Of a stretch of DNA of 64,000 nucleotides, positions 1 through 64,000 are shown in pieces (position 1 is the stretch's first letter; each line of letters starts with the position of its first letter). The notes beneath the pieces were generated by a model. It searched no databases, had not been told where the DNA came from, and saw only the letters and a list, made by a program, of their open reading frames with translations. This DNA comes from Deltaproteobacteria bacterium GWB2_55_19 (GTDB lineage Bacteria > Desulfobacterota > GWC2-55-46): positions 801-64,800 of the forward strand of contig MGPQ01000014.1 of assembly GCA_001797465.1 (NCBI GenBank), written 5' to 3'. The translations under genes and the position numbers were made by a program.

Positions 1-150
1 CTACGGATTAAGCTGTTACAGGCACAACGAAACAGGTCTCGCGGCAAATTCCGGCGCCGCCTCTACAAACACACAGGAGAAAGGCCCTAAACCACCTTCG
101 CCCCATTGCCAACACCCATCTCGCCCCTGCCTCGGCGCCTGACGAGACAC

Positions 151-225
151 TGGAGCTGGCGATGGGATTCGAACCCGCAACCTGCTGATTACAAATCAGC
201 TGCTCTACCATTGAGCTACGCCAGC
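151..225 (-). tRNA. tRNA-Thr (anticodon UGU)
   Basis: The reverse complement reads GCTGGCG-TA-GCTC-AATGGTA-GAGC-A-GCTGA-TTTGTAA-TCAGC-AGGTT-GCGGG-TTCGAAT-CCCAT-CGCCAGC-T-CCA. This gives a 7-bp acceptor stem, D, anticodon and T arms, a canonical T-loop and an encoded CCA. The T stem has one C-A mismatch. Confidence 0.85.
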
Positions 226-300
226 GAAAAATCTGCGGAAATCCCAAAAACAAAAAATGGCAGACTCCACCGCCCTCTGACGGCAGGAACTGAATTGTAA

Positions 301-329
301 TATATAAAACACGCACACTATTTTGTCAA
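301..329 (-). promoter_or_regulatory. Putative sigma70 promoter upstream of tRNA-Thr
   Basis: Minus strand reads TTGACA-17 nt-TATATA, about 70 nt upstream of the mature tRNA 5' end. Confidence 0.35.
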
Positions 330-552
330 GGCTTTTTTTAAGACAAGAGGATGAGAGATATCGGAAAAAATTACGAAAATCCGGTCCGCCCCGCCGGAGA
401 CGGCCGCGGCAGACGGACAATCTCCTTACTTTTTCCAGGCCGCAAGGCTTATTGTTTCCCGGCCTGGAACGCGCTTATCCCGCGAGTCCGGCAGAGGAGC
501 CTTTTCGGGACGCGCTCATTATGCCGGAATTTTGCCCGACTTGCCAACCCTT

Positions 553-1660
553 TTATTTCCTGCCCTGTCTGGTACTCAAAAGGAAACCTTCAATGAAGGC
601 GTCGATGTCGCCGTCCAAAACCGCGTCGACGTTCCCCATCTCGATGCCGGTCCTGTGGTCCTTTGCGAGCCTGTACGGCTGGAGGACATAGGAGCGGATC
701 TGGCTCCCCCAGGCGATATCTCGTTTCTCGTTATGATAGACCTGCATCTTTTCCTCCTGCTCCTTAAGTTTGAGCTCATAGAGCCTGGCGCGAAGGAACT
801 TCATCGCCATCGCCTTGTTCTTGTGCTGGCTCCTCTCGTTCTGGCACCCGACGACTATGCCGGTGGGCATGTGCGTTATGCGTATCGCGGACTCCGTCTT
901 GTTTACGTGCTGGCCGCCCGCGCTCGATGACCTGAAGGTGTCGATCTTCAAGTCCGCCTCGTCTATCTCGACCTCTATGGTATCGTCTATCTCGGGGTAG
1001 ACGAATACGGAGGCAAACGACGTATGCCGCCTCTTGTTCGCGTCAAAGGGGGAGATGCGCACAAGCCTGTGGACGCCCATCTCGGCCTTCATATACCCGT
1101 AGGCGAACTCTCCTGTAACCGTGAAGGTCACGCTCTTGAGCCCCGCTTCCTCTCCGGGGAGGAAGTCCGCGGTCTCGGTCACGTATCCCTTGCGCTCGGC
1201 CCAACGGAGGTACATGCGGAGCAGTATGGACGCCCAGTCCTGCGCCTCTGTGCCACCGGCGCCCGGGTGTATGGAGACTATGGCGTTCAAGCGGTCGTTC
1301 TCCTTGCCGAGCATCCTCTGGACTTCAGCCGACCTTATCGCCTCTTTCGCCTCATTGAGCTTGCCTTCGGCCTCTTTGGCCGAGGCCGCGTCATGCGCCT
1401 CCTCGGCAAGCTCAAGGTGTATCTCCGCCTCTTCTATAAGGCCCAGTATCTTCGTTACACCTTCGAGCGACGAGGATATCTCGGCCTTTCTCTTCAGGAG
1501 CTTTTGCGCCTCAGCCTGGTCGGCCCAGAGCTCGGGGCGGGAGGTCTTCTCCTCTATCTCCTTGAGTTCCTTGAGCTTGGCATCCTGGTCAAAGAAAACT
1601 CCGTAGATCGTCGAACTTCCCCTTGACCGTGCCGAGCGATTCCTTTATCTCTTCAAACAT
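553..1660 (-). CDS. prfB: Peptide chain release factor 2, made by programmed +1 frameshift
   Basis: The N-terminal 25 codons ([23 protein letters not shown]) end at an in-frame TGA. The +1 frame continues [15 protein letters not shown]... and joins the 553..1314 ORF. SPF (RISPFD) and GGQ (SAGGQHVNK) motifs are present. Confidence 0.93.
1588..1594 (-). other. RF2 autoregulatory +1 frameshift site CTT TGA C
   Basis: Minus strand reads CGGAGTTTTCTTTGAC: the classic CUU UGA C slip site with a GGAG SD-like element a few nt upstream. Confidence 0.9.
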
Positions 1661-3199
1661 TTATTTCCTCCGTGTAGTTGCGGCCGATATTATAAACAGC
1701 GCCGCCATGCCGAGACAGCCGAAAGCGAAGACGTCCCCGCGCTCGGTATAGAACGTCGGCAAGGACCTTTTAAGCCCTATCGTGTCTACTATTATGTCCC
1801 TCTTGAAAAGCCCGGTCTTCTGCCTGACCCTGCCGACCGGGTCTATGACGCCGCTTATCCCGGTATTCGCCGAGCGGAGCACAAAGACCTTGTTTTCGAC
1901 CGCCCGGAATATCGACATCTGGAAGTGCTGGTACGGGGCCGATGTCGTCCCGAACCACGCGTCGTTCGTGATGTTCACGAGCAACGTCGCGCCGTTCCTG
2001 ACCGAGCCCGCGGAAAGCTCCGGGAAGATCGACTCGAAACAGACGAGCGTGCCGATAGAGCCACCCTCGAAGTCTATCGGGACAGGGCCCGGCCCAACGG
2101 AGAAATCCCCGATGCCAGCCGTAAGTTTTTTTACGAACGGCAGGAACTTCTTAAGCGGCACGTACTCGCCGAAGGGGACGAGGTGCACCTTGTCGTACTT
2201 GCCTATGGACTCGCCCTTGGGCGAAAGGAGAAACGCGCTGTTGAAGTAATCGATCCTGTCCGTGGTTGGATTATATGAGTAAGAGGGACTGCCGGTCAAT
2301 ATGAAACTCCCGGTCTCCCTCGTTATATCCCCTATCAGCCCATCCCTGACCTTGTCAGGCTCGAAGTAGAACGGTATCGCGGCCTCGGGCCATACGATGA
2401 GGCTGGCGCCCATCTTACCGGCGCTCAAGCTTAATGCCCTGTATATGTCGAGCGTCGCCCTCTGGTAAAATGGATCCCATTTGAGCGACTGGTCGATCGA
2501 CCCCTGGGCTATGCCGACCCTCATGGTGTTCCAGAGGCGGACTTCATTGTCGACCTGCCTTACTCGCATAACGCCGTAGGATACGACGGAGACGAGGAGC
2601 GCAAGCGCTATGGCCGACTCCTTAAACGGGAGCGAGCGCGTCTTTTTAAGCAGGTATTCGATATTATAAAAAACAGCCACGTTCACGATGAGGATTAGAA
2701 ACGATACGCCCCAGACGCCGGTAGTGTCCGCTATCTGAACGACCGGGATGTACGACGCCTGCGTATAACCGGTAAGGACCCAGGGTAGCCCGGTAAAGAT
2801 GTAGCCCCTCCCGTATTCGAGCGCGACCCACAGGGCCGGAAGCGCGATGAGCCTCAAGACCTTGTCCTGCCTGGCGGTCAGGGAAAAGACGAGGCCGAAG
2901 ACGGCCGGGTAGACCGAGAGGTAAACGACGAGCAGGAGCATGACGAGGGCGCTTGTCGTGTACGGCACCCCGCCATAGTAGTACATGGAATGTATTACCC
3001 AGTAGACGGTGCCAAGGAAGAACGAGAGGCCGAAGACGAAGCCTGTGATAAGCCCCTTGAGTCTCCCGCCATCCTTGTCATCAAGCGCGTAAAGGAAGGG
3101 CACATACCCGAACCAGGCGATAAAGCCCATGTCGAACGGCGGGAAGGCGAGCGCAAGGAGCGCGCCAGAGACTATCGCGAGTATTATCCGTTTTATCAT
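1661..3199 (-). CDS. lnt: Apolipoprotein N-acyltransferase
   Basis: Polytopic N-terminus plus a C-N hydrolase domain (WPEAAIPF, CFESIFPE, TNDAWFG). Start set at MIKRIILAIVSG (ATG 3199), which overlaps the upstream stop as ATGA. The longer ORF up to 3484 is an Arg-rich artefact. Its stop abuts the prfB ATG. Confidence 0.88.
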   Translation of the reverse strand: MIKRIILAIVSGALLALAFPPFDMGFIAWFGYVPFLYALDDKDGGRLKGLITGFVFGLSFFLGTVYWVIHSMYYYGGVPYTTSALVMLLLVVYLSVYPAVFGLVFSLTARQDKVLRLIALPALWVALEYGRGYIFTGLPWVLTGYTQASYIPVVQIADTTGVWGVSFLILIVNVAVFYNIEYLLKKTRSLPFKESAIALALLVSVVSYGVMRVRQVDNEVRLWNTMRVGIAQGSIDQSLKWDPFYQRATLDIYRALSLSAGKMGASLIVWPEAAIPFYFEPDKVRDGLIGDITRETGSFILTGSPSYSYNPTTDRIDYFNSAFLLSPKGESIGKYDKVHLVPFGEYVPLKKFLPFVKKLTAGIGDFSVGPGPVPIDFEGGSIGTLVCFESIFPELSAGSVRNGATLLVNITNDAWFGTTSAPYQHFQMSIFRAVENKVFVLRSANTGISGVIDPVGRVRQKTGLFKRDIIVDTIGLKRSLPTFYTERGDVFAFGCLGMAALFIISAATTRRK

Positions 3200-3927
3200 T
3201 TGAGGGTCGCGAAGAATATCCGGAAGACGAGGAGCGTCAACCCGAAGCCCAAAAGCCCGCCTAAAAAGACCTCGAGCTTCGTGTGTATGCCGCCAACGAG
3301 CCTCGATTGGCAGACCATGACGGCCATTACGAAAGAGAATATCATGACGAGCGGGTCGAGCGTCAGGAGCGTTATTGACGTAAAGAGAGAAAATGCCACC
3401 GCGGAATGCCCGCTCGGCATGCCGCCGTGGAGCGGCGTGCCCTTTCCGAGCCTGGCCTTGAGCGTAACGACGGCTATGAGGCAAAGGAGCAACGCGATAA
3501 TCGCGATGTGGCCGGAAAATACCCGAGCCTCCCTCAAGACCAGCCCCGCGGGCTCATAGATGTACTTCGTGAATATCATATAGACCGTGATGACGACGCC
3601 TATGGAGGATACCAGCACGGCCCCGGCCGATACGTCCTTGGCGCGCTTTGCGAAGATATTGTACTTATCCTCCATGAGGTTCACGGACTCCTCTATCGCG
3701 GTGTTCATCATCTCGGCGAAGAGGAGTATGACGACCGAGAGCGAGAACATCACGAACTCGGCGATGGGGAGCTCGAGGAAGAGGCTCAGGATGAGCGCGG
3801 CGGCGGCTATCACATAATGATACCTTATGTGCCTCTGGGTCTTGAAGGCGTATATGACGCCCTCTATCGCGTAGTTCAGCGACTCGAACCAGCTCTTGGG
3901 CTTAGGGACCTCTCTCTGTTCGTCCAT
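3196..3927 (-). CDS. Fusion protein: DgkA-type (diacylglycerol/undecaprenol) kinase N-terminal half plus PAP2 phosphatase C-terminal half
   Basis: The N-terminal ~120 aa look like DgkA (3 TM, EESVN/AKD motifs). The C-terminal half carries PAP2 motifs PSGHS and SRLVGGIHTKLEV. Confidence 0.75.
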   Translation of the reverse strand: MDEQREVPKPKSWFESLNYAIEGVIYAFKTQRHIRYHYVIAAAALILSLFLELPIAEFVMFSLSVVILLFAEMMNTAIEESVNLMEDKYNIFAKRAKDVSAGAVLVSSIGVVITVYMIFTKYIYEPAGLVLREARVFSGHIAIIALLLCLIAVVTLKARLGKGTPLHGGMPSGHSAVAFSLFTSITLLTLDPLVMIFSFVMAVMVCQSRLVGGIHTKLEVFLGGLLGFGLTLLVFRIFFATLK

Positions 3928-4016
3928 TATGAAATTTTAAATGATTTCGTCAAGGTAAGCAAATTCAAAAAAACGCGGGGTGAATATCCCTGTATCCGTC
4001 AAAAAAAATATTCCGA

Positions 4017-4445
4017 TCAAACCAGCTTCTTTTCCTTCAAAATACCCAAGACCTCCCCCTCCTTCTTCCTCATCAATTGCGCCTGTCTGCCGCCCTTTAC
4101 ATGGTCGTAGCCGAGGAGGTGAAGAAGCCCGTGTACGAGTAATCTGCCGAGCTCCTCATCGACCGTTACACCGAACTCCTTTGCCTGAGAAAGGGTCTTT
4201 TCATATGAGATGACGATGTCTCCGAGCATCTCCGTATCTTCCATCGGAAAACTCAGTACGTCCGTCGCCTTGTCGATCTTCCTGTACTCTTTATTGAGCG
4301 CCCTTATCCCGTCGTTACCCGTTATAAGTATTGAGAGCTCGCAATCACCGTATCCCAAGCCTCTTAAGGCGCTCTCTGATATCTTCCTTATCTTTGCCGG
4401 GAACCCCTTCGGCAGACGCACCCTCGCCTCGACCAGGACCTTCAA
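4017..4445 (-). CDS. ybeY: Endoribonuclease YbeY (rRNA maturation)
   Basis: 142 aa with the zinc motif [11 protein letters not shown] and [19 protein letters not shown]. It sits in the conserved phoH-ybeY context. Confidence 0.9.
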
Positions 4446-6084
4446 TACTTTCCTCCTTAACTATGTAGGCCGGCTCCGGGTAGTCTATCCTCTGGTGATA
4501 GATACCCGCGAAGACCCGGGTGAAGCTCCTCGTTATCGAGTGGAGGTCCTTCAAGGTCAGCTCGCACTCGTCGAGCTGACCGTCGGTGAATATCTTGTTT
4601 ACTATCTTTTGCGTCAGCCACTGAATTTTATCGGGCGTGGGGTCGGGTATCGTCTTCGAGGCCGCCTCTATCGCGTCGGCGAGCATCACGAGCCCTGCCT
4701 CCTTTGTCTGAGGCTTGGGGCCGGGGTACCTGTACTGCGCCTCGTCGATCTCGGCGTCCCCTGCCTCGGACTTCGCCTTCTGATAGAAATACGTGACGAG
4801 CGAGGTCCCGTGGTGCTCTCTTATGATGTCTATTATCTCGGCGCCGAGCCTCTCTTCTTCGGCGAGCTCAACGCCCTCTTTTATGTGATTGACGAGTATG
4901 AGCGCGCTCATCGAAGGCGCGAGCTTGTCGTGCCTGTTCTCCTCCGTTATGTTCTCGATGAAGTACGCGGGCATCTTGACCTTCCCGATGTCGTGGTAGT
5001 ACGCGGCGACGCGCGCAAGGAGCGGGTTCGCGTTGATGGACGCCGCGGCGGCCTCGACGAGCGTGCCTATGACGATGGAGTGGTGGTACGTCCCTGGCGC
5101 CCTCATGGCGAGCTCTTTTAAGAGCGGGTGGTCCATGCGCGAGAGCTCAAGCAACTTTATGTTCGTCGTGTACTGGAAGGCGGATTCGAGCGCCGGGGCT
5201 ATGCCCACGGCAAGGACGGAAGTCGCTATGCCGTTCAACACCCCCACTATTATCATGCGGAAGGCGTCGCCCGTTATTGGAGCGGACCTCGATACCATGA
5301 GCGTCAATATTACAGCCGCGTTTACCGCGCCGAGTATAAGCCCAGCCTTTATGACTACCGAGCGGTGCGTGCAGTGGCGGACCCCCATCGCGGCTACGAC
5401 CCCGCCTATGAGCGTATAGGCCGCGGCGTCCAGGGACCCGCCCATGTAGAACCCGGCGAGGACCGAGCTTACGGCCGCGAATACGAGCGCCATCTCGGAG
5501 TTCAAAAGGAGCCTTATGAGCATCGGCCCCACGGCGACCGGGATGATGTATTTGTAGACGTCTGACGAGCCGGGAGACATCGCCTTCAAGACGAGAGAGA
5601 CGGCGTCCGAGAGCTTGAGCAGTATCAGTACCCCCATGAGGACCATGGACATGAGGAGCAGGTCCTTCGGGGCAGATGAAAACTTCCTGATGTTCCGCGT
5701 GGCGAACCAGACGGACGCGGATATGAATATCGCGGTGAAAGCGAAAAAGCCGACGGCCGGGAGCCACCTGGACTTTGCCTTCATGGCCGAGCTTATGAGC
5801 CCGACTTTGGCGAGGTCGCCTTCGGTTATGACCTGCCCGTCCCTTACGACTATCTCGCCCTTCCTTATGCGTACGTCTCCGGCGTCTATCGCCACCGGGG
5901 ATTTGATGTCACTAAGCGCCACGTCACCGGGGGCGTACGAATATCCAACGAACGAAAGGGAGGGAAAGAAGAGGATGGTTGAGAAGAAGCTTACAAAGGC
6001 GAGGAGGGCGAGCCTCTTGAAAATGGTGTGCATCCCGGCTTCCCTGCCGGAAAAAGAGAGCCATTCCGAGAGGCGCGCGCTCAT
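4345..6084 (-). CDS. 7TM-HD membrane phosphohydrolase (PgpH-like)
   Basis: Multi-TM core followed by an HD domain (HHSIVIGTL...[16 protein letters not shown]). The ATG sits 1 nt after the phoH stop. The 3' end overlaps ybeY by about 100 nt. Confidence 0.8.
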
Positions 6085-6085
6085 T

Positions 6086-7105
6086 TCAAGCCTCCTCCAG
6101 TATGGTCGCTTTTTTTCTGGACTCGGCCTTCTCGAATGCCTTTACGACCTTCTGGACGAGAGGGTGCCTGACCACATCCACCTCGGAGAATAAGACAAAC
6201 TCGATGCCCTCGACCCCCGCAAGTATCTTCTGGACCTCGACGAGCCCCGAGGGCTTGGCGAGCGGGAGGTCTATCTGCGTGATGTCGCCGGTGATGACGG
6301 CCTTTGAGCCGAAACCCAGGCGCGTAAGAAACATCTTCATCTGCTCGGTCGTGGTGTTCTGCGCCTCATCGAGTATCACGAACGAATCGTTCAGCGTCCG
6401 GCCCCTCATGAAGGCGAGCGGCGCCACTTCTATCGCGCCCCTCTCAAGGTACTTATCGGCCCTTTCGTAGTCTATCATGTCGTGGAGGGCGTCGTAGAGC
6501 GGCCTGAGGTACGGGTCGACCTTAGCGGCAAGGTCTCCGGGGAGGAACCCGAGCTTCTCTCCGGCCTCCACCGCCGGGCGCGTGAGTATTATCCTCTCAA
6601 CGGCCTTTGAAGTGAGCGCCGCCACAGCCATGGCCATCGCAAGATAGGTCTTTCCTGTGCCTGCCGGGCCTATGCCGAAGACTACGTCGTGCCTCCGGAT
6701 GGCGTCCACGTATCTCTTCTGAGCAACACTCTTCGGGGCTATTACCTTTTTCCTGTATGATGTATAGACGGCGTCCATGAAGACGTCGGCGACGCGGACG
6801 GAGGGGTCGGCGGATACCATGCGTATGGCATATTCGAGGTCGTGCTGGTATAGGGGATAGCCCTTTTTAATGAGGCCGTAGAGCTCGAGCAGGGTCCTTT
6901 CCGCGAGATCGACATTCCCGCCCTCTCCGGATATGGTCACAAGAGAGCCCCTGGTGTTAAGCTCGATCCCGAGCTTTTTCTCAATCCTCCTTAAGTTCTC
7001 GCCGCCCTCTCCGAAAAGCCGAAGGGCAATTGCGTTGTCCTCAAGGTTTACCTGTTTCTTTTTCTTCCCGTTACTGTCCAAATCCGGTTTTACCTTGTTT
7101 GCCAT
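6086..7105 (-). CDS. phoH: PhoH-like ATPase (YbeZ family) with N-terminal KH-like extension
   Basis: Walker A GPAGTGKTYLAMA, Walker B FVILDEAQN, ITGDITQIDLP motif. Confidence 0.9.
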   Translation of the reverse strand: MANKVKPDLDSNGKKKKQVNLEDNAIALRLFGEGGENLRRIEKKLGIELNTRGSLVTISGEGGNVDLAERTLLELYGLIKKGYPLYQHDLEYAIRMVSADPSVRVADVFMDAVYTSYRKKVIAPKSVAQKRYVDAIRRHDVVFGIGPAGTGKTYLAMAMAVAALTSKAVERIILTRPAVEAGEKLGFLPGDLAAKVDPYLRPLYDALHDMIDYERADKYLERGAIEVAPLAFMRGRTLNDSFVILDEAQNTTTEQMKMFLTRLGFGSKAVITGDITQIDLPLAKPSGLVEVQKILAGVEGIEFVLFSEVDVVRHPLVQKVVKAFEKAESRKKATILEEA

Positions 7106-7174
7106 GGGATCAGTTCGGAGCTTTCAGGCAAACCCTTGAATTTTTAGAAGCAACCCTTATAATGACGCCCTAAA

Positions 7175-7203
7175 ATATTAACATATTTCAGGGGGTTTTG
7201 CAA
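7175..7203 (-). promoter_or_regulatory. Putative sigma70 promoter of the phoH-...-prfB gene string
   Basis: Minus strand reads TTGCAA-17 nt-TAATAT in the AT-rich gap upstream of phoH. Confidence 0.4.
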
Positions 7204-7273
7204 TTTATGGTTTAAGCCCCGGCCTCCCGCTACGGCCTCCCGAACGCCCTAACATCTAACAGCCCCGCCAAAT

Positions 7274-7296
7274 AAAAAAAGCCCCTGAAAAGGGGC
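7274..7296 (-). terminator. Rho-independent terminator after lpxC
   Basis: Minus strand: GCCCCT-tttc-AGGGGC followed by TTTTTTT. Confidence 0.75.
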
Positions 7297-7320
7297 TTTG
7301 ATTCAAATATCAGCGGTGTC

Positions 7321-8280
7321 TCAGACGGTCGCCATCTTCTCGACAAGGGGACAGTGCGCCACTGCGGGCTCGTCTTTCGACGGGGCCTCCGTGAGGACCC
7401 AGTTCTCTGGCCACTTAAGTATCTCCTGGACGAGCTTGAAATTGAGGGCGTGCCCGGATCTGTGGGCCTTCAACTGGCCTATCACAGTGAAACCGAGGAG
7501 GGAGATGTCGCCCATGAGGTCCAATACCTTGTGCCTTACGAACTCGTCCGGGTATCTTAAACCCTCTTCGTTCAGTATTTCGTTGTCTCCAATGACTATG
7601 GCGTTATCGAGGGAGCCGCCCTTGGCAAGCCCGTTTTTCTTGAGCATCTCGTAGTCGCTCAAAAACCCGAAGGTCCTGGCCCTGCCGACGCCGTCCCTGA
7701 AGACGTCCCCGGAGAAAAGCCCTGAGAACGACTGTTTGGTGATGAACGGATGGGCGAAGTCTATGGAGTAATCTACCGTGAACTCGTCGTCCTCTGAAGG
7801 GGCTATCTCGACAAACTTGTCGCGGTCGGCCACCCTTATCGGCTCTTTTATGACGATATATTTTTTAGGCGCCGAAAGCTCCTTCAGGCCCGCGGATTCT
7901 ATCATCGAGATGAACTCAGAGGCCGAGCCGTCCATTATCGGCACCTCGGGGCCGTCGAGCTCGACACGGGCGTTATCTACCCCAAGCCCGTAAAACGCGG
8001 CAAGGAGGTGCTCGACGGTCGATACCGTTACGCCCTTCCTGCCGAGTGTCGTCGCGTAGCTCGTTGCCACGACGTTCTCTGCCGTGGCCCTTATGATAGG
8101 GGATGAAGGGACGTCAGTCCTTAAGAATACTATCCCGGTATCCTCGTTCGCGGGCAGTATCCTCACCCTTATCTCGTGGCCGGTGTGGAGGCCTATGCCG
8201 GAGAACTCTATCTTGTTTTTTATCGTCTTCTGCATCCTGATGCTATTCATACCGGATATATTAAGCAATATGTGTGCCAT
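7321..8280 (-). CDS. lpxC: UDP-3-O-acyl-N-acetylglucosamine deacetylase
   Basis: GIGLHTGHEIRVRILPA, TTLG, EHLLAAF and HRSGHALN motifs. The true start may be the internal ATG at 8235 (MQKTIKNKIEF). Confidence 0.9.
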   Translation of the reverse strand: MAHILLNISGMNSIRMQKTIKNKIEFSGIGLHTGHEIRVRILPANEDTGIVFLRTDVPSSPIIRATAENVVATSYATTLGRKGVTVSTVEHLLAAFYGLGVDNARVELDGPEVPIMDGSASEFISMIESAGLKELSAPKKYIVIKEPIRVADRDKFVEIAPSEDDEFTVDYSIDFAHPFITKQSFSGLFSGDVFRDGVGRARTFGFLSDYEMLKKNGLAKGGSLDNAIVIGDNEILNEEGLRYPDEFVRHKVLDLMGDISLLGFTVIGQLKAHRSGHALNFKLVQEILKWPENWVLTEAPSKDEPAVAHCPLVEKMATV

Positions 8281-8413
8281 AGCCAGAGTCCAATCAATTC
8301 AAAGAGTTATAAAATCTTGTAGGCTTTAAATATGTATTATTAACACAACAAAACGGGATTAAATCTCTTTTTTACAACACCCACCCATTACATCCGGGCT
8401 AACAGACTCCGCC

Positions 8414-8620
8414 TCAGCGCCTCGTAAAGAAGTAAAATATCAGGGAGAGGATAATACTGACGATTATGGAGGTCGCGAGCGGGAAGTAGAATACGAAGTT
8501 CTCCCTCTTTATCAGGATATCTCCATGGAGCCTGCCGAGGAACGGGACCTTCGGGGCTATTGTGAAGATCACCCCTGTTATTACGATAATGACCCCGATA
8601 ATTATAAGGCTTCTGCCCAT
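8414..8620 (-). CDS. DUF2905-family small membrane protein
   Basis: 68 aa with two TM segments flanking GRLHGDILIKRENFVFYFPL, the typical DUF2905 pattern. Confidence 0.7.
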   Translation of the reverse strand: MGRSLIIIGVIIVITGVIFTIAPKVPFLGRLHGDILIKRENFVFYFPLATSIIVSIILSLIFYFFTRR

Positions 8621-8644
8621 TCGTAACGCTCCACTTCAATCCAG

Positions 8645-8673
8645 ATTGTAAATTAAGAAGGCCGGCCTGTCAA
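8645..8673 (-). promoter_or_regulatory. Putative sigma70 promoter of the DUF2905 gene
   Basis: Minus strand reads TTGACA-17 nt-TACAAT, about 25 nt upstream of the start codon. It marks the left edge of host DNA next to the phage cluster. Confidence 0.5.
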
Positions 8674-8769
8674 TCGAGGAGGTAACCCCCACTCCTCCCA
8701 TTTCTTGAACCGAGTCGACAGGAGGGACTTCCCAGTCCAACCGGCCTTCGGTTAACACGGCTTTTTCCC

Positions 8770-9192
8770 CTACTTCCCCCAGACGATCCCCGCCGCCTTC
8801 TCTATCGACCTGCCGCCGAAATAAAATATTATGACCGTCTGCATGACGTCCTTGTGGACCTCGGAGAGTGGAAAGGCCGGGAACCCAGCGTAAGGCGCCG
8901 CTATGGTCCACGCGAATATCGCGAGCACAAGGAAACTCCACGCCGGACGGTGCGTCACCGTCAGTATCTTCGTCCAGCCGGGTGCTCCGTCGGACTCCTT
9001 TCCGGCAAGCTCCCTCGCGGTCGCCATGTCCGCTGTCGCGGTCTTGTACTCCTCGACGGCGAGCCTCTGCGCCTCCTTCTGGAACTCGGCCTTTTCCACC
9101 TCGCCCAAGGTGGATGGCAGGTACTTATCCGCGAGTTTCCCCACTACCTTGCCGACTGTATTAGTTATCAGATCCCCTATGACCGGCGTCAT
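8770..9192 (-). CDS. Holin, 3-TM type (resembles the GTA-associated holin family)
   Basis: Start chosen at MTPVIGDL, preceded by AAGGAGG. Coiled N-terminal half, HRPAWSFLVLAIFAW and further TM segments, C-terminal FGGRSIEKAAG. Last gene of the lysis cassette. Confidence 0.6.
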   Translation of the reverse strand: MTPVIGDLITNTVGKVVGKLADKYLPSTLGEVEKAEFQKEAQRLAVEEYKTATADMATARELAGKESDGAPGWTKILTVTHRPAWSFLVLAIFAWTIAAPYAGFPAFPLSEVHKDVMQTVIIFYFGGRSIEKAAGIVWGK

Positions 9193-9270
9193 CTCCCCTG
9201 CCTCCTTGGTTTCGTCCGCTAACCGCCCCTGCGCCCCCCGTCCCATGAGACTTATCCAGACTGACGGCTC

Positions 9271-9699
9271 CTATACATACGGCGAGTAACCCCTGCCGTC
9301 ATATACGAGCCTCTGCTGGTTCGGCCCATTTATCCTCGGGAGCGACAAATGTATCCAGTCAGCCCCGTTCTTCGCCTCCCTTATCGCCTGCCCGAAGCAT
9401 ATTGATCCGTCTTTCGCTATCCAGCCGAAGACCTCGTCTATATCCGCGTCAACGGGCACGATGTCAGCGGCCTCGCCTTTCACGTGCTGGCTCGTGCCTG
9501 AGCCGTTGACGCGCGCGTTTACGGCTTCAGACCTAAACGCGCTCGTCACCCTTATCATCCCCCATTTTTTTCTAACCGGCTCAAGGAGATATGTCGCCGT
9601 TAAGAGGAGCTTTTCCGTCTCCGTCTTACCCGGCCTGTTCGGCAGGCCCGTTGCAGTCCTCGTCAGCTCTTCAAGGCTGAAGTTATCGGTTATCAGCAT
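9271..9699 (-). CDS. Peptidase M15 (Peptidase_M15_3-like) endolysin
   Basis: MLITDNFSLEELT..., SAFRS, SQHVKGEAADI (H-x6-D zinc ligands), DWIHLS. Start ATG is preceded by GAGGGGGG. Confidence 0.8.
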   Translation of the reverse strand: MLITDNFSLEELTRTATGLPNRPGKTETEKLLLTATYLLEPVRKKWGMIRVTSAFRSEAVNARVNGSGTSQHVKGEAADIVPVDADIDEVFGWIAKDGSICFGQAIREAKNGADWIHLSLPRINGPNQQRLVYDGRGYSPYV

Positions 9700-9707
9700 T
9701 ACCCCCC

Positions 9708-10031
9708 TCAGTACTTCAGCACGCCGCTTAATATGGTCCCCATTGCACCGAGCCCGAGCGCCGCCATCACATAGATTACCGCCTTGAATACCCACCCCGA
9801 GGCCATTACGAGGTTCGGTAGCGCCTTCTCAACCGATTCTATCCGCTCGCCGTTCTTTCTTATGAGCCTGAATGCGCGCTTGATCGCGTCAGTCACGGCG
9901 TTATGCCGTTCTTCGAGGACAGCGAGCGTCTTTAAAGACACGGCGATGTCTTTCAACGCCTCCTTTATCTCGAAGAGGTCCCCTGAGACCGATTTGAGCC
10001 CCTCTTCCACCCTGATGAGTCTTTCTTCCAT
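9708..10031 (-). CDS. XhlA-like lysis-associated protein (coiled coil plus C-terminal TM)
   Basis: 107 aa. The N-terminal ~70 aa are heptad-like (RVEEGLKSVSGDLFEIKEALKDI...), followed by a single C-terminal TM (WVFKAVIYVMAALGLGAMGTIL). Sits directly upstream of the endolysin. Confidence 0.5.
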   Translation of the reverse strand: MEERLIRVEEGLKSVSGDLFEIKEALKDIAVSLKTLAVLEERHNAVTDAIKRAFRLIRKNGERIESVEKALPNLVMASGWVFKAVIYVMAALGLGAMGTILSGVLKY

Positions 10032-10073
10032 CTGACTCCCCCGTAAAAATTCGCCAAAAAACTCAACTTGGCC

Positions 10074-10195
10074 CAGGTTGCTTTAAAAGCTCCAGATGCG
10101 AGGCGTCGAGAAGAGAGGAACGAGGCGTACTTTTTTGTACACCACAGTTCCGAGCGCCTAAGACAACAAAGCAGATGGAGTTTTAAAACAGCCTG
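10074..10195. repeat. Long imperfect palindromic repeat, copy A (family also at 44484-44582 and 52505-52622)
   Basis: Shares the blocks CAGGYTGC..AAAAGCTCCAGATGCGAGGC..GAGGCGTAC-loop-GTAC(G/A)CC..ACGAGC..GACAA(C)AAAGCAGATGGA..CAGCCTG with copy B. The central stem is GGCGTAC/GTACACC. It starts 1 nt after the stop codon of the upstream ORF. Confidence 0.8.
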
Positions 10196-10726
10196 CTAAG
10201 TCATCCTTCCGACGGCCTTGTCTATGTACGCGTTATAGCTCCCGGTGGTGTGCGAGAGCTGCACCTCGAACGTCTGCCATCCGCTCAAGGCGGAAACGTC
10301 TATGGTGCCGGGGCCGTGCCAGGCGTATACCGTCTCATCCGGCGTCCCCTGCACGGTGGTCCCGTCCGTCGCGCCTGTCTTAAGCCTCATGTCGGCGCGG
10401 CCCGTGAACTCCACCTTTGTCCTCGCGCAGTACGCGAGCGCGGTCAAGTCCGCCGGTATGTAGAGCATGACCGTGTCTATTGTCACGAACGACAGCGAGA
10501 TCGTCATGGCGTCCCTGTCCATGAGGAGTATCTGGCCGCCGGAGATGGACCTGCTGTTCACGCCGTCGTGGCTGTGGTTCGACTCCGCCGCGTAGTCTCC
10601 CCCGAGCCACTCCCTCAGATGGACGTCGTTGTCCCGGAGCGACGTCATAAGGGAGACGTCTATGGGGCTGTCCGCGTCCACCGCCGAATCTGTTATTACC
10701 GTAAATGTCTTGCTCGGATAAGCCAT
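10196..10726 (-). CDS. Hypothetical phage tail-associated protein
   Basis: 176-aa ORF at the end of the tail module. No recognisable motif. Confidence 0.55.
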   Translation of the reverse strand: MAYPSKTFTVITDSAVDADSPIDVSLMTSLRDNDVHLREWLGGDYAAESNHSHDGVNSRSISGGQILLMDRDAMTISLSFVTIDTVMLYIPADLTALAYCARTKVEFTGRADMRLKTGATDGTTVQGTPDETVYAWHGPGTIDVSALSGWQTFEVQLSHTTGSYNAYIDKAVGRMT

Positions 10727-10735
10727 CTCCCCCTC

Positions 10736-12340
10736 CTACCAGATGTGTGACCTTGCCGCGAAACCGTAGGCGCGCGTCTCCTTCGAGGCCGCGCCGTAAT
10801 CCGGGGTATCCGGAGGCGCCACGAACCCATAGTTCCGCATCATCTTCGCCCTCATCGCCTCGATAGCCGTCTTCCCGGCCGTGATATCGGGCCTTACGGA
10901 CGTTATCATCACCCGCTCCCTCTGCCAACTCGAGACCCCCTTGTCCGAGGCCTCGTCGGTTGTTATGTCCAACAGGTCCGTCGGCCTTAAAAAACGCCCG
11001 CTCGTCGTCCCGTTGTTGATGTCCACCTCGAAGGAGACCGTCGACGACGGGTCGCGGTAGAAGTTCAGGAGCTTGTTCGCCACAGACGAAGCGAGGACCG
11101 GGCCGTTCAATGGCTCGACCGTTATATAGTCCGTAGCGTCTGCGGCAGGGAGCGCCCCCGCGTCCACTATGACCCTTAAATACTTAGACCCGTCCGCGTC
11201 GCTTATGTCGTACCTCCCGCTCTGCGCGACCTCTACGGCACTGCCAGCCGTACCTCCCTGCGGGGTCCATTGGAGCGTGTTATCGGCCTTAATGTAGACG
11301 AGGGCGCCGCTCCCCTCCCCGTTCGACTTCGAGGCGTGAAAGACTACCACCCCGGTTATGGTCGAGGCCTGGGAAAACGTATAAGACCTTATCCATCTCG
11401 CCTTCACGGTCTTTGTCGAGGCCTCGTCCCACTGGGACTCGTCCTCTGATGCCGCGTCCAGGGCAATAACGGCGGACTCAAAATTTTCCGTCCCGTCGCT
11501 CCCCGACTCGTCGTAGTCGTAGTAGACGACGACCCTGTTGTAAAAGTTGTCCCTGTACCCGCTCTTCTGCGAGAAGCTCTTCTCCAGTATCTCCTTATCT
11601 GTCCACTCCTCGACCGTTTCGCCCGGGAGCGGCGGCGCGTAGACCTTGAGAGATATCCTCTCGCCGTCGTGTATTATGAACGAGTTCGTCTCGGCCTGTA
11701 GCTCGTTAAGATATTCGTTAGCCGCCTCCGGCTCGGTAATGACGCGGGAGAACTTCCAGCCGTTAAGCCACAGGTCGCGCTCAGTGGCGAACTTTCCGGT
11801 ATCGACGCACTCCGGAGCCACCCCGAGCCTGTTTACGAGGATGTCCGTCATGATGTCAGCCGGGTTCGCTCCGAGATAGCTTATGTACTGGGTGTTCTCC
11901 TCGGTCTCCTCCGGTATTTTAATCGTAGCGTCGATAAGGTCGTCGGATATTGTAATGGTAAGCTCGTCGCCCTTCCTCGACCAGTCCGAGACGATCCCCG
12001 TATACGTCGCCGCATAATCCGCGTAGCAAAATCCCTCCGAGACAAAACCGTCCTTCCTCGTCACCCTGCGGTTTTTGACGTACTCTCCCTTAATAAACTC
12101 CCGGAAGTTCTCCCTGCCCGTGATTACCGCTGTTATCTCCCCCCTCGTCGTGTAGCCCTTCCTGGTGTCGAGCTTGGACTGGAACGAGGATACGGTCTTG
12201 AGGCACGGGACGATATCGAAAAACCCGCCCGTGTGGAAACCGAACTTCCTTACGCCTGAGTCCAGATTGAGCTCAAGGACGACGTTCGGCACGTTCACAT
12301 TCTCCTTTAGCTCCTTAAGGTATCTCTCCGTCAGTCCCAT
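10736..12340 (-). CDS. Phage tail tip / host-specificity-like protein
   Basis: 534 aa from MGLTERYLKEL (ATG 12340, 8 nt after the upstream stop). Size, position and the segment NEYLNELQAETNSFIIHDGERISLKVY resemble Phage-tail_3 type proteins. Confidence 0.55.
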   Translation of the reverse strand: MGLTERYLKELKENVNVPNVVLELNLDSGVRKFGFHTGGFFDIVPCLKTVSSFQSKLDTRKGYTTRGEITAVITGRENFREFIKGEYVKNRRVTRKDGFVSEGFCYADYAATYTGIVSDWSRKGDELTITISDDLIDATIKIPEETEENTQYISYLGANPADIMTDILVNRLGVAPECVDTGKFATERDLWLNGWKFSRVITEPEAANEYLNELQAETNSFIIHDGERISLKVYAPPLPGETVEEWTDKEILEKSFSQKSGYRDNFYNRVVVYYDYDESGSDGTENFESAVIALDAASEDESQWDEASTKTVKARWIRSYTFSQASTITGVVVFHASKSNGEGSGALVYIKADNTLQWTPQGGTAGSAVEVAQSGRYDISDADGSKYLRVIVDAGALPAADATDYITVEPLNGPVLASSVANKLLNFYRDPSSTVSFEVDINNGTTSGRFLRPTDLLDITTDEASDKGVSSWQRERVMITSVRPDITAGKTAIEAMRAKMMRNYGFVAPPDTPDYGAASKETRAYGFAARSHIW

Positions 12341-12348
12341 GGCCCGCC

Positions 12349-14007
12349 CTATGTGTTGTTGGATACCGCGCAATACCAGTTAGTCCCGTCGAATACCGCG
12401 CTCATGGTATCTCCCGAGGACGCCGTAAAGTCGGTCCCGCCGTTGCCCTTGAGGTTCGTCCCAGTAAAGTCAACGGTGGTGTTCGCGTCGTTGAAGAGGA
12501 TTAAGACCTCCTGCCCCGTCACGCCGTCGTCGAGCATGGTAATAGTCGTCGCCCCGGCGTTTGCGGTTTTAAAGAGGCTTCCACTGGCCACACTCGGCGT
12601 CGCGTCAAGGGAGGTGAAGGATACGAAGTTCCCCCTCTTCTGCGAGGACAAACCATAAGTCGTATCAAACTTGGTGAAAAGGTCTATCCTCGCCGGGTTC
12701 GATATGGTAGTGGTGAGAGTGGTGTCCATCTCGTTTCCCTCGACACGCAGGCCCCTCTGGACGGCGTCCTGAATATCAATCCCTATGGTCGTGCCCGGGG
12801 CAGAGGCGGATTTATAAAATTTATTCCTTAAAATCTCCTTGCCGTACGAATACAGGCTTCCCCAAACCTGTATGCCCGTCACGAGGATGTTTCCGAAGAT
12901 GTTGTCCTCTATCGTGGCCCTGTCTATTCCAGCTATGCTCGTGTCGGCATCGTTCTTGCCGAGTGAAAGGGCTATGTCGTTGTTCGAGAACCATGCCCCC
13001 TTTACGCTCGTCAACTGCGCCCGGTTATGGATAATCATGCCTATACCGCCGTTAGCCCCGTCCTGGCAGGCCTCGATATAAGACCCCCACCAGTTGACAT
13101 TCTTCGCGCCGCTCCCCACAAGGACCCCGTGAGTCTTATGGGTCGAAGCCTGACAGCCTATGCAATTGATAGTCGTGATTATCGCGCCTGAGCCATACGT
13201 GTTATGCCCCAGCTCCCATCCCTTGTCGAAGGAGACCGTATTTACATTTATGAAGGTGAGGTTGCCGCCCCCGTTTTGCGTAGTGAGCGTGCGGACGATG
13301 AGCCCTGTGTCTGATACGGTCTTGCCCGCGCCGTAAATCAATACATCCGACCAGGTACAAACATAACCCCCTTCATAAAGGATCCCGCCACCCGAGCCTT
13401 TTTGCCCGACAAGGAGCCTGTTCAGCGTAAACCCGTAATTGGCGATGTCTACATCCAGTACCTGAGTCGTGTTGGTCGCGATTATTGACATATCCTCGAT
13501 GACAAAGTTGGACATCCTTGAGCTTACTCCGGTGCCGTCCAACTTTATCGCGGGCCCCGTAGCGTCGGTAGATTCAAGGACCGTCCGATTAAAAACGGAA
13601 TACAGGAAGTTGTAGCCTCCGACCGCGCCATCGCCGAAAAATTTGATTTTGCCCTCGTAACCCGCCGTCTGCGGCCATCCGGGATTGAGAGTGGCGTCGT
13701 AGTAAAGGTATAGCCTCGTGAACTTGTAATGGCCCTCTGGCGCGTAGACATTGAGGCCGTTCGTGGCCGCGTAGTTTATGGCGTCCTGTATGGCCGTCGT
13801 GTCGTCGGTCGCTCCGTCGCCTGTTGCGCCGAAGGCCCGGACGTCTACGACGGGGCGCTTTGTGATGAGGTCGGTATAGATGTTCGCTGACTTGTGAGTC
13901 CCGTCGTTATTGTGCTCAACGAGCGAGAGCCTGTTTATGGTGTCGATTTTGGTCGCGTGGTTCGAGCCTACGAGTTCTTCCGTGTACTGTATCCTCTGGT
14001 CCGCCAT
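12349..14007 (-). CDS. Tailspike / depolymerase with pectate-lyase-like right-handed beta-helix
   Basis: N-terminal phage anchor, then VDVRAFGATGDGATDDTTAIQDAINYA (the Pectate_lyase_3 signature), followed by Gly/Asn-rich beta-helix-like repeats. Confidence 0.75.
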   Translation of the reverse strand: MADQRIQYTEELVGSNHATKIDTINRLSLVEHNNDGTHKSANIYTDLITKRPVVDVRAFGATGDGATDDTTAIQDAINYAATNGLNVYAPEGHYKFTRLYLYYDATLNPGWPQTAGYEGKIKFFGDGAVGGYNFLYSVFNRTVLESTDATGPAIKLDGTGVSSRMSNFVIEDMSIIATNTTQVLDVDIANYGFTLNRLLVGQKGSGGGILYEGGYVCTWSDVLIYGAGKTVSDTGLIVRTLTTQNGGGNLTFINVNTVSFDKGWELGHNTYGSGAIITTINCIGCQASTHKTHGVLVGSGAKNVNWWGSYIEACQDGANGGIGMIIHNRAQLTSVKGAWFSNNDIALSLGKNDADTSIAGIDRATIEDNIFGNILVTGIQVWGSLYSYGKEILRNKFYKSASAPGTTIGIDIQDAVQRGLRVEGNEMDTTLTTTISNPARIDLFTKFDTTYGLSSQKRGNFVSFTSLDATPSVASGSLFKTANAGATTITMLDDGVTGQEVLILFNDANTTVDFTGTNLKGNGGTDFTASSGDTMSAVFDGTNWYCAVSNNT

Positions 14008-14010
14008 GTG

Positions 14011-14868
14011 CTACTCCTTCCGCCCCTTGAGTTTAATTGAGATGTCCCTGTAGCACCCGCCGCCCTTTAAGGGGTTTTTGAACTTCCCCTCGGGCCTCAT
14101 CAGAAATACCTCGGCAGGCTTTCCGGAGGTCTCCCACCCGACGAAGAAGTTCCTCATGCCGGATATATCCCACCAGCGCCTTACCTTCTCGTACAGGGTC
14201 ACCGTATCAGACCCCTTTGCCGTAATCGCACCGTCGGCCCTGTACGAGCCGTCCGCGAAGTACCCGCTTGGCCTCACGTCCACGTCCTCGAACTTAAGCG
14301 ACATCGACTTTTCCGTATACCTCGTGTGTATCCCGGCGACGTGCCCACCGTAGCTCAAATTCACCTCGGCGACAGCCTCTTCCTCGTTCGGGTCGTAGCT
14401 TGAGCTCGCGTAATCGAGTTCGGTAGCCACCCCCCACGCGCATATCGAAATGCATGGCTCGACCCTGTGCCCGGTGATCTTGAGCCTCCAGTACCTCCTG
14501 GCCCCTGGGTTCGTGAACTCCTTAAGAAAGGCCTTGTCCGACCTCACGCACGTAGCCTGGAACGAGTCCGTGTAATTCACCCCGTCTTCCGAGTGCTGGA
14601 GCGTGACCTCCGCGCTCGCGGTCCCGAGGTTGTGCCCGTAGACGGCAAGGTAGTCAGCGGACGACCGGACAGACCCGAGGCCGGTATCGAGCGTTATAAA
14701 GTGCGGGTCCGTAAGGTCCGCCGCCTTCCACATCGTCGTCTCCATCATGCCGGAGATATTATCCACGCGTGAATCCTCCGAGGCCTCCGTAGAGGCCGTA
14801 AGCGCCGCCCCGCTCTGCCCAAGCAACGTGTCGTAATATATTTTTACCTTCGCCCATACAGCCATCAT
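14011..14868 (-). CDS. Hypothetical phage distal-tail protein
   Basis: 285-aa ORF between the lipoprotein moron and the tailspike. Call rests on position only. Confidence 0.5.
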   Translation of the reverse strand: MMAVWAKVKIYYDTLLGQSGAALTASTEASEDSRVDNISGMMETTMWKAADLTDPHFITLDTGLGSVRSSADYLAVYGHNLGTASAEVTLQHSEDGVNYTDSFQATCVRSDKAFLKEFTNPGARRYWRLKITGHRVEPCISICAWGVATELDYASSSYDPNEEEAVAEVNLSYGGHVAGIHTRYTEKSMSLKFEDVDVRPSGYFADGSYRADGAITAKGSDTVTLYEKVRRWWDISGMRNFFVGWETSGKPAEVFLMRPEGKFKNPLKGGGCYRDISIKLKGRKE

Positions 14869-14884
14869 TCACCCCGAGATATTT

Positions 14885-15643
14885 TCATTTCTTCGCCTTT
14901 TTATAAGACTCCCACAAACTCTGACGAATTCTATCCAGAAATTGATATTGATAGTACCTTGACTTGCCTCCTCCGTACCAGGCAACATACACCTCTCCGG
15001 TAATCTTGTCCTTCGTCCGATATCGCTGTTCCGATGTGGCATTGACCTCTACCCTCGCGTAATCTCCGTTCATGGAAAGCCAGATAGCCAGGCGGCTCCT
15101 GAATTCACCTTCGTCCCGGGTATGAGTCGATAAATATCCATCCTCTTTTCTCATCTGGGCTATCGTATATCCGAGGTCGTGAACCGCCCTTATTACAGTA
15201 TCCCACATCTCATCAAAACCCGCCCTTACCTCGAAAGTATCCTCTCCCATGCTCTGCTCCCTCTTTGGTCCGAGCGGGAGCAGATACCCTGATATTTTTT
15301 GGTTGAAAATATAAAGAGCACTTAAATAAGCCGTCTCTCCCTCTTCAAGCCTGACCCTGTAGAAAACATCGCAAGCGTTATTCGGCATGCCCACCCGTAT
15401 ATTGAAATCGAACGGACAATCCCCTTTCTCCGTCCTTATGGGGCACTCCACTTCTTCGATTACAAACTCTTCAGGTTTCTCCATACTAAAAGGTTTTGTA
15501 TTATTTGCAGGTTCCTTGAAGAAAAGGACCTTCTCAGGCACGATAGCCGCATACCGCTCACCTATCATGAAGTTATGCGTAGGTATATATGTGCATGAGC
15601 AGAGAATGAACAAAAAAGCCGCGCTTAATAAAAAACTTTTCAT
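14885..15643 (-). CDS. Lipoprotein (moron inside the tail module)
   Basis: Signal peptide MKSFLLSAAFLFILCSC with a lipobox-like LCSC. GAGGAG SD. Sampled 60-nt lines have 35-48% GC against 55-65% in neighbouring genes. Confidence 0.7.
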   Translation of the reverse strand: MKSFLLSAAFLFILCSCTYIPTHNFMIGERYAAIVPEKVLFFKEPANNTKPFSMEKPEEFVIEEVECPIRTEKGDCPFDFNIRVGMPNNACDVFYRVRLEEGETAYLSALYIFNQKISGYLLPLGPKREQSMGEDTFEVRAGFDEMWDTVIRAVHDLGYTIAQMRKEDGYLSTHTRDEGEFRSRLAIWLSMNGDYARVEVNATSEQRYRTKDKITGEVYVAWYGGGKSRYYQYQFLDRIRQSLWESYKKAKK

Positions 15644-15677
15644 CTGAAGGCTCCTCTGCTATGAATTATTCAAATCC

Positions 15678-15717
15678 GCTGAGATGAAAACAAATCAAAA
15701 AAACTTTTCATCTCAGC
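15678..15717 (-). promoter_or_regulatory. Perfect 13-bp stem-loop between the tape-measure-like gene and the lipoprotein moron
   Basis: GCTGAGATGAAAA-14 nt-TTTTCATCTCAGC in a ~30% GC spacer. Possible terminator, attenuator or 5'-UTR structure. Confidence 0.5.
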
Positions 15718-15785
15718 TTTCAAAATCATTTTATACATAGCCACCCTGAATGTATCATAAAACGCACATATATTCAATAAATAGT

Positions 15786-16652
15786 TTATTTATTGACTGA
15801 AATGGTTATATTCTTCTCCGCCGCGTTGTTAAGCGCAGGCACTATGCTCTCCTCCACTATCTTCTGCCAGTTTTGCTCTGAAAGGGGGTTGTAGATATTG
15901 ACGGTCACCTGCTGTGTCGCGCCTGTTGAACCCGAATCGTATGCCTGAACTGATGAAGACGACTGGGCAGAAGAGGTCCCTGACGATGAAGATGACGATG
16001 ACGACTCATCGCTGTCCCCCGGCACAAGCGCCTGCACGCCTGCCGCGGCCGCAAGCGAAGCCCCGGCTATCACCCCGAACTCCTCAGCCGCCGCAAAGTG
16101 CATCCCGGCCGTTCCCGGCGAGCCCACGGCCAGGTCCTTAAGCCCCATCGCGGTCTCGTAGATCGCCCATATGGCGGCCTTCGCGGCAAGCCCCGTAAGC
16201 TCTATCTTTACCTGCTCTGCCATGGCCTTTGCGAATTCGCCTATCGAGAACTTGTGAATTTCAACGAGCTTCAATAGTTCGTCGCCAAGCGCCTGATACG
16301 CCTTAGTCTCCACTGACTGCATGGATTTGACACCCGCCTCATGTAGTTTCCTGTATCCGTCAAGTGCCGTGAAACTCTCTTTTTCGAGATCTATCCTTGC
16401 CTTGAAATACTCCTCTTCCTCCTTGAACCGCTCCCCTATCTCAAGAAAGCCGAATATCGACCCCTCTTCGGCCTTGAACAATTCCAGCGCCGCGCCTGAC
16501 TCGCTCACGGCTGACATGAACTCGCTTGCCGATGCGCTCAGGCTCCAGTACCGCTCCTCCACCGACGCAAGCGCGGCCTCGTACCCGAGCATAGCCTCAG
16601 TGGACGTGTCCAATCCGCTATCCTTATCAACACTATCCTGCCTTTTCGCCAT
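15786..16652 (-). CDS. Tape-measure-like protein (short)
   Basis: Sits directly after the G/GT chaperone pair. Alpha-helical N-terminal half, a hydrophobic Gly/Ala-rich segment (GLAAKAAIWAIYETAMGL...GVIAGASLAAAAGV), and a poly-Ser tract. Confidence 0.6.
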   Translation of the reverse strand: MAKRQDSVDKDSGLDTSTEAMLGYEAALASVEERYWSLSASASEFMSAVSESGAALELFKAEEGSIFGFLEIGERFKEEEEYFKARIDLEKESFTALDGYRKLHEAGVKSMQSVETKAYQALGDELLKLVEIHKFSIGEFAKAMAEQVKIELTGLAAKAAIWAIYETAMGLKDLAVGSPGTAGMHFAAAEEFGVIAGASLAAAAGVQALVPGDSDESSSSSSSSGTSSAQSSSSVQAYDSGSTGATQQVTVNIYNPLSEQNWQKIVEESIVPALNNAAEKNITISVNK

Positions 16653-17420
16653 CCGCTATATCCTTCCTGAACGCCGCATTTTCTGCCCTGAATATCTCGA
16701 ACGCCTCAACGAGCCACGCGCTCTGGTCCCCCCACCCGCCGCTGAAAAACATCCTTCCGCCTTCCATCAGGTAGACCGCCCTTACTATCTCCCGCGTCTC
16801 CCAGGTAATAAAGCTCAAGGGGCACTCGTATAGCCTCAAACCCCGGAGGCTGAAGACCTTCGGAGCCCCCTTTGCCTTGAGCTCCTCGGCGACCCCTTCC
16901 GTGTATCTAAAGACCGCCTTTGCCGCATCCGACAGACCGAGCGAATTAGCGCAATTTCTCTGGACCCGGTCCTTGGGGCCGCATCTCCCGCAATCGAAAG
17001 GGCTTCCGTCCCTTGTTGCCAGCAAACTCAGGCGGAAGCCCGCTGTCAGTTTTTTATCTGTCCCTCCGAGAGCTTGGAGCTTGACTCCATCGCCTTTATT
17101 ATTTCAAGTATCAGGTCGGTGTCCGCCGTATCGTATAACCTCTCGGGGTCGCGCGCCTCGGCGCCGTCGACGAAGTAGTTCGAGACACTCTCCACATTCT
17201 CGACGAACTGCCTCTTTTGCACCTCCTGGCCGACCTCGGCGATCTTAAGGTTATCGCCCGCGCCTTTGGCCCTCGTGGCAATGAGGCGGGAGTAATGTTG
17301 CACCCGCGAGTACGGGCAGAACTTGAGCCTTACTACACACGGGTCCGCGCTCTCCCTGTTCCCGGCGTAGGCCGGGACATAATCTATCAGAGCCTCTTTA
17401 TCGAATGAGATTATCGCCAT
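16633..17420 (-). CDS. Tail assembly chaperone GT-type fusion product (programmed -1 frameshift)
   Basis: The ORF 16633..17025 lies in the -1 frame relative to 17046..17420. That frame is open back through the slippery A_AAA_AAC heptamer (..KKLTAGFRLSLLATRDG..). Confidence 0.7.
17046..17420 (-). CDS. Tail assembly chaperone (G-type, unshifted product)
   Basis: 124-aa acidic protein between the tail tube and tape-measure genes. AAGGAG SD. Ends ...GQIKN* with the slip site in the last three codons. Confidence 0.7.
   Translation of the reverse strand: MAIISFDKEALIDYVPAYAGNRESADPCVVRLKFCPYSRVQHYSRLIATRAKGAGDNLKIAEVGQEVQKRQFVENVESVSNYFVDGAEARDPERLYDTADTDLILEIIKAMESSSKLSEGQIKN
17049..17055 (-). 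other. -1 ribosomal frameshift slippery heptamer A AAA AAC
   Basis: Minus strand reads CAG ATA AAA AAC TGA. The X_XXY_YYZ pattern is in the correct zero-frame phase, one codon before the stop. Confidence 0.7.
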
Positions 17421-17501
17421 CCGTATCTCCTTTTTGCTTTTACTTCCCCTCCCTCGATGTGAGGGGACTGAGGCAAGGGGGGAAAAAAGTTTTTTTACCC
17501 T

Positions 17502-18590
17502 CTATATAGCCCCCACTGTGTTTTTGAACATGACCCCGGCTATGTATCCGGCCTCCCCGCTCAAGAGCCCCTCGTACTTAAGCGTTATCATCGGGTCCTT
17601 GTCAGTCCCGTACTCCGGCGCGCCTCCGAGCCTCTTTAAAACCGGGAGGTCGATAAACAACCCGTGGTTATCCCCGGTCCCGGCCTGAGTGCCCGTGTCC
17701 CACTTAAGAAAGAGGTTCGTTGAGTTGTCTCCCGCGGCCCAGTCGTTGAACTCGGAAACGGATGAAAAACCAGATGCCGGGTCCTCCCAGTCTATCGTGA
17801 GCTCCGCTGTCACCTTGAACTGCCCCATCCGGGTCTTGTCAGGGTAATCCACGCCGGCGATCCTTAAAACATCCTTCATCCCGTTTTCGATCTTAACCGT
17901 TATCTTGTCCGGCTTTATGATAGTCGCGGAGCCGAACGAAAATCCGGTAAAGTCAGGCGCGGGGCCTGTCCTCGTTATCGCCCCGGTATAGACGGTGAGG
18001 TTATTGTAGTCGCACCTCAAATTTTCTCCCGCGAATACAGGGTTGCCGACCTCGGCGGAAGGGGCCTCCCTCTTCTGCCCGAACAGCTCGGAGGTAAGCT
18101 TAAGGGGACTGCCCGCCTCCTGAACAAACGAAAGCCCCTTGACCCTGCCTCCGACGAACGGCCAGTTCCTCGTCGATGCTCCCTCGTTTATGTTGAAGTT
18201 GACGGTAAGGGCCTTTGTCCCGAGGTTCGCGTCCGAAAACGGGTCCGCCTCCGGGTACGCCATGTGATAGTACTGCCCCGTCGCCCCGTTCTGCCCGGAG
18301 GTAATCTTCCCGAAGAAGTGCCTTAATATCTTTCCTGTCATCCCCTTTGCCGAGCCTGATTCCGTGTAAAAGGGCATCTCAATGGACGCGCTCCACTTCT
18401 GCCCCATGCGCTCATAAGACGACGCGCCCTTTACCGAATCCTCTCCCCTGAACTCGGTCCGCTTCTTCTCGTCGAACTCGAGCTTCGGGATTGACGGGCT
18501 TAAAACAGGGACAAATCCGATTGTCGCCGCTTCCTTCGTCCCCCTTATCGCCTCTTCCCCTATTGCTACGTATATCTTGTTGTTGGCCAT
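17502..18590 (-). CDS. Major tail (tube) protein
   Basis: 362 aa, strong GAGGAGGGG SD, immediately upstream of the G/GT chaperones. No sheath gene is present, so the tail is siphovirus-like. Confidence 0.6.
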   Translation of the reverse strand: MANNKIYVAIGEEAIRGTKEAATIGFVPVLSPSIPKLEFDEKKRTEFRGEDSVKGASSYERMGQKWSASIEMPFYTESGSAKGMTGKILRHFFGKITSGQNGATGQYYHMAYPEADPFSDANLGTKALTVNFNINEGASTRNWPFVGGRVKGLSFVQEAGSPLKLTSELFGQKREAPSAEVGNPVFAGENLRCDYNNLTVYTGAITRTGPAPDFTGFSFGSATIIKPDKITVKIENGMKDVLRIAGVDYPDKTRMGQFKVTAELTIDWEDPASGFSSVSEFNDWAAGDNSTNLFLKWDTGTQAGTGDNHGLFIDLPVLKRLGGAPEYGTDKDPMITLKYEGLLSGEAGYIAGVMFKNTVGAI

Positions 18591-18605
18591 CTTTTATCCC
18601 CTCCT

Positions 18606-19034
18606 CTAATCCACCCTGTATCTCACAAGGGCCTTAACAACGAGCGAAACGCTCTCTTTGTTGTTCACGACACTCGCCTTCGGAATCCTCACCCTGCTGA
18701 CGGACCTTCCCGCCGCGAGCCCTCCGGCGTTCAAGGCATCGACTGAGAGCGCACCCCTTACGGCGTGAGCCCACCTCTGCTCCTCTCTGACAGCCTCTGC
18801 CGGGTCTCCAGCCCGTATCTCCACCGTTATCCCGAACTCTGCGTCCGAATAACCAGGCCTCTCCCCATGCGTAGGCTCGAAGGTCTCTCCTTCGTAGGAG
18901 ATACTCCCTGCCGGGAGCATGCTTGCCGCCGTCGCCTTGTCCTTGTCAACGGCTCCCACGGTAAATTTGAGCCCCAGGGACTCGAGCGTTGCCCTAATGT
19001 TCTCCGTTATTGCCCTGATGTTTTCGAAGCTCAT
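18606..19034 (-). CDS. Hypothetical head-tail joining / tail terminator-size protein
   Basis: 142 aa. Call rests on position between the connector genes and the tail tube. Confidence 0.5.
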   Translation of the reverse strand: MSFENIRAITENIRATLESLGLKFTVGAVDKDKATAASMLPAGSISYEGETFEPTHGERPGYSDAEFGITVEIRAGDPAEAVREEQRWAHAVRGALSVDALNAGGLAAGRSVSRVRIPKASVVNNKESVSLVVKALVRYRVD

Positions 19035-19918
19035 ACCCGCGCCGTCCTTATGACGCTCATCGCCGAGTCGGTCTCATTCGCGCCTATGTGGCCGTCACCG
19101 GAGGAGTCGTACTTGAAGTTGATGTTCCTGAACGAGTCCTCCGCCTTCTTCTCGTACTCCTTCCACATCTCCTGCCAGAGGGACTCGCTCTCATTTATGA
19201 GCCCCTTGCAGGCTTCGGCTACCGACTGGTATATGTGTACCTCACGGAGGTCATACGGGTCGAGTATCAGGTGCGGCCTCCTGCCGAGCCTCGTTATCCT
19301 CTCTTCAGCCTTCTCAAACGCCCTTTGTATCTCCCTTGAGAACGAACGCGTAAGGAGGTACTTCTCCCCTGTTGCTATGGCTGATGAGAACGCCTCAGCC
19401 GTGACCGTCCCAGTTGACCGCGCGAAGGCCGTCACCTCCCGGGTCTCATCCTTGTCGAAGGAGTACGCAGTCCCGCCGGTAAAGTAATCGTCCTCGTACC
19501 TCTTAAGCTCAGCGTCAACGATCGTCGTTGCGGTCCCGGAGTCCGCCGTCCCCCTCACCCTCCACCCGCGGTCCTTCAACTGCGGGAGTTCGGCGGCGAG
19601 GTCGTCGTCGGTTACGACCTTCACGAGCCTCGTCTTCACGACGTCGTAGAAGAGCGTAGCGTACGAGGTCGCGCCGTTAAGTACATATGTTATGGCGGCC
19701 CTGTAGTTCTCGGCAGGCTCCGAGTTCTGGGATGCGCTTAAGCTATAAGAAAGGAGCCCGTCCGAGGCAATAGACATCGCCTCGTCGTCTGCGAGCCTCA
19801 AGTCTCCGCCCGGCCTGTATACCGTGATCCGGGCGGACGAAGGCACTGCCCGCCTGTTGTTCTCGTATATCCATGTCTTGAACGTATCCAAGGTGTTGAC
19901 TATGAACTGTTGCTTCAT
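19031..19918 (-). CDS. Hypothetical phage structural protein
   Basis: 295 aa, with 4-nt overlaps to both neighbours. Confidence 0.5.
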   Translation of the reverse strand: MKQQFIVNTLDTFKTWIYENNRRAVPSSARITVYRPGGDLRLADDEAMSIASDGLLSYSLSASQNSEPAENYRAAITYVLNGATSYATLFYDVVKTRLVKVVTDDDLAAELPQLKDRGWRVRGTADSGTATTIVDAELKRYEDDYFTGGTAYSFDKDETREVTAFARSTGTVTAEAFSSAIATGEKYLLTRSFSREIQRAFEKAEERITRLGRRPHLILDPYDLREVHIYQSVAEACKGLINESESLWQEMWKEYEKKAEDSFRNINFKYDSSGDGHIGANETDSAMSVIRTARV

Positions 19919-20325
19919 ACGCCTCCGTTCTTCCGTATCAGGACTTTTGCCGTATCCGTACCGGTCTCTACCATCTGCGCCGTCTGGAGTGCGCCTGCTA
20001 TTACGCCTTGACCTGCATCGTCATGGACGCTTCTACCCTCCCCGGTCCTGGGCCCGGCCTTTGACGCCCGAGCGAGCTGAGACCACTTCGATCGCCGCTT
20101 CGGCTCTTCGAACCCGCCTCTTCTCCCGCTCCCCGTGTTGACCCGGCAAACCATGCCTTTTTGAGCGCCCCTGTATACGATACTGTTATCCGCAATCCTT
20201 GACGCCCTGCAAACGCTTACGGCCTTTGCCCATGAATGAACAGGCTTTCCCAGTTCAGAGAGCCAGCCCCAGAACGCCGCGGACTTGCCTCCTTCGTTGT
20301 ACCCCCAATTCCAGACCCCTGTCAT
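19915..20325 (-). CDS. Hypothetical phage protein
   Basis: Start set at MTGVWNWGYNEGG (ATG 20325), which overlaps the upstream stop as ATGA. Composition is Arg/Gly-rich, so the call is weaker. Confidence 0.4.
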   Translation of the reverse strand: MTGVWNWGYNEGGKSAAFWGWLSELGKPVHSWAKAVSVCRASRIADNSIVYRGAQKGMVCRVNTGSGRRGGFEEPKRRSKWSQLARASKAGPRTGEGRSVHDDAGQGVIAGALQTAQMVETGTDTAKVLIRKNGGV

Positions 20326-20588
20326 ACCGCCTTTTCCCTCGTCTTCGAGGCCGGGTCCCATGTCCAGGTATTCAGTACCGTAGCGCTGTCGCTGTCAAAA
20401 AGCCTGACGGTCTCGGTGCCATCGTTGTTGACCGTGATAGAGAGCCTGTTCAAGACCCACTTCTCTAAAAATCCCACCGTCGCCTCCTTCGCCAGCACCG
20501 CCGACCCCTCGATCTCGGAGAGGGTCGCCGCTTTATACCATGTAGGCGCGTCCGCGTCCGGGAAGTATCCATCAGGTATGTACCCCAT
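20322..20588 (-). CDS. Hypothetical phage protein
   Basis: 88-aa ORF tightly packed within the operon. Confidence 0.45.
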   Translation of the reverse strand: MGYIPDGYFPDADAPTWYKAATLSEIEGSAVLAKEATVGFLEKWVLNRLSITVNNDGTETVRLFDSDSATVLNTWTWDPASKTREKAV

Positions 20589-20589
20589 C

Positions 20590-21555
20590 TTACTCTCCGT
20601 CGATAGTAATGCTTGTGCGGTTATTGTTAGTGTCTGTCGTCGCCACTATCCTGTCCTTCAAATCCGCATTATCCCTGAACCTCTTGGTAGTAGTCCCCCC
20701 GCCAGAGGCCTTACCCGCCGCGAATGAGAGGAGCACACGGAGGAGCGACTTAGCCTTGAGCGTCCCTTCCACCACAAAATCCCATATCGCCTGCACCCCG
20801 GCAGAGGAGAGCGCGTACCCGGCCTTGTCGGTTACGGTGACGGCGTTAGCCTGGATGTAGCCGCTACCGTCAAGCGCGGCAGGGATTCTTGACTGGATGT
20901 CATCCGTATCTGACTGCACCCCGGCGATGTCCACGGAGATCGAGGCCCCGGCAGGCGCACCAAGCCGCGCGTAAGCGTCTCCCGTCTGCGGTGTATGCCC
21001 CGTAAGGGTTGTAACCGTCGGTATAACCGCCCCTGTGTGCGTTACCCCAGCCAATGTGACCAGTCCGCTGGTCAGGCTGATTTGCCCCGCGCCCGTGCCA
21101 GACGAGAGCAGTACGCTCGCCCCGATGTCCCTCGCGGTCTGCGCTGTGCCGGAGATATGCGTCACGTTGACGTCGGCCTGCAAGTCTACCTCAAGCTGAC
21201 AATCAGCCATGCCCGTGGCCCCGGCGAGCATTATGATGAGGCTCCCGCCTGTCAGGTTCATCCAGTCGTTGTGCACGTGAATCTCATACAAGCCTTTTGA
21301 CGGGTCCGCGTTGGAGACCTCTTTAAACCTCATATGGGCGTTGGAGGTCGGGGCCGCATACGTCCCGAGCGTGGTTATGTCCTCAAGGGTAATCGAGGCC
21401 GACAGAGTACCCCCGGCGTTAATGTATCGACAGACAAGGGAGGCTGTATTGTAGGCGAGGCCCGTTTTCCCCGCGCCTGTCGTGGAGGTCGAATCCTTTA
21501 TGACGACGTGGAATATCTGAGAGGTCGTGCCTTTTTTTCTTGATAGCTTAGCCAT
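20590..21555 (-). CDS. Hypothetical phage structural protein (Thr/Gly/Ala-rich)
   Basis: 321-aa ORF with coding-like composition. No motif recognised. Confidence 0.5.
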   Translation of the reverse strand: MAKLSRKKGTTSQIFHVVIKDSTSTTGAGKTGLAYNTASLVCRYINAGGTLSASITLEDITTLGTYAAPTSNAHMRFKEVSNADPSKGLYEIHVHNDWMNLTGGSLIIMLAGATGMADCQLEVDLQADVNVTHISGTAQTARDIGASVLLSSGTGAGQISLTSGLVTLAGVTHTGAVIPTVTTLTGHTPQTGDAYARLGAPAGASISVDIAGVQSDTDDIQSRIPAALDGSGYIQANAVTVTDKAGYALSSAGVQAIWDFVVEGTLKAKSLLRVLLSFAAGKASGGGTTTKRFRDNADLKDRIVATTDTNNNRTSITIDGE

Positions 21556-22636
21556 TGATCCCCCCTGTCATTCCATTATGAAGTAAGAGGCCGCCCCCGC
21601 CGCCGCCTACACCGTCGTCGAACTGGTCAAGGACCAGCCCCATCCACGGACGCTTTGTCGTGGTATCTGTCCAGGCCCAGGCGTCTGTCCGGGTCGTCAG
21701 ATGAAAGTTCTGCCCCCCCTCGAAACAGTCCATGATAGCAACCGCATTGACGGTGAAATCGTAGAATGAGTTCGACGTGGTAGTCGTCGGCTTTACGACA
21801 AGACGATAGAATGTGTCCTTGCTCAAGGCTTGCGCCGTTGCGAACTGAAAATAAAACATCCGTGGCCCGGCGTTTACTTTTTGAAAATCTATGGTGTGAG
21901 TCTGCAATACCGTGGTCCCGTCACTGTCGTACAAGACCACATCCGCCGACCCCGTAACCCCGGTAACGCGATAATTCAGCCAGAAACCGGAAAGCCTCGC
22001 CGGAAACGGGATGGAAAATTTAAGCCCCCTCTCATCCGGCGTTGAGGATGAGTTGAAAGCAGTCTCCGTTACCGCACTCACCGGGTAACAGCCGTAGATA
22101 AAGCCATACGAACCGTCGCTGTATTTTATTGAGAATACAGGCCTTGCCGCGATATTTGCCCAGGATGCCGTGTATTGTTTCGATTCAGGGAACCCGCATA
22201 TGTTCCCACTACTTCCACTACTGCCATCCAATGCGGCTATTCGGAGGTTGCCTGCCACATAGGAATTAAACTCGATAACCACAGCGGCGGCATCATCTGC
22301 CGTTGCAGTGCAGTTTGTACCAAGAGCCACGTTGTACCAGGTATTTGCGGCGGGTGTCGCTTGCGTCCCGGCCACCATACCCCCGTATGCCGTCGTGGTT
22401 GGGTTGTTCGAGGTGTCTACCGTGTATAGCCCGATTTTAAGCGTGTCCGCAATCGTTACTGCGCCGGTTCGAAACCCTATCTCGGTTATCGTGCCGCTTT
22501 TGGGGATTTTAAATATAAATGCCACCTTCTCAGCAGCAGCATCTATGAGATACCCTGTAAGGTCATTCGGAGCCCCAATTACAGCCTCAACGTGGTGCGG
22601 TATAGTCAACCCGCCGATTATGGACTGCATTGTCAT
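21548..22636 (-). CDS. Hypothetical phage structural protein with two beta-sandwich-like repeats and a poly-Gly tail
   Basis: 362 aa. Internal repeat pattern: ..ITEIGFRTGAV..LKIGLYTVD.. and ..LSGFWLNYRVTG..VVLYDSDG... Ends GGGGGGLLLHNGMTGGING. Confidence 0.5.
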   Translation of the reverse strand: MTMQSIIGGLTIPHHVEAVIGAPNDLTGYLIDAAAEKVAFIFKIPKSGTITEIGFRTGAVTIADTLKIGLYTVDTSNNPTTTAYGGMVAGTQATPAANTWYNVALGTNCTATADDAAAVVIEFNSYVAGNLRIAALDGSSGSSGNICGFPESKQYTASWANIAARPVFSIKYSDGSYGFIYGCYPVSAVTETAFNSSSTPDERGLKFSIPFPARLSGFWLNYRVTGVTGSADVVLYDSDGTTVLQTHTIDFQKVNAGPRMFYFQFATAQALSKDTFYRLVVKPTTTTSNSFYDFTVNAVAIMDCFEGGQNFHLTTRTDAWAWTDTTTKRPWMGLVLDQFDDGVGGGGGGLLLHNGMTGGING

Positions 22637-22743
22637 ATTTTAAACTCCCTGCCCTTCTGCCCGGCGTATGGGTCGGGCGTATCGGTCAGCCCTGTGAAGG
22701 TGGAAGAACCCGCCCCGTCCCCGGCTATCGGTTCAAGCAACAT
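22633..22743 (-). CDS. 36-aa ORF carrying an FTGLTDTPDPYAGQKG motif (possible detached N-terminus of the next gene)
   Basis: GAGGAAAGGG SD. Its stop overlaps the next ATG (ATATGA). Below the ORF-track size cut-off. Confidence 0.35.
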   Translation of the reverse strand: MLLEPIAGDGAGSSTFTGLTDTPDPYAGQKGREFKI

Positions 22744-22769
22744 TAGAAACCCTTTCCTCGCGTGTAACC

Positions 22770-22928
22770 CTATTTACGGTTATGCCTGTTCTCCGCGTCC
22801 ATCGCGGTCTTCTTAGCCTTTGCCTCTATCTCCCTCGTCTCCTTGTCCGATGGGAGCCTCCCAGTCCTCTTGAGCCGGTCCTTGTATATCCTCTCCACCA
22901 GCTTTTCTACGGCCCTTCTCTCCCTCAT
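22770..22928 (-). CDS. 52-aa basic ORF (MRERRAVEKLVERIYKDRLKRTG...)
   Basis: Its ATG overlaps the stop of the upstream 128-aa gene as ATGA. It fills an otherwise empty gap. Confidence 0.35.
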   Translation of the reverse strand: MRERRAVEKLVERIYKDRLKRTGRLPSDKETREIEAKAKKTAMDAENRHNRK

Positions 22929-23311
22929 CGCTCGCCTCTCATCATCGTTTTCAATGCTGTGCTCAAATACTCCTCAGGCAGGTCCTCTGGGTCTTTAAGG
23001 AACTCCCCTTGAGGGAGTTTATCCCTTAAATTCGAACACCTTCTAAGCACAGCCTCCATCCGCCTTAAAAACGCCTTGTCAATTTTCTTAATCGGCGCCC
23101 ACCCGTCGCAATAATACCTTTTAGCCGCCTCTTTGATGTTATTGACCCTGACGGTCTGCAAGACCTTTCCGCCGCCCGCCTCCTCGATGAACTGCCTGTT
23201 CCACATCCAAAAATCCTGGAGCGGCTCGCCCTGCCAGGCGATGCCGGCGTACCTGTTGACGGCAAGCGGGATGTACCCGCGTTTAATATACGAACCTATG
23301 CTTATAGCCAT
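22925..23311 (-). CDS. Hypothetical phage protein
   Basis: 128-aa ORF downstream of the capsid gene. Confidence 0.5.
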   Translation of the reverse strand: MAISIGSYIKRGYIPLAVNRYAGIAWQGEPLQDFWMWNRQFIEEAGGGKVLQTVRVNNIKEAAKRYYCDGWAPIKKIDKAFLRRMEAVLRRCSNLRDKLPQGEFLKDPEDLPEEYLSTALKTMMRGER

Positions 23312-23375
23312 CTTTATTAGTCTCGTGCCACGGCATAGCCGCGGACTTACCTTGTTTGTAATTATGGTTTAAGGC

Positions 23376-23399
23376 AGGAGGGGCTTTTACGCCCCTCCT
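23376..23399 (-). terminator. Stem-loop immediately after the capsid gene (no U-tract)
   Basis: AGGAGGGGC-6 nt-GCCCCTCCT, 9 nt downstream of the capsid stop. Likely a partial terminator or mRNA stabiliser. Confidence 0.4.
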
Positions 23400-23407
23400 T
23401 TACCGCC

Positions 23408-24271
23408 TTACTCGTGTTTGGTTATTATCTTTACCCCGCCGTTCGCCGCGGTGTTTACGCACCCGTGGCCGTATACGGCGGTTACGATTATCTCGGTCGC
23501 CCTGAGTGAGGCGTCCCTCTGGAACTCGGTCTTTGCGCCTGTTTTCAACACGTACGCGAGCCCCGACTGATTGCCAAGCGGCATCATGACGCCGAGTCTA
23601 TCCGCGTTGGCGTTGACGGACGCACAGTTCGTCGACTGGACGATGTCCACCCCGTAGAGCGTGCCCATCGAGCCTATGTCCCTTGCCGGAGCCGTGGGCC
23701 CGCCCCATACCGCGCCGGTCGTCGCGGCTATGGACGACCTTAAATTGCTCACCTGGTACGGATGGAGCACGGCGACGAACGGCCCCTTGGCGTTCCCCAG
23801 CTCGAGCGAATATATGGCCGAGAGGAAGTTCGCCTCTGTCATGTCCGCGCCCGACGTGCCTACCGAGCCCGTAAGGGTTGCCGCGCTCAACAGGAGGTCC
23901 GAGTCTATCTTGTTCGCGAGCGCCTTTCCAAGCTCGGTCGCGAAGGGCTCAAGGCCGCCGAGCCCCGCTCCGTTCATGAGCATGTCCGTTACCGTAATCA
24001 TGATCCCGGCCTCGTCCGCTACGACTACGGTTGAGGCCGTGTTGACGGCGGTATTCGACATGTCCGTCGCTTCCGTCAGGTCGGAAGCGGACAGGAGCGG
24101 CCACTTCGGGAACTCAACCGAGAGGCTCCCGTCAGCGCTTATGTCCGCGACCCTTACGAGCGGCGGCATCACCGCCTCCGCGTACGCGGCGTCTATTACG
24201 AGCCTTGATACTATTTCCGCGGCTATTAGCTCCCCTGCGGAAGCCGTAGCCGATGTCACTTCATTTGCCAT
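23408..24271 (-). CDS. Major capsid protein (HK97-fold-like, no delta domain)
   Basis: 287 aa with a perfect AGGAGG SD. Follows a scaffold gene. Composition and length are typical of scaffold-dependent HK97-like capsids. Confidence 0.7.
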   Translation of the reverse strand: MANEVTSATASAGELIAAEIVSRLVIDAAYAEAVMPPLVRVADISADGSLSVEFPKWPLLSASDLTEATDMSNTAVNTASTVVVADEAGIMITVTDMLMNGAGLGGLEPFATELGKALANKIDSDLLLSAATLTGSVGTSGADMTEANFLSAIYSLELGNAKGPFVAVLHPYQVSNLRSSIAATTGAVWGGPTAPARDIGSMGTLYGVDIVQSTNCASVNANADRLGVMMPLGNQSGLAYVLKTGAKTEFQRDASLRATEIIVTAVYGHGCVNTAANGGVKIITKHE

Positions 24272-24287
24272 CTGATCCTCCTAAGTT

Positions 24288-24944
24288 TTAAACCGCTGAT
24301 TGGAACTTGCGTCTGCGCGCCTCGAGGAACGGGTTCTTTACGTCCCTGAACCCGTAGCTCTGGCCCGCAGAGCCCTGCACGTTCACCCCGTCTTTCAAGA
24401 GCCTGTCGAGCTCTTCCCTCGGCATGTTCCTCCATGAGAGCGGGTCCGAGAGGTTGTGCCTGCGCTCGCCGTATGAGAACCTCGCGCCCAGGGAGCCAGC
24501 CCCGGCGCCAGCGGCGGGCCTCAGGTGGTGTGGCCTCTCGGAGAGCCAGGCTGAGACGAACTCGTCTACCGACAGCGGCCCTCCCATGCTGTTCACCATG
24601 GCCGCGCCCGAATCGTTGGTCACCGACGCCTCATTGCCTTCGCCGAGCCTTATACGCCTCTTGAGGAGCTCGGCGACCTCCTCGGCGTCAACGACCCCGT
24701 GCCTGGAGATCGACCGCAGGAGCACGGCCGCCTTCCTCTCCTCCCGGAGCCTCTCCACCTCAGTTTTGAGCCTCTCGAACTCCTCCGTTGAGGAACGCTT
24801 CGAGGCCTTCGCGTACGCCTTCCTGTACGCCTCGTCTATGAGTTCCTGGACCTTCGCCTGTTGCTCCGGCTGAAAGCTCACCCTGCCATCGTCTCCCGCG
24901 CTCGAGCCGTCCGTTGAAACCGTTTTAAGTTCGTCAACCTGCAT
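24288..24944 (-). CDS. Scaffolding protein
   Basis: 218 aa, with a highly charged coiled-coil centre (EEFERLKTEVERLREERKAA). Lies between the portal and capsid genes. Confidence 0.65.
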   Translation of the reverse strand: MQVDELKTVSTDGSSAGDDGRVSFQPEQQAKVQELIDEAYRKAYAKASKRSSTEEFERLKTEVERLREERKAAVLLRSISRHGVVDAEEVAELLKRRIRLGEGNEASVTNDSGAAMVNSMGGPLSVDEFVSAWLSERPHHLRPAAGAGAGSLGARFSYGERRHNLSDPLSWRNMPREELDRLLKDGVNVQGSAGQSYGFRDVKNPFLEARRRKFQSAV

Positions 24945-25001
24945 TTTGAATCCCTCCTCCCCCGCGTTTCCCTGCCGCTTTTCGCCCAGGGGTTAGGGCC
25001 C

Positions 25002-25229
25002 TTAAAGATGACGGCAATCCGTCTCGTCTGATAGAAGCGCCTTAATCATCTCCGTATCATTAAGACCCCTTGTCACCTCGCGGCAGATATCGGCCTTCTC
25101 GGTTTTCGTCAGCCTCATCCATTCGCCGGCCCCGATGGCCGCGATGACCGAATTCCTCGCCTCAAACAATACTCGCCGCGTTATCCATTCCGCGGTCTTG
25201 CCGTCTATTGAGCGGACTTCCCCGCTCAT
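25002..25229 (-). CDS. Hypothetical small phage protein
   Basis: 75 aa, with an ATGA overlap to the portal stop. Confidence 0.45.
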   Translation of the reverse strand: MSGEVRSIDGKTAEWITRRVLFEARNSVIAAIGAGEWMRLTKTEKADICREVTRGLNDTEMIKALLSDETDCRHL

Positions 25230-26575
25230 GCCTTCGCTATCTCTTCGCTTATGAGGGACTTCACCCCCTCGTCAAGCTTCGGGAGCACCGCGAACGCTAT
25301 CTTCTTTTGTAGCTCCTTCCTGAACGTCTCAGAGTCCACGCGCGCGGTCTGCGCGCTTATCGCCCTGCCGAGGTCGTTTTCGAGATCGCGCACCGAGAAG
25401 TCGTCCGGGTAGTCTATCGTCCCGTCAAAGGCCCTCCCCTCCCACTTCGCCCAGAGCTCGATGACCCTCGTCTCGGCCTGTTCGAGGTTGTCGGCCTTCT
25501 CGCTCAGGGCCGAGTGGAGCTGTCTCTGTTCGACTTCGAGCGCCGCGCCGGAGCGCGCCTGCGCGGATTCCTCCGTAGCCCTCGCCCCTCCCATCCTCGC
25601 GGTCCTGTATATCTCGGCTATATCGTTCCTCACCCACTCCCTTATCTCGGTCAAGGACGAGTGCGGGGCCTCGAGCCAGTACGGCCTTCCGTTCGGGAGC
25701 TCCGGATCGAACTGCAGTATATTGTGCGGCCCGACCTCCTTGTCCCCGCGGTCGGCCCCTCTCGAATACGGTATCGCGAGCATTGGAAAGGCCGTGTTCT
25801 CGATTATTTCTCTCGCGTCGGAGCAGAGGTAGTAGATGTTCCTGTTGATGTCGGCTATGTCGTTCAGGTCCGATATGCCGATCATCCTTATCCCGGACTG
25901 TTTGTTGTAGAGGTTCACGACCGGCACTTCACCCAGCCCGTGTTCGCCGGCGTCCGCAAGGACGGCCTCGCCGTCGCTCCCCTCCTGCCAGAGCTCCCAA
26001 CCCTGCCTGGTCCATATCCTGCACGCGCCAGGGGCCTCCATTATCTTTATCGTTTCAAGCGCCATCCTGCCCGTCGACGGGTCCCTGCCATACGACCAGT
26101 CGAGGAGGTTCTCCGGTGTGACGAGCGAGATATACGGCCTTACGCCGAAGGCCTCCGCCTCCGCCCTCGTCGTCGCCTTGCCCCTCGGCTTGTCAACGAC
26201 AATCGACACCCTGCCGTAGACGGACGCGAACCGCTGGGCCTCCCTCATGAAGTGCCTGAACGTGTTGCCTTCGAGGTCAGCGTCCTTCAAAAACGCGCGG
26301 AAGAGCGGGTTTGCGCCCAGAGACCCGAACTCACGCCTCGCGTCATTCCTGAAGAGGTGAGAGACGAATGTGTCCACTATCGGGCCGCAATAGTTGTAGA
26401 AGTAGCTCGTTTCCTTCCTCCGCGCGTAATTGGCCTCGCTCTCGAAGGGGTGCTTCAAAAGATAGTTGCCGTCCCTGTACGTCCTCCCCCCGAAGTACGA
26501 GCGTACGTGGAACCTCCACTCGTCGACGAGCGCCTCATAGCTGGGGTGCTTCTTCTCTAACTCCTCTCTCGTCAT
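25226..26575 (-). CDS. Portal protein
   Basis: 449 aa, directly after TerL, GGAG SD. The N-terminal pattern ..YEALVDEWRFHVRSYFGGRTY..ESEANYARRKETSYFYNY.. resembles DUF4055-type portals. Confidence 0.7.
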   Translation of the reverse strand: MTREELEKKHPSYEALVDEWRFHVRSYFGGRTYRDGNYLLKHPFESEANYARRKETSYFYNYCGPIVDTFVSHLFRNDARREFGSLGANPLFRAFLKDADLEGNTFRHFMREAQRFASVYGRVSIVVDKPRGKATTRAEAEAFGVRPYISLVTPENLLDWSYGRDPSTGRMALETIKIMEAPGACRIWTRQGWELWQEGSDGEAVLADAGEHGLGEVPVVNLYNKQSGIRMIGISDLNDIADINRNIYYLCSDAREIIENTAFPMLAIPYSRGADRGDKEVGPHNILQFDPELPNGRPYWLEAPHSSLTEIREWVRNDIAEIYRTARMGGARATEESAQARSGAALEVEQRQLHSALSEKADNLEQAETRVIELWAKWEGRAFDGTIDYPDDFSVRDLENDLGRAISAQTARVDSETFRKELQKKIAFAVLPKLDEGVKSLISEEIAKA

Positions 26576-26586
26576 CTCTTCTCCTG

Positions 26587-27852
26587 TTATTTGTAAAACC
26601 TCGAGGCCGGGTCGCGCCTCAATATCCTCAGCGGGAACTCATACTCGACGAAGTACCCAAGCGCGTCGGAGGCGTGGGTAAGTTCTTTTTTCGTTTTATC
26701 CATCCCGTTTGAACCGGCCCATTCTATCGTCTCAAGGTCTTTCCTTAAGGCGGCGCACCTCGGGTGATGGCTGAGCCTCGTTTCACCCCCGGCGCTCCCT
26801 AAAAGCGCGTTCACGGCGTTTACCCTGTCCCTTACAGCCGGGTTCGAGCGCTTTAACCTCTGCTCCTTAAACCCCAGCTCGAAGAGGATCGCGTAATCGC
26901 TTTTCCCAGCGGTCGAGCGCGCCGAGCCTGCCGCGTCTCCGTATATGACTACCCCTTCTTTGTGGCGGCCGTACCTCTTTAGCGCCTCTCGCCCCATCTC
27001 CGCGGTATTGGTGTCCTTCAAGACTATCTCGTCGGCGACCCACACCCTTTTCCCGTCTGTCTGAGCTATCTCCCATACGCACGGGTCTACGTTGAAGTCA
27101 CAGCATATCGATACGGGCAGTCCCGGTACTATCGCGACGGACGCGTCCTCGTGGACCTCGGCGCTGTATGCGTAGTAGACCCTGCCTGTGGCCCCCTCGA
27201 AGCTCGCCTCGTACTCCTGTCTGAAGGTCCTGGGGTCGAGCACCCTTCTGGCCGCCTCTACCTCCTCGGACGGGAGTATCTCGGATGAGCGCCAGGTGTA
27301 GGCCCCCCAGTCCTCGTCCGCGCTGAACCTGGCGTAGTCATAGAGCTCCTTATAATGGCCGAGCCCTTCGGGGACGCCTATGAACCAGCACCAGCCGCCC
27401 CTGTCCGAGAGAGCGGGCCTGATGTTTTCCGCCCAGGCCTCAGGTCTCATGTTCGCGTACTCGTCGAGTACGCCGCCGTCCCAGGGAGTCCCCTCTATCC
27501 TCTGCGGCTTGTCGAGCCCTACAACCCATAGCTCGCTCCCGAAGACGGTCACAAGGCAGAGGTCGGTCTCGTATACCTTCCTGATCCACCCCGGTGGAGA
27601 GAGCGCCTTCAAGTCCCTCCAGAATATGCGTTTGGCCTGGTCCCTCGTAGGCGCGGCCGCGAAGTACCTCGGGTCGCTCCAGTTTCTTTTTATCGGGAGC
27701 GACATGACGAGTCTGCGCTTGGCTATCTCCGTCTTTCCGCTCCTCCTGCCCGCCGGCACTACCGCGAACCTCTTATTCTCCGAAAGGAGCCTCGCCTGCT
27801 CCCTGTTGAACCGTAACCCGTGCCATCTCCGCGGCAGTCTCTGTAGCGTCAT
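26587..27852 (-). CDS. Terminase large subunit
   Basis: Walker A VVPAGRRSGKTE, Walker B GGVLDEY, and nuclease-half acidic motifs (CCDFNVDP, HASDALGY). ATG 27852 is preceded by GGAGG. Confidence 0.85.
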   Translation of the reverse strand: MTLQRLPRRWHGLRFNREQARLLSENKRFAVVPAGRRSGKTEIAKRRLVMSLPIKRNWSDPRYFAAAPTRDQAKRIFWRDLKALSPPGWIRKVYETDLCLVTVFGSELWVVGLDKPQRIEGTPWDGGVLDEYANMRPEAWAENIRPALSDRGGWCWFIGVPEGLGHYKELYDYARFSADEDWGAYTWRSSEILPSEEVEAARRVLDPRTFRQEYEASFEGATGRVYYAYSAEVHEDASVAIVPGLPVSICCDFNVDPCVWEIAQTDGKRVWVADEIVLKDTNTAEMGREALKRYGRHKEGVVIYGDAAGSARSTAGKSDYAILFELGFKEQRLKRSNPAVRDRVNAVNALLGSAGGETRLSHHPRCAALRKDLETIEWAGSNGMDKTKKELTHASDALGYFVEYEFPLRILRRDPASRFYK

Positions 27853-28213
27853 CCGTCGCCTCCGGCCCTTCTTCAAGCCCCCAGGCCATGCGCTCGCCCC
27901 TTATCACGCTCGAGAGCACCTCTCCTGCAATCTTGGCCACTTTAAGCTCTTCCAGCCCGAGCTTCGCGTCGTTGTTGCTTAAGCCCCTTACAAGCCTCTT
28001 CTTCACGCCTTTCCAGAGGTCCCTGTGGTCGACGAGTATCTCTCCTTGTACCGTCTCATCCCGGAGCGTTTGAGGGCCTTGCCCCCTCTCCCATCCCTCC
28101 TTCCCGGCCCGCCTTCTTATCGTGCTCTCATGGCATCCGTGGGATCCTGCAAGGCCCCGCACCGCCATGCCTGCCTCATATCCGGTCCTGACCGCGTTCC
28201 AGTCTATCGCCAC
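27773..28213 (-). CDS. Terminase small subunit (HTH N-terminus)
   Basis: 146 aa with a GTG start. N-terminal HTH-like GMAVRGLAGSHGCHESTIRRRAGKEGW. Position is upstream of and overlapping TerL. Confidence 0.6.
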   Translation of the reverse strand: MAIDWNAVRTGYEAGMAVRGLAGSHGCHESTIRRRAGKEGWERGQGPQTLRDETVQGEILVDHRDLWKGVKKRLVRGLSNNDAKLGLEELKVAKIAGEVLSSVIRGERMAWGLEEGPEATDDATETAAEMARVTVQQGAGEAPFGE

Positions 28214-28250
28214 TTCCCACCCCCGGCCCTTGTCTCCTCCGGCTCCCCTC

Positions 28251-28424
28251 TCAGACTTCGTCGAGCCCTTCGTGCTCCTCGCACCTCCTCAAGGGATAGA
28301 GGCTTACGTACACCCTGTTGCACTCCGCACAGCGCTCCGGCTCGCGCAGAAGCACCCGGCTCCCCCTCCCTCCGCCAGTCCACCTTCCGAAATCCGCCGA
28401 CTTGGAACCAAGGCTCATCTCCAT
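28251..28424 (-). CDS. 57-aa ORF with a zinc-ribbon-like CxxC...CxxH pattern
   Basis: GGAGGAG SD 7 nt upstream of the ATG. Sequence MEMSLGSKSADF...ERCAECNRVYVSLYPLRRCEEHEGLDEV. Below the ORF-track cut-off. Confidence 0.35.
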   Translation of the reverse strand: MEMSLGSKSADFGRWTGGGRGSRVLLREPERCAECNRVYVSLYPLRRCEEHEGLDEV

Positions 28425-28538
28425 CGCCGCTCTCCTCCAGGTGTAATTTTACTTAGTACGGTCTTTTTTCTACCCCTGCGGCGGAATCCTCACGATTTTG
28501 AAGGAGGAAATCCGGTTTTTTATTCTGGCGCCGGGGCC

Positions 28539-28575
28539 GGAAATAAAAACAGGCCGGGCATATCGCCCGGCCTGT
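28539..28575 (-). terminator. Rho-independent terminator between the regulator module and the packaging/structural genes
   Basis: Minus strand: ACAGGCCGGGC-5 nt-GCCCGGCCTGT (11-bp perfect stem) followed by TTTTTATTT. Confidence 0.75.
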
Positions 28576-28714
28576 CAATTTCAAAAAAATCAGTTTTTAA
28601 ACACCCAGCCTTTTCTAAATAGTGACCTAAGGGCTTATAAGATCAGATACTCTACCTTAATTGACAATCACTGTTTCCAATCCCGGACACGGCGGCTCCT
28701 CTGACAGGCGACGC

Positions 28715-28888
28715 TCAATTTCCCTGCTGGTCCTCGGTAAGCCAGCCATAACCGTTCTCGGTCGCCCAGAGGGCCTTTCTCTCTATCATGCTCTCGACCC
28801 CTCCTCCGAAGCCGTATACCTTCATCTCCCCGAGCAAGTCGCCCATCGACTGGTACTGCCGCATGGTCTTGTACTCGAGCCAGTCCAT
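28715..28888 (-). CDS. Hypothetical small protein (MDWLEYKTMRQYQSMGDLLGE...)
   Basis: 57 aa from the first ATG after the regulator stop. The SD is weak and the upstream part of the listed ORF overlaps the regulator gene. Confidence 0.3.
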   Translation of the reverse strand: MDWLEYKTMRQYQSMGDLLGEMKVYGFGGGVESMIERKALWATENGYGWLTEDQQGN

Positions 28889-28919
28889 CTTGTTGTCGCC
28901 AGTTTTTTCAGCCTTCACC

Positions 28920-29261
28920 TCAAAGGTCCTTCTCCTCCTCCTGTGCCCTTGAAGACGCGACCTTCTCCTCTGCCCTGTAGAGTATCTCATATGCCCTCCC
29001 GAGTGAAATTCTGTGGCTCTCAGCTATCACCTTCATGTGGGTGTTCCAGTAATGGTATTCCGTAAAGACGGACCTCTCCCTGGGGCTAAGGTCGACAAGC
29101 GGCCACAAAAGGTGCCTTACCTCCTCGCCGCTCCCCTTGAGAGCGCCGTAGAACTGGTCCGGGTCTATCCTTATCTTTTCCACTTTTTTAAGCCCCCTTG
29201 AAAAAACAGAAAACCCTAACGCCCGCGTGGGCGCTTGCGGTCCAGCTTTAGACCGGGTCAT
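28920..29261 (-). CDS. Small sigma-70 region-4-like / HTH transcription regulator (candidate late-gene activator)
   Basis: LSPRERSVFTEYHYWNTHMKVIAESHRISLGRAYEILYRAEEKV matches the sigma70_r4 pattern. An alternative GTG start at 29183 is preceded by AGGGGG. Confidence 0.6.
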   Translation of the reverse strand: MTRSKAGPQAPTRALGFSVFSRGLKKVEKIRIDPDQFYGALKGSGEEVRHLLWPLVDLSPRERSVFTEYHYWNTHMKVIAESHRISLGRAYEILYRAEEKVASSRAQEEEKDL

Positions 29262-29360
29262 GTACTTTATCAGAGCAGGGATACTTGGAGGGCTGCTTTG
29301 TGAATACAGCGGCTTAGATTTTGATAAAAACGATTTATAATTATATAAAATTTACATAAT

Positions 29361-29389
29361 ATTATACATCATTGTTTTATATCTGTCAA
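29361..29389 (-). promoter_or_regulatory. Perfect consensus sigma70 promoter driving the phage-cluster regulator
   Basis: Minus strand reads TTGACA-gatataaaacaatgatg(17)-TATAAT in a ~25% GC spacer about 100 nt upstream of the regulator ORF. Confidence 0.7.
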
Positions 29390-29442
29390 GGTAATCGCAA
29401 TTATCGGCACCGTAAAAAGATGCCGCTGGGACCGCAGGAACC

Positions 29443-29476
29443 AAAAAAAGCCCCCCTGCCTGTCGGCAGGGGGGCT
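29443..29476 (-). terminator. Rho-independent terminator after ychF
   Basis: Minus strand: AGCCCCCCTGCC-gaca-GGCAGGGGGGCT followed by TTTTTTT. Confidence 0.8.
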
Positions 29477-29514
29477 TTAAAATTGCCCTTTAGGGTCTCC
29501 GGTGGAACGGCTTT

Positions 29515-30603
29515 TCAGACGTTGAACTTGAAGTGCATTATGTCTCCGTCCTTGACAACGTAGTCCTTGCCCTCTACCCGGAGCACTCCTTTTTCGCGGC
29601 AGGCGGCCTCAGACCCGTATCTTACGAAGTCCTCGTAGGCCATCACCTCGGCCTTTATGAAACCGCGCTCGAAGTCGCTGTGTATCACCCCTGCGGCCTT
29701 CGGGGCCTTCGAGTCGCGCTCGACCGTCCAGGCCCGCACCTCTTTTTTACCGGCGGTAAAGTAGGTAATGAGCCCGAGGAGCGAGTACGCCGCGACGGCC
29801 AGCCTGTCCAGGCCGGACTCCTTAAGGCCGAGGCCTTTCAGGAACTCGGCCCTCTCCTCCTCGGAGAGCTCAGCGATTTCGGACTCAATCTTCCCGCATA
29901 TCACGACGAATCCGGCGCCCTCTTTTTCCGCGACCTCCCTTACGGCCTCTGCCGCGGCTGAATTACCGGCAAGGTCGTCCTCGCCGACGTTGGCGACGTA
30001 GATGATCGGCTTCGCCGTAAGGAGGCTCAGGTCTTTTACTATGGCCGCCGTCTCCTTTGAGAGGACCGTCCTCGCCGGGCGTCCGGCCTCGAAGGCCGCC
30101 TTGAGTTCATTGTATACGGGCAGGGCCTCTGCCATGGCCTTGTCGGTCTTGGCGAGGCGCGCGGCCTTTTCAAGCCTCTTATCGACCGAGTCCATGTCCG
30201 CGAGTATGAGCTCCGTCTCTATTACCTCAATGTCGCCTTTGGGGTCTATCCTTCCGTCGACGTGGACGATCCCCGGGTCCTCGAAGCACCTGACGACGTG
30301 GACGATGGTATCGACGCTCCTTATGTTGCCGAGGAACTGGTTCCCGAGCCCCTCGCCCTTGGACGCCCCTTTCACGATACCGGCGATGTCCACGAACTCG
30401 ACGGCCGTGGGCAAGACCCGCTCCGGCTTTACCAGAGCGGCGAGTTTCTGCATCCTCTCGTCGCGCAGAGGCACCATCCCGATGTTCGGGTCTATGGTGC
30501 AGAACGGATAGTTTGACGCCTCGGCCCCGGCCGCCGTCATGGCGTTGAATATGGTGGACTTCCCGACGTTCGGAAGCCCTATGATCCCGCAGTTGAATCC
30601 CAT
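29515..30603 (-). CDS. ychF: Ribosome-binding ATPase YchF
   Basis: MGFNCGIIGLPNVGKSTIFNAMT (G1 motif), a TGS-like C-terminus, and ...GDIMHFKFNV at the end. The upstream extension to 30780 is rejected. Confidence 0.92.
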   Translation of the reverse strand: MGFNCGIIGLPNVGKSTIFNAMTAAGAEASNYPFCTIDPNIGMVPLRDERMQKLAALVKPERVLPTAVEFVDIAGIVKGASKGEGLGNQFLGNIRSVDTIVHVVRCFEDPGIVHVDGRIDPKGDIEVIETELILADMDSVDKRLEKAARLAKTDKAMAEALPVYNELKAAFEAGRPARTVLSKETAAIVKDLSLLTAKPIIYVANVGEDDLAGNSAAAEAVREVAEKEGAGFVVICGKIESEIAELSEEERAEFLKGLGLKESGLDRLAVAAYSLLGLITYFTAGKKEVRAWTVERDSKAPKAAGVIHSDFERGFIKAEVMAYEDFVRYGSEAACREKGVLRVEGKDYVVKDGDIMHFKFNV

Positions 30604-30808
30604 CTCTAAACAAATTCCTTTCGTAGTTAATAAAAATCCCCGCGGAATCAGCGGGGTCTCCTGCCAGAAAACTCCCATCCCCGGGCCAGATAGACGAAAG
30701 GCGAGCGGGAGTGTGAAGTTTTTCCCCAGTGCAAGCTCTAAAAAAAGACAAGGCAGGTAAGTACCTGCCTTGTCTTGCATAATACAATATTTATGCGGAA
30801 TAATAAAT

Positions 30809-32827
30809 CTAAATTATGAGAGGCGCGATTATGAGCGCGACGATGGACATGAGCTTTATAAGTATGTTCATCGCCGGCCCGGACGTGTCCTTGAAGGGGT
30901 CGCCGACGGTGTCTCCGACGACTGCGGCCTTGTGCGCATCGGATCCCTTGCCGCCTGGCCTCTTCTCTATGTATTTTTTAGCGTTGTCCCATGCGCCCCC
31001 GGCGTTGGCCATGAATATGGCGAGGAGGACGCCCGTAACGGTCGCGCCGGCGAGCATCCCGCCGAGCGCCTCGGGGCCGAGGACGAACCCTACTACCACC
31101 GGAGCGGATACCGCGAGGACCCCCGGCAGTATCATCTCCCGGAGCGCCGCCCTGGTGCTTATGTCTATGCATTTATCGACGTCCGGCTTAACGCCTTCCC
31201 TGCCTTCCAATAGCCCGGGGATCTCCCTGAACTGCCGCCTTATCTCCTGCACCATCTTGAAGGCGGCCTTTCCAACGCTCGTCATGGTAAGCGCCCCTAT
31301 GAAGAACGGGATGACCCCGCCGAGGAGCATCCCTATGACGACGCCGGGGGTCGTAAGAGAGACGCTAAAGGGCTTGCCCGTAGCCACGCTTATCGTCTCC
31401 CCGAAGGCTGAAAAGAGCGCGAGCGCCGTCAACGCCGCCGACCCTATGGCGAACCCCTTGCCAATCGCCGCGGTCGTGTTGCCGAGAGAGTCGAGCGAGT
31501 CCGTTATCTCCCGCACGTCGTGGCCAAGGCCGCTCATCTCGCTGATGCCCCCGGCGTTGTCGGCTATGGGGCCGTAGGCGTCCACGCTCATTATGATGCC
31601 GGTCGTCGCCAGCATCCCGACTGCCGCGACGGCTATCCCGTAGATGCCGGCCGCGTAGTTCGCGATCCATATCGCCGCACAGAGAGATATGAGCGGCAGC
31701 GCGGTGGACTCGAGCCCCACGGCGAGCCCGGTGATTATGTTGGTAGCGGCCCCGGTCTCGGACGCCTCGGCTATCCTTTTTACCGGCCCTGAGGATGTAA
31801 AGTACTCCGTAATAAGCCCAATGAGGGACCCGCCTATGCACCCGGCGACGACCGCCAGATAGACCTTTACGCTCAAGCCGGTGGCTATCGTTACGAAGTA
31901 GCCGAGGGCGAGGAATATGGCCGTCGTCGCGAGCGTTGTATACCGGAGCGCCTCAGCCGGGCCGATCCCCTTGAGAATTCTGAGGACAAAGACCCCTGTC
32001 ATCGACGAGACGAGCCCGGCCGTCACAAGGAGTATCGGATATGACATGAGCGCCTCAGCCGGGCCGAGCGCGCCTATCGCGCCGCCGGATATGGCCGTCG
32101 CGCCGAGCGCGATCGTCGCGATGACCGACCCTACGTAGGATTCGAATATGTCGGCGCCGAGCCCGGCCACGTCGCCGACGTTGTCGCCGACGTTGTCGGC
32201 TATGACGCCCGGGTTTCTCGGGTCGTCCTCCGGGATACCGGCCTCGATCTTGCCGACGAGGTCCGCGCCGACGTCGGCGGTCTTTGTGTATATGCCGCCT
32301 CCAACCCTCGCGAAGAGCGCGATCGACGACGCGCCCATTGCGTAGCCGTTTATGACCGAGGCCGTCGCCGGGTCCCCGAATATCAGGAAGAGCCCGCCGA
32401 CGCCGACGAGCCCGATGCTTGCGACAGCGAGCCCCATTATCGAGCCTCCGAAGAACGCCGTCGAGAGCGCCTCAGCCATCGAAGGCTTGTGAGCGCGCGC
32501 CGCCTCGGCGGTCCTCACGTTCGCCTTTGTCGCGCCCTTCATGCCTATAAAACCGGCGAGCATGGAGGAGAACCCCCCGGCTATGTAGGCAAGGGCGGTG
32601 TACGGGCCTATGAACGCCCAGAGTGCGATAGCGGCCGCCGCGACGAATACCACGAGGATGGAATACTGCCTCTTCAAGTAGACCATAGAACCCCGGTGGA
32701 TGAGAGAGGCTATCTCCATCATCCGGGCGTTCCCATCGGGTAATCTTCTTACGTGGAGATAGATGAGGAGAGTCATTACGAGCCCGCCAAGGCCGACAAG
32801 CGGCGAGACCGAGGTGAGAAAGTCCAT
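30809..32827 (-). CDS. hppA: Membrane-bound pyrophosphatase, K+-dependent subfamily signature
   Basis: 672 aa, polytopic. [27 protein letters not shown] and [18 protein letters not shown] motifs (Ala rather than Lys in GNTT[A/K]A). Confidence 0.92.
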
Positions 32828-32883
32828 AAGACCTCCTTTAAGGTGGGTAGACTGAGTGCGGTCCGATAGGACGGACTGACGGA

Positions 32884-32912
32884 ATTATACCCGCAAACAG
32901 CCGAAGTGGCAA
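32884..32912 (-). promoter_or_regulatory. Putative sigma70 promoter of hppA
   Basis: Minus strand reads TTGCCA-17 nt-TATAAT, about 55 nt upstream of the ATG. Confidence 0.5.
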
Positions 32913-32995
32913 ATGAATACCGCCCGTAAAACCGCCGGTTATCTCTCAGGGCCTACCCATCCATGAGACTGCGGCCAGACGAAAAAAAACGCCGC

Positions 32996-33553
32996 TCAGA
33001 GCGAGTTGAACCTGTTCATGGCTGAGTCGATCCCCTCTGCGACTATGACCTCAAGAGAGGCGATGGCCTTTGACAGCATCTCATCGAGTGCCCCCTTCTC
33101 GTCGGGCGCGAAAGGGCTCAATACATACTCCGCCGTATCAACACCCTCGCGCCTTCCGATGCCCAGACGTATCCTTTTAAAGTCCTTTGTCCCCAAGTGA
33201 TGGGCCATCGATTCCACGCCCCTGTGGCCGCCGGACCCGCCGTTCTTACGGAGCCTCATCCTGCCGAGCGGCAGGTCGCAGTCGTCGTATACCGCTATGA
33301 TCGATTCGGCGGTAAGGGCGTTCGCCTCGACGAACGCCCTTACCGCCTCTCCGCAGAGGTTCATGTAGGTAAGGGGCTTTAACAACACGGCCTCAACGCC
33401 CTTTATCGAGCCTCTCCCTGAAAACGCCTTCCCGGACCTCTTAAACCTTATGCCGTACGAGAGCGCCGCCCTGTCGACGAGCATGAACCCGACGTTATGC
33501 CGGGTCTCCTCGTACTCCGCGCCTGGATTTCCAAGACCGACTATAAGGAACAA
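32996..33553 (-). CDS. pth: Peptidyl-tRNA hydrolase
   Basis: MFLIVGLGNPGAEYEETRHNVGF and GHRGVESM motifs. Confidence 0.93.
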   Translation of the reverse strand: MFLIVGLGNPGAEYEETRHNVGFMLVDRAALSYGIRFKRSGKAFSGRGSIKGVEAVLLKPLTYMNLCGEAVRAFVEANALTAESIIAVYDDCDLPLGRMRLRKNGGSGGHRGVESMAHHLGTKDFKRIRLGIGRREGVDTAEYVLSPFAPDEKGALDEMLSKAIASLEVIVAEGIDSAMNRFNSL

Positions 33554-33721
33554 TACCGGATCTCCTGAAAATAGAATGAATTGCCCAGTAGCAAGTCTAA
33601 ACTTCCCCTCCCTCGATTGGGATGGGGCTTTAAACGGCTTGGATTCAACACGAGGCCCTCACACCCCAAGAGTAAACAAAAACAGCCGGCGCCTCAAACT
33701 CTTTTACCCGCCTCGCCCGGC

Positions 33722-33752
33722 AAAAAAAAAGAGGGGGGAATCCCCCCCTCTT
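33722..33752 (-). terminator. Rho-independent terminator after the L25/Ctc gene
   Basis: Minus strand: GAGGGGGGG-att-CCCCCCTC followed by a T9 run. Confidence 0.75.
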
Positions 33753-33804
33753 TTGAATAGCGATATTCCTGGCGCCCGTACATGAGGCGCTCTGGCAAAG
33801 GAGG

Positions 33805-34464
33805 CTACTTCTCCTCCTCCTTCTTCCCGGCCTCTTCCTTCTCCTCGAAGGACTTGGCAAGCTCGGCCTCGACCTCTTCAGCGGTCTTCGGCGCGACCTC
33901 GTCGGTCGGCGCTACGACTGAGACAATAGTAGCGTCCAGATCGCCGACGGCCTTCAGCCCCTCGGCGAGGATCAAATCCTTCACGTGGAGCGAGAAGCCC
34001 ACGTTCAGCGGGGTAACATCCACGTCTATGGAGTCCGGTATCTGCGTGGGCAGGCACTCGACCTTGAGCCTTCTGAGCTCCTGGGTGACTATGCCGCCGT
34101 ATGCGATCCCGACGGCCTTGCCGATCACGTGCAACGGGACCTCGACCACGATCTTGTGGTCCATGAGTATCTCCATGAGGTCCACGTGCTCGATAGAGCC
34201 CTTGAGCGGGTGGCGGGTAAGCTCCTTGAACATCGCCATCCTCGCCGTCTTGTCCCCCTCAATCAACAGGCTCACAAGGACGTTGCCTCCCGCGGCGGTG
34301 TGGAGCACCTTGCCGAGTTCCTTGCCGTTCAGCTTAAGCGCGACCGCGCCCTTTATGCTCGGTCCGTAAAGGATAGCCGGCACCGAACCCGCCGCCCTCA
34401 TCCTCCCTGCATGCCCCTTCCCGATCTCGTTCCTCGGCTGGGCCGTAAGGCTTATCTGTTCCAT
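33805..34464 (-). CDS. rplY: 50S ribosomal protein L25 / general stress protein Ctc
   Basis: RMRAAGSVPAILYG, HPLKGSIEHVDL, and an acidic Lys/Glu-rich C-terminal tail. Confidence 0.9.
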   Translation of the reverse strand: MEQISLTAQPRNEIGKGHAGRMRAAGSVPAILYGPSIKGAVALKLNGKELGKVLHTAAGGNVLVSLLIEGDKTARMAMFKELTRHPLKGSIEHVDLMEILMDHKIVVEVPLHVIGKAVGIAYGGIVTQELRRLKVECLPTQIPDSIDVDVTPLNVGFSLHVKDLILAEGLKAVGDLDATIVSVVAPTDEVAPKTAEEVEAELAKSFEEKEEAGKKEEEK

Positions 34465-34587
34465 AGTATTCCATTCCTCCGTAATGTCTCAGCGCGTCAA
34501 ACTAAAGCATACCTGCGTTGCTCTGTTCCGACGCCCTGATATTTAATATTTTAAAATCTTTGCCTTGTCCTGCCTCGACCTGTAAAC

Positions 34588-35523
34588 CTAAACGAAGAGC
34601 GAGCTTACCGACTCCCCGAAGTGTATCCTCTTTATCGCCTCGCCGAGGAGCGGTCCGACCGAGAGCCTCTTGACCTTCTCTGACGTCGCGCTGTCCCTCT
34701 TGGGTATCGTGTTCGTCACCACGAGCTCCTTTATAGGCGACTTCTCGAGCCTCTCTATGGCCGGGCCGGAGAGGACCGCATGCGTACAGCAGGCGTATAC
34801 CTGACGAGCACCGTTCAGTTTCAGCGCCTCGGCGGCCTGGGTTATAGTCCCGGCGGTGTCTATCATGTCGTCGAGTATTATGGCCGTCTTGCCCTCGATC
34901 TCGCCTATTATGTTCATGACCTCGGAGACGTTAGGGCGCGGACGCCTCTTGTCTATTATCGCGAGGTTCGCCGAGAGCCTCTTTGCAAACGCCCTCGCCC
35001 TCTCAACGCCTCCGGCGTCCGGGGAGACGACGACGACGTCGTCCTGGAAGTTTTCCTTTATATAGTTGAGGAGCACCGGGGTGGCGTAGAGGTGGTCGAC
35101 CGGGATATTGAAGAACCCCTGTATCTGCCCGGCGTGGAGGTCCACGCACACGACCCTTGTCGCGCCGGCCACCGTTATGAGGTCCGCGACGAGTTTAGCC
35201 GTTATCGGCGTCCTCGGGGCTACTTTCCTGTCCTGCCTCGCGTAGCCGTAGTACGGGATGACGGCTGTGACGGAGGAGGCCGAGGCCCTCTTGAAGGCGT
35301 CGAGCATTATAAGGAGCTCCATCAGGTTATTGTTGCAGGGCATGCACGTCGACTGCACGACGTACACCTCGACACCGCGCACGCTCTCCTGTATGTCGAC
35401 GAATACCTCTCCGTCGCTGAAGCTCCGCACCTCGGATTTGCCGAGCTGTATCCCCAGGTGCTCGCATATCTCAAGCGCGAGCCCCCTGTTTGAATTTCCT
35501 GTAAATACCTTTATCTTGTCCAT
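34588..35523 (-). CDS. prs: Ribose-phosphate pyrophosphokinase
   Basis: [31 protein letters not shown] and DDMIDTAGT motifs. Confidence 0.95.
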
Positions 35524-35549
35524 CAGAACACTTCCGGGTTATCGTTTTA

Positions 35550-35624
35550 TGGCTGGGGCGGGAGGATTCGAACCTCCGGGTGCGGGGATCAAAACCCCGT
35601 GCCTTACCGCTTGGCGACGCCCCA
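35550..35624 (-). tRNA. tRNA-Gln (anticodon UUG)
   Basis: The reverse complement reads TGGGGCG-TC-GCCAAGCGGTAAGGC-A-CGGGG-TTTTGAT-CCCCG-CACCC-GGAGG-TTCGAAT-CCTCC-CGCCCCA-G-CCA. The cloverleaf is clean. Confidence 0.92.
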
Positions 35625-35702
35625 ATCAGATTCGGAGGACCCTAATTGAATGCCGCTCCACTATTTGCGGTTACGCCAAGCTAATGCCCTTAATCCCCTC
35701 TG

Positions 35703-35889
35703 GTCAGCACAGCCATTTGACTCTATACGGCAAGCACTCAACTGAGCGCCCATTTACTCTGCACGGGACTCAAACAGCACCTTGGTCAACTCAGCCCTTT
35801 GACTCCATACATCACTACCCAGAACCCTCTGACCGCCCGGCCTCGTCAACTCAGCCCCTATACTCACCAGCCCCGTCAACTCAGCCCCT
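35703..35889. repeat. Degenerate tandem repeats that reiterate the 3' end of ispE
   Basis: GTCAACTCAGCCC(C/T)T occurs at 35785, 35845 and 35875; the last copy contains the ispE stop codon. Related units GTCAGCACAGCCATTTGACTCTATAC and CACTCAACTGAGCGCCCATTTACTCTGCAC lie further 5' on the plus strand. Confidence 0.6.
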
Positions 35890-36733
35890 CTGCGAGGGAG
35901 ACGAAAAAATTATCCGGGAACCTTTTTCTCAAAGGCGTCAACGCCGCCTCCGCGCCCCGCCTGTCGTTGAAGACGCCAAAGACAGTAGGGCCGCTACCGG
36001 ACATGAGCGAGGCTATCGCGCCTGACTCGACGAGGGCGTTTTTAATGCCGAGGATCACCGGATACTCCCGGAGGGTTACCTCCTCAAGGTCGTTGACGAG
36101 GAGCGTTTTCAGGTCTTCAGCCTTCGCGGGGGTCTTTCCAGAATGTGTTAGAATATTATCTTCGCAATTTTTTGTCAAGTCCAAATTGCTGTAGGCCCAG
36201 GCCGTGGAGACCTGAAAACCAGGATTTATCAATATATACGCGAACTTGGGCAGATCAACCGGCTTTAGCCGTTCTCCCCTTCCCTCGGCGTATGCCGGCT
36301 TTCCCGAAATAAAGAACGGGCAGTCGGACCCGAGGGAGGCGGATAGCTCCAGCAACCTCTCATGACCGAGCCTCCCGCCTTCGAGCTCGTCAAGGGCCTT
36401 CAAAACCGTCGCCGCGTTCGACGACCCGCCGCCGAGCCCCGCGCCGACGGGGATATTCTTCTCGATCCGTATCGAGACCTTTTTTCTTACGCCGGTTGTC
36501 TTAAGATATAAGTCCGCGGCCCTGTACGCGAGGTTTGAGGAGCCATCTGGCAGCATGGGGTCTGAGCACCAGAGGGTGACGCCTTCGCCCTCGCCTGTCT
36601 CGACCGACACCCGGTCATAGAGGGAGACGGCCTGCATGAGTGTGGCGATGTCGTGGTATCCGTCGCTTCTTTTTCGGAGGACTTTAAGGAATAGGTTAAC
36701 CTTTGCCGGGGAAGAGAGGGTGAGGCTACTCAT
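35876..36733 (-). CDS. ispE: 4-diphosphocytidyl-2-C-methyl-D-erythritol kinase
   Basis: PAKVNLFLKVL and IPVGAGLGGGSSNAA (GHMP kinase motif). Confidence 0.92.
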   Translation of the reverse strand: MSSLTLSSPAKVNLFLKVLRKRSDGYHDIATLMQAVSLYDRVSVETGEGEGVTLWCSDPMLPDGSSNLAYRAADLYLKTTGVRKKVSIRIEKNIPVGAGLGGGSSNAATVLKALDELEGGRLGHERLLELSASLGSDCPFFISGKPAYAEGRGERLKPVDLPKFAYILINPGFQVSTAWAYSNLDLTKNCEDNILTHSGKTPAKAEDLKTLLVNDLEEVTLREYPVILGIKNALVESGAIASLMSGSGPTVFGVFNDRRGAEAALTPLRKRFPDNFFVSLAEGLS

Positions 36734-37001
36734 CCAGCTTGAAGTCTACGCGCTTTCTTTCGTTGCTTTCCCAGCGCGCGCCTCCTAAGAAGAACCCGAG
36801 GAGCGAAAAATTGGTCGTCGCGTCGAACGGGAGCCTCCACCATTGCCTGTTGCCGGTATCCGGGGGCTCCGTGGGTTCTGCGTGGGCGTCGTCGGCGTGG
36901 GCGTGGGAATCGTGCTCGTCGTGGCCTCCTCCGTGGAGAAGGAGGTCGTCGTGGGCGTCCCCGTGCCCGCCGTGTCCGTGGTTGTCGTCGTGGCCTGCCA
37001 T
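36726..37001 (-). CDS. His/Asp-rich small protein of unknown function
   Basis: 91 aa: MAGHDDNHGHGGHGDAHDDLLLHGGGHDEHDSHAHADDAHAE... followed by WWRLPFDATTNFSLLGFFLGGARW. GGAG SD. It exactly fills the nuoN-ispE gap and overlaps the ispE start by 8 nt. Confidence 0.5.
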   Translation of the reverse strand: MAGHDDNHGHGGHGDAHDDLLLHGGGHDEHDSHAHADDAHAEPTEPPDTGNRQWWRLPFDATTNFSLLGFFLGGARWESNERKRVDFKLDE

Positions 37002-37012
37002 ATCGCGCTCCG

Positions 37013-38455
37013 TTACATTAATAAGGGTCTTACGGCCTTTACAGCCATGTCGATGAATGGTGCGGGGTATACGCCGAGGAAGACCGTCCCTACCGCCGTG
37101 CAGAAGAGCACTATATTATAAATAACCCCGGACGCGGGGGCTATCTCCGCGCCGGGGTCCGGTTCCTTCATGTACATGTAGAATATGACCTTCGCGTAGA
37201 AGAAGAGCGATATCGCGGTGGACACGACACCTATGGACGCGAGCCAGTAGTACTTCGCGTCTATCGCGGCGGACAGGATAAAGAACTTCGCGGCAAACCC
37301 TCCGGTCGGAGGGATGCCGGCGAGGGACAGGAGAAAGAGCGCCATGAGGAACGCAAGGAGCGGCCTTGTCGTCGAGAGCCCCTTGTACTCGTCGATGTTC
37401 TCGAACCTGCCCTTGTTCCTGAAGAGCGCGACTATCGTGAACGCGCCCATGTTCATGAAGGCGTATACGAGGAGGTAGTAGGCGACACCCGCGAGCCCGG
37501 TATCGTTAAAGACGATGAGGCCTATCATTATTATTCCGGCGTGGGCGATCGACGAGTACGCGAGCATCCTTACGATGTTTCTCTGCGATATGGCGACGAC
37601 GGCCCCGAATATCATGGTCGCCGCCGAGATGATCCATAGCATCGAGGACCAGTCCGCCTGGAACGCCGGGAATGCCGCGGTAAAGACCCTTAGGAAGGCC
37701 GCGAAGGCCGCGGCCTTCGAGCCGACCGAGAGCAATGCGGTCACCGGCGTGGGCGCGCCCTCGTATACGTCGGGCGACCACATGTGGAACGGCACCGCCG
37801 CTATCTTGAAGCCGAAACCAACGGCCATGAGGATGATGCCGAGCGTAAGGTATGTGTTATCGCCCTTGCCGAGCTCTCCGGCTATCTCCATGAAGTTGGT
37901 GGACCCCGCCGCGCCGTAGGCGAATGACATGCCGTAGAGGAGTATGCCTGAAGACAGCGCGCCGAGGACGAAGTACTTGAGCGCCCCTTCAACGGACCTT
38001 GAGCTCTTCACCCTGTAAGCGACGAGTATGTAGAAGGAGAGCGCCATGAGTTCGAGCCCGACGTAGACGTTAATAAGGTCGTTCGCCGCGCCCATTACCA
38101 TCATGCCGACTGTCGCGAAGAGGATTATATGGTAGTACTCGCCCCTGTCGACGCCTATTTTCCTGAGATAGTCCATCGAGATGAGTATCGTGAATATCGC
38201 CGCGATTATGAATATGACGTTGAAAAACGCCGAGAAACTGTCGGCTATGATCGTGCCGCCGAATACCGGGTACGGCTCGTTAGTGTAGGCCGCGAAGGGC
38301 AGGATGCAGATGAGCCCTATGACGGACACCCAGCCGAGCGCGGCCTTGTTCTTCCTTATAAATAAGTCGAGGACAAGCACGATGAGCGCGAGCGCCGTTA
38401 CGAGTATCTCCGGCATGACCGCGTAGAAGTTTATGTTTAGTCCGGCCGGCATCAC
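37013..38455 (-). CDS. nuoN: NADH-quinone oxidoreductase subunit N
   Basis: 480-aa antiporter-like polytopic protein at the distal end of the nuo operon. Confidence 0.88.
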   Translation of the reverse strand: MMPAGLNINFYAVMPEILVTALALIVLVLDLFIRKNKAALGWVSVIGLICILPFAAYTNEPYPVFGGTIIADSFSAFFNVIFIIAAIFTILISMDYLRKIGVDRGEYYHIILFATVGMMVMGAANDLINVYVGLELMALSFYILVAYRVKSSRSVEGALKYFVLGALSSGILLYGMSFAYGAAGSTNFMEIAGELGKGDNTYLTLGIILMAVGFGFKIAAVPFHMWSPDVYEGAPTPVTALLSVGSKAAAFAAFLRVFTAAFPAFQADWSSMLWIISAATMIFGAVVAISQRNIVRMLAYSSIAHAGIIMIGLIVFNDTGLAGVAYYLLVYAFMNMGAFTIVALFRNKGRFENIDEYKGLSTTRPLLAFLMALFLLSLAGIPPTGGFAAKFFILSAAIDAKYYWLASIGVVSTAISLFFYAKVIFYMYMKEPDPGAEIAPASGVIYNIVLFCTAVGTVFLGVYPAPFIDMAVKAVRPLLM

Positions 38456-40026
38456 TCAACCTTCCTTTCGACAACTGCGGCGCCGAGCGAGGCCTGCGGC
38501 GGAATAACTTCGCCGTTGCCCTTCCTGTAGTTCGTCTCCACCTGCTCCACAAGCTTTGTCAAGGACGCGTCCATGACGTTCAGGAACGGCTTCGGGTAGA
38601 GCCCTATCCAGAATATGAGTATTATGAGAGGGGCCGTCTCTATTATTTCGCGTAGCCCCAGATCCTTGAGCCCGTGCCCGCCGGCGTAGTGGAAGTTCCC
38701 GAGGAAGACCCTCTGGAAGAGCCATATGAGGTATACCGCGCCGAGTAGGACGCCGAACGCGACAAATACCGCGTAGACCCAGTGGGCCTTGAACGCGCCT
38801 ATGAGGATAAAGAGCTCCCCGACGAACCCGTTGGTGGTCGGCAGGCCCATGGAGGAGAGGACGACTATCAGGAAAAAGACCCCGTATACCGGGAGCTCCT
38901 TAAAGAGACCCGTGTAATCGCCTATCGTCCTCGTGTGCGTCCTCTCGTATATCATGCCGACGAGGAGGAAGAGCGCTCCGGTCGATATCCCGTGATTGAG
39001 CATCTGCAGGACGCTCCCTTTGAGCCCCTCTATGTTGAATACGAATATGCCGAGCATGACGAAACCCATGTGGCTGACGCTCGAATATGCGATGAGCTTC
39101 TTTATGTCCTTCTGCGCGATAGTTACGAGCGCGCCGTAGATGATCGCGAAGAGCGAGACCCCTATCATGAGGGGCGCAAACAGCATCGAGGCGTTCGGGA
39201 GCATGGGTAGCGTGAACCGGACGAAGGCGTATGTGCCGAGCTTCAAGAGCACCGCGGCAAGGACGATAGACCCGGCCGTCGGCGCGTCCGTGTGCGCGTC
39301 CGGGAGCCAGGTGTGGAGCGGGAACATCGGCACCTTTACCGCGAACCCGAGGAAGAACGCTATAAATACCCAGAACTGGACCGCTGGCGCCACTGGCGCA
39401 AGCGAGAGTATCGTAGAATCGAAGGTATACACACCTGTGACCTTGCCGTGGTAGAAATAGACGGCAAGGATGCCGAGGAGCATAAATAAACTGCCCGCGA
39501 AAGTGAATATGAAGAACTTGATCGCCGAGTAGAACTTCCTCGCGCCGCCCCATATCCCGATTATGAAGACCATGGGGATTAGTACCGCTTCCCAGAAGAC
39601 GTAGAATAGGAAGAGGTCCATGGCCATGAAGATGCCGAGCGAGAATGTCTCGGTCAGGAGGAAAAGGGCCATGTAGCCCTTGAGCTTCGTGTTTATCTCC
39701 CTCCACGAGGCGAGGATGCAGATTATCGTCATGAAGGTCGTAAGGAGCACGAGGAGGAGGCTTATGCCATCGACCCCCATGTAGTAGGATATCCCGAACC
39801 TCTCTATCCAGACGGTCTTTTCGACCCACTGGAGGCCGGGGTCGGCCATGTCGAAGGTAAGCGGCAGATAGAGCGAGACAGCGAATGTCGCGACCGAGGT
39901 GCCGAGCGCGGTCCACTTTATGAGGTCAATCCAATCCTTCTTATAAAACAGGATGATGACGAGCGCGCCGAGCGCCGGGAGGAATGCTATCGTCGAAAGT
40001 ATGGGAAAGCCAGTAAGCCCGGTCAT
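38452..40026 (-). CDS. nuoM: NADH-quinone oxidoreductase subunit M (second tandem copy)
   Basis: 524 aa. Motifs FWEAVLIPM, HTWLPDAHTDAPTAGS and AQKDIKKLIAYSSVSHMG. Confidence 0.88.
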   Translation of the reverse strand: MTGLTGFPILSTIAFLPALGALVIILFYKKDWIDLIKWTALGTSVATFAVSLYLPLTFDMADPGLQWVEKTVWIERFGISYYMGVDGISLLLVLLTTFMTIICILASWREINTKLKGYMALFLLTETFSLGIFMAMDLFLFYVFWEAVLIPMVFIIGIWGGARKFYSAIKFFIFTFAGSLFMLLGILAVYFYHGKVTGVYTFDSTILSLAPVAPAVQFWVFIAFFLGFAVKVPMFPLHTWLPDAHTDAPTAGSIVLAAVLLKLGTYAFVRFTLPMLPNASMLFAPLMIGVSLFAIIYGALVTIAQKDIKKLIAYSSVSHMGFVMLGIFVFNIEGLKGSVLQMLNHGISTGALFLLVGMIYERTHTRTIGDYTGLFKELPVYGVFFLIVVLSSMGLPTTNGFVGELFILIGAFKAHWVYAVFVAFGVLLGAVYLIWLFQRVFLGNFHYAGGHGLKDLGLREIIETAPLIILIFWIGLYPKPFLNVMDASLTKLVEQVETNYRKGNGEVIPPQASLGAAVVERKVE

Positions 40027-41622
40027 TTAATGCGTACCTCCGTGAGCTTCGGCGTGGACGGTTTCATGCGGCTCCGCATGGCGGGCGGCTTCCGCCGCGT
40101 GCGGAGCGCGCTCCACCTTGGGGGCGTTCCTCTCGACTATCTCCGCTATGCGCGCGGTGGAAGCCGCGGAGAGCGAGAGGAAGTGCTTCGGGTAGATGCC
40201 TATCCAGAGTATGAGGCCGATTATCGGCAAAAGGACCAGGACCTCCCTCGCGTTTATGTCCTTGAGGACAAGGTTCTCCCTCCTGGTTATCTTTCCGAAT
40301 ATCACCCTCTGCGTCATCCAGAGCATGTACGCCGCGCCGAGTATCACGCCTGTGGCCGCGAATACGGCCGCCGTAACGCTCGTCTTGAAGAGGCCCATGA
40401 GTATAAGAATCTCGCCTACGAAGCCGTTCGTGCCGGGCAGGCCAATGGAGGAAAATACTATGATGAGGACGAGTGCCGAGTAGACCGGCATCACCCTGGC
40501 GATGCCCCCGAAGTCGGAGATGAGCCTCGTGTGCCTCCTCTCGTATATCATGCCTATGACGAGGAAGAGCCCGCCGGTCGATACCCCGTGGTTTATCATC
40601 TGCAATACGCCGCCGTCGATGCCCTGCTGATTTAACGCGAAGAGCCCGGCCATGACCGCGCCGAGGTGGCTCACGCTCGAGTACGCGACGAGCTTCTTTA
40701 TGTCCTTCTGCGCCATCGCGAGGAAGGCGCCGTAGACTATCCCTATTACCGCAAGGACGAGAATGAAGGGCGTAAAGGCCCTGCTGGCGTCCGCGAGCAA
40801 CGGGAGGTTGAACCTGACGAACCCGTAGGTTCCCATCTTCAAAAGTACAGCGGCAAGTATTACACTGCCTGCGGTCGGGGCCTCGACGTGCGCGTCCGGG
40901 AGCCACGTATGGAACGGGAATACCGGCACCTTTATGGCGAACCCGAGGAAGAACGTGAGGAATACCCACCACTGGAGGTTGTACGGGTACGCGACCTCGT
41001 AGAGCTTAAGGAGATTGAATGTGTACTCGCCGGTAGCGGACCCGTGCGCGTAGTAGAGGGCGAGAATGCCGACAAGCATGAAGACCGACCCGAAGAGCGT
41101 GTACAGGAAGAACTTGATGTTAGCGTAAAGCTTTCTCGGGCCTCCCCAGACGCCTATGAGGAAGAACATCGGGATAAGCCCTATCTCCCAGAACACGAAG
41201 AAGAGGATCATGTCGAGCGCGACGAAGACGCCGATCATCCCGGCCTCGAGGATCATGAGGTGTATCATGTACTCTTTCACCCGCTCATCTATCGCGGACC
41301 ACGACGCGAGTATCGCTATGGCGCTCGTAAACGTCGTGAGGAGCACGAGGAGGAGGCTTATCCCGTCCATGCCGAGGAAGTACTCGACCCCGATCCCAGG
41401 TATCCAGGCCGCCTTTTCCACGAACTGCATCTTGTAGGTCGATGAGTCGAAGTAGAAAAGGAGTATGAGCGAGATGACGAAGTTGAAGAGCGCGACCCCG
41501 AAGGCGGTCGAGCGAATCGCCTCCTTCTGCCCCGAGGGGAAGAAGAAGAGCGCTCCGGCGCCGAGGAGCGGGATGAGTATCAGTATCGAGAGTATCGGTA
41601 TGCCGAGCGCGTTTTCTATCAT
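40027..41622 (-). CDS. nuoM: NADH-quinone oxidoreductase subunit M (first tandem copy)
   Basis: 531 aa. Motifs FWEIGLIPM, HTWLPDAHVEAPTAGS and AQKDIKKLVAYSSVSHLG. It is clearly diverged from the adjacent copy and carries a His-rich C-terminal tail. Confidence 0.88.
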   Translation of the reverse strand: MIENALGIPILSILILIPLLGAGALFFFPSGQKEAIRSTAFGVALFNFVISLILLFYFDSSTYKMQFVEKAAWIPGIGVEYFLGMDGISLLLVLLTTFTSAIAILASWSAIDERVKEYMIHLMILEAGMIGVFVALDMILFFVFWEIGLIPMFFLIGVWGGPRKLYANIKFFLYTLFGSVFMLVGILALYYAHGSATGEYTFNLLKLYEVAYPYNLQWWVFLTFFLGFAIKVPVFPFHTWLPDAHVEAPTAGSVILAAVLLKMGTYGFVRFNLPLLADASRAFTPFILVLAVIGIVYGAFLAMAQKDIKKLVAYSSVSHLGAVMAGLFALNQQGIDGGVLQMINHGVSTGGLFLVIGMIYERRHTRLISDFGGIARVMPVYSALVLIIVFSSIGLPGTNGFVGEILILMGLFKTSVTAAVFAATGVILGAAYMLWMTQRVIFGKITRRENLVLKDINAREVLVLLPIIGLILWIGIYPKHFLSLSAASTARIAEIVERNAPKVERAPHAAEAARHAEPHETVHAEAHGGTH

Positions 41623-41625
41623 GCC

Positions 41626-43638
41626 TTAGCCGAGTAGGACCCTTACTATTATTATAAGCACGCCGACGACGAAGACGAGGGCGTAGTTCTGGAGGTATCC
41701 CGTCTGGAGCCTCCGCCAGATTGAACTGTTATATGTAACGAGTGTGGACATGGAGTTGACGAGCCCGTCGACTATATAGATGTCAAATTTGTGCGACGCC
41801 CATGCCGTGAGCCTCGTCGCCCACGCCGCGAAATTGACGAACCAGTCTATTACGCCGAGGTCGAAGGACAGACACCAGTCGCAGAACCTCTTTATGGGGT
41901 TCACGACGAGGTAGTCGTATATCTCGTCGATGTAGTACTTGTTGAAGAGGAGCCTGTGGAGCCCCTTGAAGCTTGAGGCTATCGCCTCCGGCCTCCAGAA
42001 CGACGGCGCGTACTTCTTCATCGGCGCGTAGTAGAGAAGGGACGCGAGGAATATGCCGGTCAGCCCGACCGCGACGGAAACGCCCATCATTATCAGTTCG
42101 AGCCCCCCGTGGACGGCCTCCGAGTGCAGCTCCTGCTCTCCGTGTGAGAATACCGGGTTAAGGAACTGGTGCGCGGCGGTCCCCTCCTCGAAGAGCGGAA
42201 TGCCGATTATGCCGCCGACCGCCGAGAGTATCGCGAGTATTATGAGCGGTATGGTCATGGAGGACGGCGACTCATGCAGGTGGTGTTTAGTGTGGTCGTC
42301 GGCCCTGCACTCGCCGGTAAAGGTCATGAAGACCTGCCTGAACATGTAAAACGCCGTCATGCCGGCGGTCAGTAGCCCGACCGCCCATATCACGAAGTGC
42401 CCCTTCTCAAAGGCCTCCCATAGTATCTCGTCCTTTGACCAGAAGCCGCTGAAGGGCGGCATTCCGGCTATGGCGAGAGCGCCTATTATAAAGGTAACGG
42501 AGGTGATCTTCATGTGCGAGTGGAGCCCGCCCATCCTCCTCATGTCCTGCTCTCCGCCCATCGCGTGTATGACCGAGCCGGAGCCGAGGAACATGAGCCC
42601 CTTGAAGAAGGCGTGGGTCATGAGGTGGAAGACCCCCGCGCCGTAGGCCCCGACGCCGACGGCCGCGAACATGTACCCGAGCTGGCTCACTGTGGAATAC
42701 GCGAGCACCTTTTTAATGTCGTTCTGGACGAGGCCCATGGTCGCGGCGAACAACGCCGTGAATATGCCGACCGAGGCGATGATGTTCCCGACGTGCGGGA
42801 TAAGCGAATAAAGGGCGTTGTTCCTCGCCACCATATAGACGCCGGCGGTGACCATCGTCGCGGCGTGTATGAGGGCGCTCACGGGTGTAGGGCCCTCCAT
42901 CGCGTCCGGGAGCCACACGTAGAGCGGCACCTGGGCGGACTTGCCGGCGGCGCCGACGAAAAGGAGGAGCCCTATGATAGTAAGTATCGCCGGGTCGATA
43001 TTATGGATGTTCTCGAAGACGGTCTTATAGTCGAGAGAGCCCGCGCCCAAGTCGGACAAGCTCCAGTAGAGGAGGAACAGTCCGAGGATGAAGCCGAAGT
43101 CGCCTATCCTGTTGACGACGAACGCCTTCTTTCCGGCGTCCGAGGCCGATTTTTTCTCGTACCAGAAGCCGATCAGGAGGTATGAGCACAGGCCCACGCC
43201 CTCCCAACCGAGGAACATGACAAGATAGTTGGAGCCCAATACCAGCATCAGCATGAAGAAGACGAAGAGGTTCAGGTAGCACATGTACCTCCAGTACGCC
43301 TTGTCGTCATGCATGTAGCCGGTCGAGTACACGTGTATGAGGAACCCGACGCCGGTTACGATAAGGATCATGAGCGCCGAGAGCGGGTCTATGAGGAAGG
43401 CCATGTCCACGCTGAAGGACCCGCTCGCTATCCAGGAGAAGAAGGAAACGACGACCGACCTCTCGGTCGCGGGCAACAGCATGAGCTTATAGAACGTGCA
43501 TATTGACACGACGAAGGCCGCGGCCATGACGAGGCACGCGATGAGCCCCACCGCCCTCTTCGGGAGCTTGGACCCTATAACCCCGTTTACGGTCGCGCCC
43601 AGGAGCGGCAGGAGCGGTATCAGGAATACGAATTCCAT
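41626..43638 (-). CDS. nuoL: NADH-quinone oxidoreductase subunit L (long form, 670 aa)
   Basis: Antiporter-like core (WLPDAMEGPTPVSALIHAATMVTAG, KKVLAYSTVSQLGYM) plus an extended C-terminal region. Confidence 0.9.
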   Translation of the reverse strand: MEFVFLIPLLPLLGATVNGVIGSKLPKRAVGLIACLVMAAAFVVSICTFYKLMLLPATERSVVVSFFSWIASGSFSVDMAFLIDPLSALMILIVTGVGFLIHVYSTGYMHDDKAYWRYMCYLNLFVFFMLMLVLGSNYLVMFLGWEGVGLCSYLLIGFWYEKKSASDAGKKAFVVNRIGDFGFILGLFLLYWSLSDLGAGSLDYKTVFENIHNIDPAILTIIGLLLFVGAAGKSAQVPLYVWLPDAMEGPTPVSALIHAATMVTAGVYMVARNNALYSLIPHVGNIIASVGIFTALFAATMGLVQNDIKKVLAYSTVSQLGYMFAAVGVGAYGAGVFHLMTHAFFKGLMFLGSGSVIHAMGGEQDMRRMGGLHSHMKITSVTFIIGALAIAGMPPFSGFWSKDEILWEAFEKGHFVIWAVGLLTAGMTAFYMFRQVFMTFTGECRADDHTKHHLHESPSSMTIPLIILAILSAVGGIIGIPLFEEGTAAHQFLNPVFSHGEQELHSEAVHGGLELIMMGVSVAVGLTGIFLASLLYYAPMKKYAPSFWRPEAIASSFKGLHRLLFNKYYIDEIYDYLVVNPIKRFCDWCLSFDLGVIDWFVNFAAWATRLTAWASHKFDIYIVDGLVNSMSTLVTYNSSIWRRLQTGYLQNYALVFVVGVLIIIVRVLLG

Positions 43639-43640
43639 CG

Positions 43641-43946
43641 TTAACCCCTCATCTCGTCAAGCTCGTCGACGTAGGCCGTCTGGCGCCGCCGGTACACGGC
43701 GACGAGTATGGCAAGGCCTATGGCCGCCTCGGCCGCCGCTATGGTGATGCTGAATACGACGAATATCGTCCCGTTCAGGTTCTGGAGGAAGTACGAGAAC
43801 GCCGCGAGGCTGATGTTCACGGAGTTGAATATGAGTTCGAGCGACATGAGCACTATGATGATGTTCCTGCGGAGCAGCACCCCGGCGATGCCCACGAGGA
43901 ACAGGATGAAACTCAGGACCAGGTAGTGTGTGAGTGTAAGCGCCAT
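43641..43946 (-). CDS. nuoK: NADH-quinone oxidoreductase subunit K
   Basis: 101 aa, 3 TM, with the AAAEAAIGLAILV motif. Confidence 0.9.
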   Translation of the reverse strand: MALTLTHYLVLSFILFLVGIAGVLLRRNIIIVLMSLELIFNSVNISLAAFSYFLQNLNGTIFVVFSITIAAAEAAIGLAILVAVYRRRQTAYVDELDEMRG

Positions 43947-44467
43947 CAGCCCTTGTTCTCCTTGCCCTGCCCGCTCATGACGAGGACGACCGCGCCGATA
44001 AGCGCTATCAAAAGCAGGATGGATACTATCTCGAACGGGAATATGTAGCTCGTGTAGAGCGACTTCCCTATGACCTCGGTGTTTTTCATAAGCGCCGGCT
44101 CGTCAAAAGGCCCGAGCGGCGCGGTTATCTTTCCGGATACTACGAGTATCCCCATGACGACGAAGAGCCCGGCTATGGCGGCAAGCGCAGGGACCGTCTG
44201 GCCGTGGAAGCGCTCCCTGAACTGCTCTCTCCCGATGTCGAGGACGAGGACCGCGAAAAGGAACAATACCATTATCGCGCCTACGTAAATGAAGAGCTGC
44301 ACCGCGGCCAGGAACGGCGAACGGAGCAGTATGTATATCGCCGCGACCTGCAGGAAGCAGACGATCAGGTAGAAGGCGCTGTGGACCGGGTTCCTAACGG
44401 AAATCACCAGCACCGCTGAAACGACCGCCGCTATGGCAAACATGTAGAAGAAAAACTGCTCCATCAC
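43946..44467 (-). CDS. nuoJ: NADH-quinone oxidoreductase subunit J
   Basis: 173-aa membrane protein. Call rests on operon position and ND6-like composition. Confidence 0.85.
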   Translation of the reverse strand: MMEQFFFYMFAIAAVVSAVLVISVRNPVHSAFYLIVCFLQVAAIYILLRSPFLAAVQLFIYVGAIMVLFLFAVLVLDIGREQFRERFHGQTVPALAAIAGLFVVMGILVVSGKITAPLGPFDEPALMKNTEVIGKSLYTSYIFPFEIVSILLLIALIGAVVLVMSGQGKENKG

Positions 44468-44483
44468 CCTTCTCTTTCCTTGG

Positions 44484-44582
44484 CAGGCCGCACAAGAAGT
44501 CCACCTGCTTTATTGTCATCGGCGCTCGTAACTGCGGCGTACAAAAGAGTACGCCTCGCTCCGATGCTTTTTGCGCAACCTG
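44484..44582. repeat. Long imperfect palindromic repeat, copy C (inverted, with a 13-nt deletion) between nuoI and nuoJ
   Basis: The reverse complement, CAGGTTGCGCAAAAAGCATCGGAGCGAGGCGTAC-tctttt-GTACGCCGCAGTTACGAGCGCC..AAAGCAGGTGGACTT..GCGGCCTG, aligns with copies A and B. Confidence 0.75.
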
Positions 44583-44605
44583 AACAAAATCAGTTCCTGC
44601 GACCG

Positions 44606-45178
44606 TTAAAGCGGCCTCTTCCTCGTATTCGAGAGGTCCACCTTAACCTTTATGCCCCTCTTGGAGCGGAGGAACTCGGACTTCGCTATCACCCCGCCCT
44701 CGAACGACTCGGGGACCTGTACGGGTTTCAGGAGATCTTCCCTCTGCCTTACCGTGCAACTCAAGTCCGTGCAGGCGAGCTCGTATTCGCGGCTCAAGCG
44801 CACCGCGCGCGTCGGGCACGCGTCCTCGCAGTACCCGCAATACAGGCACCTGACAAGGTCTACCTTCCAGACCTTCGCAACCCTGTCGGCGATGCCCCTG
44901 CCGGTGTCGTCCTCCATCGGGATGACGGTTATGCACTGGGTCGGGCAGGCCTTGGAGCATAGCTCGCAGGCCACGCATAGCTCCTTGCCTGTCTCGGTCC
45001 TGTTCAGCGTGTGGACGCCCCTGAAACGCCTGTACGGGACCCACTTCTCCTCGTCCGGGTACTTGTGCGTGATCGACTTCGACACGTTGTACCCGAGCGT
45101 GACCGTAAGGCCCTTCACGAAATCCGTAAAGAGGACCCTTTTTATAAGTTCAAGTATGCGGCCCTTGTCTTCTGCCAT
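44606..45178 (-). CDS. nuoI: NADH-quinone oxidoreductase subunit I
   Basis: Two 4Fe-4S motifs: CVACELCSKACP and CLYCGYCEDACP. Confidence 0.92.
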   Translation of the reverse strand: MAEDKGRILELIKRVLFTDFVKGLTVTLGYNVSKSITHKYPDEEKWVPYRRFRGVHTLNRTETGKELCVACELCSKACPTQCITVIPMEDDTGRGIADRVAKVWKVDLVRCLYCGYCEDACPTRAVRLSREYELACTDLSCTVRQREDLLKPVQVPESFEGGVIAKSEFLRSKRGIKVKVDLSNTRKRPL

Positions 45179-45189
45179 TTTGCCTGTCC

Positions 45190-46227
45190 CTAAAGGTAAA
45201 GCCTCATGAGGCCGGTTGCGAGCACGTTAACGAGCGAGAGCGGCAAAAGTATCTTCCATCCTATGTTCATCAGCTGGTCGTATCTGTACCTCGGGAGCGT
45301 AAACCTTATCCACATGAACAGGTAGATGAAGAACGCCACCTTGGCCATGAACCAGAATATCGGCGGTATCGGGAGCGGGATGCTGAAGGGCGCGTTCCAC
45401 CCGCCGAAGAAGAGTATCACCGCGAGGACCGATACCGTCACCATGGCTATGTATTCCGCGAGCATGAAGAAGGCGAACTTCATGCCGCTGTACTCGGTGT
45501 GGAAGCCGGCCGCGAGCGTCCCCTCGTCCTCGGGCAGGTCAAAGGGCACTCTGTTTATCTCGGCGGTCGACCCTATCATGAATATGAAGAACCAGACCGG
45601 CCCGACCGGGAGGTACAATATGTTCCAGTGGAGGATGTTCCCGCCCTGCGCCCTCACTATGTCCACGAGGCTTAGGGAGTTGGCGAGCATGACTACGCCT
45701 ATGACCGCGAAGCTCACCGCTATCTCATAGCTTATCATCTGGGCGGACGAGCGGAGGCCGCCGAGGAGCGAGTACTTGCTATTTGAGGCCCACCCGCCGA
45801 GTATCACGCCGTATATGCCGAGCCCGGACATCGCGAGTATGTAAAGTATGCCGACGTTCATGTCCGAGAGATAAAGCGTAAGCTCGTAGTCGAGCCCCGG
45901 TATCAATACCTTCTCTCCGAAGGGTATGGCCGCGAATACGGCAAATGCCGGCACCATCGCGAGGAGCGGCGCGATAACGAAGAGTAACTTGTCCGCCTTG
46001 TACGGGACGATGTCTTCCTTCATGAGGAGCTTGATCATGTCTGCGAACGGCTGAAGGAGTCCGTGCGGGCCGACCCTCCAGGGGCCGAGCCTCACCTGTA
46101 TGTGCCCGGCTATCTTCCTCTCGAGCCAGGTGAGGGGCAACGGCAGGCCGAAGAGGACCATGGCGATGACCCAGGCCTTGACTATTATGAGTATGAATTC
46201 CAGTATGGTGGATGTATCCGGCATCAT
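45190..46227 (-). CDS. nuoH: NADH-quinone oxidoreductase subunit H
   Basis: 345 aa, polytopic. Motifs ERKIAGHIQVRLGP, PFDLPEDEGTLAAGFHTEYSG. Confidence 0.92.
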   Translation of the reverse strand: MMPDTSTILEFILIIVKAWVIAMVLFGLPLPLTWLERKIAGHIQVRLGPWRVGPHGLLQPFADMIKLLMKEDIVPYKADKLLFVIAPLLAMVPAFAVFAAIPFGEKVLIPGLDYELTLYLSDMNVGILYILAMSGLGIYGVILGGWASNSKYSLLGGLRSSAQMISYEIAVSFAVIGVVMLANSLSLVDIVRAQGGNILHWNILYLPVGPVWFFIFMIGSTAEINRVPFDLPEDEGTLAAGFHTEYSGMKFAFFMLAEYIAMVTVSVLAVILFFGGWNAPFSIPLPIPPIFWFMAKVAFFIYLFMWIRFTLPRYRYDQLMNIGWKILLPLSLVNVLATGLMRLYL

Positions 46228-46299
46228 GTTCCCTGGTTTGGTCCCTGTTGCGTCTTGTCTTTCCGTCCTGCCCCGCGTCGCGGCCTCTTTAAGGCCGCG

Positions 46300-46770
46300 C
46301 TACCTTCTCCTGCCCCACATGTAGTTGACCATCTCTATGTAGCGCGAGTTCATGCCGCGCACGATCGCGTGTATGGTAAATACGATGTTCTTCAGTAGCT
46401 TGTATATTATTCTGGGGTTCCCGTCCACGAGGGTCTCGAAGTCCGCCTTCTCCATCATGTAGGTCTCGATGTCGGAGACGGCCACTATCGTCGCCGACCG
46501 GGGCCTGCCGTCAAGGAAGCTCATCTCTCCGAATATGTCCCCGTCCTTCATTATGGTGAGCGTGAAGAGCTCCCCGTCGGGGGCCGTCTTGCAGGCCTTC
46601 ACCTCGCCCTTCTTTATCACATAGATCGACGCCCCGTCCTCGGACTCCTTGAATATCGTGTCTCCGAGCTTGAAGTCCTTCTTTTTCACGACGTTCGCGA
46701 CAATCGTGAGCTCGGTGTCAGAAAGATCCGAGAAGAAAGCGAGCTCCCTCAAAAGCTTGGGGTCTACCAT
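46300..46770 (-). CDS. Stand-alone cyclic-nucleotide-binding domain protein embedded in the nuo operon
   Basis: 156 aa. CAP-effector fold pattern: FKESEDGASIYVIKKGEV...FGEMSFLDGRPRSATIVA (phosphate-binding cassette with Arg-Ser-Ala). No HTH. GGAGGG SD. Confidence 0.8.
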   Translation of the reverse strand: MVDPKLLRELAFFSDLSDTELTIVANVVKKKDFKLGDTIFKESEDGASIYVIKKGEVKACKTAPDGELFTLTIMKDGDIFGEMSFLDGRPRSATIVAVSDIETYMMEKADFETLVDGNPRIIYKLLKNIVFTIHAIVRGMNSRYIEMVNYMWGRRR

Positions 46771-46915
46771 GATCGTCCCTCCGATTTAGGCGGACAAGCC
46801 GCCTCTTCAGTTTCCTTAATGCCGCGTATGCGTCTGAGAGCCGGGCCTGAACGCCTGTCTCTACCCGGGGGCCTCCGTTTTACCCGCCCCCCCCCGCCCC
46901 CCGGCAAGCCGCCGG

Positions 46916-49420
46916 TCATGCCCTCGTTATGCTAACCATCGGCGGGCCTTCGCCGCGCCGGAGGAACCTGTTAACCGGACAGTCCTCGAAGTTCTCGGCG
47001 AGGAAGGCGTGAGCGTTCTTCGAGCCCCTCGCGGTCCTCAAAGTCACGACAGCCGCGTAGTCCTTTGATTTGACCCTTACCCTGTCCCCGTTCTTAAGCC
47101 CGAGTGAGGCCGCGTCCTCCTCGCTTATCTCGACGACAGCCGCTTTGAGGAGCCCGGAGAGGGTTTCAGACCTCATCGTGCCTTTCCCGGAGTGGAAGAG
47201 GTGGTTGCCGGTGATCAACCTGAACGGGTACTCGGCGCTTTCAGCGGAAGGCTTTTGGGCAAACTCCTTAGCCTCAAGATCGGACGCGCCGGCTCCCTGC
47301 ACGAGCGCTTCTTTACTGTCGAGCCTGTTGTCGCTGTTCTTCTTGTTGTTGAAGGCGAGCGACACATTGGAGTACATGCGGTTTCCGGACCGTATCTCGT
47401 CGAGCGCCAGCACGAAGTTCTTGGGGCCGAAGGACGGGTCGAACCTCTCGCCTATCGCCCTTATTATGTCGAGGTCGGGCTTTGCCTTGCCGGGAGGGTG
47501 CATGAGCCTCCTTATTGCCTGGGCCCTGCCCTCCTGGTTCGTGAACGTCCCTTCCTTTTCTCCGAACGCCGCGCCCGGGAGCACGACGTGAGCGAATTTC
47601 GCGGTATCCGTCATGAAGGTGTCCTGGACCACAAGGAACCTGGCTCTTCCGAGGGCGGCCGTCGCAACGCCCTCGTCAGGGTACATGGAGGCGACGTCCG
47701 ACCCGGCTATATAGAGGAAGTCGAGCGCGCCCTTAGAGACCGCCTCAAGCATCTCATCCGTCCCGAGCCCCTTCTGTTTGGCCCTCGCGTAAGCCGGGCC
47801 GAGCGAGGGGTGCACGCCCATCTCCCACGCCCCCCTCTGGTTCGCCCTGTCGAGGAGCGGAAGAACCGATACCTTCTTGCCCGAGGACTTAAGCAGGTCT
47901 TTTAAAAGACCGAGCTTCGCGATCCCCTCCGGGAATCGCAGGAAGTCCGTACCGGCCATTATGGCGACGGACCCGGACGACTTAAGCTTCCTTGCGAGCG
48001 ACTCAACGGCCTCTCCGTCCACGCCGGCCTCGGACGTAACGGAGGCGAGCCTTCCGGACGCCATGTCCTCAAGCCCTCCCGTACCGGCGACCCTCGCCGA
48101 GTTGAAAGAGAGTATGACGGACTCAAGCAGAGCGCCGGCTTTCCCCGCCGTATGCCTTATCTTCAAGTTGGCCGAGCTGTCGAGCTTCATGGCGCGGGGC
48201 GAGGCTATGACGAGGTTCATCCTCCTGCCTGCGCTTATCCGCCTTATTATATAATCCGTTACCGGGTTCTCATCCGACACTTGTGAGCCGATGACGATTA
48301 CGGTCTCGGACTCCATGCAGTCGAAGACCGATACGCCGCCTGCGTCCATCGAGGCGGCCTTGATGAACGCTTCGACCGCGTCTGGGTCCCATCTCGCGCT
48401 CGAATCTATATTGGCGCTCCCGAATACGTTCCGGAAGAGCTTCTGAAAGAGGTATAGTTCTTCGTTCGTCAGCCTCGGAGAGGCGATACCTCCGATCCTC
48501 TCGCCGTCGGACGGGACGTTATCCTTTATGACGGCGAGCGCCTCCTGCCATGAGGCGGGCTCGAGCTTCCCGAACCTTCTTACGAGCGGGGTTTTGAGCC
48601 TCTCGGCGCGCGTCATGGAATCATTGCCGAACCTTCCGCGCGCGCAGAGCGTTTCGCTGTTCAGCCCCACCCCGAACTGGGCCTTCGACCTTATGAGTAC
48701 GCCGTCCCTCTCCTCGATAACCATCCTGCAGCCCGTGGCGCACCACTGGCAGATGGTGTCCGCCCCTTTAAGGTCCCAGGGCCGGGTCTTGTACCTGTAC
48801 GGGAGCCTCATGAAACACCCGACCGGGCAGACCTCTATGCAGTTGCCGTCCTGGTCGCAGTCGAGGAAGTGCCTGAAAAAACTCGTCTCCTCCTGGTGGT
48901 CGCCCCTGCCGAGCGCGCCCAAAACGTTGGCGCCGACGACCTCCCTGCAGACGCGGACGCACTTCAGGCACTGGACGCACCTGTTCGAGTTCTTTATTAT
49001 GACGGGGCTTAGGGCGTAGTCCTTTTCCTGGAACTTGAACTTGGGTTCGGCGTGCCTGCCCTTGTGCGGGCCGTACTTGTAGACCATGTCCTGGAGCTCG
49101 CACTCGCCGCCCTTGTCGCACACAGGGCAGTCGAGGGCGTGGTTGGCAAGGAGAAATTCGAGCATCGAGGCGCGCGCGGACATTACCGTCGGCGTCTCGG
49201 TGTTTATGGCCATACCGTGGAGGACGGGCGTCACGCACGAGGGCTGGAGCTTCCTCTGCCCCTCTATCTCGACGAGGCACATCCTGCAGGAACCAATGCC
49301 GACGAGGTCCGCCTGGTAACAGAAGGTCGGTATCTCGTATCCGGCGTGCCGCGCCGCGTCGAGGATGAGCGTATTATCCTCTACCGTTATCTCTTTTCCG
49401 TTTATCTTTACCGTTACCAT
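46916..49420 (-). CDS. nuoG: NADH-quinone oxidoreductase subunit G
   Basis: N-terminal 2Fe-2S/4Fe-4S Cys clusters (CYQADLVGIGSCRMCLVEI, HALDCPVCDKGGECELQ, CVQCLKCVRVC) plus a molybdopterin-oxidoreductase-like C-terminal domain. Confidence 0.92.
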   Translation of the reverse strand: MVTVKINGKEITVEDNTLILDAARHAGYEIPTFCYQADLVGIGSCRMCLVEIEGQRKLQPSCVTPVLHGMAINTETPTVMSARASMLEFLLANHALDCPVCDKGGECELQDMVYKYGPHKGRHAEPKFKFQEKDYALSPVIIKNSNRCVQCLKCVRVCREVVGANVLGALGRGDHQEETSFFRHFLDCDQDGNCIEVCPVGCFMRLPYRYKTRPWDLKGADTICQWCATGCRMVIEERDGVLIRSKAQFGVGLNSETLCARGRFGNDSMTRAERLKTPLVRRFGKLEPASWQEALAVIKDNVPSDGERIGGIASPRLTNEELYLFQKLFRNVFGSANIDSSARWDPDAVEAFIKAASMDAGGVSVFDCMESETVIVIGSQVSDENPVTDYIIRRISAGRRMNLVIASPRAMKLDSSANLKIRHTAGKAGALLESVILSFNSARVAGTGGLEDMASGRLASVTSEAGVDGEAVESLARKLKSSGSVAIMAGTDFLRFPEGIAKLGLLKDLLKSSGKKVSVLPLLDRANQRGAWEMGVHPSLGPAYARAKQKGLGTDEMLEAVSKGALDFLYIAGSDVASMYPDEGVATAALGRARFLVVQDTFMTDTAKFAHVVLPGAAFGEKEGTFTNQEGRAQAIRRLMHPPGKAKPDLDIIRAIGERFDPSFGPKNFVLALDEIRSGNRMYSNVSLAFNNKKNSDNRLDSKEALVQGAGASDLEAKEFAQKPSAESAEYPFRLITGNHLFHSGKGTMRSETLSGLLKAAVVEISEEDAASLGLKNGDRVRVKSKDYAAVVTLRTARGSKNAHAFLAENFEDCPVNRFLRRGEGPPMVSITRA

Positions 49421-49430
49421 TTATCCCTGC

Positions 49431-50690
49431 TTACGACGCCATGCACCGTTTGTGGTCTATGTGGAACTGGAACTCTTCCCTGAAGTTCTTAAGGTGCCCC
49501 CGGAGGGCCATCACCGCGCCGTCGCCGAGCGGACAGAAGGTCCTGCCGAAGATGTTCGTACAGAGGCTCTCAAGCAACTCTATGTCGCCGGGGTTCCCCT
49601 CGCCGTGCTCTATCCTCTTTAATACCCTTGTAAGCCAGGGCGTGCCGTCCCTGCACGGGGTGCATTTGCCGCACGACTCGTGGCTGAAAAACCTGTTTAT
49701 TATGTAAGCCGACTTTACCATGCAGGCCGACTCGTCCATAACGATGACCGCGCCCGAGCCCAACATCGACCCCTTTGCGGCAAGGGAATCGAAGTCGAGC
49801 GGCGTGTCCAGCTCCCTCGCCGTCAGGAGCGGCGCGCTGACGCCTCCCGGTATCACGGCCTTCAACGGCCTCCCTGTCAGCATTCCTCCGCAGTGGTTGA
49901 ATATCAAATCCCTTACGGTCGTTCCCATCGGGAGCTCGTAGAGACCGGGCTTCTTAACGTGCCCGCTCACGCAGAACACCTTGGGCCCCGGGCTTTTCTC
50001 TGTCCCGATCTTCGAAAACCACTCCGGCCCCTTCTCGATAATCGCCGGAATGCAGGCGAGCGTCTCGACGTTGTTTATGACGGTAGGTTTCCCGTAGAGC
50101 CCGGCTAAGGCCGGGAACGGCGGCTTCTTCCTCGGTTGCGCGCGGAGGCCCTCGATGGATTCGAGAAGCGCCGTCTCCTCGCCGCAGATGTATGCCCCGA
50201 AGCCCTTGTGAACGTATATGTCGAGCGAAAAGTTCGACCCGAACATGTTCTTCCCCAGATACCCCTTGGCGTAGGCCTCGTCTATCGCGGCATCGAGCCT
50301 CCTGGCCCCGAAGTCGAACTCGCCCCTTATGTAAATGTAGGCGACGGACGCGCCTATCGCGTAGCTCGTTATCATCATGCCTTCGAGGAGGAGGTGCGGG
50401 TCGTTGTCCATTATCCCCCTGTCCTTGAAGGTCCCGGGCTCTCCCTCGTCGGCGTTACAGCAGAGGTACTTCTGAATGGTGGGGTCCTTGGGTATGAAGG
50501 ACCACTTGAGGCCCGTTGAGAAGCCCGCGCCCCCGCGGCCGCGCAACCCCGAGTCCTTGACCATCTGGACGATGTTATCCGGCCTCATTTTCAAGGCCGA
50601 CTGTATGGCCTTGTACCCGCCGCTGGCCGCATAGTTCTCCAGCTTGTGCGAATCGGGCTTGCCCAGGTTTTTAAGTATTATCTGTTCCAT
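49431..50690 (-). CDS. nuoF: NADH-quinone oxidoreductase subunit F
   Basis: GRGGAGFSTGLKW (FMN site), GFGAYICGEETALLESIEG, and SCGKCTPCRDG (N3 cluster). Confidence 0.95.
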   Translation of the reverse strand: MEQIILKNLGKPDSHKLENYAASGGYKAIQSALKMRPDNIVQMVKDSGLRGRGGAGFSTGLKWSFIPKDPTIQKYLCCNADEGEPGTFKDRGIMDNDPHLLLEGMMITSYAIGASVAYIYIRGEFDFGARRLDAAIDEAYAKGYLGKNMFGSNFSLDIYVHKGFGAYICGEETALLESIEGLRAQPRKKPPFPALAGLYGKPTVINNVETLACIPAIIEKGPEWFSKIGTEKSPGPKVFCVSGHVKKPGLYELPMGTTVRDLIFNHCGGMLTGRPLKAVIPGGVSAPLLTARELDTPLDFDSLAAKGSMLGSGAVIVMDESACMVKSAYIINRFFSHESCGKCTPCRDGTPWLTRVLKRIEHGEGNPGDIELLESLCTNIFGRTFCPLGDGAVMALRGHLKNFREEFQFHIDHKRCMAS

Positions 50691-50708
50691 TCCGTCTTTG
50701 CTCTACGG

Positions 50709-51179
50709 TTATTTAAGGCCCTTTAATATCTCGTCGACCTTCGCCTCTGTCAGGTTCTCGTGAAAATCGTCGTTTATCTGCATCATCGGCGCGGTCCCGC
50801 AGGAGCCGAGACACTCGACCGTCGAGAGCGTAATCCTCTTGTCAGGCGTCGTCTCGCCTGTCTTGATGTTGAGCGTCCGCTCCATGTGCTTTATGAGGTG
50901 CTCGGCGCCCAGGAGCGAGCACGAGATGTTCCTGCATACCTGTATATGGTGCCTGCCCACGGGCTTATCGATATTGTACATCGTATAAAAGGCCGCGGCG
51001 GCGTTGACCTCGACGGATTGCATCTCGAGGATAACGGCTATCTCGTCCATGTCGGCCTTCTCGAGGTGCCCCCCGCGCGCCTTCTGTGCGGAACGGAGCG
51101 CGTCCATCACAGCGGAGCGTTTGTTCGGGTACTTCCTGAGGGCCTTCTCTATCTCTTTTTTCGCTTCTTCTGAAAGCAT
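50709..51179 (-). CDS. nuoE: NADH-quinone oxidoreductase subunit E
   Basis: Thioredoxin-like 2Fe-2S protein: VCRNISCSL...CLGSCGTAPMMQIN. Confidence 0.92.
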   Translation of the reverse strand: MLSEEAKKEIEKALRKYPNKRSAVMDALRSAQKARGGHLEKADMDEIAVILEMQSVEVNAAAAFYTMYNIDKPVGRHHIQVCRNISCSLLGAEHLIKHMERTLNIKTGETTPDKRITLSTVECLGSCGTAPMMQINDDFHENLTEAKVDEILKGLK

Positions 51180-51206
51180 GGCCTTGCCCTTATTTATTAT
51201 TCCTTA

Positions 51207-52397
51207 TTACTTGTCGCACTCGCCGAAGACCGGGTCGAGGCTCGATACTATCGCGACGACGTCGGCCAGGTATCTCCCCTTCGACATGTGGTTTATGGTC
51301 TGGAGGTTGTGGAACGACGGCACGCGGAGCTTCAACCTGTATGGCTTTTCAGACCCGTCGCTCACTATATATACCCCGAGCTCGCCCTTCGGCGCCTCTA
51401 TGGCGGAGTAGACCTCGCCCTTCGGGGCCTTGAACCCCTGCGAGACGTATTTGAAGTGGTGAATGAGGTTTTCCATGTTCTTATAGACGTCGGGCTTGGG
51501 CGGAGGCACGAGCCCCGGCATGTCCACGTTGAACGGGCCTTCGGGGAGGTCCCTCAAGGCCTGTTTTATTATCCTCATCGACTGCTTTATCTCCTCGAAC
51601 CTGACGTTATACCTGTCGAGGCAGTCGCCGTTCTCTCCCAAAGGCGTATCGAAGTCGAACCTGTCGTAGACGAGATACGGCTCGTCCTTCCTTATGTCCC
51701 ACTTGACGCCGCTTGCGCGTAGCGCCGGCCCGCTGAGGCCCAAGGCGATAGCGTCCTCGCCGGTAATAACGCCGACGCCCCTGTTCCTCTGTATCCATAT
51801 CCTGTTGCCGAGGAGTATCTTCTCGTACTCGTCCATCCTCTTCGGGAGGAGTTCGAGGAGCCTCTTGATCGACTCCTTGATGGAATCCGTGAAGTCGTAC
51901 CTTACGCCGCCGACGCGAAGATAGCTGAGCGTCATCCTCGCGCCGCAAATCTCCTCGAATATGTCGAGGACTATCTCCCGTTCCCTCATCGCGTACAGGA
52001 GTATGGTCATGGCGCCGAGATCGAGCGCCCACGCCCCGAGCGCGAGCAGGTGTCCCGCGATCCTCGATAGCTCGGCTGAGATGACCCTTATGTATTTGGC
52101 CCGTTCGGTTATCTCTATGCCGAGGAGTTTTTCAACCGCCATCACGTACGCGAGGTTATTGGACATCGCGCACATGTAGTCGAGCCTGTCGGTGTACGGG
52201 ACGAACTGGTGGTATAGGAGGTTCTCGGCTATCTTTTCGGTCCCCCTGTGGAGGTAACCGATATCCGGCTCCACGTTGAGTATCTTTTCGCCCTGGAGGT
52301 CGAGGATGAGGTGAAGGACCCCGTGGGTGGACGGGTGCTGCGGCCCCATGTGCAGGGTCACTTCCCGTGTGGCTATTATCTCTTCGCGTTCCGTCAT
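51207..52397 (-). CDS. nuoD: NADH-quinone oxidoreductase subunit D
   Basis: MGPQHPSTHGVL, HRGTEK, and C-terminal LDPVFGECDK. Confidence 0.95.
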   Translation of the reverse strand: MTEREEIIATREVTLHMGPQHPSTHGVLHLILDLQGEKILNVEPDIGYLHRGTEKIAENLLYHQFVPYTDRLDYMCAMSNNLAYVMAVEKLLGIEITERAKYIRVISAELSRIAGHLLALGAWALDLGAMTILLYAMREREIVLDIFEEICGARMTLSYLRVGGVRYDFTDSIKESIKRLLELLPKRMDEYEKILLGNRIWIQRNRGVGVITGEDAIALGLSGPALRASGVKWDIRKDEPYLVYDRFDFDTPLGENGDCLDRYNVRFEEIKQSMRIIKQALRDLPEGPFNVDMPGLVPPPKPDVYKNMENLIHHFKYVSQGFKAPKGEVYSAIEAPKGELGVYIVSDGSEKPYRLKLRVPSFHNLQTINHMSKGRYLADVVAIVSSLDPVFGECDK

Positions 52398-52504
52398 TTT
52401 AGAATATCAATCTATGTTTTATCGAGAACAATCTGTTTGGGGCTCCAATACTCCGCCCCTCTTTAAACGCCCGCTAAAGGCGGACCCTTAATCTTAATTT
52501 TGTT

Positions 52505-52622
52505 CAGGCTGCTCAAAAAGCTCCAGATGCGAGGCATCGGGGAGCGAGGCGTACTGCTTTACGTACGCCGCAACGACGAGCTTTGAGGCCGACAAAGCAG
52601 ATGGACTTTTTCAGCAGGCCTG
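52505..52622. repeat. Long imperfect palindromic repeat, copy B, between nuoC and nuoD
   Basis: Sequence CAGGCTGCTCAAAAAGCTCCAGATGCGAGGCATCGGGGAGCGAGGCGTAC-tgctttac-GTACGCCGCAACGACGAGC..GACAAAGCAGATGGACTTTTTCAGCAGGCCTG. The outer arms are largely complementary. It starts 1 nt after the nuoC stop. Confidence 0.8.
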
Positions 52623-53135
52623 TTAAATTTCCTCCGGCTTCTCCTCGCCGTAGGGGTTATACCTGTCCTTGTACCCCCGGAGCGGATAGTCCTTCCGGAG
52701 CGGATGCCCCACCCAGTCGTGGGCAAGATAAATCCTCTTCATGTTCGGGTGTCCCTCGAAGACTATCCCGAACATGTCGTATACCTCGCGCTCTGGCCAG
52801 TCAGCTCCGGGCCAGAGGTGCGTCACAGACGGGACCGCTTCATTCTCGGCGACCCTGACCTTTACCCTTATACGGTGTTTTCTCTGTATGGAATAGAAGT
52901 GATAGACGACCTCGAACCTCGGGGTCTCCCTGAAGTAATCGACGCCGAGGACGTCGCAGAGGAAGTTCATCCTGAGGTCAGGGTCGGTCTTCAGGAAGTT
53001 GCAGACCGCGCGGAGCGACTTTATGTCGACGAGGTGCGTGACCTCGCCCTTGTAGACGGTCGTCTCGATGATGTCGTGCCTGAAGTTGTCCTTGACCTTC
53101 TTTATGAGGAGGTCTTCGGTTATGGCATGCTTCAT
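52623..53135 (-). CDS. nuoC: NADH-quinone oxidoreductase subunit C
   Basis: 170 aa. Motifs ..FEVVYHFYS.. and [18 protein letters not shown]. Confidence 0.92.
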
Positions 53136-53692
53136 AACGAGATATTCCTCTCCTCAAGTATGAAGGGGTTTTCCTTCTTTATCTTCTCCATGAGCTGGAG
53201 AAAGCCGAAAAGGAGCGCGTCCGGCCTCGGCGGGCAACCGGGGATGTAAACGTCCACCGGGACGACGAGGTCGGTCCCCTGGACGACGGCGTAGGTGTTG
53301 TACGGCCCCCCGGCGGAGGCGCACCCGCCCTGGGCTATGACCCACCTCGGCTCCGGCATCTGGTCGTAGAGCTTCTTTACAGCCGGGGCTATCTTCTTTG
53401 TCATGGTGCCGGCGACGACCATAACGTCAGACTGCCGGGGAGACGGCCTGAATACAATGCCCAGGCGGTCGGTGTCGTAGCGCGAGCACCCGGCCGCTAT
53501 CATCTCGATCGCGCAACAGGCGAGCCCGAAGGTCATCGGCCAGAGGGCGGAGGAGCGCCCCCAGTTGACGACGTCGCCTACGACAGCGTTGTGCTTCACC
53601 GTCTTGACGAGCGGGTTGTTCCTTATGACGTCCGCTATGGACTCGAGGGTCGTGAAGAGTAGCGATTCCTCGAGCGGGTTTCTTTCGTCCAT
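53132..53692 (-). CDS. nuoB: NADH-quinone oxidoreductase subunit B
   Basis: [16 protein letters not shown] and SPRQSD motifs (N2 cluster ligands). Confidence 0.95.
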
Positions 53693-53754
53693 GAGAGCCT
53701 TGCTTTATATATTAATGTCCTTGTTTTTAAAAATAATACAAATAAAGCGCCGGG

Positions 53755-54120
53755 CTAAACCCATTCGAGCGCGCCCTTTACCCAGGCGTATATGAGCCCG
53801 ACGGCGAGGATAGCGATGAATACGACCATCTCAACAAAAATGAACGCGGATAGGGCCTTTTCGGAGAGTATCACGGCCCAGGGAAAAAGGAAGAGTGTTT
53901 CGACGTCGAAGACGATGAAGAGTATGGCGATGATGAAGAAGTGGACCCTGAAGTGGCCCGTGTTCGCGTCCCCCACGGGCTCCATGCCGCACTCCCACGG
54001 GGAAAGTTTTTCCCTGTAGGGGTTGGACGGGCGGAATACGAAGCTCATGAAAAGGGCCCCGATTGCCATGACGGTCGCGATGCCGATCATCACCAGGATA
54101 GGGAGATAAGAGAACAGCAT
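53755..54120 (-). CDS. nuoA: NADH-quinone oxidoreductase subunit A
   Basis: 121 aa, 3 TM. Motifs YECG-like WECGMEP and FDVETLFLFPWA. Confidence 0.92.
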   Translation of the reverse strand: MLFSYLPILVMIGIATVMAIGALFMSFVFRPSNPYREKLSPWECGMEPVGDANTGHFRVHFFIIAILFIVFDVETLFLFPWAVILSEKALSAFIFVEMVVFIAILAVGLIYAWVKGALEWV

Positions 54121-54202
54121 CGTAAGGCCCCTTTGTCGTTTCTACAACGGAGTATTGTAAAAAGTGCTAATTGTTACGATAAGATCGGCCAGGGTAGAGG
54201 GC

Positions 54203-54231
54203 AAGATAAAACAACCACAGGGATTTGTCAA
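54203..54231 (-). promoter_or_regulatory. Putative sigma70 promoter of the nuo operon
   Basis: Minus strand reads TTGACA-17 nt-TATCTT, about 80 nt upstream of the nuoA ATG. Tandem GTATACAG repeats lie just upstream (54241-54255). Confidence 0.45.
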
Positions 54232-54339
54232 GGGGAAAATGTATACAGTATACAGTTCAGGTGAATGGGCGTGCGGGTATGCGCCAAAGAGGGGTGCGTT
54301 GGGCCGTAACTCGCTGTTTTATAATACAATCTATCGTTA

Positions 54340-55131
54340 TCAGAGCTTAAAAAGGTCTCTCCTCCTGTCCTTTATAATGTCGTTCAACGGGGTTATCCTC
54401 TTCTTGCGTGCGTCCTGAGGGTCAACTTCCATTACCCTTGCCTCGGCCCTCCACCCGCCGGCCCTGTAAAGGACGGCCCCGTCCGGGGCTACGATCTGGC
54501 TTGAGCCTATGAACTTAAGGGGCTTGCCCGCCACCCTCTCCTCTTTCCCCACCCTGTTGGCGGTGATGGAAAAGACCCTGTTCTCAAGGGAGCGCGTCTT
54601 CATCGCCTCCGGGCAGTACGGGAGCACCAGGTTCGAGGGCTGGCATATGATGTCCGCGCCGAGGAGCGCGAGAGTCCTTGCCACCTCGGGAAAGACCCAG
54701 TCAAAGCATATCATCATCCCGACCCTTGCCCTGCCCGCCTTCTGGACGGAAAAGGGCCTGTCGCCGGGCGTGAATATCTTACGCTCGTCCCAGAAGAGGT
54801 GCGCCTTCCTGTATAGGCCGACTACACCCTTCGGGCCTATGAGGACGGATGAGTTGTACGCCCTCTTGCCTTCCTTCTCGGCAAGCCCGGCCACGATGTG
54901 CATCCGCTTCTTTCTGGCGAGTTCTCTCAGCCTCCCCACTGCGTAGCCGTTGTCTATCTCCTCGGAGAGTTTGAGTAGCTCGGCCTTGTTACGAAACTGG
55001 TATCCGGTGGAGAACAGCTCAGGCAGGACGATGAGGTCGCAATCGAGCTTTTCTATCTCACCCGCCGCGTCTTCGGTGTTCTTCCTTATGTCGCCGAAAA
55101 CCGGCCTTGTCTGCAGAAAACCTATCTTCAT
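54340..55131 (-). CDS. Carbon-nitrogen hydrolase (nitrilase superfamily)
   Basis: Glu-Lys-Cys triad context: LIVLPELF, YRKAHLF, MMICFDWVFPE. Confidence 0.85.
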   Translation of the reverse strand: MKIGFLQTRPVFGDIRKNTEDAAGEIEKLDCDLIVLPELFSTGYQFRNKAELLKLSEEIDNGYAVGRLRELARKKRMHIVAGLAEKEGKRAYNSSVLIGPKGVVGLYRKAHLFWDERKIFTPGDRPFSVQKAGRARVGMMICFDWVFPEVARTLALLGADIICQPSNLVLPYCPEAMKTRSLENRVFSITANRVGKEERVAGKPLKFIGSSQIVAPDGAVLYRAGGWRAEARVMEVDPQDARKKRITPLNDIIKDRRRDLFKL

Positions 55132-55257
55132 ATCACGCGCCTCGACCTTGACCTTCCCTCGGTGGGAGGGTGTGAACCTTTTAGCTCCCCCTTTCTAAAG
55201 GGGGATTGAGGGGGATTTTAAAATACCATGCAGGGGGCGAGGAAGAAGGGCAAATGA

Positions 55258-55331
55258 CGTTGGGTTACGCCACGCTAACCCAACCTGCTACGCGACTATA
55301 CCAAGGAGAGGGGAGGCTCGCTCCCCTCTCC
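55258..55331 (-). terminator. Two strong stem-loops downstream of the Lys-rich mini-ORF
   Basis: GGAGAGGGGAG-5 nt-CTCCCCTCTCC (11 bp, 55305-55331) and GTTGGGTTA-8 nt-TAACCCAAC (9 bp, 55258-55284). U-tracts are weak. Confidence 0.45.
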
Positions 55332-55345
55332 GCCCGTTGAAACCC

Positions 55346-55444
55346 TTAGCGGCAGCAACCCGACTTCTTCGTCGTCTTCTTCGCGGTGGTCTTCTTTGCC
55401 GCCGTCGTCGTCTTCTTCTTTACAGGCTTCTTTGCGGTTGCCAT
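55346..55444 (-). CDS. 32-aa Lys/Thr-rich basic peptide ending in GCCR
   Basis: AAGGAGGaaaca-ATG. Sequence MATAKKPVKKKTTTAAKKTTAKKTTKKSGCCR. It has its own promoter-like element and downstream hairpins. Below the ORF-track cut-off. Confidence 0.5.
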   Translation of the reverse strand: MATAKKPVKKKTTTAAKKTTAKKTTKKSGCCR

Positions 55445-55496
55445 TGTTTCCTCCTTAAGGTTGTATTCCGTTCAAAAACCCTTGTACTACAATATT

Positions 55497-55525
55497 TTTT
55501 TATCACTAATGCGAAAATGTGTCAA
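55497..55525 (-). promoter_or_regulatory. Putative sigma70 promoter of the Lys-rich mini-ORF
   Basis: Minus strand reads TTGACA-17 nt-TAAAAA in the AT-rich divergent region shared with gatC. Confidence 0.4.
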
Positions 55526-55619
55526 TACGAAATCACCCTTTCCGGCACTGCCCGCTTGCAGAAGACGGGTTTGTATGTTAACTTGAAAAAATTATTTCTT
55601 ATTGCAAGAGGTGCGAAGC

Positions 55620-55907
55620 ATGTCTATCACGAAAAAGGACGTACTCCATGCGGCGGATCTCGCCCGACTAGAGCTCACAGCTGAGGAGCAGGACCTCTAC
55701 ACGGAACAGCTCTCGCGCATACTCAACTATGTGGAAAAACTCTCCGAGCTCGATACGACTGGTATCGCACCGACGACCTACACGGTGCCTTTGAAGACCG
55801 TAATGCGCGCGGATGAATCCAGACCGTCTCTTCCGCACGAGGAGGCGCTCTCGAACGCGCCGGACTCCGACAAGGACTGCTTTAAAGTACCCAGGATAAT
55901 CGAATAA
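55620..55907 (+). CDS. gatC: Glu/Asp-tRNA amidotransferase subunit C
   Basis: MSITKKDVLHAADLARLELTAEEQ...LNYVEKLSELDT. Start set at the ATG at 55620. Confidence 0.9.
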   Translation: MSITKKDVLHAADLARLELTAEEQDLYTEQLSRILNYVEKLSELDTTGIAPTTYTVPLKTVMRADESRPSLPHEEALSNAPDSDKDCFKVPRIIE

Positions 55908-55928
55908 GGAATCCCAAGGAGCCTGCAA

Positions 55929-57389
55929 TTGGACCTCAACTCTCTTACCATACACGCGCTCTCGGAGAAGCTCTCGAAAAAAGAGGTCTCCTCTGTCGAG
56001 GCGACAAAGGCGTACCTTGAAAGGATCGGCGCGGTCGACGACAAAATCAAGGCGTTCCTCATCGTCACCGCAGACGAAGCGTTAAAGCAGGCCGAAGAGG
56101 CCGACAAGAGACGCGCACAAAACAATAATATAACGCCGCTGACCGGCGTCCCGATTTCCGTAAAGGACATATTCTGCACAAAGGGAATAAGGACCACATG
56201 CGCCTCGAAAATCCTCGCTGGCTTTGTCCCGCCTTACGACTCTACCGTCGTCGCGAGGCTTAAGGACGCGGGCGCGGTCATACTCGGCAAGAACAACATG
56301 GACGAGTTCGCTATGGGCTCCTCAACTGAAAACTCGGCGTTCCAGAAGACCGCGAACCCCTGGGCGCTGGACCGGGTCCCCGGCGGCTCGTCGGGCGGCT
56401 CCGCGGCGTCGGTTGCGGCGCTTGAATGCGCGGCCTCGGTCGGCACCGACACCGGCGGCTCGATAAGACAACCCGCGGCGCTCTGCGGGGTCGTTGGGTT
56501 TAAGCCCACCTACGGGAGGGTATCGAGGTTCGGGATGATCGCCTTCGCGTCGTCCCTCGACCAGGCCGGCCCGTTCACGAGGGATACAATAGACTCCGCC
56601 ATCATGCTGAAGGCAATGGCTGGCTTTGACCCAAGGGACTCGACCTCCATCGACGCGCCTGTGCCGGACTATCTCTCTGAAATAGAAAAGGGTGTGGCAG
56701 GCCTCAAGATCGGCATACCGAAGGAATACTTTATCGAAGGGATGGACGCGGAGGTAGAGGCCTCCGTCAGGGAAGCGCTTAAAATCCTCGAGAAGGAAGG
56801 CGCCGTCCTCGTTCCGGTCTCTCTGCCGCACACCGAGTACGCCGTCGCCGTCTATTATCTTGTAGCCACCGCCGAGGCCTCGAGCAACCTCGCGAGATTC
56901 GACGGCGTAAAGTATGGTCTCCGCGTAAACGAATCTGGCAACCTCCTCGACATGTACAAGAAAACAAGGGACAGCGGCTTCGGTGGCGAGGTGAAGCGGA
57001 GGATAATGCTCGGCACCTACTCGCTCTCCGCCGGTTACTATGACGCGTACTACAAGAAGGCGTCTGAAGTCCGCACCCTCATAAAGAACGATTTTGAGAC
57101 GGCGTTCAAGGCCTGCGACATTATCGCGACGCCGACGACTCCGACGCCCGCCTTCAGGTTCGGGGAAAAGGTCGCGGACCCGCTCACCATGTATCTTTCC
57201 GACATATTCACTATTTCGTGCAACCTCGCGGGCATCCCCGGCGTCTCTATTCCGTGCGGGTTCACGAAAGAGAACTTGCCCATAGGCCTTCAGATACTCG
57301 GGAGGCCCCTCGATGAGACGACAGTGCTCCGGGCCGCGCGCGCCTACGAGCGCGCGGCAGGCTGTACGTTACAGGCCCCGGCGCTTTAG
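55929..57389 (+). CDS. gatA: Glu/Asp-tRNA amidotransferase subunit A
   Basis: Amidase signature [13 protein letters not shown]...[14 protein letters not shown] start. Confidence 0.95.
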
Positions 57390-57404
57390 TCTCTTTGTCG
57401 TTTT

Positions 57405-57453
57405 ACCTCCCCTCCCCTTATATTTAATATCGGGAGGGGATAGAGGGGAGGGT
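57405..57453. repeat. CCTCCCCTCCC/GGGAGGGG hairpin repeat (family copy)
   Basis: TTTTACCTCCCCTCCCC-ttatatttaatat-CGGGAGGGGATAGAGGGGAGGG. It is near-identical in its arms to the copy at 62027-62074. Degenerate relatives occur at 17441-17485, 33595-33625 and 55146-55175. Confidence 0.65.
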
Positions 57454-57544
57454 GAAATCTTCTTAAGTGCCGCCTCCTTCAGGGATAAATGCCTCGGCTA
57501 TAAATATATTACCCTAAAAAGAACAAGAAGAGGATTATCAAGGG

Positions 57545-58981
57545 ATGAAATACGAAACCGTCATAGGTCTTGAGGTCCACGCACAGCTCCTTACCGAGTC
57601 CAAGCTCTTCTGCGCCTGCTCGACGAAGTTCGGCTCCGGTCCCAACACTCAGGTCTGCCCGGTCTGTCTGGGCCTGCCAGGAGTCCTCCCGGTATTGAAC
57701 GGAAAATCAGTCGAGTTCGCGGTAAAGATGGCCCTTGCGGTCAACTGCAGCGTTAACGCGAAGAGCGTATTCGCGAGGAAGAACTACTTCTACCCGGACC
57801 TGCCCAAGGGCTACCAGATATCCCAGTACACCGAGCCGCTCGCCGAGCGCGGCTACCTCGACATAGACACGAACGGCGGCAAGAGGATAGGGATAACCCG
57901 CATACACATGGAAGAGGACGCGGGCAAGCTCCTCCACGGCGAAGGGCCGGAGGACTCCGGATCGAGCTTCGTCGACCTCAACAGGGCCGGGGTGCCTCTT
58001 ATAGAGATAGTCTCAGAGCCCGACATGCGCTCGGCGGACGAGGCGCAGGCCTATCTGAAATCGCTCCGCGACATCATCGTCTACCTCGAAATTTGCAGCG
58101 GCAACATGGAGGAGGGGAGCTTCCGTTGCGACGCGAACGTCTCCATCAGGCCCGTCGGCGCCGAAAAACTCGGCACAAAGGCGGAGCTTAAGAACATGAA
58201 CTCCTTCAAGTTCGTGAAAGAGGCGATAGAGTACGAGGTAGAGCGGCAGATTGACGTAGTCGAATCCGGCGGCAAGGTCGTGCAGGAGACCCGCCTCTTT
58301 GATTCGGCCAAGGGCATAACGGCGTCCATGAGGTCGAAGGAAGAGGCGCACGACTACCGCTACTTCCCTGACCCCGACCTCCTCCCGCTTGTGGTAAGCG
58401 ATGACCTGATTGAAGGGCAGAGAAAGACCCTCCCCGAGCTCCCGGAGGCGAAAAGGACACGGTTCATAAAGGACTACTCCATCCCGGCATACGACGCTGG
58501 CGTGCTCACGGCATCCAGGGACCTCGCCAATTATTATGAAGAGGTCGTAAAGGCCACCAATGAACCGAAGGTCTCCTCCAACTGGGTCATGGGCGAGCTG
58601 CTGCGCCTTCTCAAGGAAGACGCGCGTGACGTGAGAGACTGCGCCGTCACCCCCGCTTCCATCGCCGGGCTGATCGAGATGATAAAAAATGGCGGGATAA
58701 GCGGCAAGATGGCAAAAGAGGTCTTCGAGGCGATGTACAAGACCGGGAAAACGCCGCAGGAGATAGTGAAGTCCACGGGCATGGCCCAGATATCGAACGA
58801 AGACGAGCTCTCAAGGATAATAGACGATGTCATCACCCGGAACCCGGATAACTTCGCAAGGTACAAGGCCGGGAGAGTACAGCTCTTCGGGTTCTTTGTC
58901 GGCGAGACGATGAAGGCGACAAAGGGACAGGCGAACCCCCAGGTGATAAACAAGCTCCTCAAGGAAAAACTCGATAAGTAA
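57545..58981 (+). CDS. gatB: Glu/Asp-tRNA amidotransferase subunit B
   Basis: [28 protein letters not shown], and a C-terminal GatB_Yqey domain. Confidence 0.95.
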
Positions 58982-58996
58982 AGGTCTCTCGATTTT

Positions 58997-59040
58997 AAAA
59001 ACCCAAAAGGCCCGGCTTTAGCCGGGCCTTTTGGGTTTTT
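58997..59040 (+). terminator. Rho-independent terminator after gatB
   Basis: AAAAACCCAAAAGGCCCGGC-ttta-GCCGGGCCTTTTGGGTTTTT: a 20-bp stem with a trailing T-run. Confidence 0.85.
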
Positions 59041-59365
59041 AATCCATTGATAGGCTGGACTAACAAGCACCGCCTTATTTTCCAGGTTCCATAAAGCCCT
59101 TTGCGCCCTGCCGGGCTCTTTTGGGCATGGGATTCGCTCGCTTTCTCCCTCTCCCTCCCGCTATGCGCGGGGCCAGAGTTCTTCGGAAGCTATTGAGGTT
59201 AGAGTAAACGAATCGTCTCGATACGAACTTTGCCCGTCCGGCGAGGACCGCTCGCGCGCCCCTTGAGCGCTTCGCGTCTAATCTACCCCGGCGCGCTCGC
59301 CTCTTCCTCCCTTAGGCTTCGCTCACCCATGCCCGGTATTTTTGAAAAACACAAAATTTTTCCTT

Positions 59366-59542
59366 TTAACCCTTCCTCGACTCAAAAACCCCCGCCAACA
59401 CCAACGCCCCACCGCCTAAAAAAAGCGCAAAGAGAAATACGCCGGGGGCGAGCCCGGCCTTGAGCCCCAGAAGGGCGTTAAGGAACCCGAGCCCCAGTAG
59501 CACGCTCCCGAAAAACTTCTTTCCCGCGCCTCTCCTCCTCAT
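59366..59542 (-). CDS. 58-aa two-TM membrane protein, translationally coupled to the radical SAM gene
   Basis: Its ATG overlaps the radical-SAM stop (GGATGA). Sequence MRRRGAGKKFFGSVLLGLGFLNALLGLKAGLAPGVFLFALFLGGGALVLAGVFESRKG. Below the ORF-track cut-off. Confidence 0.5.
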   Translation of the reverse strand: MRRRGAGKKFFGSVLLGLGFLNALLGLKAGLAPGVFLFALFLGGGALVLAGVFESRKG

Positions 59543-60732
59543 CCCCTGTACCTTGACTTAAGCTCAGCCATCACTTCCGGCGTTATCTCTGAGAGCCCCT
59601 TAGCGCTTGCGTACCTCTCGACGCCCTTCTTGACCATCGGCCTTAAAAACACGGGGACCTTTGAAAGCCTCTCGACAGCCCCTTCGGTCCACAGAGGCTC
59701 ACCTTTATTCAAATCGGCCCTGCCATTCGGCTCATACGAGCACCACGCGTCCTCGCCCATGATGTCCCCTGTATCAGCGAGGGCGCGCGCCCTGCAACCG
59801 CCGCATGTTTCAGAGAACTCGCAGTCCTTGCACCTGCCCTTAAGGGCAGGAGAGGCGAGGAGCTTAAACGACGCGTCCCCCGCGATTATCTCGGCGACGG
59901 AAAAATCCCTCAGGTTCATCGATTGATCCGTTACAGGCATGTACGGGCACGGGGTCACAAAACCCTCCGGGGATATCCTCAAATATCCTTTTCCCGCTAC
60001 GCACCCGGAAGTCCCTGCTGAGAGCGCCGATTGAGGCGGGGCGAGCCTCAATATGTGCGGGGCGCATCTCGCGCGCGCCGCACCCCCTTCGCCGGAGAGC
60101 GCTACAATCTCTTTCAGCGCCCCTTCGTATTCGGAGGGGCTTATGTCGCTCATCCGCTCCCCCCTCCCCGTGCATACGAGGAAGAAGAAGTGGACGGCGC
60201 GCGCGCCCTTAAGAGTCCCGAACGAGGCGATCTCGCGCAACTCGCGGAGGTTCTCCTTCACGACCGTCGCGTGAAGCTGAAAGTCTATCCCGGCGTCCTT
60301 CAGATACCCGAGCCCTTCTATCGTCTTTTGCCACGCGCCTTGCACGCCCCGGAATCCGTCGTGAAAGGCAGGCTCTATCGAATCGACGCTTACGCCCGCG
60401 CCCTTCACGCCGCTCTCACGGATACGCCCTGCCGCCTCTCTATCTATGAGCGTGCCGTTGGTGCCGAGAACTACCGTAAGCCCCTTGCGGGAAGCGTATG
60501 ACGCGACCTCATAAATATCGGGCCGGAGGAGCGGCTCGCCGCCGGTAAGTATCAGCATCGCTCCCGGCGCGCCAACTGCAATTTTATCGACAAGCGCGCG
60601 GGCCTCGGCGGTCGAGATGTCGTCTCTCCCATCGAGCTCCCCTGCGTCGAGATAGCAGTGGGCGCATTTAAGGTTGCACCTTTTAGTGATGTTCCAGGAG
60701 ATGAGAAAGGGTTTTTGGGATGCGTCCATCAT
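59539..60732 (-). CDS. Radical SAM / SPASM-domain protein (NirJ/AhbD-like) with a PCP_red-like C-terminal domain
   Basis: CNLKCAHC (CxxxCxxC), GGEPLL, SPASM Cys cluster CKDCEFSETCGGCRARA, then WTEGAVERLSKVPVFLRPMVKKGVERYASAKGLSEITPEVM. Confidence 0.8.
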   Translation of the reverse strand: MMDASQKPFLISWNITKRCNLKCAHCYLDAGELDGRDDISTAEARALVDKIAVGAPGAMLILTGGEPLLRPDIYEVASYASRKGLTVVLGTNGTLIDREAAGRIRESGVKGAGVSVDSIEPAFHDGFRGVQGAWQKTIEGLGYLKDAGIDFQLHATVVKENLRELREIASFGTLKGARAVHFFFLVCTGRGERMSDISPSEYEGALKEIVALSGEGGAARARCAPHILRLAPPQSALSAGTSGCVAGKGYLRISPEGFVTPCPYMPVTDQSMNLRDFSVAEIIAGDASFKLLASPALKGRCKDCEFSETCGGCRARALADTGDIMGEDAWCSYEPNGRADLNKGEPLWTEGAVERLSKVPVFLRPMVKKGVERYASAKGLSEITPEVMAELKSRYRG

Positions 60733-61907
60733 CTTCCGAGGCGCTCCCTGACCTTCCTCATGAATTGAGGGGTGATAACCGCGACACCCTCCTTTTTCGC
60801 CGCGTCCTCGGCCATCTTCTTGACGAGGGCGCGCACGAAAGACGGGATGGACGAGAGTATCTTCTCAGCCTCAACGTCCCACTCCGCCCCTGAGGCAAGG
60901 GCCTCAGGCAACGCCGCCTCTCTCGACGTTATGAGTATGTTGCACGGCGCCTCTCGCAAGCAGTTCTCTGTAGTAGCCCCGATATCGAGCGCCTCCGTCG
61001 CGTGAACGCCAGTACGACCGAGCGCGAGGATAAAAGGGCTCTCTGTCTGACAATACCTAATTATCTCTGTTGAGGCCTTGCCTGAAAGGAGTGTCGTCTT
61101 GAGGGTTACCCCCGCGTCGCCGGCCATCTTCGCGGCGCTCTCAAGGTGGCCTGCGTAGATCCTGGCGAGCCCCTTGTCTATTATCTCGTCGTGGAGCTTT
61201 TCCTGCTCTTTGAAGCGGAAGATTCTGCCCGCCTCATCGGATAACACCCCGGCTATGGACCGGAACGCGGTCCTGTGGAAGTCGGGGTCGAACGCGCTCA
61301 GGGCCTCTACACCTGTATTAAAGACCTTCGAGAGACGGATAGCCGCGTTCAATGCCCCAAAGGACGCTCCACTCCCGTCTATCGCGGCGATTATATCGCC
61401 CGAAAGCCCGGAGTATGACGCGTCCTTCATTATGAGTATGTCGGTCTTTATGCGCCTCGCCGCACGCTCAACAACGGACCCTATCCTGGAGAGATCGGTC
61501 TTTCCGAGCCCGTGCGCGCCCATTACCACGAGGTCGTAGGCGTTCTCTTCCGCCTCCCTGACAATCTCCTCGAAGTTCTTGCCTTCCCTGCTGACGCCAG
61601 CGGCCGCGAGCCCCGCGGTTTCGGCCCGCGCGAGGAACGGCGCGAGGTAAGAGTCCGAGATGATCTTGAGCCCCTGTTCTATGAGCCCCTCGTGCACATC
61701 CCTCTGCCCCTTCAACTTGTCTTCCGTCCTGTACTCGGGAGGGAGCCCGTCTTCCATCTCCCTGAACCTCTCGCTATGGAGACGGGCCGCATAGACGTGA
61801 CAGCCCGCGACGATTGAGCGCGAGGCGTCGGCGATAGTCAACCCGGCCTCCACGCCTGCGTTGGCGTAGTCCGAGTTATCAAGGCAGAAGAGTATCTTTC
61901 TATACAT
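60729..61907 (-). CDS. Tandem universal stress protein (2x UspA domains) with a PCP_red-like C-terminal domain
   Basis: Two Usp modules (..YDLVVMGAHG.., ..FILALGRTG..), then WDVEAEKILSSIPSFVRALVKKMAEDAAKKEGVAVITPQFM. 4-nt overlap with the radical SAM start. Confidence 0.75.
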   Translation of the reverse strand: MYRKILFCLDNSDYANAGVEAGLTIADASRSIVAGCHVYAARLHSERFREMEDGLPPEYRTEDKLKGQRDVHEGLIEQGLKIISDSYLAPFLARAETAGLAAAGVSREGKNFEEIVREAEENAYDLVVMGAHGLGKTDLSRIGSVVERAARRIKTDILIMKDASYSGLSGDIIAAIDGSGASFGALNAAIRLSKVFNTGVEALSAFDPDFHRTAFRSIAGVLSDEAGRIFRFKEQEKLHDEIIDKGLARIYAGHLESAAKMAGDAGVTLKTTLLSGKASTEIIRYCQTESPFILALGRTGVHATEALDIGATTENCLREAPCNILITSREAALPEALASGAEWDVEAEKILSSIPSFVRALVKKMAEDAAKKEGVAVITPQFMRKVRERLGR

Positions 61908-62026
61908 ACGCCATATCCTATCACAACTCCAGCGAACAAAAAAAGCGGGGCAAAGCCCGCTTTCATCACATCACCCGTGCCATTGCGAGCGAGCGCCCCC
62001 CCTCTTTTGACAATCAACCCCTTGAG

Positions 62027-62074
62027 ATTGCCTCTTCTTTTACCTCCCCTCCCCCGGTCCGATAGTCGGGAGGG
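62027..62074. repeat. CCTCCCCTCCC/GGGAGGGG hairpin repeat (family copy)
   Basis: TTTTACCTCCCCTCCCCC-ggtccgatag-TCGGGAGGGGATAGATAGG, downstream of the EndoQ-like gene. Confidence 0.65.
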
Positions 62075-62199
62075 GATAGATAGGTTTACATGTCATTCCC
62101 GAGGCTTTTATCGTAAACCCAGCTCTAAAAAACTGAGGTCATGCAGACATACGGGTATGCAATGGTCTCCTTGAGGGAGAGGCTCACGTGGGGTCTCTC

Positions 62200-63450
62200 T
62201 CAAAACAGCCTTATCTGCCCTGACACAGCAAGCCCCGGGTCCTCGGCCTTCCCGAATATATCTATCTTCCCGAACACTCCGTCAAACCCCGGGGTTATGC
62301 CTATGTCGCCGCTACGCACCTTTGAGACGGCTTCCGCGACCCGCTCTCCCGCAAGCCTTTCAATATCGGCAATCTCCATGTCGAGGAGTATGGCAAACTC
62401 GCTCCCCGCCTCGGCAATCATCCTCCTGTATTCCTTCTGGACTTTTTTTGACGAAGGGCCCACCTCGAAGGCCTCAGAGAGTATCTCGTCAAGCGGCACC
62501 ATCGCTCGCGAGGGTACGGCGTTCGGCGGCTTATACCCCGCGGGCCTGTCCGAGAGTTCCTCTACCCTGGACATGACGCCGACGGTCAGCCCCTTGTGGC
62601 AGACCGGACAGAGCCTGGACACCTTTAGCGTCTCTTCCGGAGAATACAAAACCCCGCATTCCCTGTGTCCGTCGTAGTGGTACTTGCCCTCTTCGGGGTA
62701 GAACTCGACGGTATAGAGGAAACGCTTCGCGTCCTTTGTCCTGATAATTTCCGTTATCTCATGGTACGAGGGCGCGCAGTCAAAGACATTGGCTTCTCTG
62801 CCGAGCTTCGAGGGCGAGTGCGCGTCCGAATTCGATATGAGCGTGATGTCATCGAGCGCGGAGAGCCTCCGGTTCATCTCAGGGTTCGAAGACAACCCTG
62901 TTTCGATCGCCCGTACATGCGCGGCGAGGTCTCCGAAGCACTCCTCTATCGAATCGAACCCGGACTTCGACCCGAATATCGAGAACCACGGCGTCCATGC
63001 GTGCGCTGGTATGAGCATCGCCTCGCTTGACGCGTCGAGGACGATCTTCAAAAGGTCTTTTGCGCTGAAACCGAATATGGGCCTGCCGTCGGACTTTACG
63101 TTGCCGAGCCTCCCGAAAGCGGAGTTCATCTTACGCGCCGCATCGATTGACGGCGCCAGGATGAGGGAGTGCATCTTCCTCACCCTCCCCCCCTGAGAGA
63201 ATATGTTGCTCACCTCGGCGGTGAGCATGAAACGCGCGCCGCCGCCCTTCTTAAGCGAGAAGAGCCCGTCCCCTGCAGGCTCAAGCAGTTCAAGGACAGC
63301 GGCAAAGTGCGCGGGATGGGTGAAGTCCCCGGTGCCGACGACGTCTATCCCCTTTATCCGCGCCCACTCGGCGATTACCGGCAGGGTCATATCCCTGCTC
63401 GTCGCCCGCGAGTGCTTGCTGTGTATGTGGAGGTCGGCGATGAGGCGCAC
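62200..63450 (-). CDS. Endonuclease Q-like PHP-domain nuclease (TIGR00375 family)
   Basis: MRLIADLHIHSKHSRATS (PHP), GTGDFTHP, PAHAWTPW, SNSDAHSPSKLGREANVF, GKYHYDGHR, zinc finger CPVCHKGLTVGV, and C-terminal PGFDGVFGKIDIF. GTG start abuts the fabI stop. Confidence 0.8.
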   Translation of the reverse strand: MRLIADLHIHSKHSRATSRDMTLPVIAEWARIKGIDVVGTGDFTHPAHFAAVLELLEPAGDGLFSLKKGGGARFMLTAEVSNIFSQGGRVRKMHSLILAPSIDAARKMNSAFGRLGNVKSDGRPIFGFSAKDLLKIVLDASSEAMLIPAHAWTPWFSIFGSKSGFDSIEECFGDLAAHVRAIETGLSSNPEMNRRLSALDDITLISNSDAHSPSKLGREANVFDCAPSYHEITEIIRTKDAKRFLYTVEFYPEEGKYHYDGHRECGVLYSPEETLKVSRLCPVCHKGLTVGVMSRVEELSDRPAGYKPPNAVPSRAMVPLDEILSEAFEVGPSSKKVQKEYRRMIAEAGSEFAILLDMEIADIERLAGERVAEAVSKVRSGDIGITPGFDGVFGKIDIFGKAEDPGLAVSGQIRLF

Positions 63451-64000
63451 TTACAGTCCCATTATATTAAATCCGGAGTCCACGTAGATAGTCTCTCCGG
63501 TGACGCCGCTTGAGAGTTCGCTCAAGAGGTAGAGCGCGGTCCTGGCCACCTCCTCCTGCGATACGTTCCGGCGTAGCGGCGACTTCGCCTCCACGACGTC
63601 CAGTATCTGCTTGAACCCGGTTATCCCCATCGCGGCGAGCGTCTTTACCGGCCCGGCCGAGATCGTGTTGATCCTTATCCCCTTGGGGCCTAAGTCCGCG
63701 GCGAGGTACTTTACGCAGGCCTCAAGCGCGGCCTTGGCCACACCCATCACGTTGTAGTTGGCTATGACCTTCTCCGCCCCGTAGTAGCTCAGGGTCACAA
63801 AAGCCCCGTTCCTGCCTTCCATCAGCGGCGAGGCCGCCTTCGCGAGCGCAACGAGCGAAAAGGCGCTGACGTCCATCGCTATCCTCCAGCCCTCCCGCGA
63901 GGTGTTCATGAACTCGCCCTTAAGCTCCTCTTTCTTCGCGAACGCGAGCGAGTGGACGAGGGCGTCAAGCCCTCCCCACTCCTCCCTGATCCTCTTGAAG
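63451..64000 (-). CDS. fabI: Enoyl-ACP reductase (NADH), 5' end outside the window
   Basis: SYYGAEKVIANYNVMGVAKAALEA (Tyr/Lys catalytic pair), IRINTISAGPVKTLAA, and ends IYVDSGFNIMGL. Confidence 0.9.
   Translation of the reverse strand, partial: FKRIREEWGGLDALVHSLAFAKKEELKGEFMNTSREGWRIAMDVSAFSLVALAKAASPLMEGRNGAFVTLSYYGAEKVIANYNVMGVAKAALEACVKYLAADLGPKGIRINTISAGPVKTLAAMGITGFKQILDVVEAKSPLRRNVSQEEVARTALYLLSELSSGVTGETIYVDSGFNIMGL

Follow-up and report, generated by a model that had tools for sequence, protein, structure and literature searches.

Is the cluster of phage genes beside ychF in Deltaproteobacteria bacterium GWB2_55_19 a prophage whose early half has been lost, or a particle producer that its host has retained? 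This question was raised by a sequence-only reading of a 64,000-nucleotide stretch of contig MGPQ01000014.1 (hereafter, the window), in which 20.6 kb of head, tail and lysis genes occupy positions 8770–29389 on the minus strand. The carrier belongs to an uncultured groundwater bacterial lineage, GTDB class GWC2-55-46. The second possibility is favoured by shared host neighbours, co-divergence with the host, dS and omega values, and conservation of the frameshift and of catalytic residues.

Gene content and boundaries of the cluster

Both the ORF list and gene calls made independently for this same contig place every credible ORF in 8770–29389 on the minus strand in tight packing, as first described. 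ATGA overlaps turned out to be fewer than the six or more originally claimed: four, or five counting a 36-aa ORF, plus one 8-nt overlap. Families were assigned with PHROG and Pfam HMMs, and NCBIfam was also matched. From 5′ to 3′, the HMMs identified a sigma-70 region-4-like regulator (a weak match), TerS, TerL, a DUF4055 portal, a scaffold and the major capsid protein (MCP), then a Phage_tube_2 tail tube, a tailspike with pectate-lyase and Phage_depo_C matches, a tail fibre, an M15 peptidase and a holin. This agrees with the late-operon order proposed earlier. The genes downstream of the regulatory region are the following:

27773–28213, minus: TerS (small terminase) with a conserved N-terminal HTH-like segment (phrog_1206, E = 1e-10, residues 2–43)
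26587–27759 (ORF extendable to 27876), minus: TerL (large terminase; phrog_2, E = 1e-36; Terminase_6C)
25226–26575, minus: portal protein, DUF4055 type (phrog_145, E = 7e-79)
25002–25229, minus: g75, small and poorly conserved (ATGA overlap with the portal gene; 30–51% identity where found)
24288–24944, minus: head scaffolding protein (phrog_206, E = 1e-9)
23408–24271, minus: MCP, HK97-like (phrog_544/267; Phage_capsid_4, weak; PDB 9m66_A, E = 1e-7)
22770–23311, minus: g128 and g52, head-completion or connector-sized (position conserved in 48 loci)
20322–22743, minus: variable module (the 36-aa ORF, g362, g321, g88), a hot spot at the head–neck junction
19031–19918, minus: g295, conserved virion-type protein, putatively of neck or tail (homologue length, structure model)
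18606–19034, minus: g142, tail-terminator-sized (conserved position 5′ of the tube gene; 33–50% identity)
17502–18590, minus: tail tube protein (Phage_tube_2, 49.3 bits, above cut-off; phrog_290)
16633–17420, minus: tail assembly chaperones g124 (G) and g130 (−1 frame extension, GT), with an A_AAA_AAC slip site
15786–16652, minus: tape-measure-sized short protein, 288 aa (position after G/GT and size only)
14885–15643, minus: lipoprotein gene, an AT-rich accessory 'moron' (GC 0.456, GC3 0.51; signal peptide and Cys)
14011–14868, minus: g285, distal-tail protein with a discoidin-like (F5/8 type C) segment (weak Pfam match, 22.4 bits)
12349–14007, minus: lineage-variable tailspike/depolymerase, pectate-lyase fold and Phage_depo_C (HMMs)
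10196–12373, minus: tail tip/fibre protein (545 aa) and g176 (phrog_11439, E = 3e-14; 48–64% identity in relatives)
10032–10195, no strand: REP/MITE-like host palindromic repeat inserted in the cluster (copies at 44500–44558 and ~52490–52610)
8770–10031, minus: lysis cassette, comprising a 107-aa membrane-anchored protein (9708–10031), M15 peptidase (9271–9699) and holin (8770–9246)

PHROG and Pfam searches of the cluster gave no match to an integrase, excisionase, repressor, replication, recombination or methylase gene, nor did any gene for a sheath or contractile tail turn up in it. Neither att repeats nor tRNA genes were found at its edges, the only tRNAs of the window lying at 151–225 and 35550–35624. 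The sequence-only reading had likewise seen no tRNA at the edges and no integrase, excisionase, repressor, replication, recombination or methylase gene, and the edge signals that it placed in the flanks were also recovered: a downstream-edge promoter (8673–8645, 11/12 consensus match) and a terminator at the ychF edge (29478–29447). Its view that base composition follows the flanks holds for the core genes (GC3 0.70–0.84 versus 0.74–0.84) and for the AT-rich exception, the lipoprotein gene, but g362 (0.60) is a second outlier.

Among the head genes, the portal has 490 homologues; the best 120 of these share 58–96% identity, and nearly every source name among those 120 is Deltaproteobacteria or Thermodesulfobacteriota. 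MCP identity in syntenic genome loci is 69–93%. No HMM matched g128, g52 or the genes of the variable module. The distance from MCP to g295 ranges from 0.5 to 6 kb across 48 loci, half of which have no insert, and the inserts are mutually non-homologous; relative to a 98%-identical relative, dS in the module is 0.6 versus ~0.1 in neighbouring genes. The adjacent g148 (19915–20361) is a doubtful gene, with an omega of 0.5–0.7.

In the neck and tail, g295 has 264 homologues, and the 120 listed span 290–304 aa, nearly all being 294–295 aa long. Its AF2 model (pLDDT 84.6) predicts two Ig-like beta-sandwiches and a helical C-terminus; in structural comparison it comes closest to an uncharacterised protein of a marine virus (TM 0.62), and PDB matches are weak. 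No HMM matched g142. The slip site noticed earlier is present as the heptamer at 17049–17055, at the end of g124 and with g130 in the −1 frame, and both the heptamer and the frame relation are kept in 49 of 52 relatives. As for the short tape measure, a 288-aa protein of fitting position and size exists but has no HMM match, and we make the assignment only tentatively. The corresponding protein is ~285–320 aa long in syntenic relatives, versus 643–657 aa, with tape-measure HMM matches, in the phage-like loci L073 and L087. Homologues of the lipoprotein (27–28%) occupy the equivalent place in L071, L078/79, L100 and L122. While g285 is conserved at 42–51% in 40 of 42 loci, no tailspike separates it from the tail-fibre gene in L049, L071, L074 and L078.

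The lysis peptidase is well matched (Peptidase_M15_3, 52.8 bits; phrog_894), whereas the 'XhlA-like' label given to the protein preceding it found no HMM support. The last gene does encode a holin (phrog_3427, E = 8e-6), but its supposed likeness to the GTA 3-TM family stays below threshold (GTA_holin_3TM, 19.3 versus 24.8 bits). Relatives swap the lysis enzyme for M15_4 or DUF5675 and keep the holin (41–75%).

Synteny, co-divergence and selection

Related clusters were found at 54 loci in 53 GTDB species-representative MAGs, plus many metagenome contigs; one of these genomes is assigned to GTDB class GWC2-55-46 (Desulfobacterota). The ychF gene lies directly upstream of the cluster in 26 of 36 assessable loci, and in 12 of 13 loci lpxC follows the tail-fibre gene at a distance of 1.7–4.5 kb. 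In loci with something other than ychF upstream, the genes examined there are other host genes and never an integrase. Moreover, three of six lpxC-anchored look-ups, picked irrespective of phage genes, showed the cluster beside DUF2905–lpxC. In GWA2_54_12 both flanks are on one contig, with 16.6 kb between ychF and DUF2905; the core cluster measures 14.5–16.6 kb in relatives.

Absence from close relatives and decay had been named as evidence that would count against retention by the host. Such evidence mostly failed to appear. The site is not universally occupied: the cluster is missing there or lies elsewhere in a few cases (L124, L125, L126), L124 and L126 having none at the site and OFTM14 carrying it elsewhere. 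A few copies are decayed by frameshifts or deletions (L058, L113, L035, L071). Although host-gene divergence among relatives reaches 29% (p-distance), the structural genes are almost always intact (MCP 60/60, portal 77/79, tube 45/46).

Distances for host genes (ychF, PPase and prs) and cluster genes (portal, MCP and TerL) are correlated (r = 0.93, slope 0.96, Mantel 0/2000). Against an 88% relative, dS is 0.41–0.70 in the cluster and 0.43–0.65 in the host. Omega is far below 1, as the check proposed for a retained locus anticipated: 0.06–0.15 for the main structural genes (MCP 0.06, g295 0.07, portal, TerL and tube 0.11 each). The Walker A (G43/G47/K48) and Walker B (D138/E139) residues of TerL, numbered from the extended start at 27876, do not vary in any of 71 relatives. 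It is therefore well supported that the cluster is domesticated, vertically inherited and under purifying selection. Together with the missing integration and replication genes, this marks the cluster as a strong candidate for a GTA-like particle that is new and was domesticated independently.

The regulatory head and a model of particle production

The 5′ end of the cluster contains the following features:

29361–29389, minus: consensus sigma-70 promoter of the regulator mini-operon (TTGACA-17-TATAAT, 12/12 match)
28920–29183, minus: sig87, small sigma-70 region-4-like HTH protein, candidate late activator (HMMs and gene call)
28715–28918, minus: g67, small conserved protein in one transcript with sig87 (gene call; 42–59% in relatives)
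28548–28576, minus: strong intrinsic terminator separating the regulator mini-operon from the structural operon (13-bp stem and T-run)
28452–28528, minus: conserved cis element AGAATAA ... GGGTAGAAAAAAnACnnnAnnAG, 5′ of g57/TerS (aligned relatives)
28251–28424, minus: g57, small zinc-ribbon-like protein with a CxxC...CxxH motif, whose gene opens the structural operon (residue conservation)

This regulator–terminator–motif architecture is conserved among relatives. A near-consensus promoter occupies the equivalent place in ~30 of 42, with a palindrome across its −35 hexamer in several relatives. The sig87 protein is probably 87 aa long according to the gene call, the ORF being readable up to 29261. 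Its matches (phrog_1190, E = 9e-4; Sigma70_r4, 17.3 bits, below the cut-off of 24.1; TIGR02937, 21.4 bits) and HTH residues near-invariant in 43 relatives hint at a regulator. No HMM matched g67. A terminator-like hairpin is found at the equivalent position in 45 of 47 relatives, with differing stem sequences. The cis element, with the consensus GGGTAGAAAAAAAACACCATAG in an alignment of 21 relatives (28515–28528 and 28452–28476 in the window), is a candidate late promoter or activator site. In g57, which likewise has no HMM match, C32, C35, C48 and H51 are the same in all 58 relatives.

A particle-making cluster unable to excise, replicate or propagate amounts to a GTA-like viriform. We think that the cluster is probably a domesticated, siphovirus-type example from an uncultured Desulfobacterota lineage, making DNA-filled tailed particles without self-propagation. 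In the model we propose, the near-consensus promoter, presumably restrained by a host repressor, would drive sig87 and g67, and the terminator would insulate this mini-operon from the structural operon. The regulator might then activate, or read through to, the GGGTAGAA element 5′ of g57–TerS. A single late operon would supply terminase, portal, scaffold, capsid, neck and tube, the G/GT chaperones through a −1 frameshift, the short tape measure and the tail-tip/receptor-binding proteins. As the element has no excised or replicated genome of its own, TerS and TerL would fill heads with chromosomal DNA by the headful mechanism. Holin and peptidase would lyse the producer, and the variable fibre and tailspike modules would decide which cells the particles bind. 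Gene content, synteny, co-divergence with the host, purifying selection and conserved cis elements are what the analysis shows; from there we infer particle production, random packaging of host DNA, its transfer to recipients and the regulatory logic.

Known systems and alternative explanations

The cluster resembles RcGTA (Rhodogtaviriformidae, Alphaproteobacteria) in being a chromosomal head–tail cluster of ~15–20 kb with no integrase or replication genes, and in co-evolving with its host while purifying selection acts on it. A short tail with a small tape measure and a sigma-region-4-like activator are further points in common. However, the two share no sequence-family relationship: no RcGTA Pfam or NCBIfam family matches the cluster, which has a DUF4055 portal, a scaffold in place of a prohead protease, lysis genes and regulator inside it, and a host of a different phylum. 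Caulobacter CcGTA, described as controlled by GafYZ activation and anti-termination (PMC11150451), is similar in layout: a dedicated small activator at the head of the cluster, and a terminator to be overcome before the long structural operon. Dd1 of Desulfovibrio desulfuricans, a functional GTA (Rapp and Wall 1987, as cited by PMC9662315 and PMC11841831), is comparable by its host, a sulfate-reducing 'deltaproteobacterium': among phyla in which a GTA has been demonstrated by experiment, this one is the nearest.

Might the particles serve a purpose other than transfer? PBSX of Bacillus subtilis has the sigma-like late activator pcf, the lysis genes xhlA-xhlB-xlyA, a contractile tail and its own xre repressor in a Firmicutes host. 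Like it, the present cluster is a particle locus that sits in the chromosome without propagating, begins with a gene for a sigma-like late activator and ends with a cassette of membrane protein, holin and endolysin; it differs in its non-contractile tail, in having no repressor in the window and in the missing XhlA match. Killer or defective particles, or programmed lysis releasing DNA or public goods, with packaged DNA incidental, would fit the domestication evidence equally well, and hypervariable receptor-binding modules are expected for strain-specific targeting. Yet selection on terminase, portal and capsid is as strong as on tail genes, which is hard to explain if packaging is irrelevant, and the lack of sheath genes also speaks against it. 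We consider this explanation unlikely, if worth keeping in mind.

Slightly less probable still is pac-type packaging that starts in situ at a site within terS or close to it. The cluster would then be a fixed engine of 'lateral transduction' with a bias towards neighbouring chromosomal DNA, or else would depend on related phages of the same hosts as helpers that mobilise it. According to a review (PMC11841831), known GTAs have a TerS without the DNA-binding N-terminal segment, as does the putative Dd1 TerS. In contrast to these and to RcGTA, TerS here appears to keep a DNA-binding-like segment (IDW..L..EYE.G....L...Y.C...TI.RRAKKEGW), which aligns with the N-terminal part of a phage TerS profile, and its conservation argues against classical random packaging. 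Stable anchoring to constant neighbours and related genuine phages in shared environments also favour the pac-type reading. On the other hand, Pfam HTH matches to TerS are sub-threshold only, its single-sequence structure model is unusable (pLDDT 40), no pac site was identified and excision and replication functions are absent. Capsid size bears on the GTA-like reading as well. Known GTAs package 4–14 kb, below their own gene set; we saw no sign of capsid downsizing, and the cultured phages closest by portal and capsid have 30–32 kb genomes, so the head might hold the entire 16–21 kb cluster.

An inert remnant persisting by chance, to which the absence of all early genes and the few decayed copies could be ascribed, is very improbable: intact structural genes despite host divergence, low omega and the conserved slip site and catalytic residues contradict it, and the selection and synteny data effectively refute it. 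Least credible is an active temperate phage with a preferred site beside ychF and early genes elsewhere or unrecognised, for although IMG/VR lists trimmed copies as proviruses (L098–L103) and one sub-lineage (L043, L025) has an HTH-S24 repressor gene upstream, neither an integrase nor att repeats nor replication genes were found at any locus examined, host genes adjoin the cluster on either side, and divergence tracks the host with equal dS. The integrase, early region or att repeats that the sequence-only reading had named as contrary evidence were found neither in the window nor upstream of any examined relative.

Genuine phages do carry related genes. Among the closest, Pelagibacter phages HTVC111P/026P/112P/202P share 35–36% identity in the portal and 32–35% in the capsid protein. 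The uncultured phage contig L112 is closer (TerL 59%, portal 49%, MCP 62%) but encodes Erf, an initiator of replication and a Holliday-junction resolvase, and its TerS is of another type. L073 and L087 share neck and tail genes at 44–64% but differ in the capsid protein and in tape measures about twice as long. None of these phages was seen in the ychF...lpxC context. Finally, the host palindromic repeat that had been noticed inside the cluster was confirmed there, and it also occurs in L075, L124 and L007, with a folding energy of −52 to −55 kcal/mol.

Gene content and boundaries of the cluster

ORF and HMM analyses confirmed that the late-gene phage cluster proposed from sequence alone at 8770-29389 is real. 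All credible ORFs of the region lie on the minus strand, as had been claimed, and an identical sequence was found on Rifle groundwater metagenome contigs, for which independent gene calls agree. HMM searches also bore out the proposed late-operon order, running from a regulator through TerS, TerL, portal, scaffold and capsid to the tail and lysis genes.

Genes of the cluster (8770-29389, minus strand) in late-operon order
Regulator (sig87, 28920-29183): first in order; sigma-70 region-4-like, 87-113 aa; weak match to phrog_1190 (E=9e-4), Sigma70_r4 below cut-off (17.3 bits)
Two small ORFs (g67, g57): between regulator and TerS
TerS: phrog_1206, E=1e-10, N-terminal 43 residues only
TerL: phrog_2, E=1e-36; Terminase_6C
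Portal: phrog_145, E=7e-79; DUF4055
Scaffold, then major capsid protein (MCP), then several unannotated ORFs: after portal
Tail tube: Phage_tube_2, 49 bits
Two chaperone-sized ORFs (g124, g130): after tail tube
288-aa ORF: tape-measure position
Lipoprotein gene (14885-15643): AT-rich, after the 288-aa ORF
Distal tail protein (g285): discoidin-like
Tailspike: pectate-lyase and Phage_depo_C domains
Tail fibre or tip protein: 545 aa, after tailspike
M15 peptidase, then holin: last in order

Some finer points of the sequence-only reading needed revision. The 288-aa ORF exists, but it is a short tape measure by position and size only. A holin is likewise present, but its match to the GTA-linked GTA_holin_3TM family (GTA, gene transfer agent) scored 19.3 bits, under the 24.8 cut-off. 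No HMM match was obtained for the supposed XhlA-like protein, and we counted four to five ATGA overlaps instead of at least six. The A_AAA_AAC slip heptamer, on the other hand, was located at 17049-17055, with g130 in the -1 frame of g124. The suggested host-like GC content holds for the core genes of the cluster (GC3 0.70-0.84, compared with 0.74-0.84 for host genes), with the lipoprotein gene (0.51) and the variable-module ORF g362 (0.60) as outliers.

NCBIfam returned no informative family, an Rfam scan of 8000-30000 gave sub-threshold chance matches only, and a PDB sequence search found no match for the tail tube or TerS. The capsid protein matched 9m66_A alone (E=1e-7), and thus its T-number cannot be inferred. 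The structure model of g295, a virion-type protein (19031-19918), was confident; however, its PDB matches were weak or ambiguous (TM <=0.28) and its best match overall was an uncharacterised viral protein, so that no function was assigned. The neighboring ORF g148 (19915-20361), which overlaps the variable-module ORF g88, has an omega of 0.5-0.74 and is conserved in close relatives only; it either evolves fast or is no gene at all.

The cluster resides in the chromosome, as host core genes abut both of its ends: phoH, lpxC and DUF2905 on one side, and ychF, an H+-pyrophosphatase (PPase) gene, pth, the L25 ribosomal protein gene and prs on the other. Both edge signals described previously, the DUF2905 promoter and the ychF terminator, were found, together with a perfect consensus promoter at 29389-29361. 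There is indeed no tRNA at either edge, all tRNAs of the window being far from them, and the longest word common to the two edges is 9 nt, within the chance range for att-like repeats. Consistent with the earlier reading, no cluster ORF matched an integrase, excisionase, repressor, replication, recombination or methylase family in HMM searches.

Synteny, divergence and selection in relatives

The portal protein has 490 homologues. The best 120 of these 490 share 58-96% identity with it, and their source names are nearly all "Deltaproteobacteria" or "Thermodesulfobacteriota" MAG. With one genome scanned per GTDB species, 54 loci were found in 53 MAGs, and a metagenome scan with a tail protein as query added 38 more. 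Using tblastn with window proteins, we recovered in relatives the gene order prs-L25-pth-PPase-ychF-regulator-TerS-TerL-portal-scaffold-MCP-...-tube-G/GT-.... In the comparison with relatives that had been suggested from the sequence, 26 of 36 assessable loci have ychF directly upstream of the cluster, and 12 of 13 have lpxC at 1.7-4.5 kb past the tail-fibre gene, the sole exception being a phage-like relative (L073); omega of the main structural genes is well under 1. In GWA2_54_12 both flanks are on one contig (L017 and L069), with a ychF-to-DUF2905 span of 16.6 kb. The ten loci without upstream ychF instead have GGDEF/EAL and DUF3108 genes, cobalamin genes or MFS transporters; among the upstream genes examined there, none encodes an integrase and all are other host genes.

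Six extra loci were picked via lpxC homologues, blind to phage genes. The cluster adjoins DUF2905-lpxC in three of them, including the 2.59-Mb contig of GCA_001595385.3, a genome placed by a preprint in GTDB class GWC2-55-46, Desulfobacterota. It is missing from this site in the other three (L124, L125 and L126); in one of these, OFTM14 (L125), it is located elsewhere, beside cobalamin genes.

The cluster has diverged at the pace of its host. Across 14 genomes, protein distances for host genes (ychF, PPase and prs) and cluster genes (portal, MCP and TerL) correlate with r=0.93 and a slope of 0.96, and none of 2000 Mantel permutations matched this r. At the nucleotide level, dS of the cluster equals that of its flanks, and omega of the main structural genes is 0.06-0.15.

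Divergence and selection, window compared with its 88%-identical relative
dS, host genes: 0.43-0.65
dS, cluster genes: 0.41-0.70
omega, MCP: 0.06
omega, g295: 0.07
omega, g124: 0.07
omega, portal: 0.11
omega, TerL: 0.11
omega, tube: 0.11
omega, scaffold: 0.14

Functional features are kept as well. Intact copies were found for MCP in 60/60 relatives, portal in 77/79, tube in 45/46 and g124 in 52/52; 49/52 keep both the slip heptamer and the -1 frame relation, 71/71 the TerL Walker A and B residues, and 58/58 the CxxC...CxxH motif of g57. Taken together, host-paced divergence, purifying selection and intactness give the picture of a resident, selected host locus and not of a mobile prophage or a decaying remnant. 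Its domestication is strongly supported.

Intactness is thus high, with a few decayed copies in four loci. L113 (IMG/VR, 6.6 kb) combines a frameshifted portal gene with a deletion reaching from scaffold to g130; in L058 the portal gene is broken and g295 is interrupted by a stop codon; the tail-terminator-sized g142 is split in L035, and the scaffold and g130 genes are split in L071. Assembly error may account for this decay.

Class of the element

GTA particles hold essentially random host DNA, too little to encode the element, and deliver it to recipient cells, where recombination follows (PMC11841831, PMC9662315). The cluster shares several features with this class: it is a chromosomal phage-like head-tail cluster, it lacks functions for replication, integration or self-propagation (HMM searches of its ORFs; no att sites or tRNA at its edges), and it has co-evolved with its host through vertical inheritance under purifying selection. 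With no excision or replication, its terminase could act on the chromosome only. Of the two options raised by the sequence-only reading, synteny, host-paced divergence and selection support a host-retained particle producer, whereas the same selection and synteny data contradict a prophage without its early half in the sense of an inert remnant. We consider a domesticated, GTA-type particle producer to be the best explanation, and a reasonably probable one; GTA function as such is plausible but unproven.

Two points speak against a classical GTA. First, according to a review, their TerS has no detectable N-terminal DNA-binding domain (PMC11841831), whereas TerS here keeps a conserved N-terminal segment: residues 2-43 align with the N-terminus of phrog_1206, the N-terminal motif is conserved, and Pfam HTH matches are sub-threshold only. 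These similarities lean towards the presence of such a domain, in which case the cluster would depart from GTAs in this feature. Second, known GTAs package 4-14 kb (PMC11841831), but reduced head capacity is not evident here, the nearest cultured phages, those of Pelagibacter, having genomes of 30-32 kb (32-36% identity).

The TerS segment is central to an alternative that we regard as improbable, namely that the locus is a permanently anchored, pac-specific packaging machine and not a random-packaging GTA. In this reading, a TerS bearing a conserved HTH at its N-terminus would begin headful packaging in situ from within the cluster, and packaging would run one way into the adjoining chromosome, through DUF2905-lpxC-phoH... 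towards the tuf/ribosomal-protein region. One chromosomal arm would then be mobilised preferentially by a host-fixed "lateral transduction" device, with a swappable fibre module, between head and neck genes, setting recipient specificity.

Other classes agree less well with the data. An intact temperate prophage would have an integrase, att sites, a repressor switch and a replication module, none of which was found in the window or in the regions of relatives examined, except for an HTH-S24 gene in L043/L025; an active prophage was likewise rejected, given the lack of integrase, att sites and replication genes and the host-paced divergence. A capsid-forming PICI or other phage satellite does not fit a cluster with its own full tail module and no integrase or replication (pri-rep) genes. 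The tube protein, G/GT chaperones and tape-measure-sized protein imply a non-contractile tail, and no sheath match and no repressor were found in the window, in contrast to the contractile tail and xre-type repressor of a PBSX-like defective phage. Terminase, portal, scaffold and capsid genes, present and under selection, dismiss a tailocin or phage-tail-like bacteriocin.

Within the preferred GTA-like reading, the cluster does not belong to the RcGTA-like family (Rhodogtaviriformidae): no RcGTA-associated Pfam or NCBIfam family was matched, the sole link being the holin match of 19.3 bits, under the 24.8 cut-off. It nonetheless resembles RcGTA-like elements in keeping one chromosomal position, diverging at the pace of its host and being under strong purifying selection. 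With the same evolutionary signature but no sequence relation to RcGTA, it would stem from an independent domestication event and represent an independent GTA-like lineage in a new phylum. We searched the literature on GTAs in Desulfobacterota, Thermodesulfobacteriota or GWC2-55-46 and came across no account of this element.

Only a few lineages have genetically defined GTAs, and a 2024 review noted that new ones are difficult to spot, since detection depends on likeness to known GTAs (PMC11841831). Here, the signature of RcGTA-like elements spans at least 53 species-level genomes of an uncultured lineage widespread in groundwater and sediment. The compact, self-contained architecture (regulator, terminator, late-operon motif, structural and lysis genes) could be rebuilt and tested heterologously, and the apparently kept DNA-binding segment of TerS allows a natural test of whether loss of this domain is what makes GTA packaging random. 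The cluster is also a concrete target for mapping particle-DNA reads in existing groundwater size-fraction datasets. Many of the host MAGs and contigs (L014-L059, L061-L088) come from 0.1-um groundwater filter fractions (NC_groundwater ..._B-0.1um; Hain-H41-01um), and thus suitable datasets may already exist.

Regulatory signals, variable modules and phage relatives

In about 30 of 42 relatives, a sigma-70 promoter close to consensus stands in front of the regulator gene, and in several a palindrome covers its -35 hexamer. In L032, L033 and L039, some 300 nt before the regulator gene, this is a perfect palindrome, ATGTTCTTG-A-CAAGAACAT, centred on the hexamer; there are also compensated variants, GTGCTTGACAAGCAC and GGGTTCTTGACAAGAACCC, and the palindrome was noted in L013 and L019 as well. 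It is not evident in the window's own regulator promoter. Its overlap with the -35 hexamer suggests a candidate operator or repressor site. Divergently upstream of the regulator gene, L043 (4082-4738, minus strand) and L025 (3-275) carry an HTH_3 and Peptidase_S24 (CI/LexA-like) gene, absent from the window and from loci outside this sub-lineage.

A strong intrinsic terminator separates the sig87-g67 mini-operon from g57-TerS, and 45 of 47 relatives have a terminator at that position, with differing stem sequences. Downstream of it, at 28452-28528, lies a non-coding motif, AGAATAA...GGGTAGAAAAAAAACACCATAG, that is better conserved than coding sequence. AGAATAA is a half-copy upstream of GGGTAGAAAAAAAACACCATAG, and in relatives the motif occurs about 110-290 nt upstream of g57; the terminator and the GGGTAGAA motif together span 28452-28576. 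No nameable promoter class matched the GGGTAGAAAAAAAACACCATAG motif. From this arrangement we infer a putative late-activation or anti-termination switch, which would be driven by the sigma-region-4-like protein. In L022, an inserted DEAD-box helicase gene (6038-7723) separates the regulator mini-operon from g57/TerS.

At about 14.5-16.6 kb, the core cluster is smaller than the window copy, which accessory modules have enlarged. The distance from the capsid gene to g295 varies between 0.5 and 6 kb across 48 loci; half have no insert, and the inserts, up to 5.5 kb, are mutually non-homologous and contain large ORFs encoding proteins of <=1075 aa. This insertion hot spot corresponds to 20322-22743 in the window and, for example, to L007:13050-19098 and L015:12986-13619; g88 of the window is the counterpart of the C-terminal domain of larger proteins in other loci. 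Compared with a 98%-identical relative, g362 and g321 have a dS of 0.6, as opposed to about 0.1 for their neighbors, which indicates a recent recombinational replacement of this module in the window lineage. The tailspike, lipoprotein gene and lysis enzyme (M15_3 in the window, M15_4 or DUF5675 in relatives) vary too. Homologues of the lipoprotein "moron" (14885-15643) with 27-28% identity occupy the same tail-region position in several relatives (L122:2535-3248, L071:8775-9116, L078:1511-1855, L100:13011-13592), making it a recurrent accessory gene and not a one-off insertion.

Genuine phages share parts of the cluster. In L112, a 30-kb IMG/VR contig, genes for Erf, a replication initiator, a Holliday-junction resolvase and a TerS of another type lie before those for TerL, portal and MCP, whose products are 59%, 49% and 62% identical to their counterparts in the window. 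L073 and L087 have neck and tail genes in common with the cluster (44-64% identity), and L073 also encodes an amidase and a capsid protein of another type (phrog_212). The tape measures of both, 643-657 aa, are twice the 285-320 aa of syntenic clusters. In MAG JACRCM01 (L020, L056), a 5.3-kb contig carries a further portal/TerL locus of greater divergence (55% and 45% identity), possibly a true phage of that host.

Finally, the palindromic repeat reported inside the cluster was confirmed as a 164-nt intergenic element (10032-10195) between g176, an ORF beside the tail fibre, and the lysis genes. It is a REP/MITE-like imperfect palindrome of about 125-160 nt, intergenic and dispersed in the window genome and related genomes. 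Since copies occur elsewhere in the window (44500-44558 and ~52490-52610) and at unrelated positions in relatives' loci (L075:20430-20565, L124:17470-17529, L007:4-72), it is a host repeat that colonised the cluster. Two direct repeats at 38788-41427 (70-73%, 1596 nt spacing), inside adjacent large ORFs of what had been called the nuo region, look like paralogous neighboring genes.
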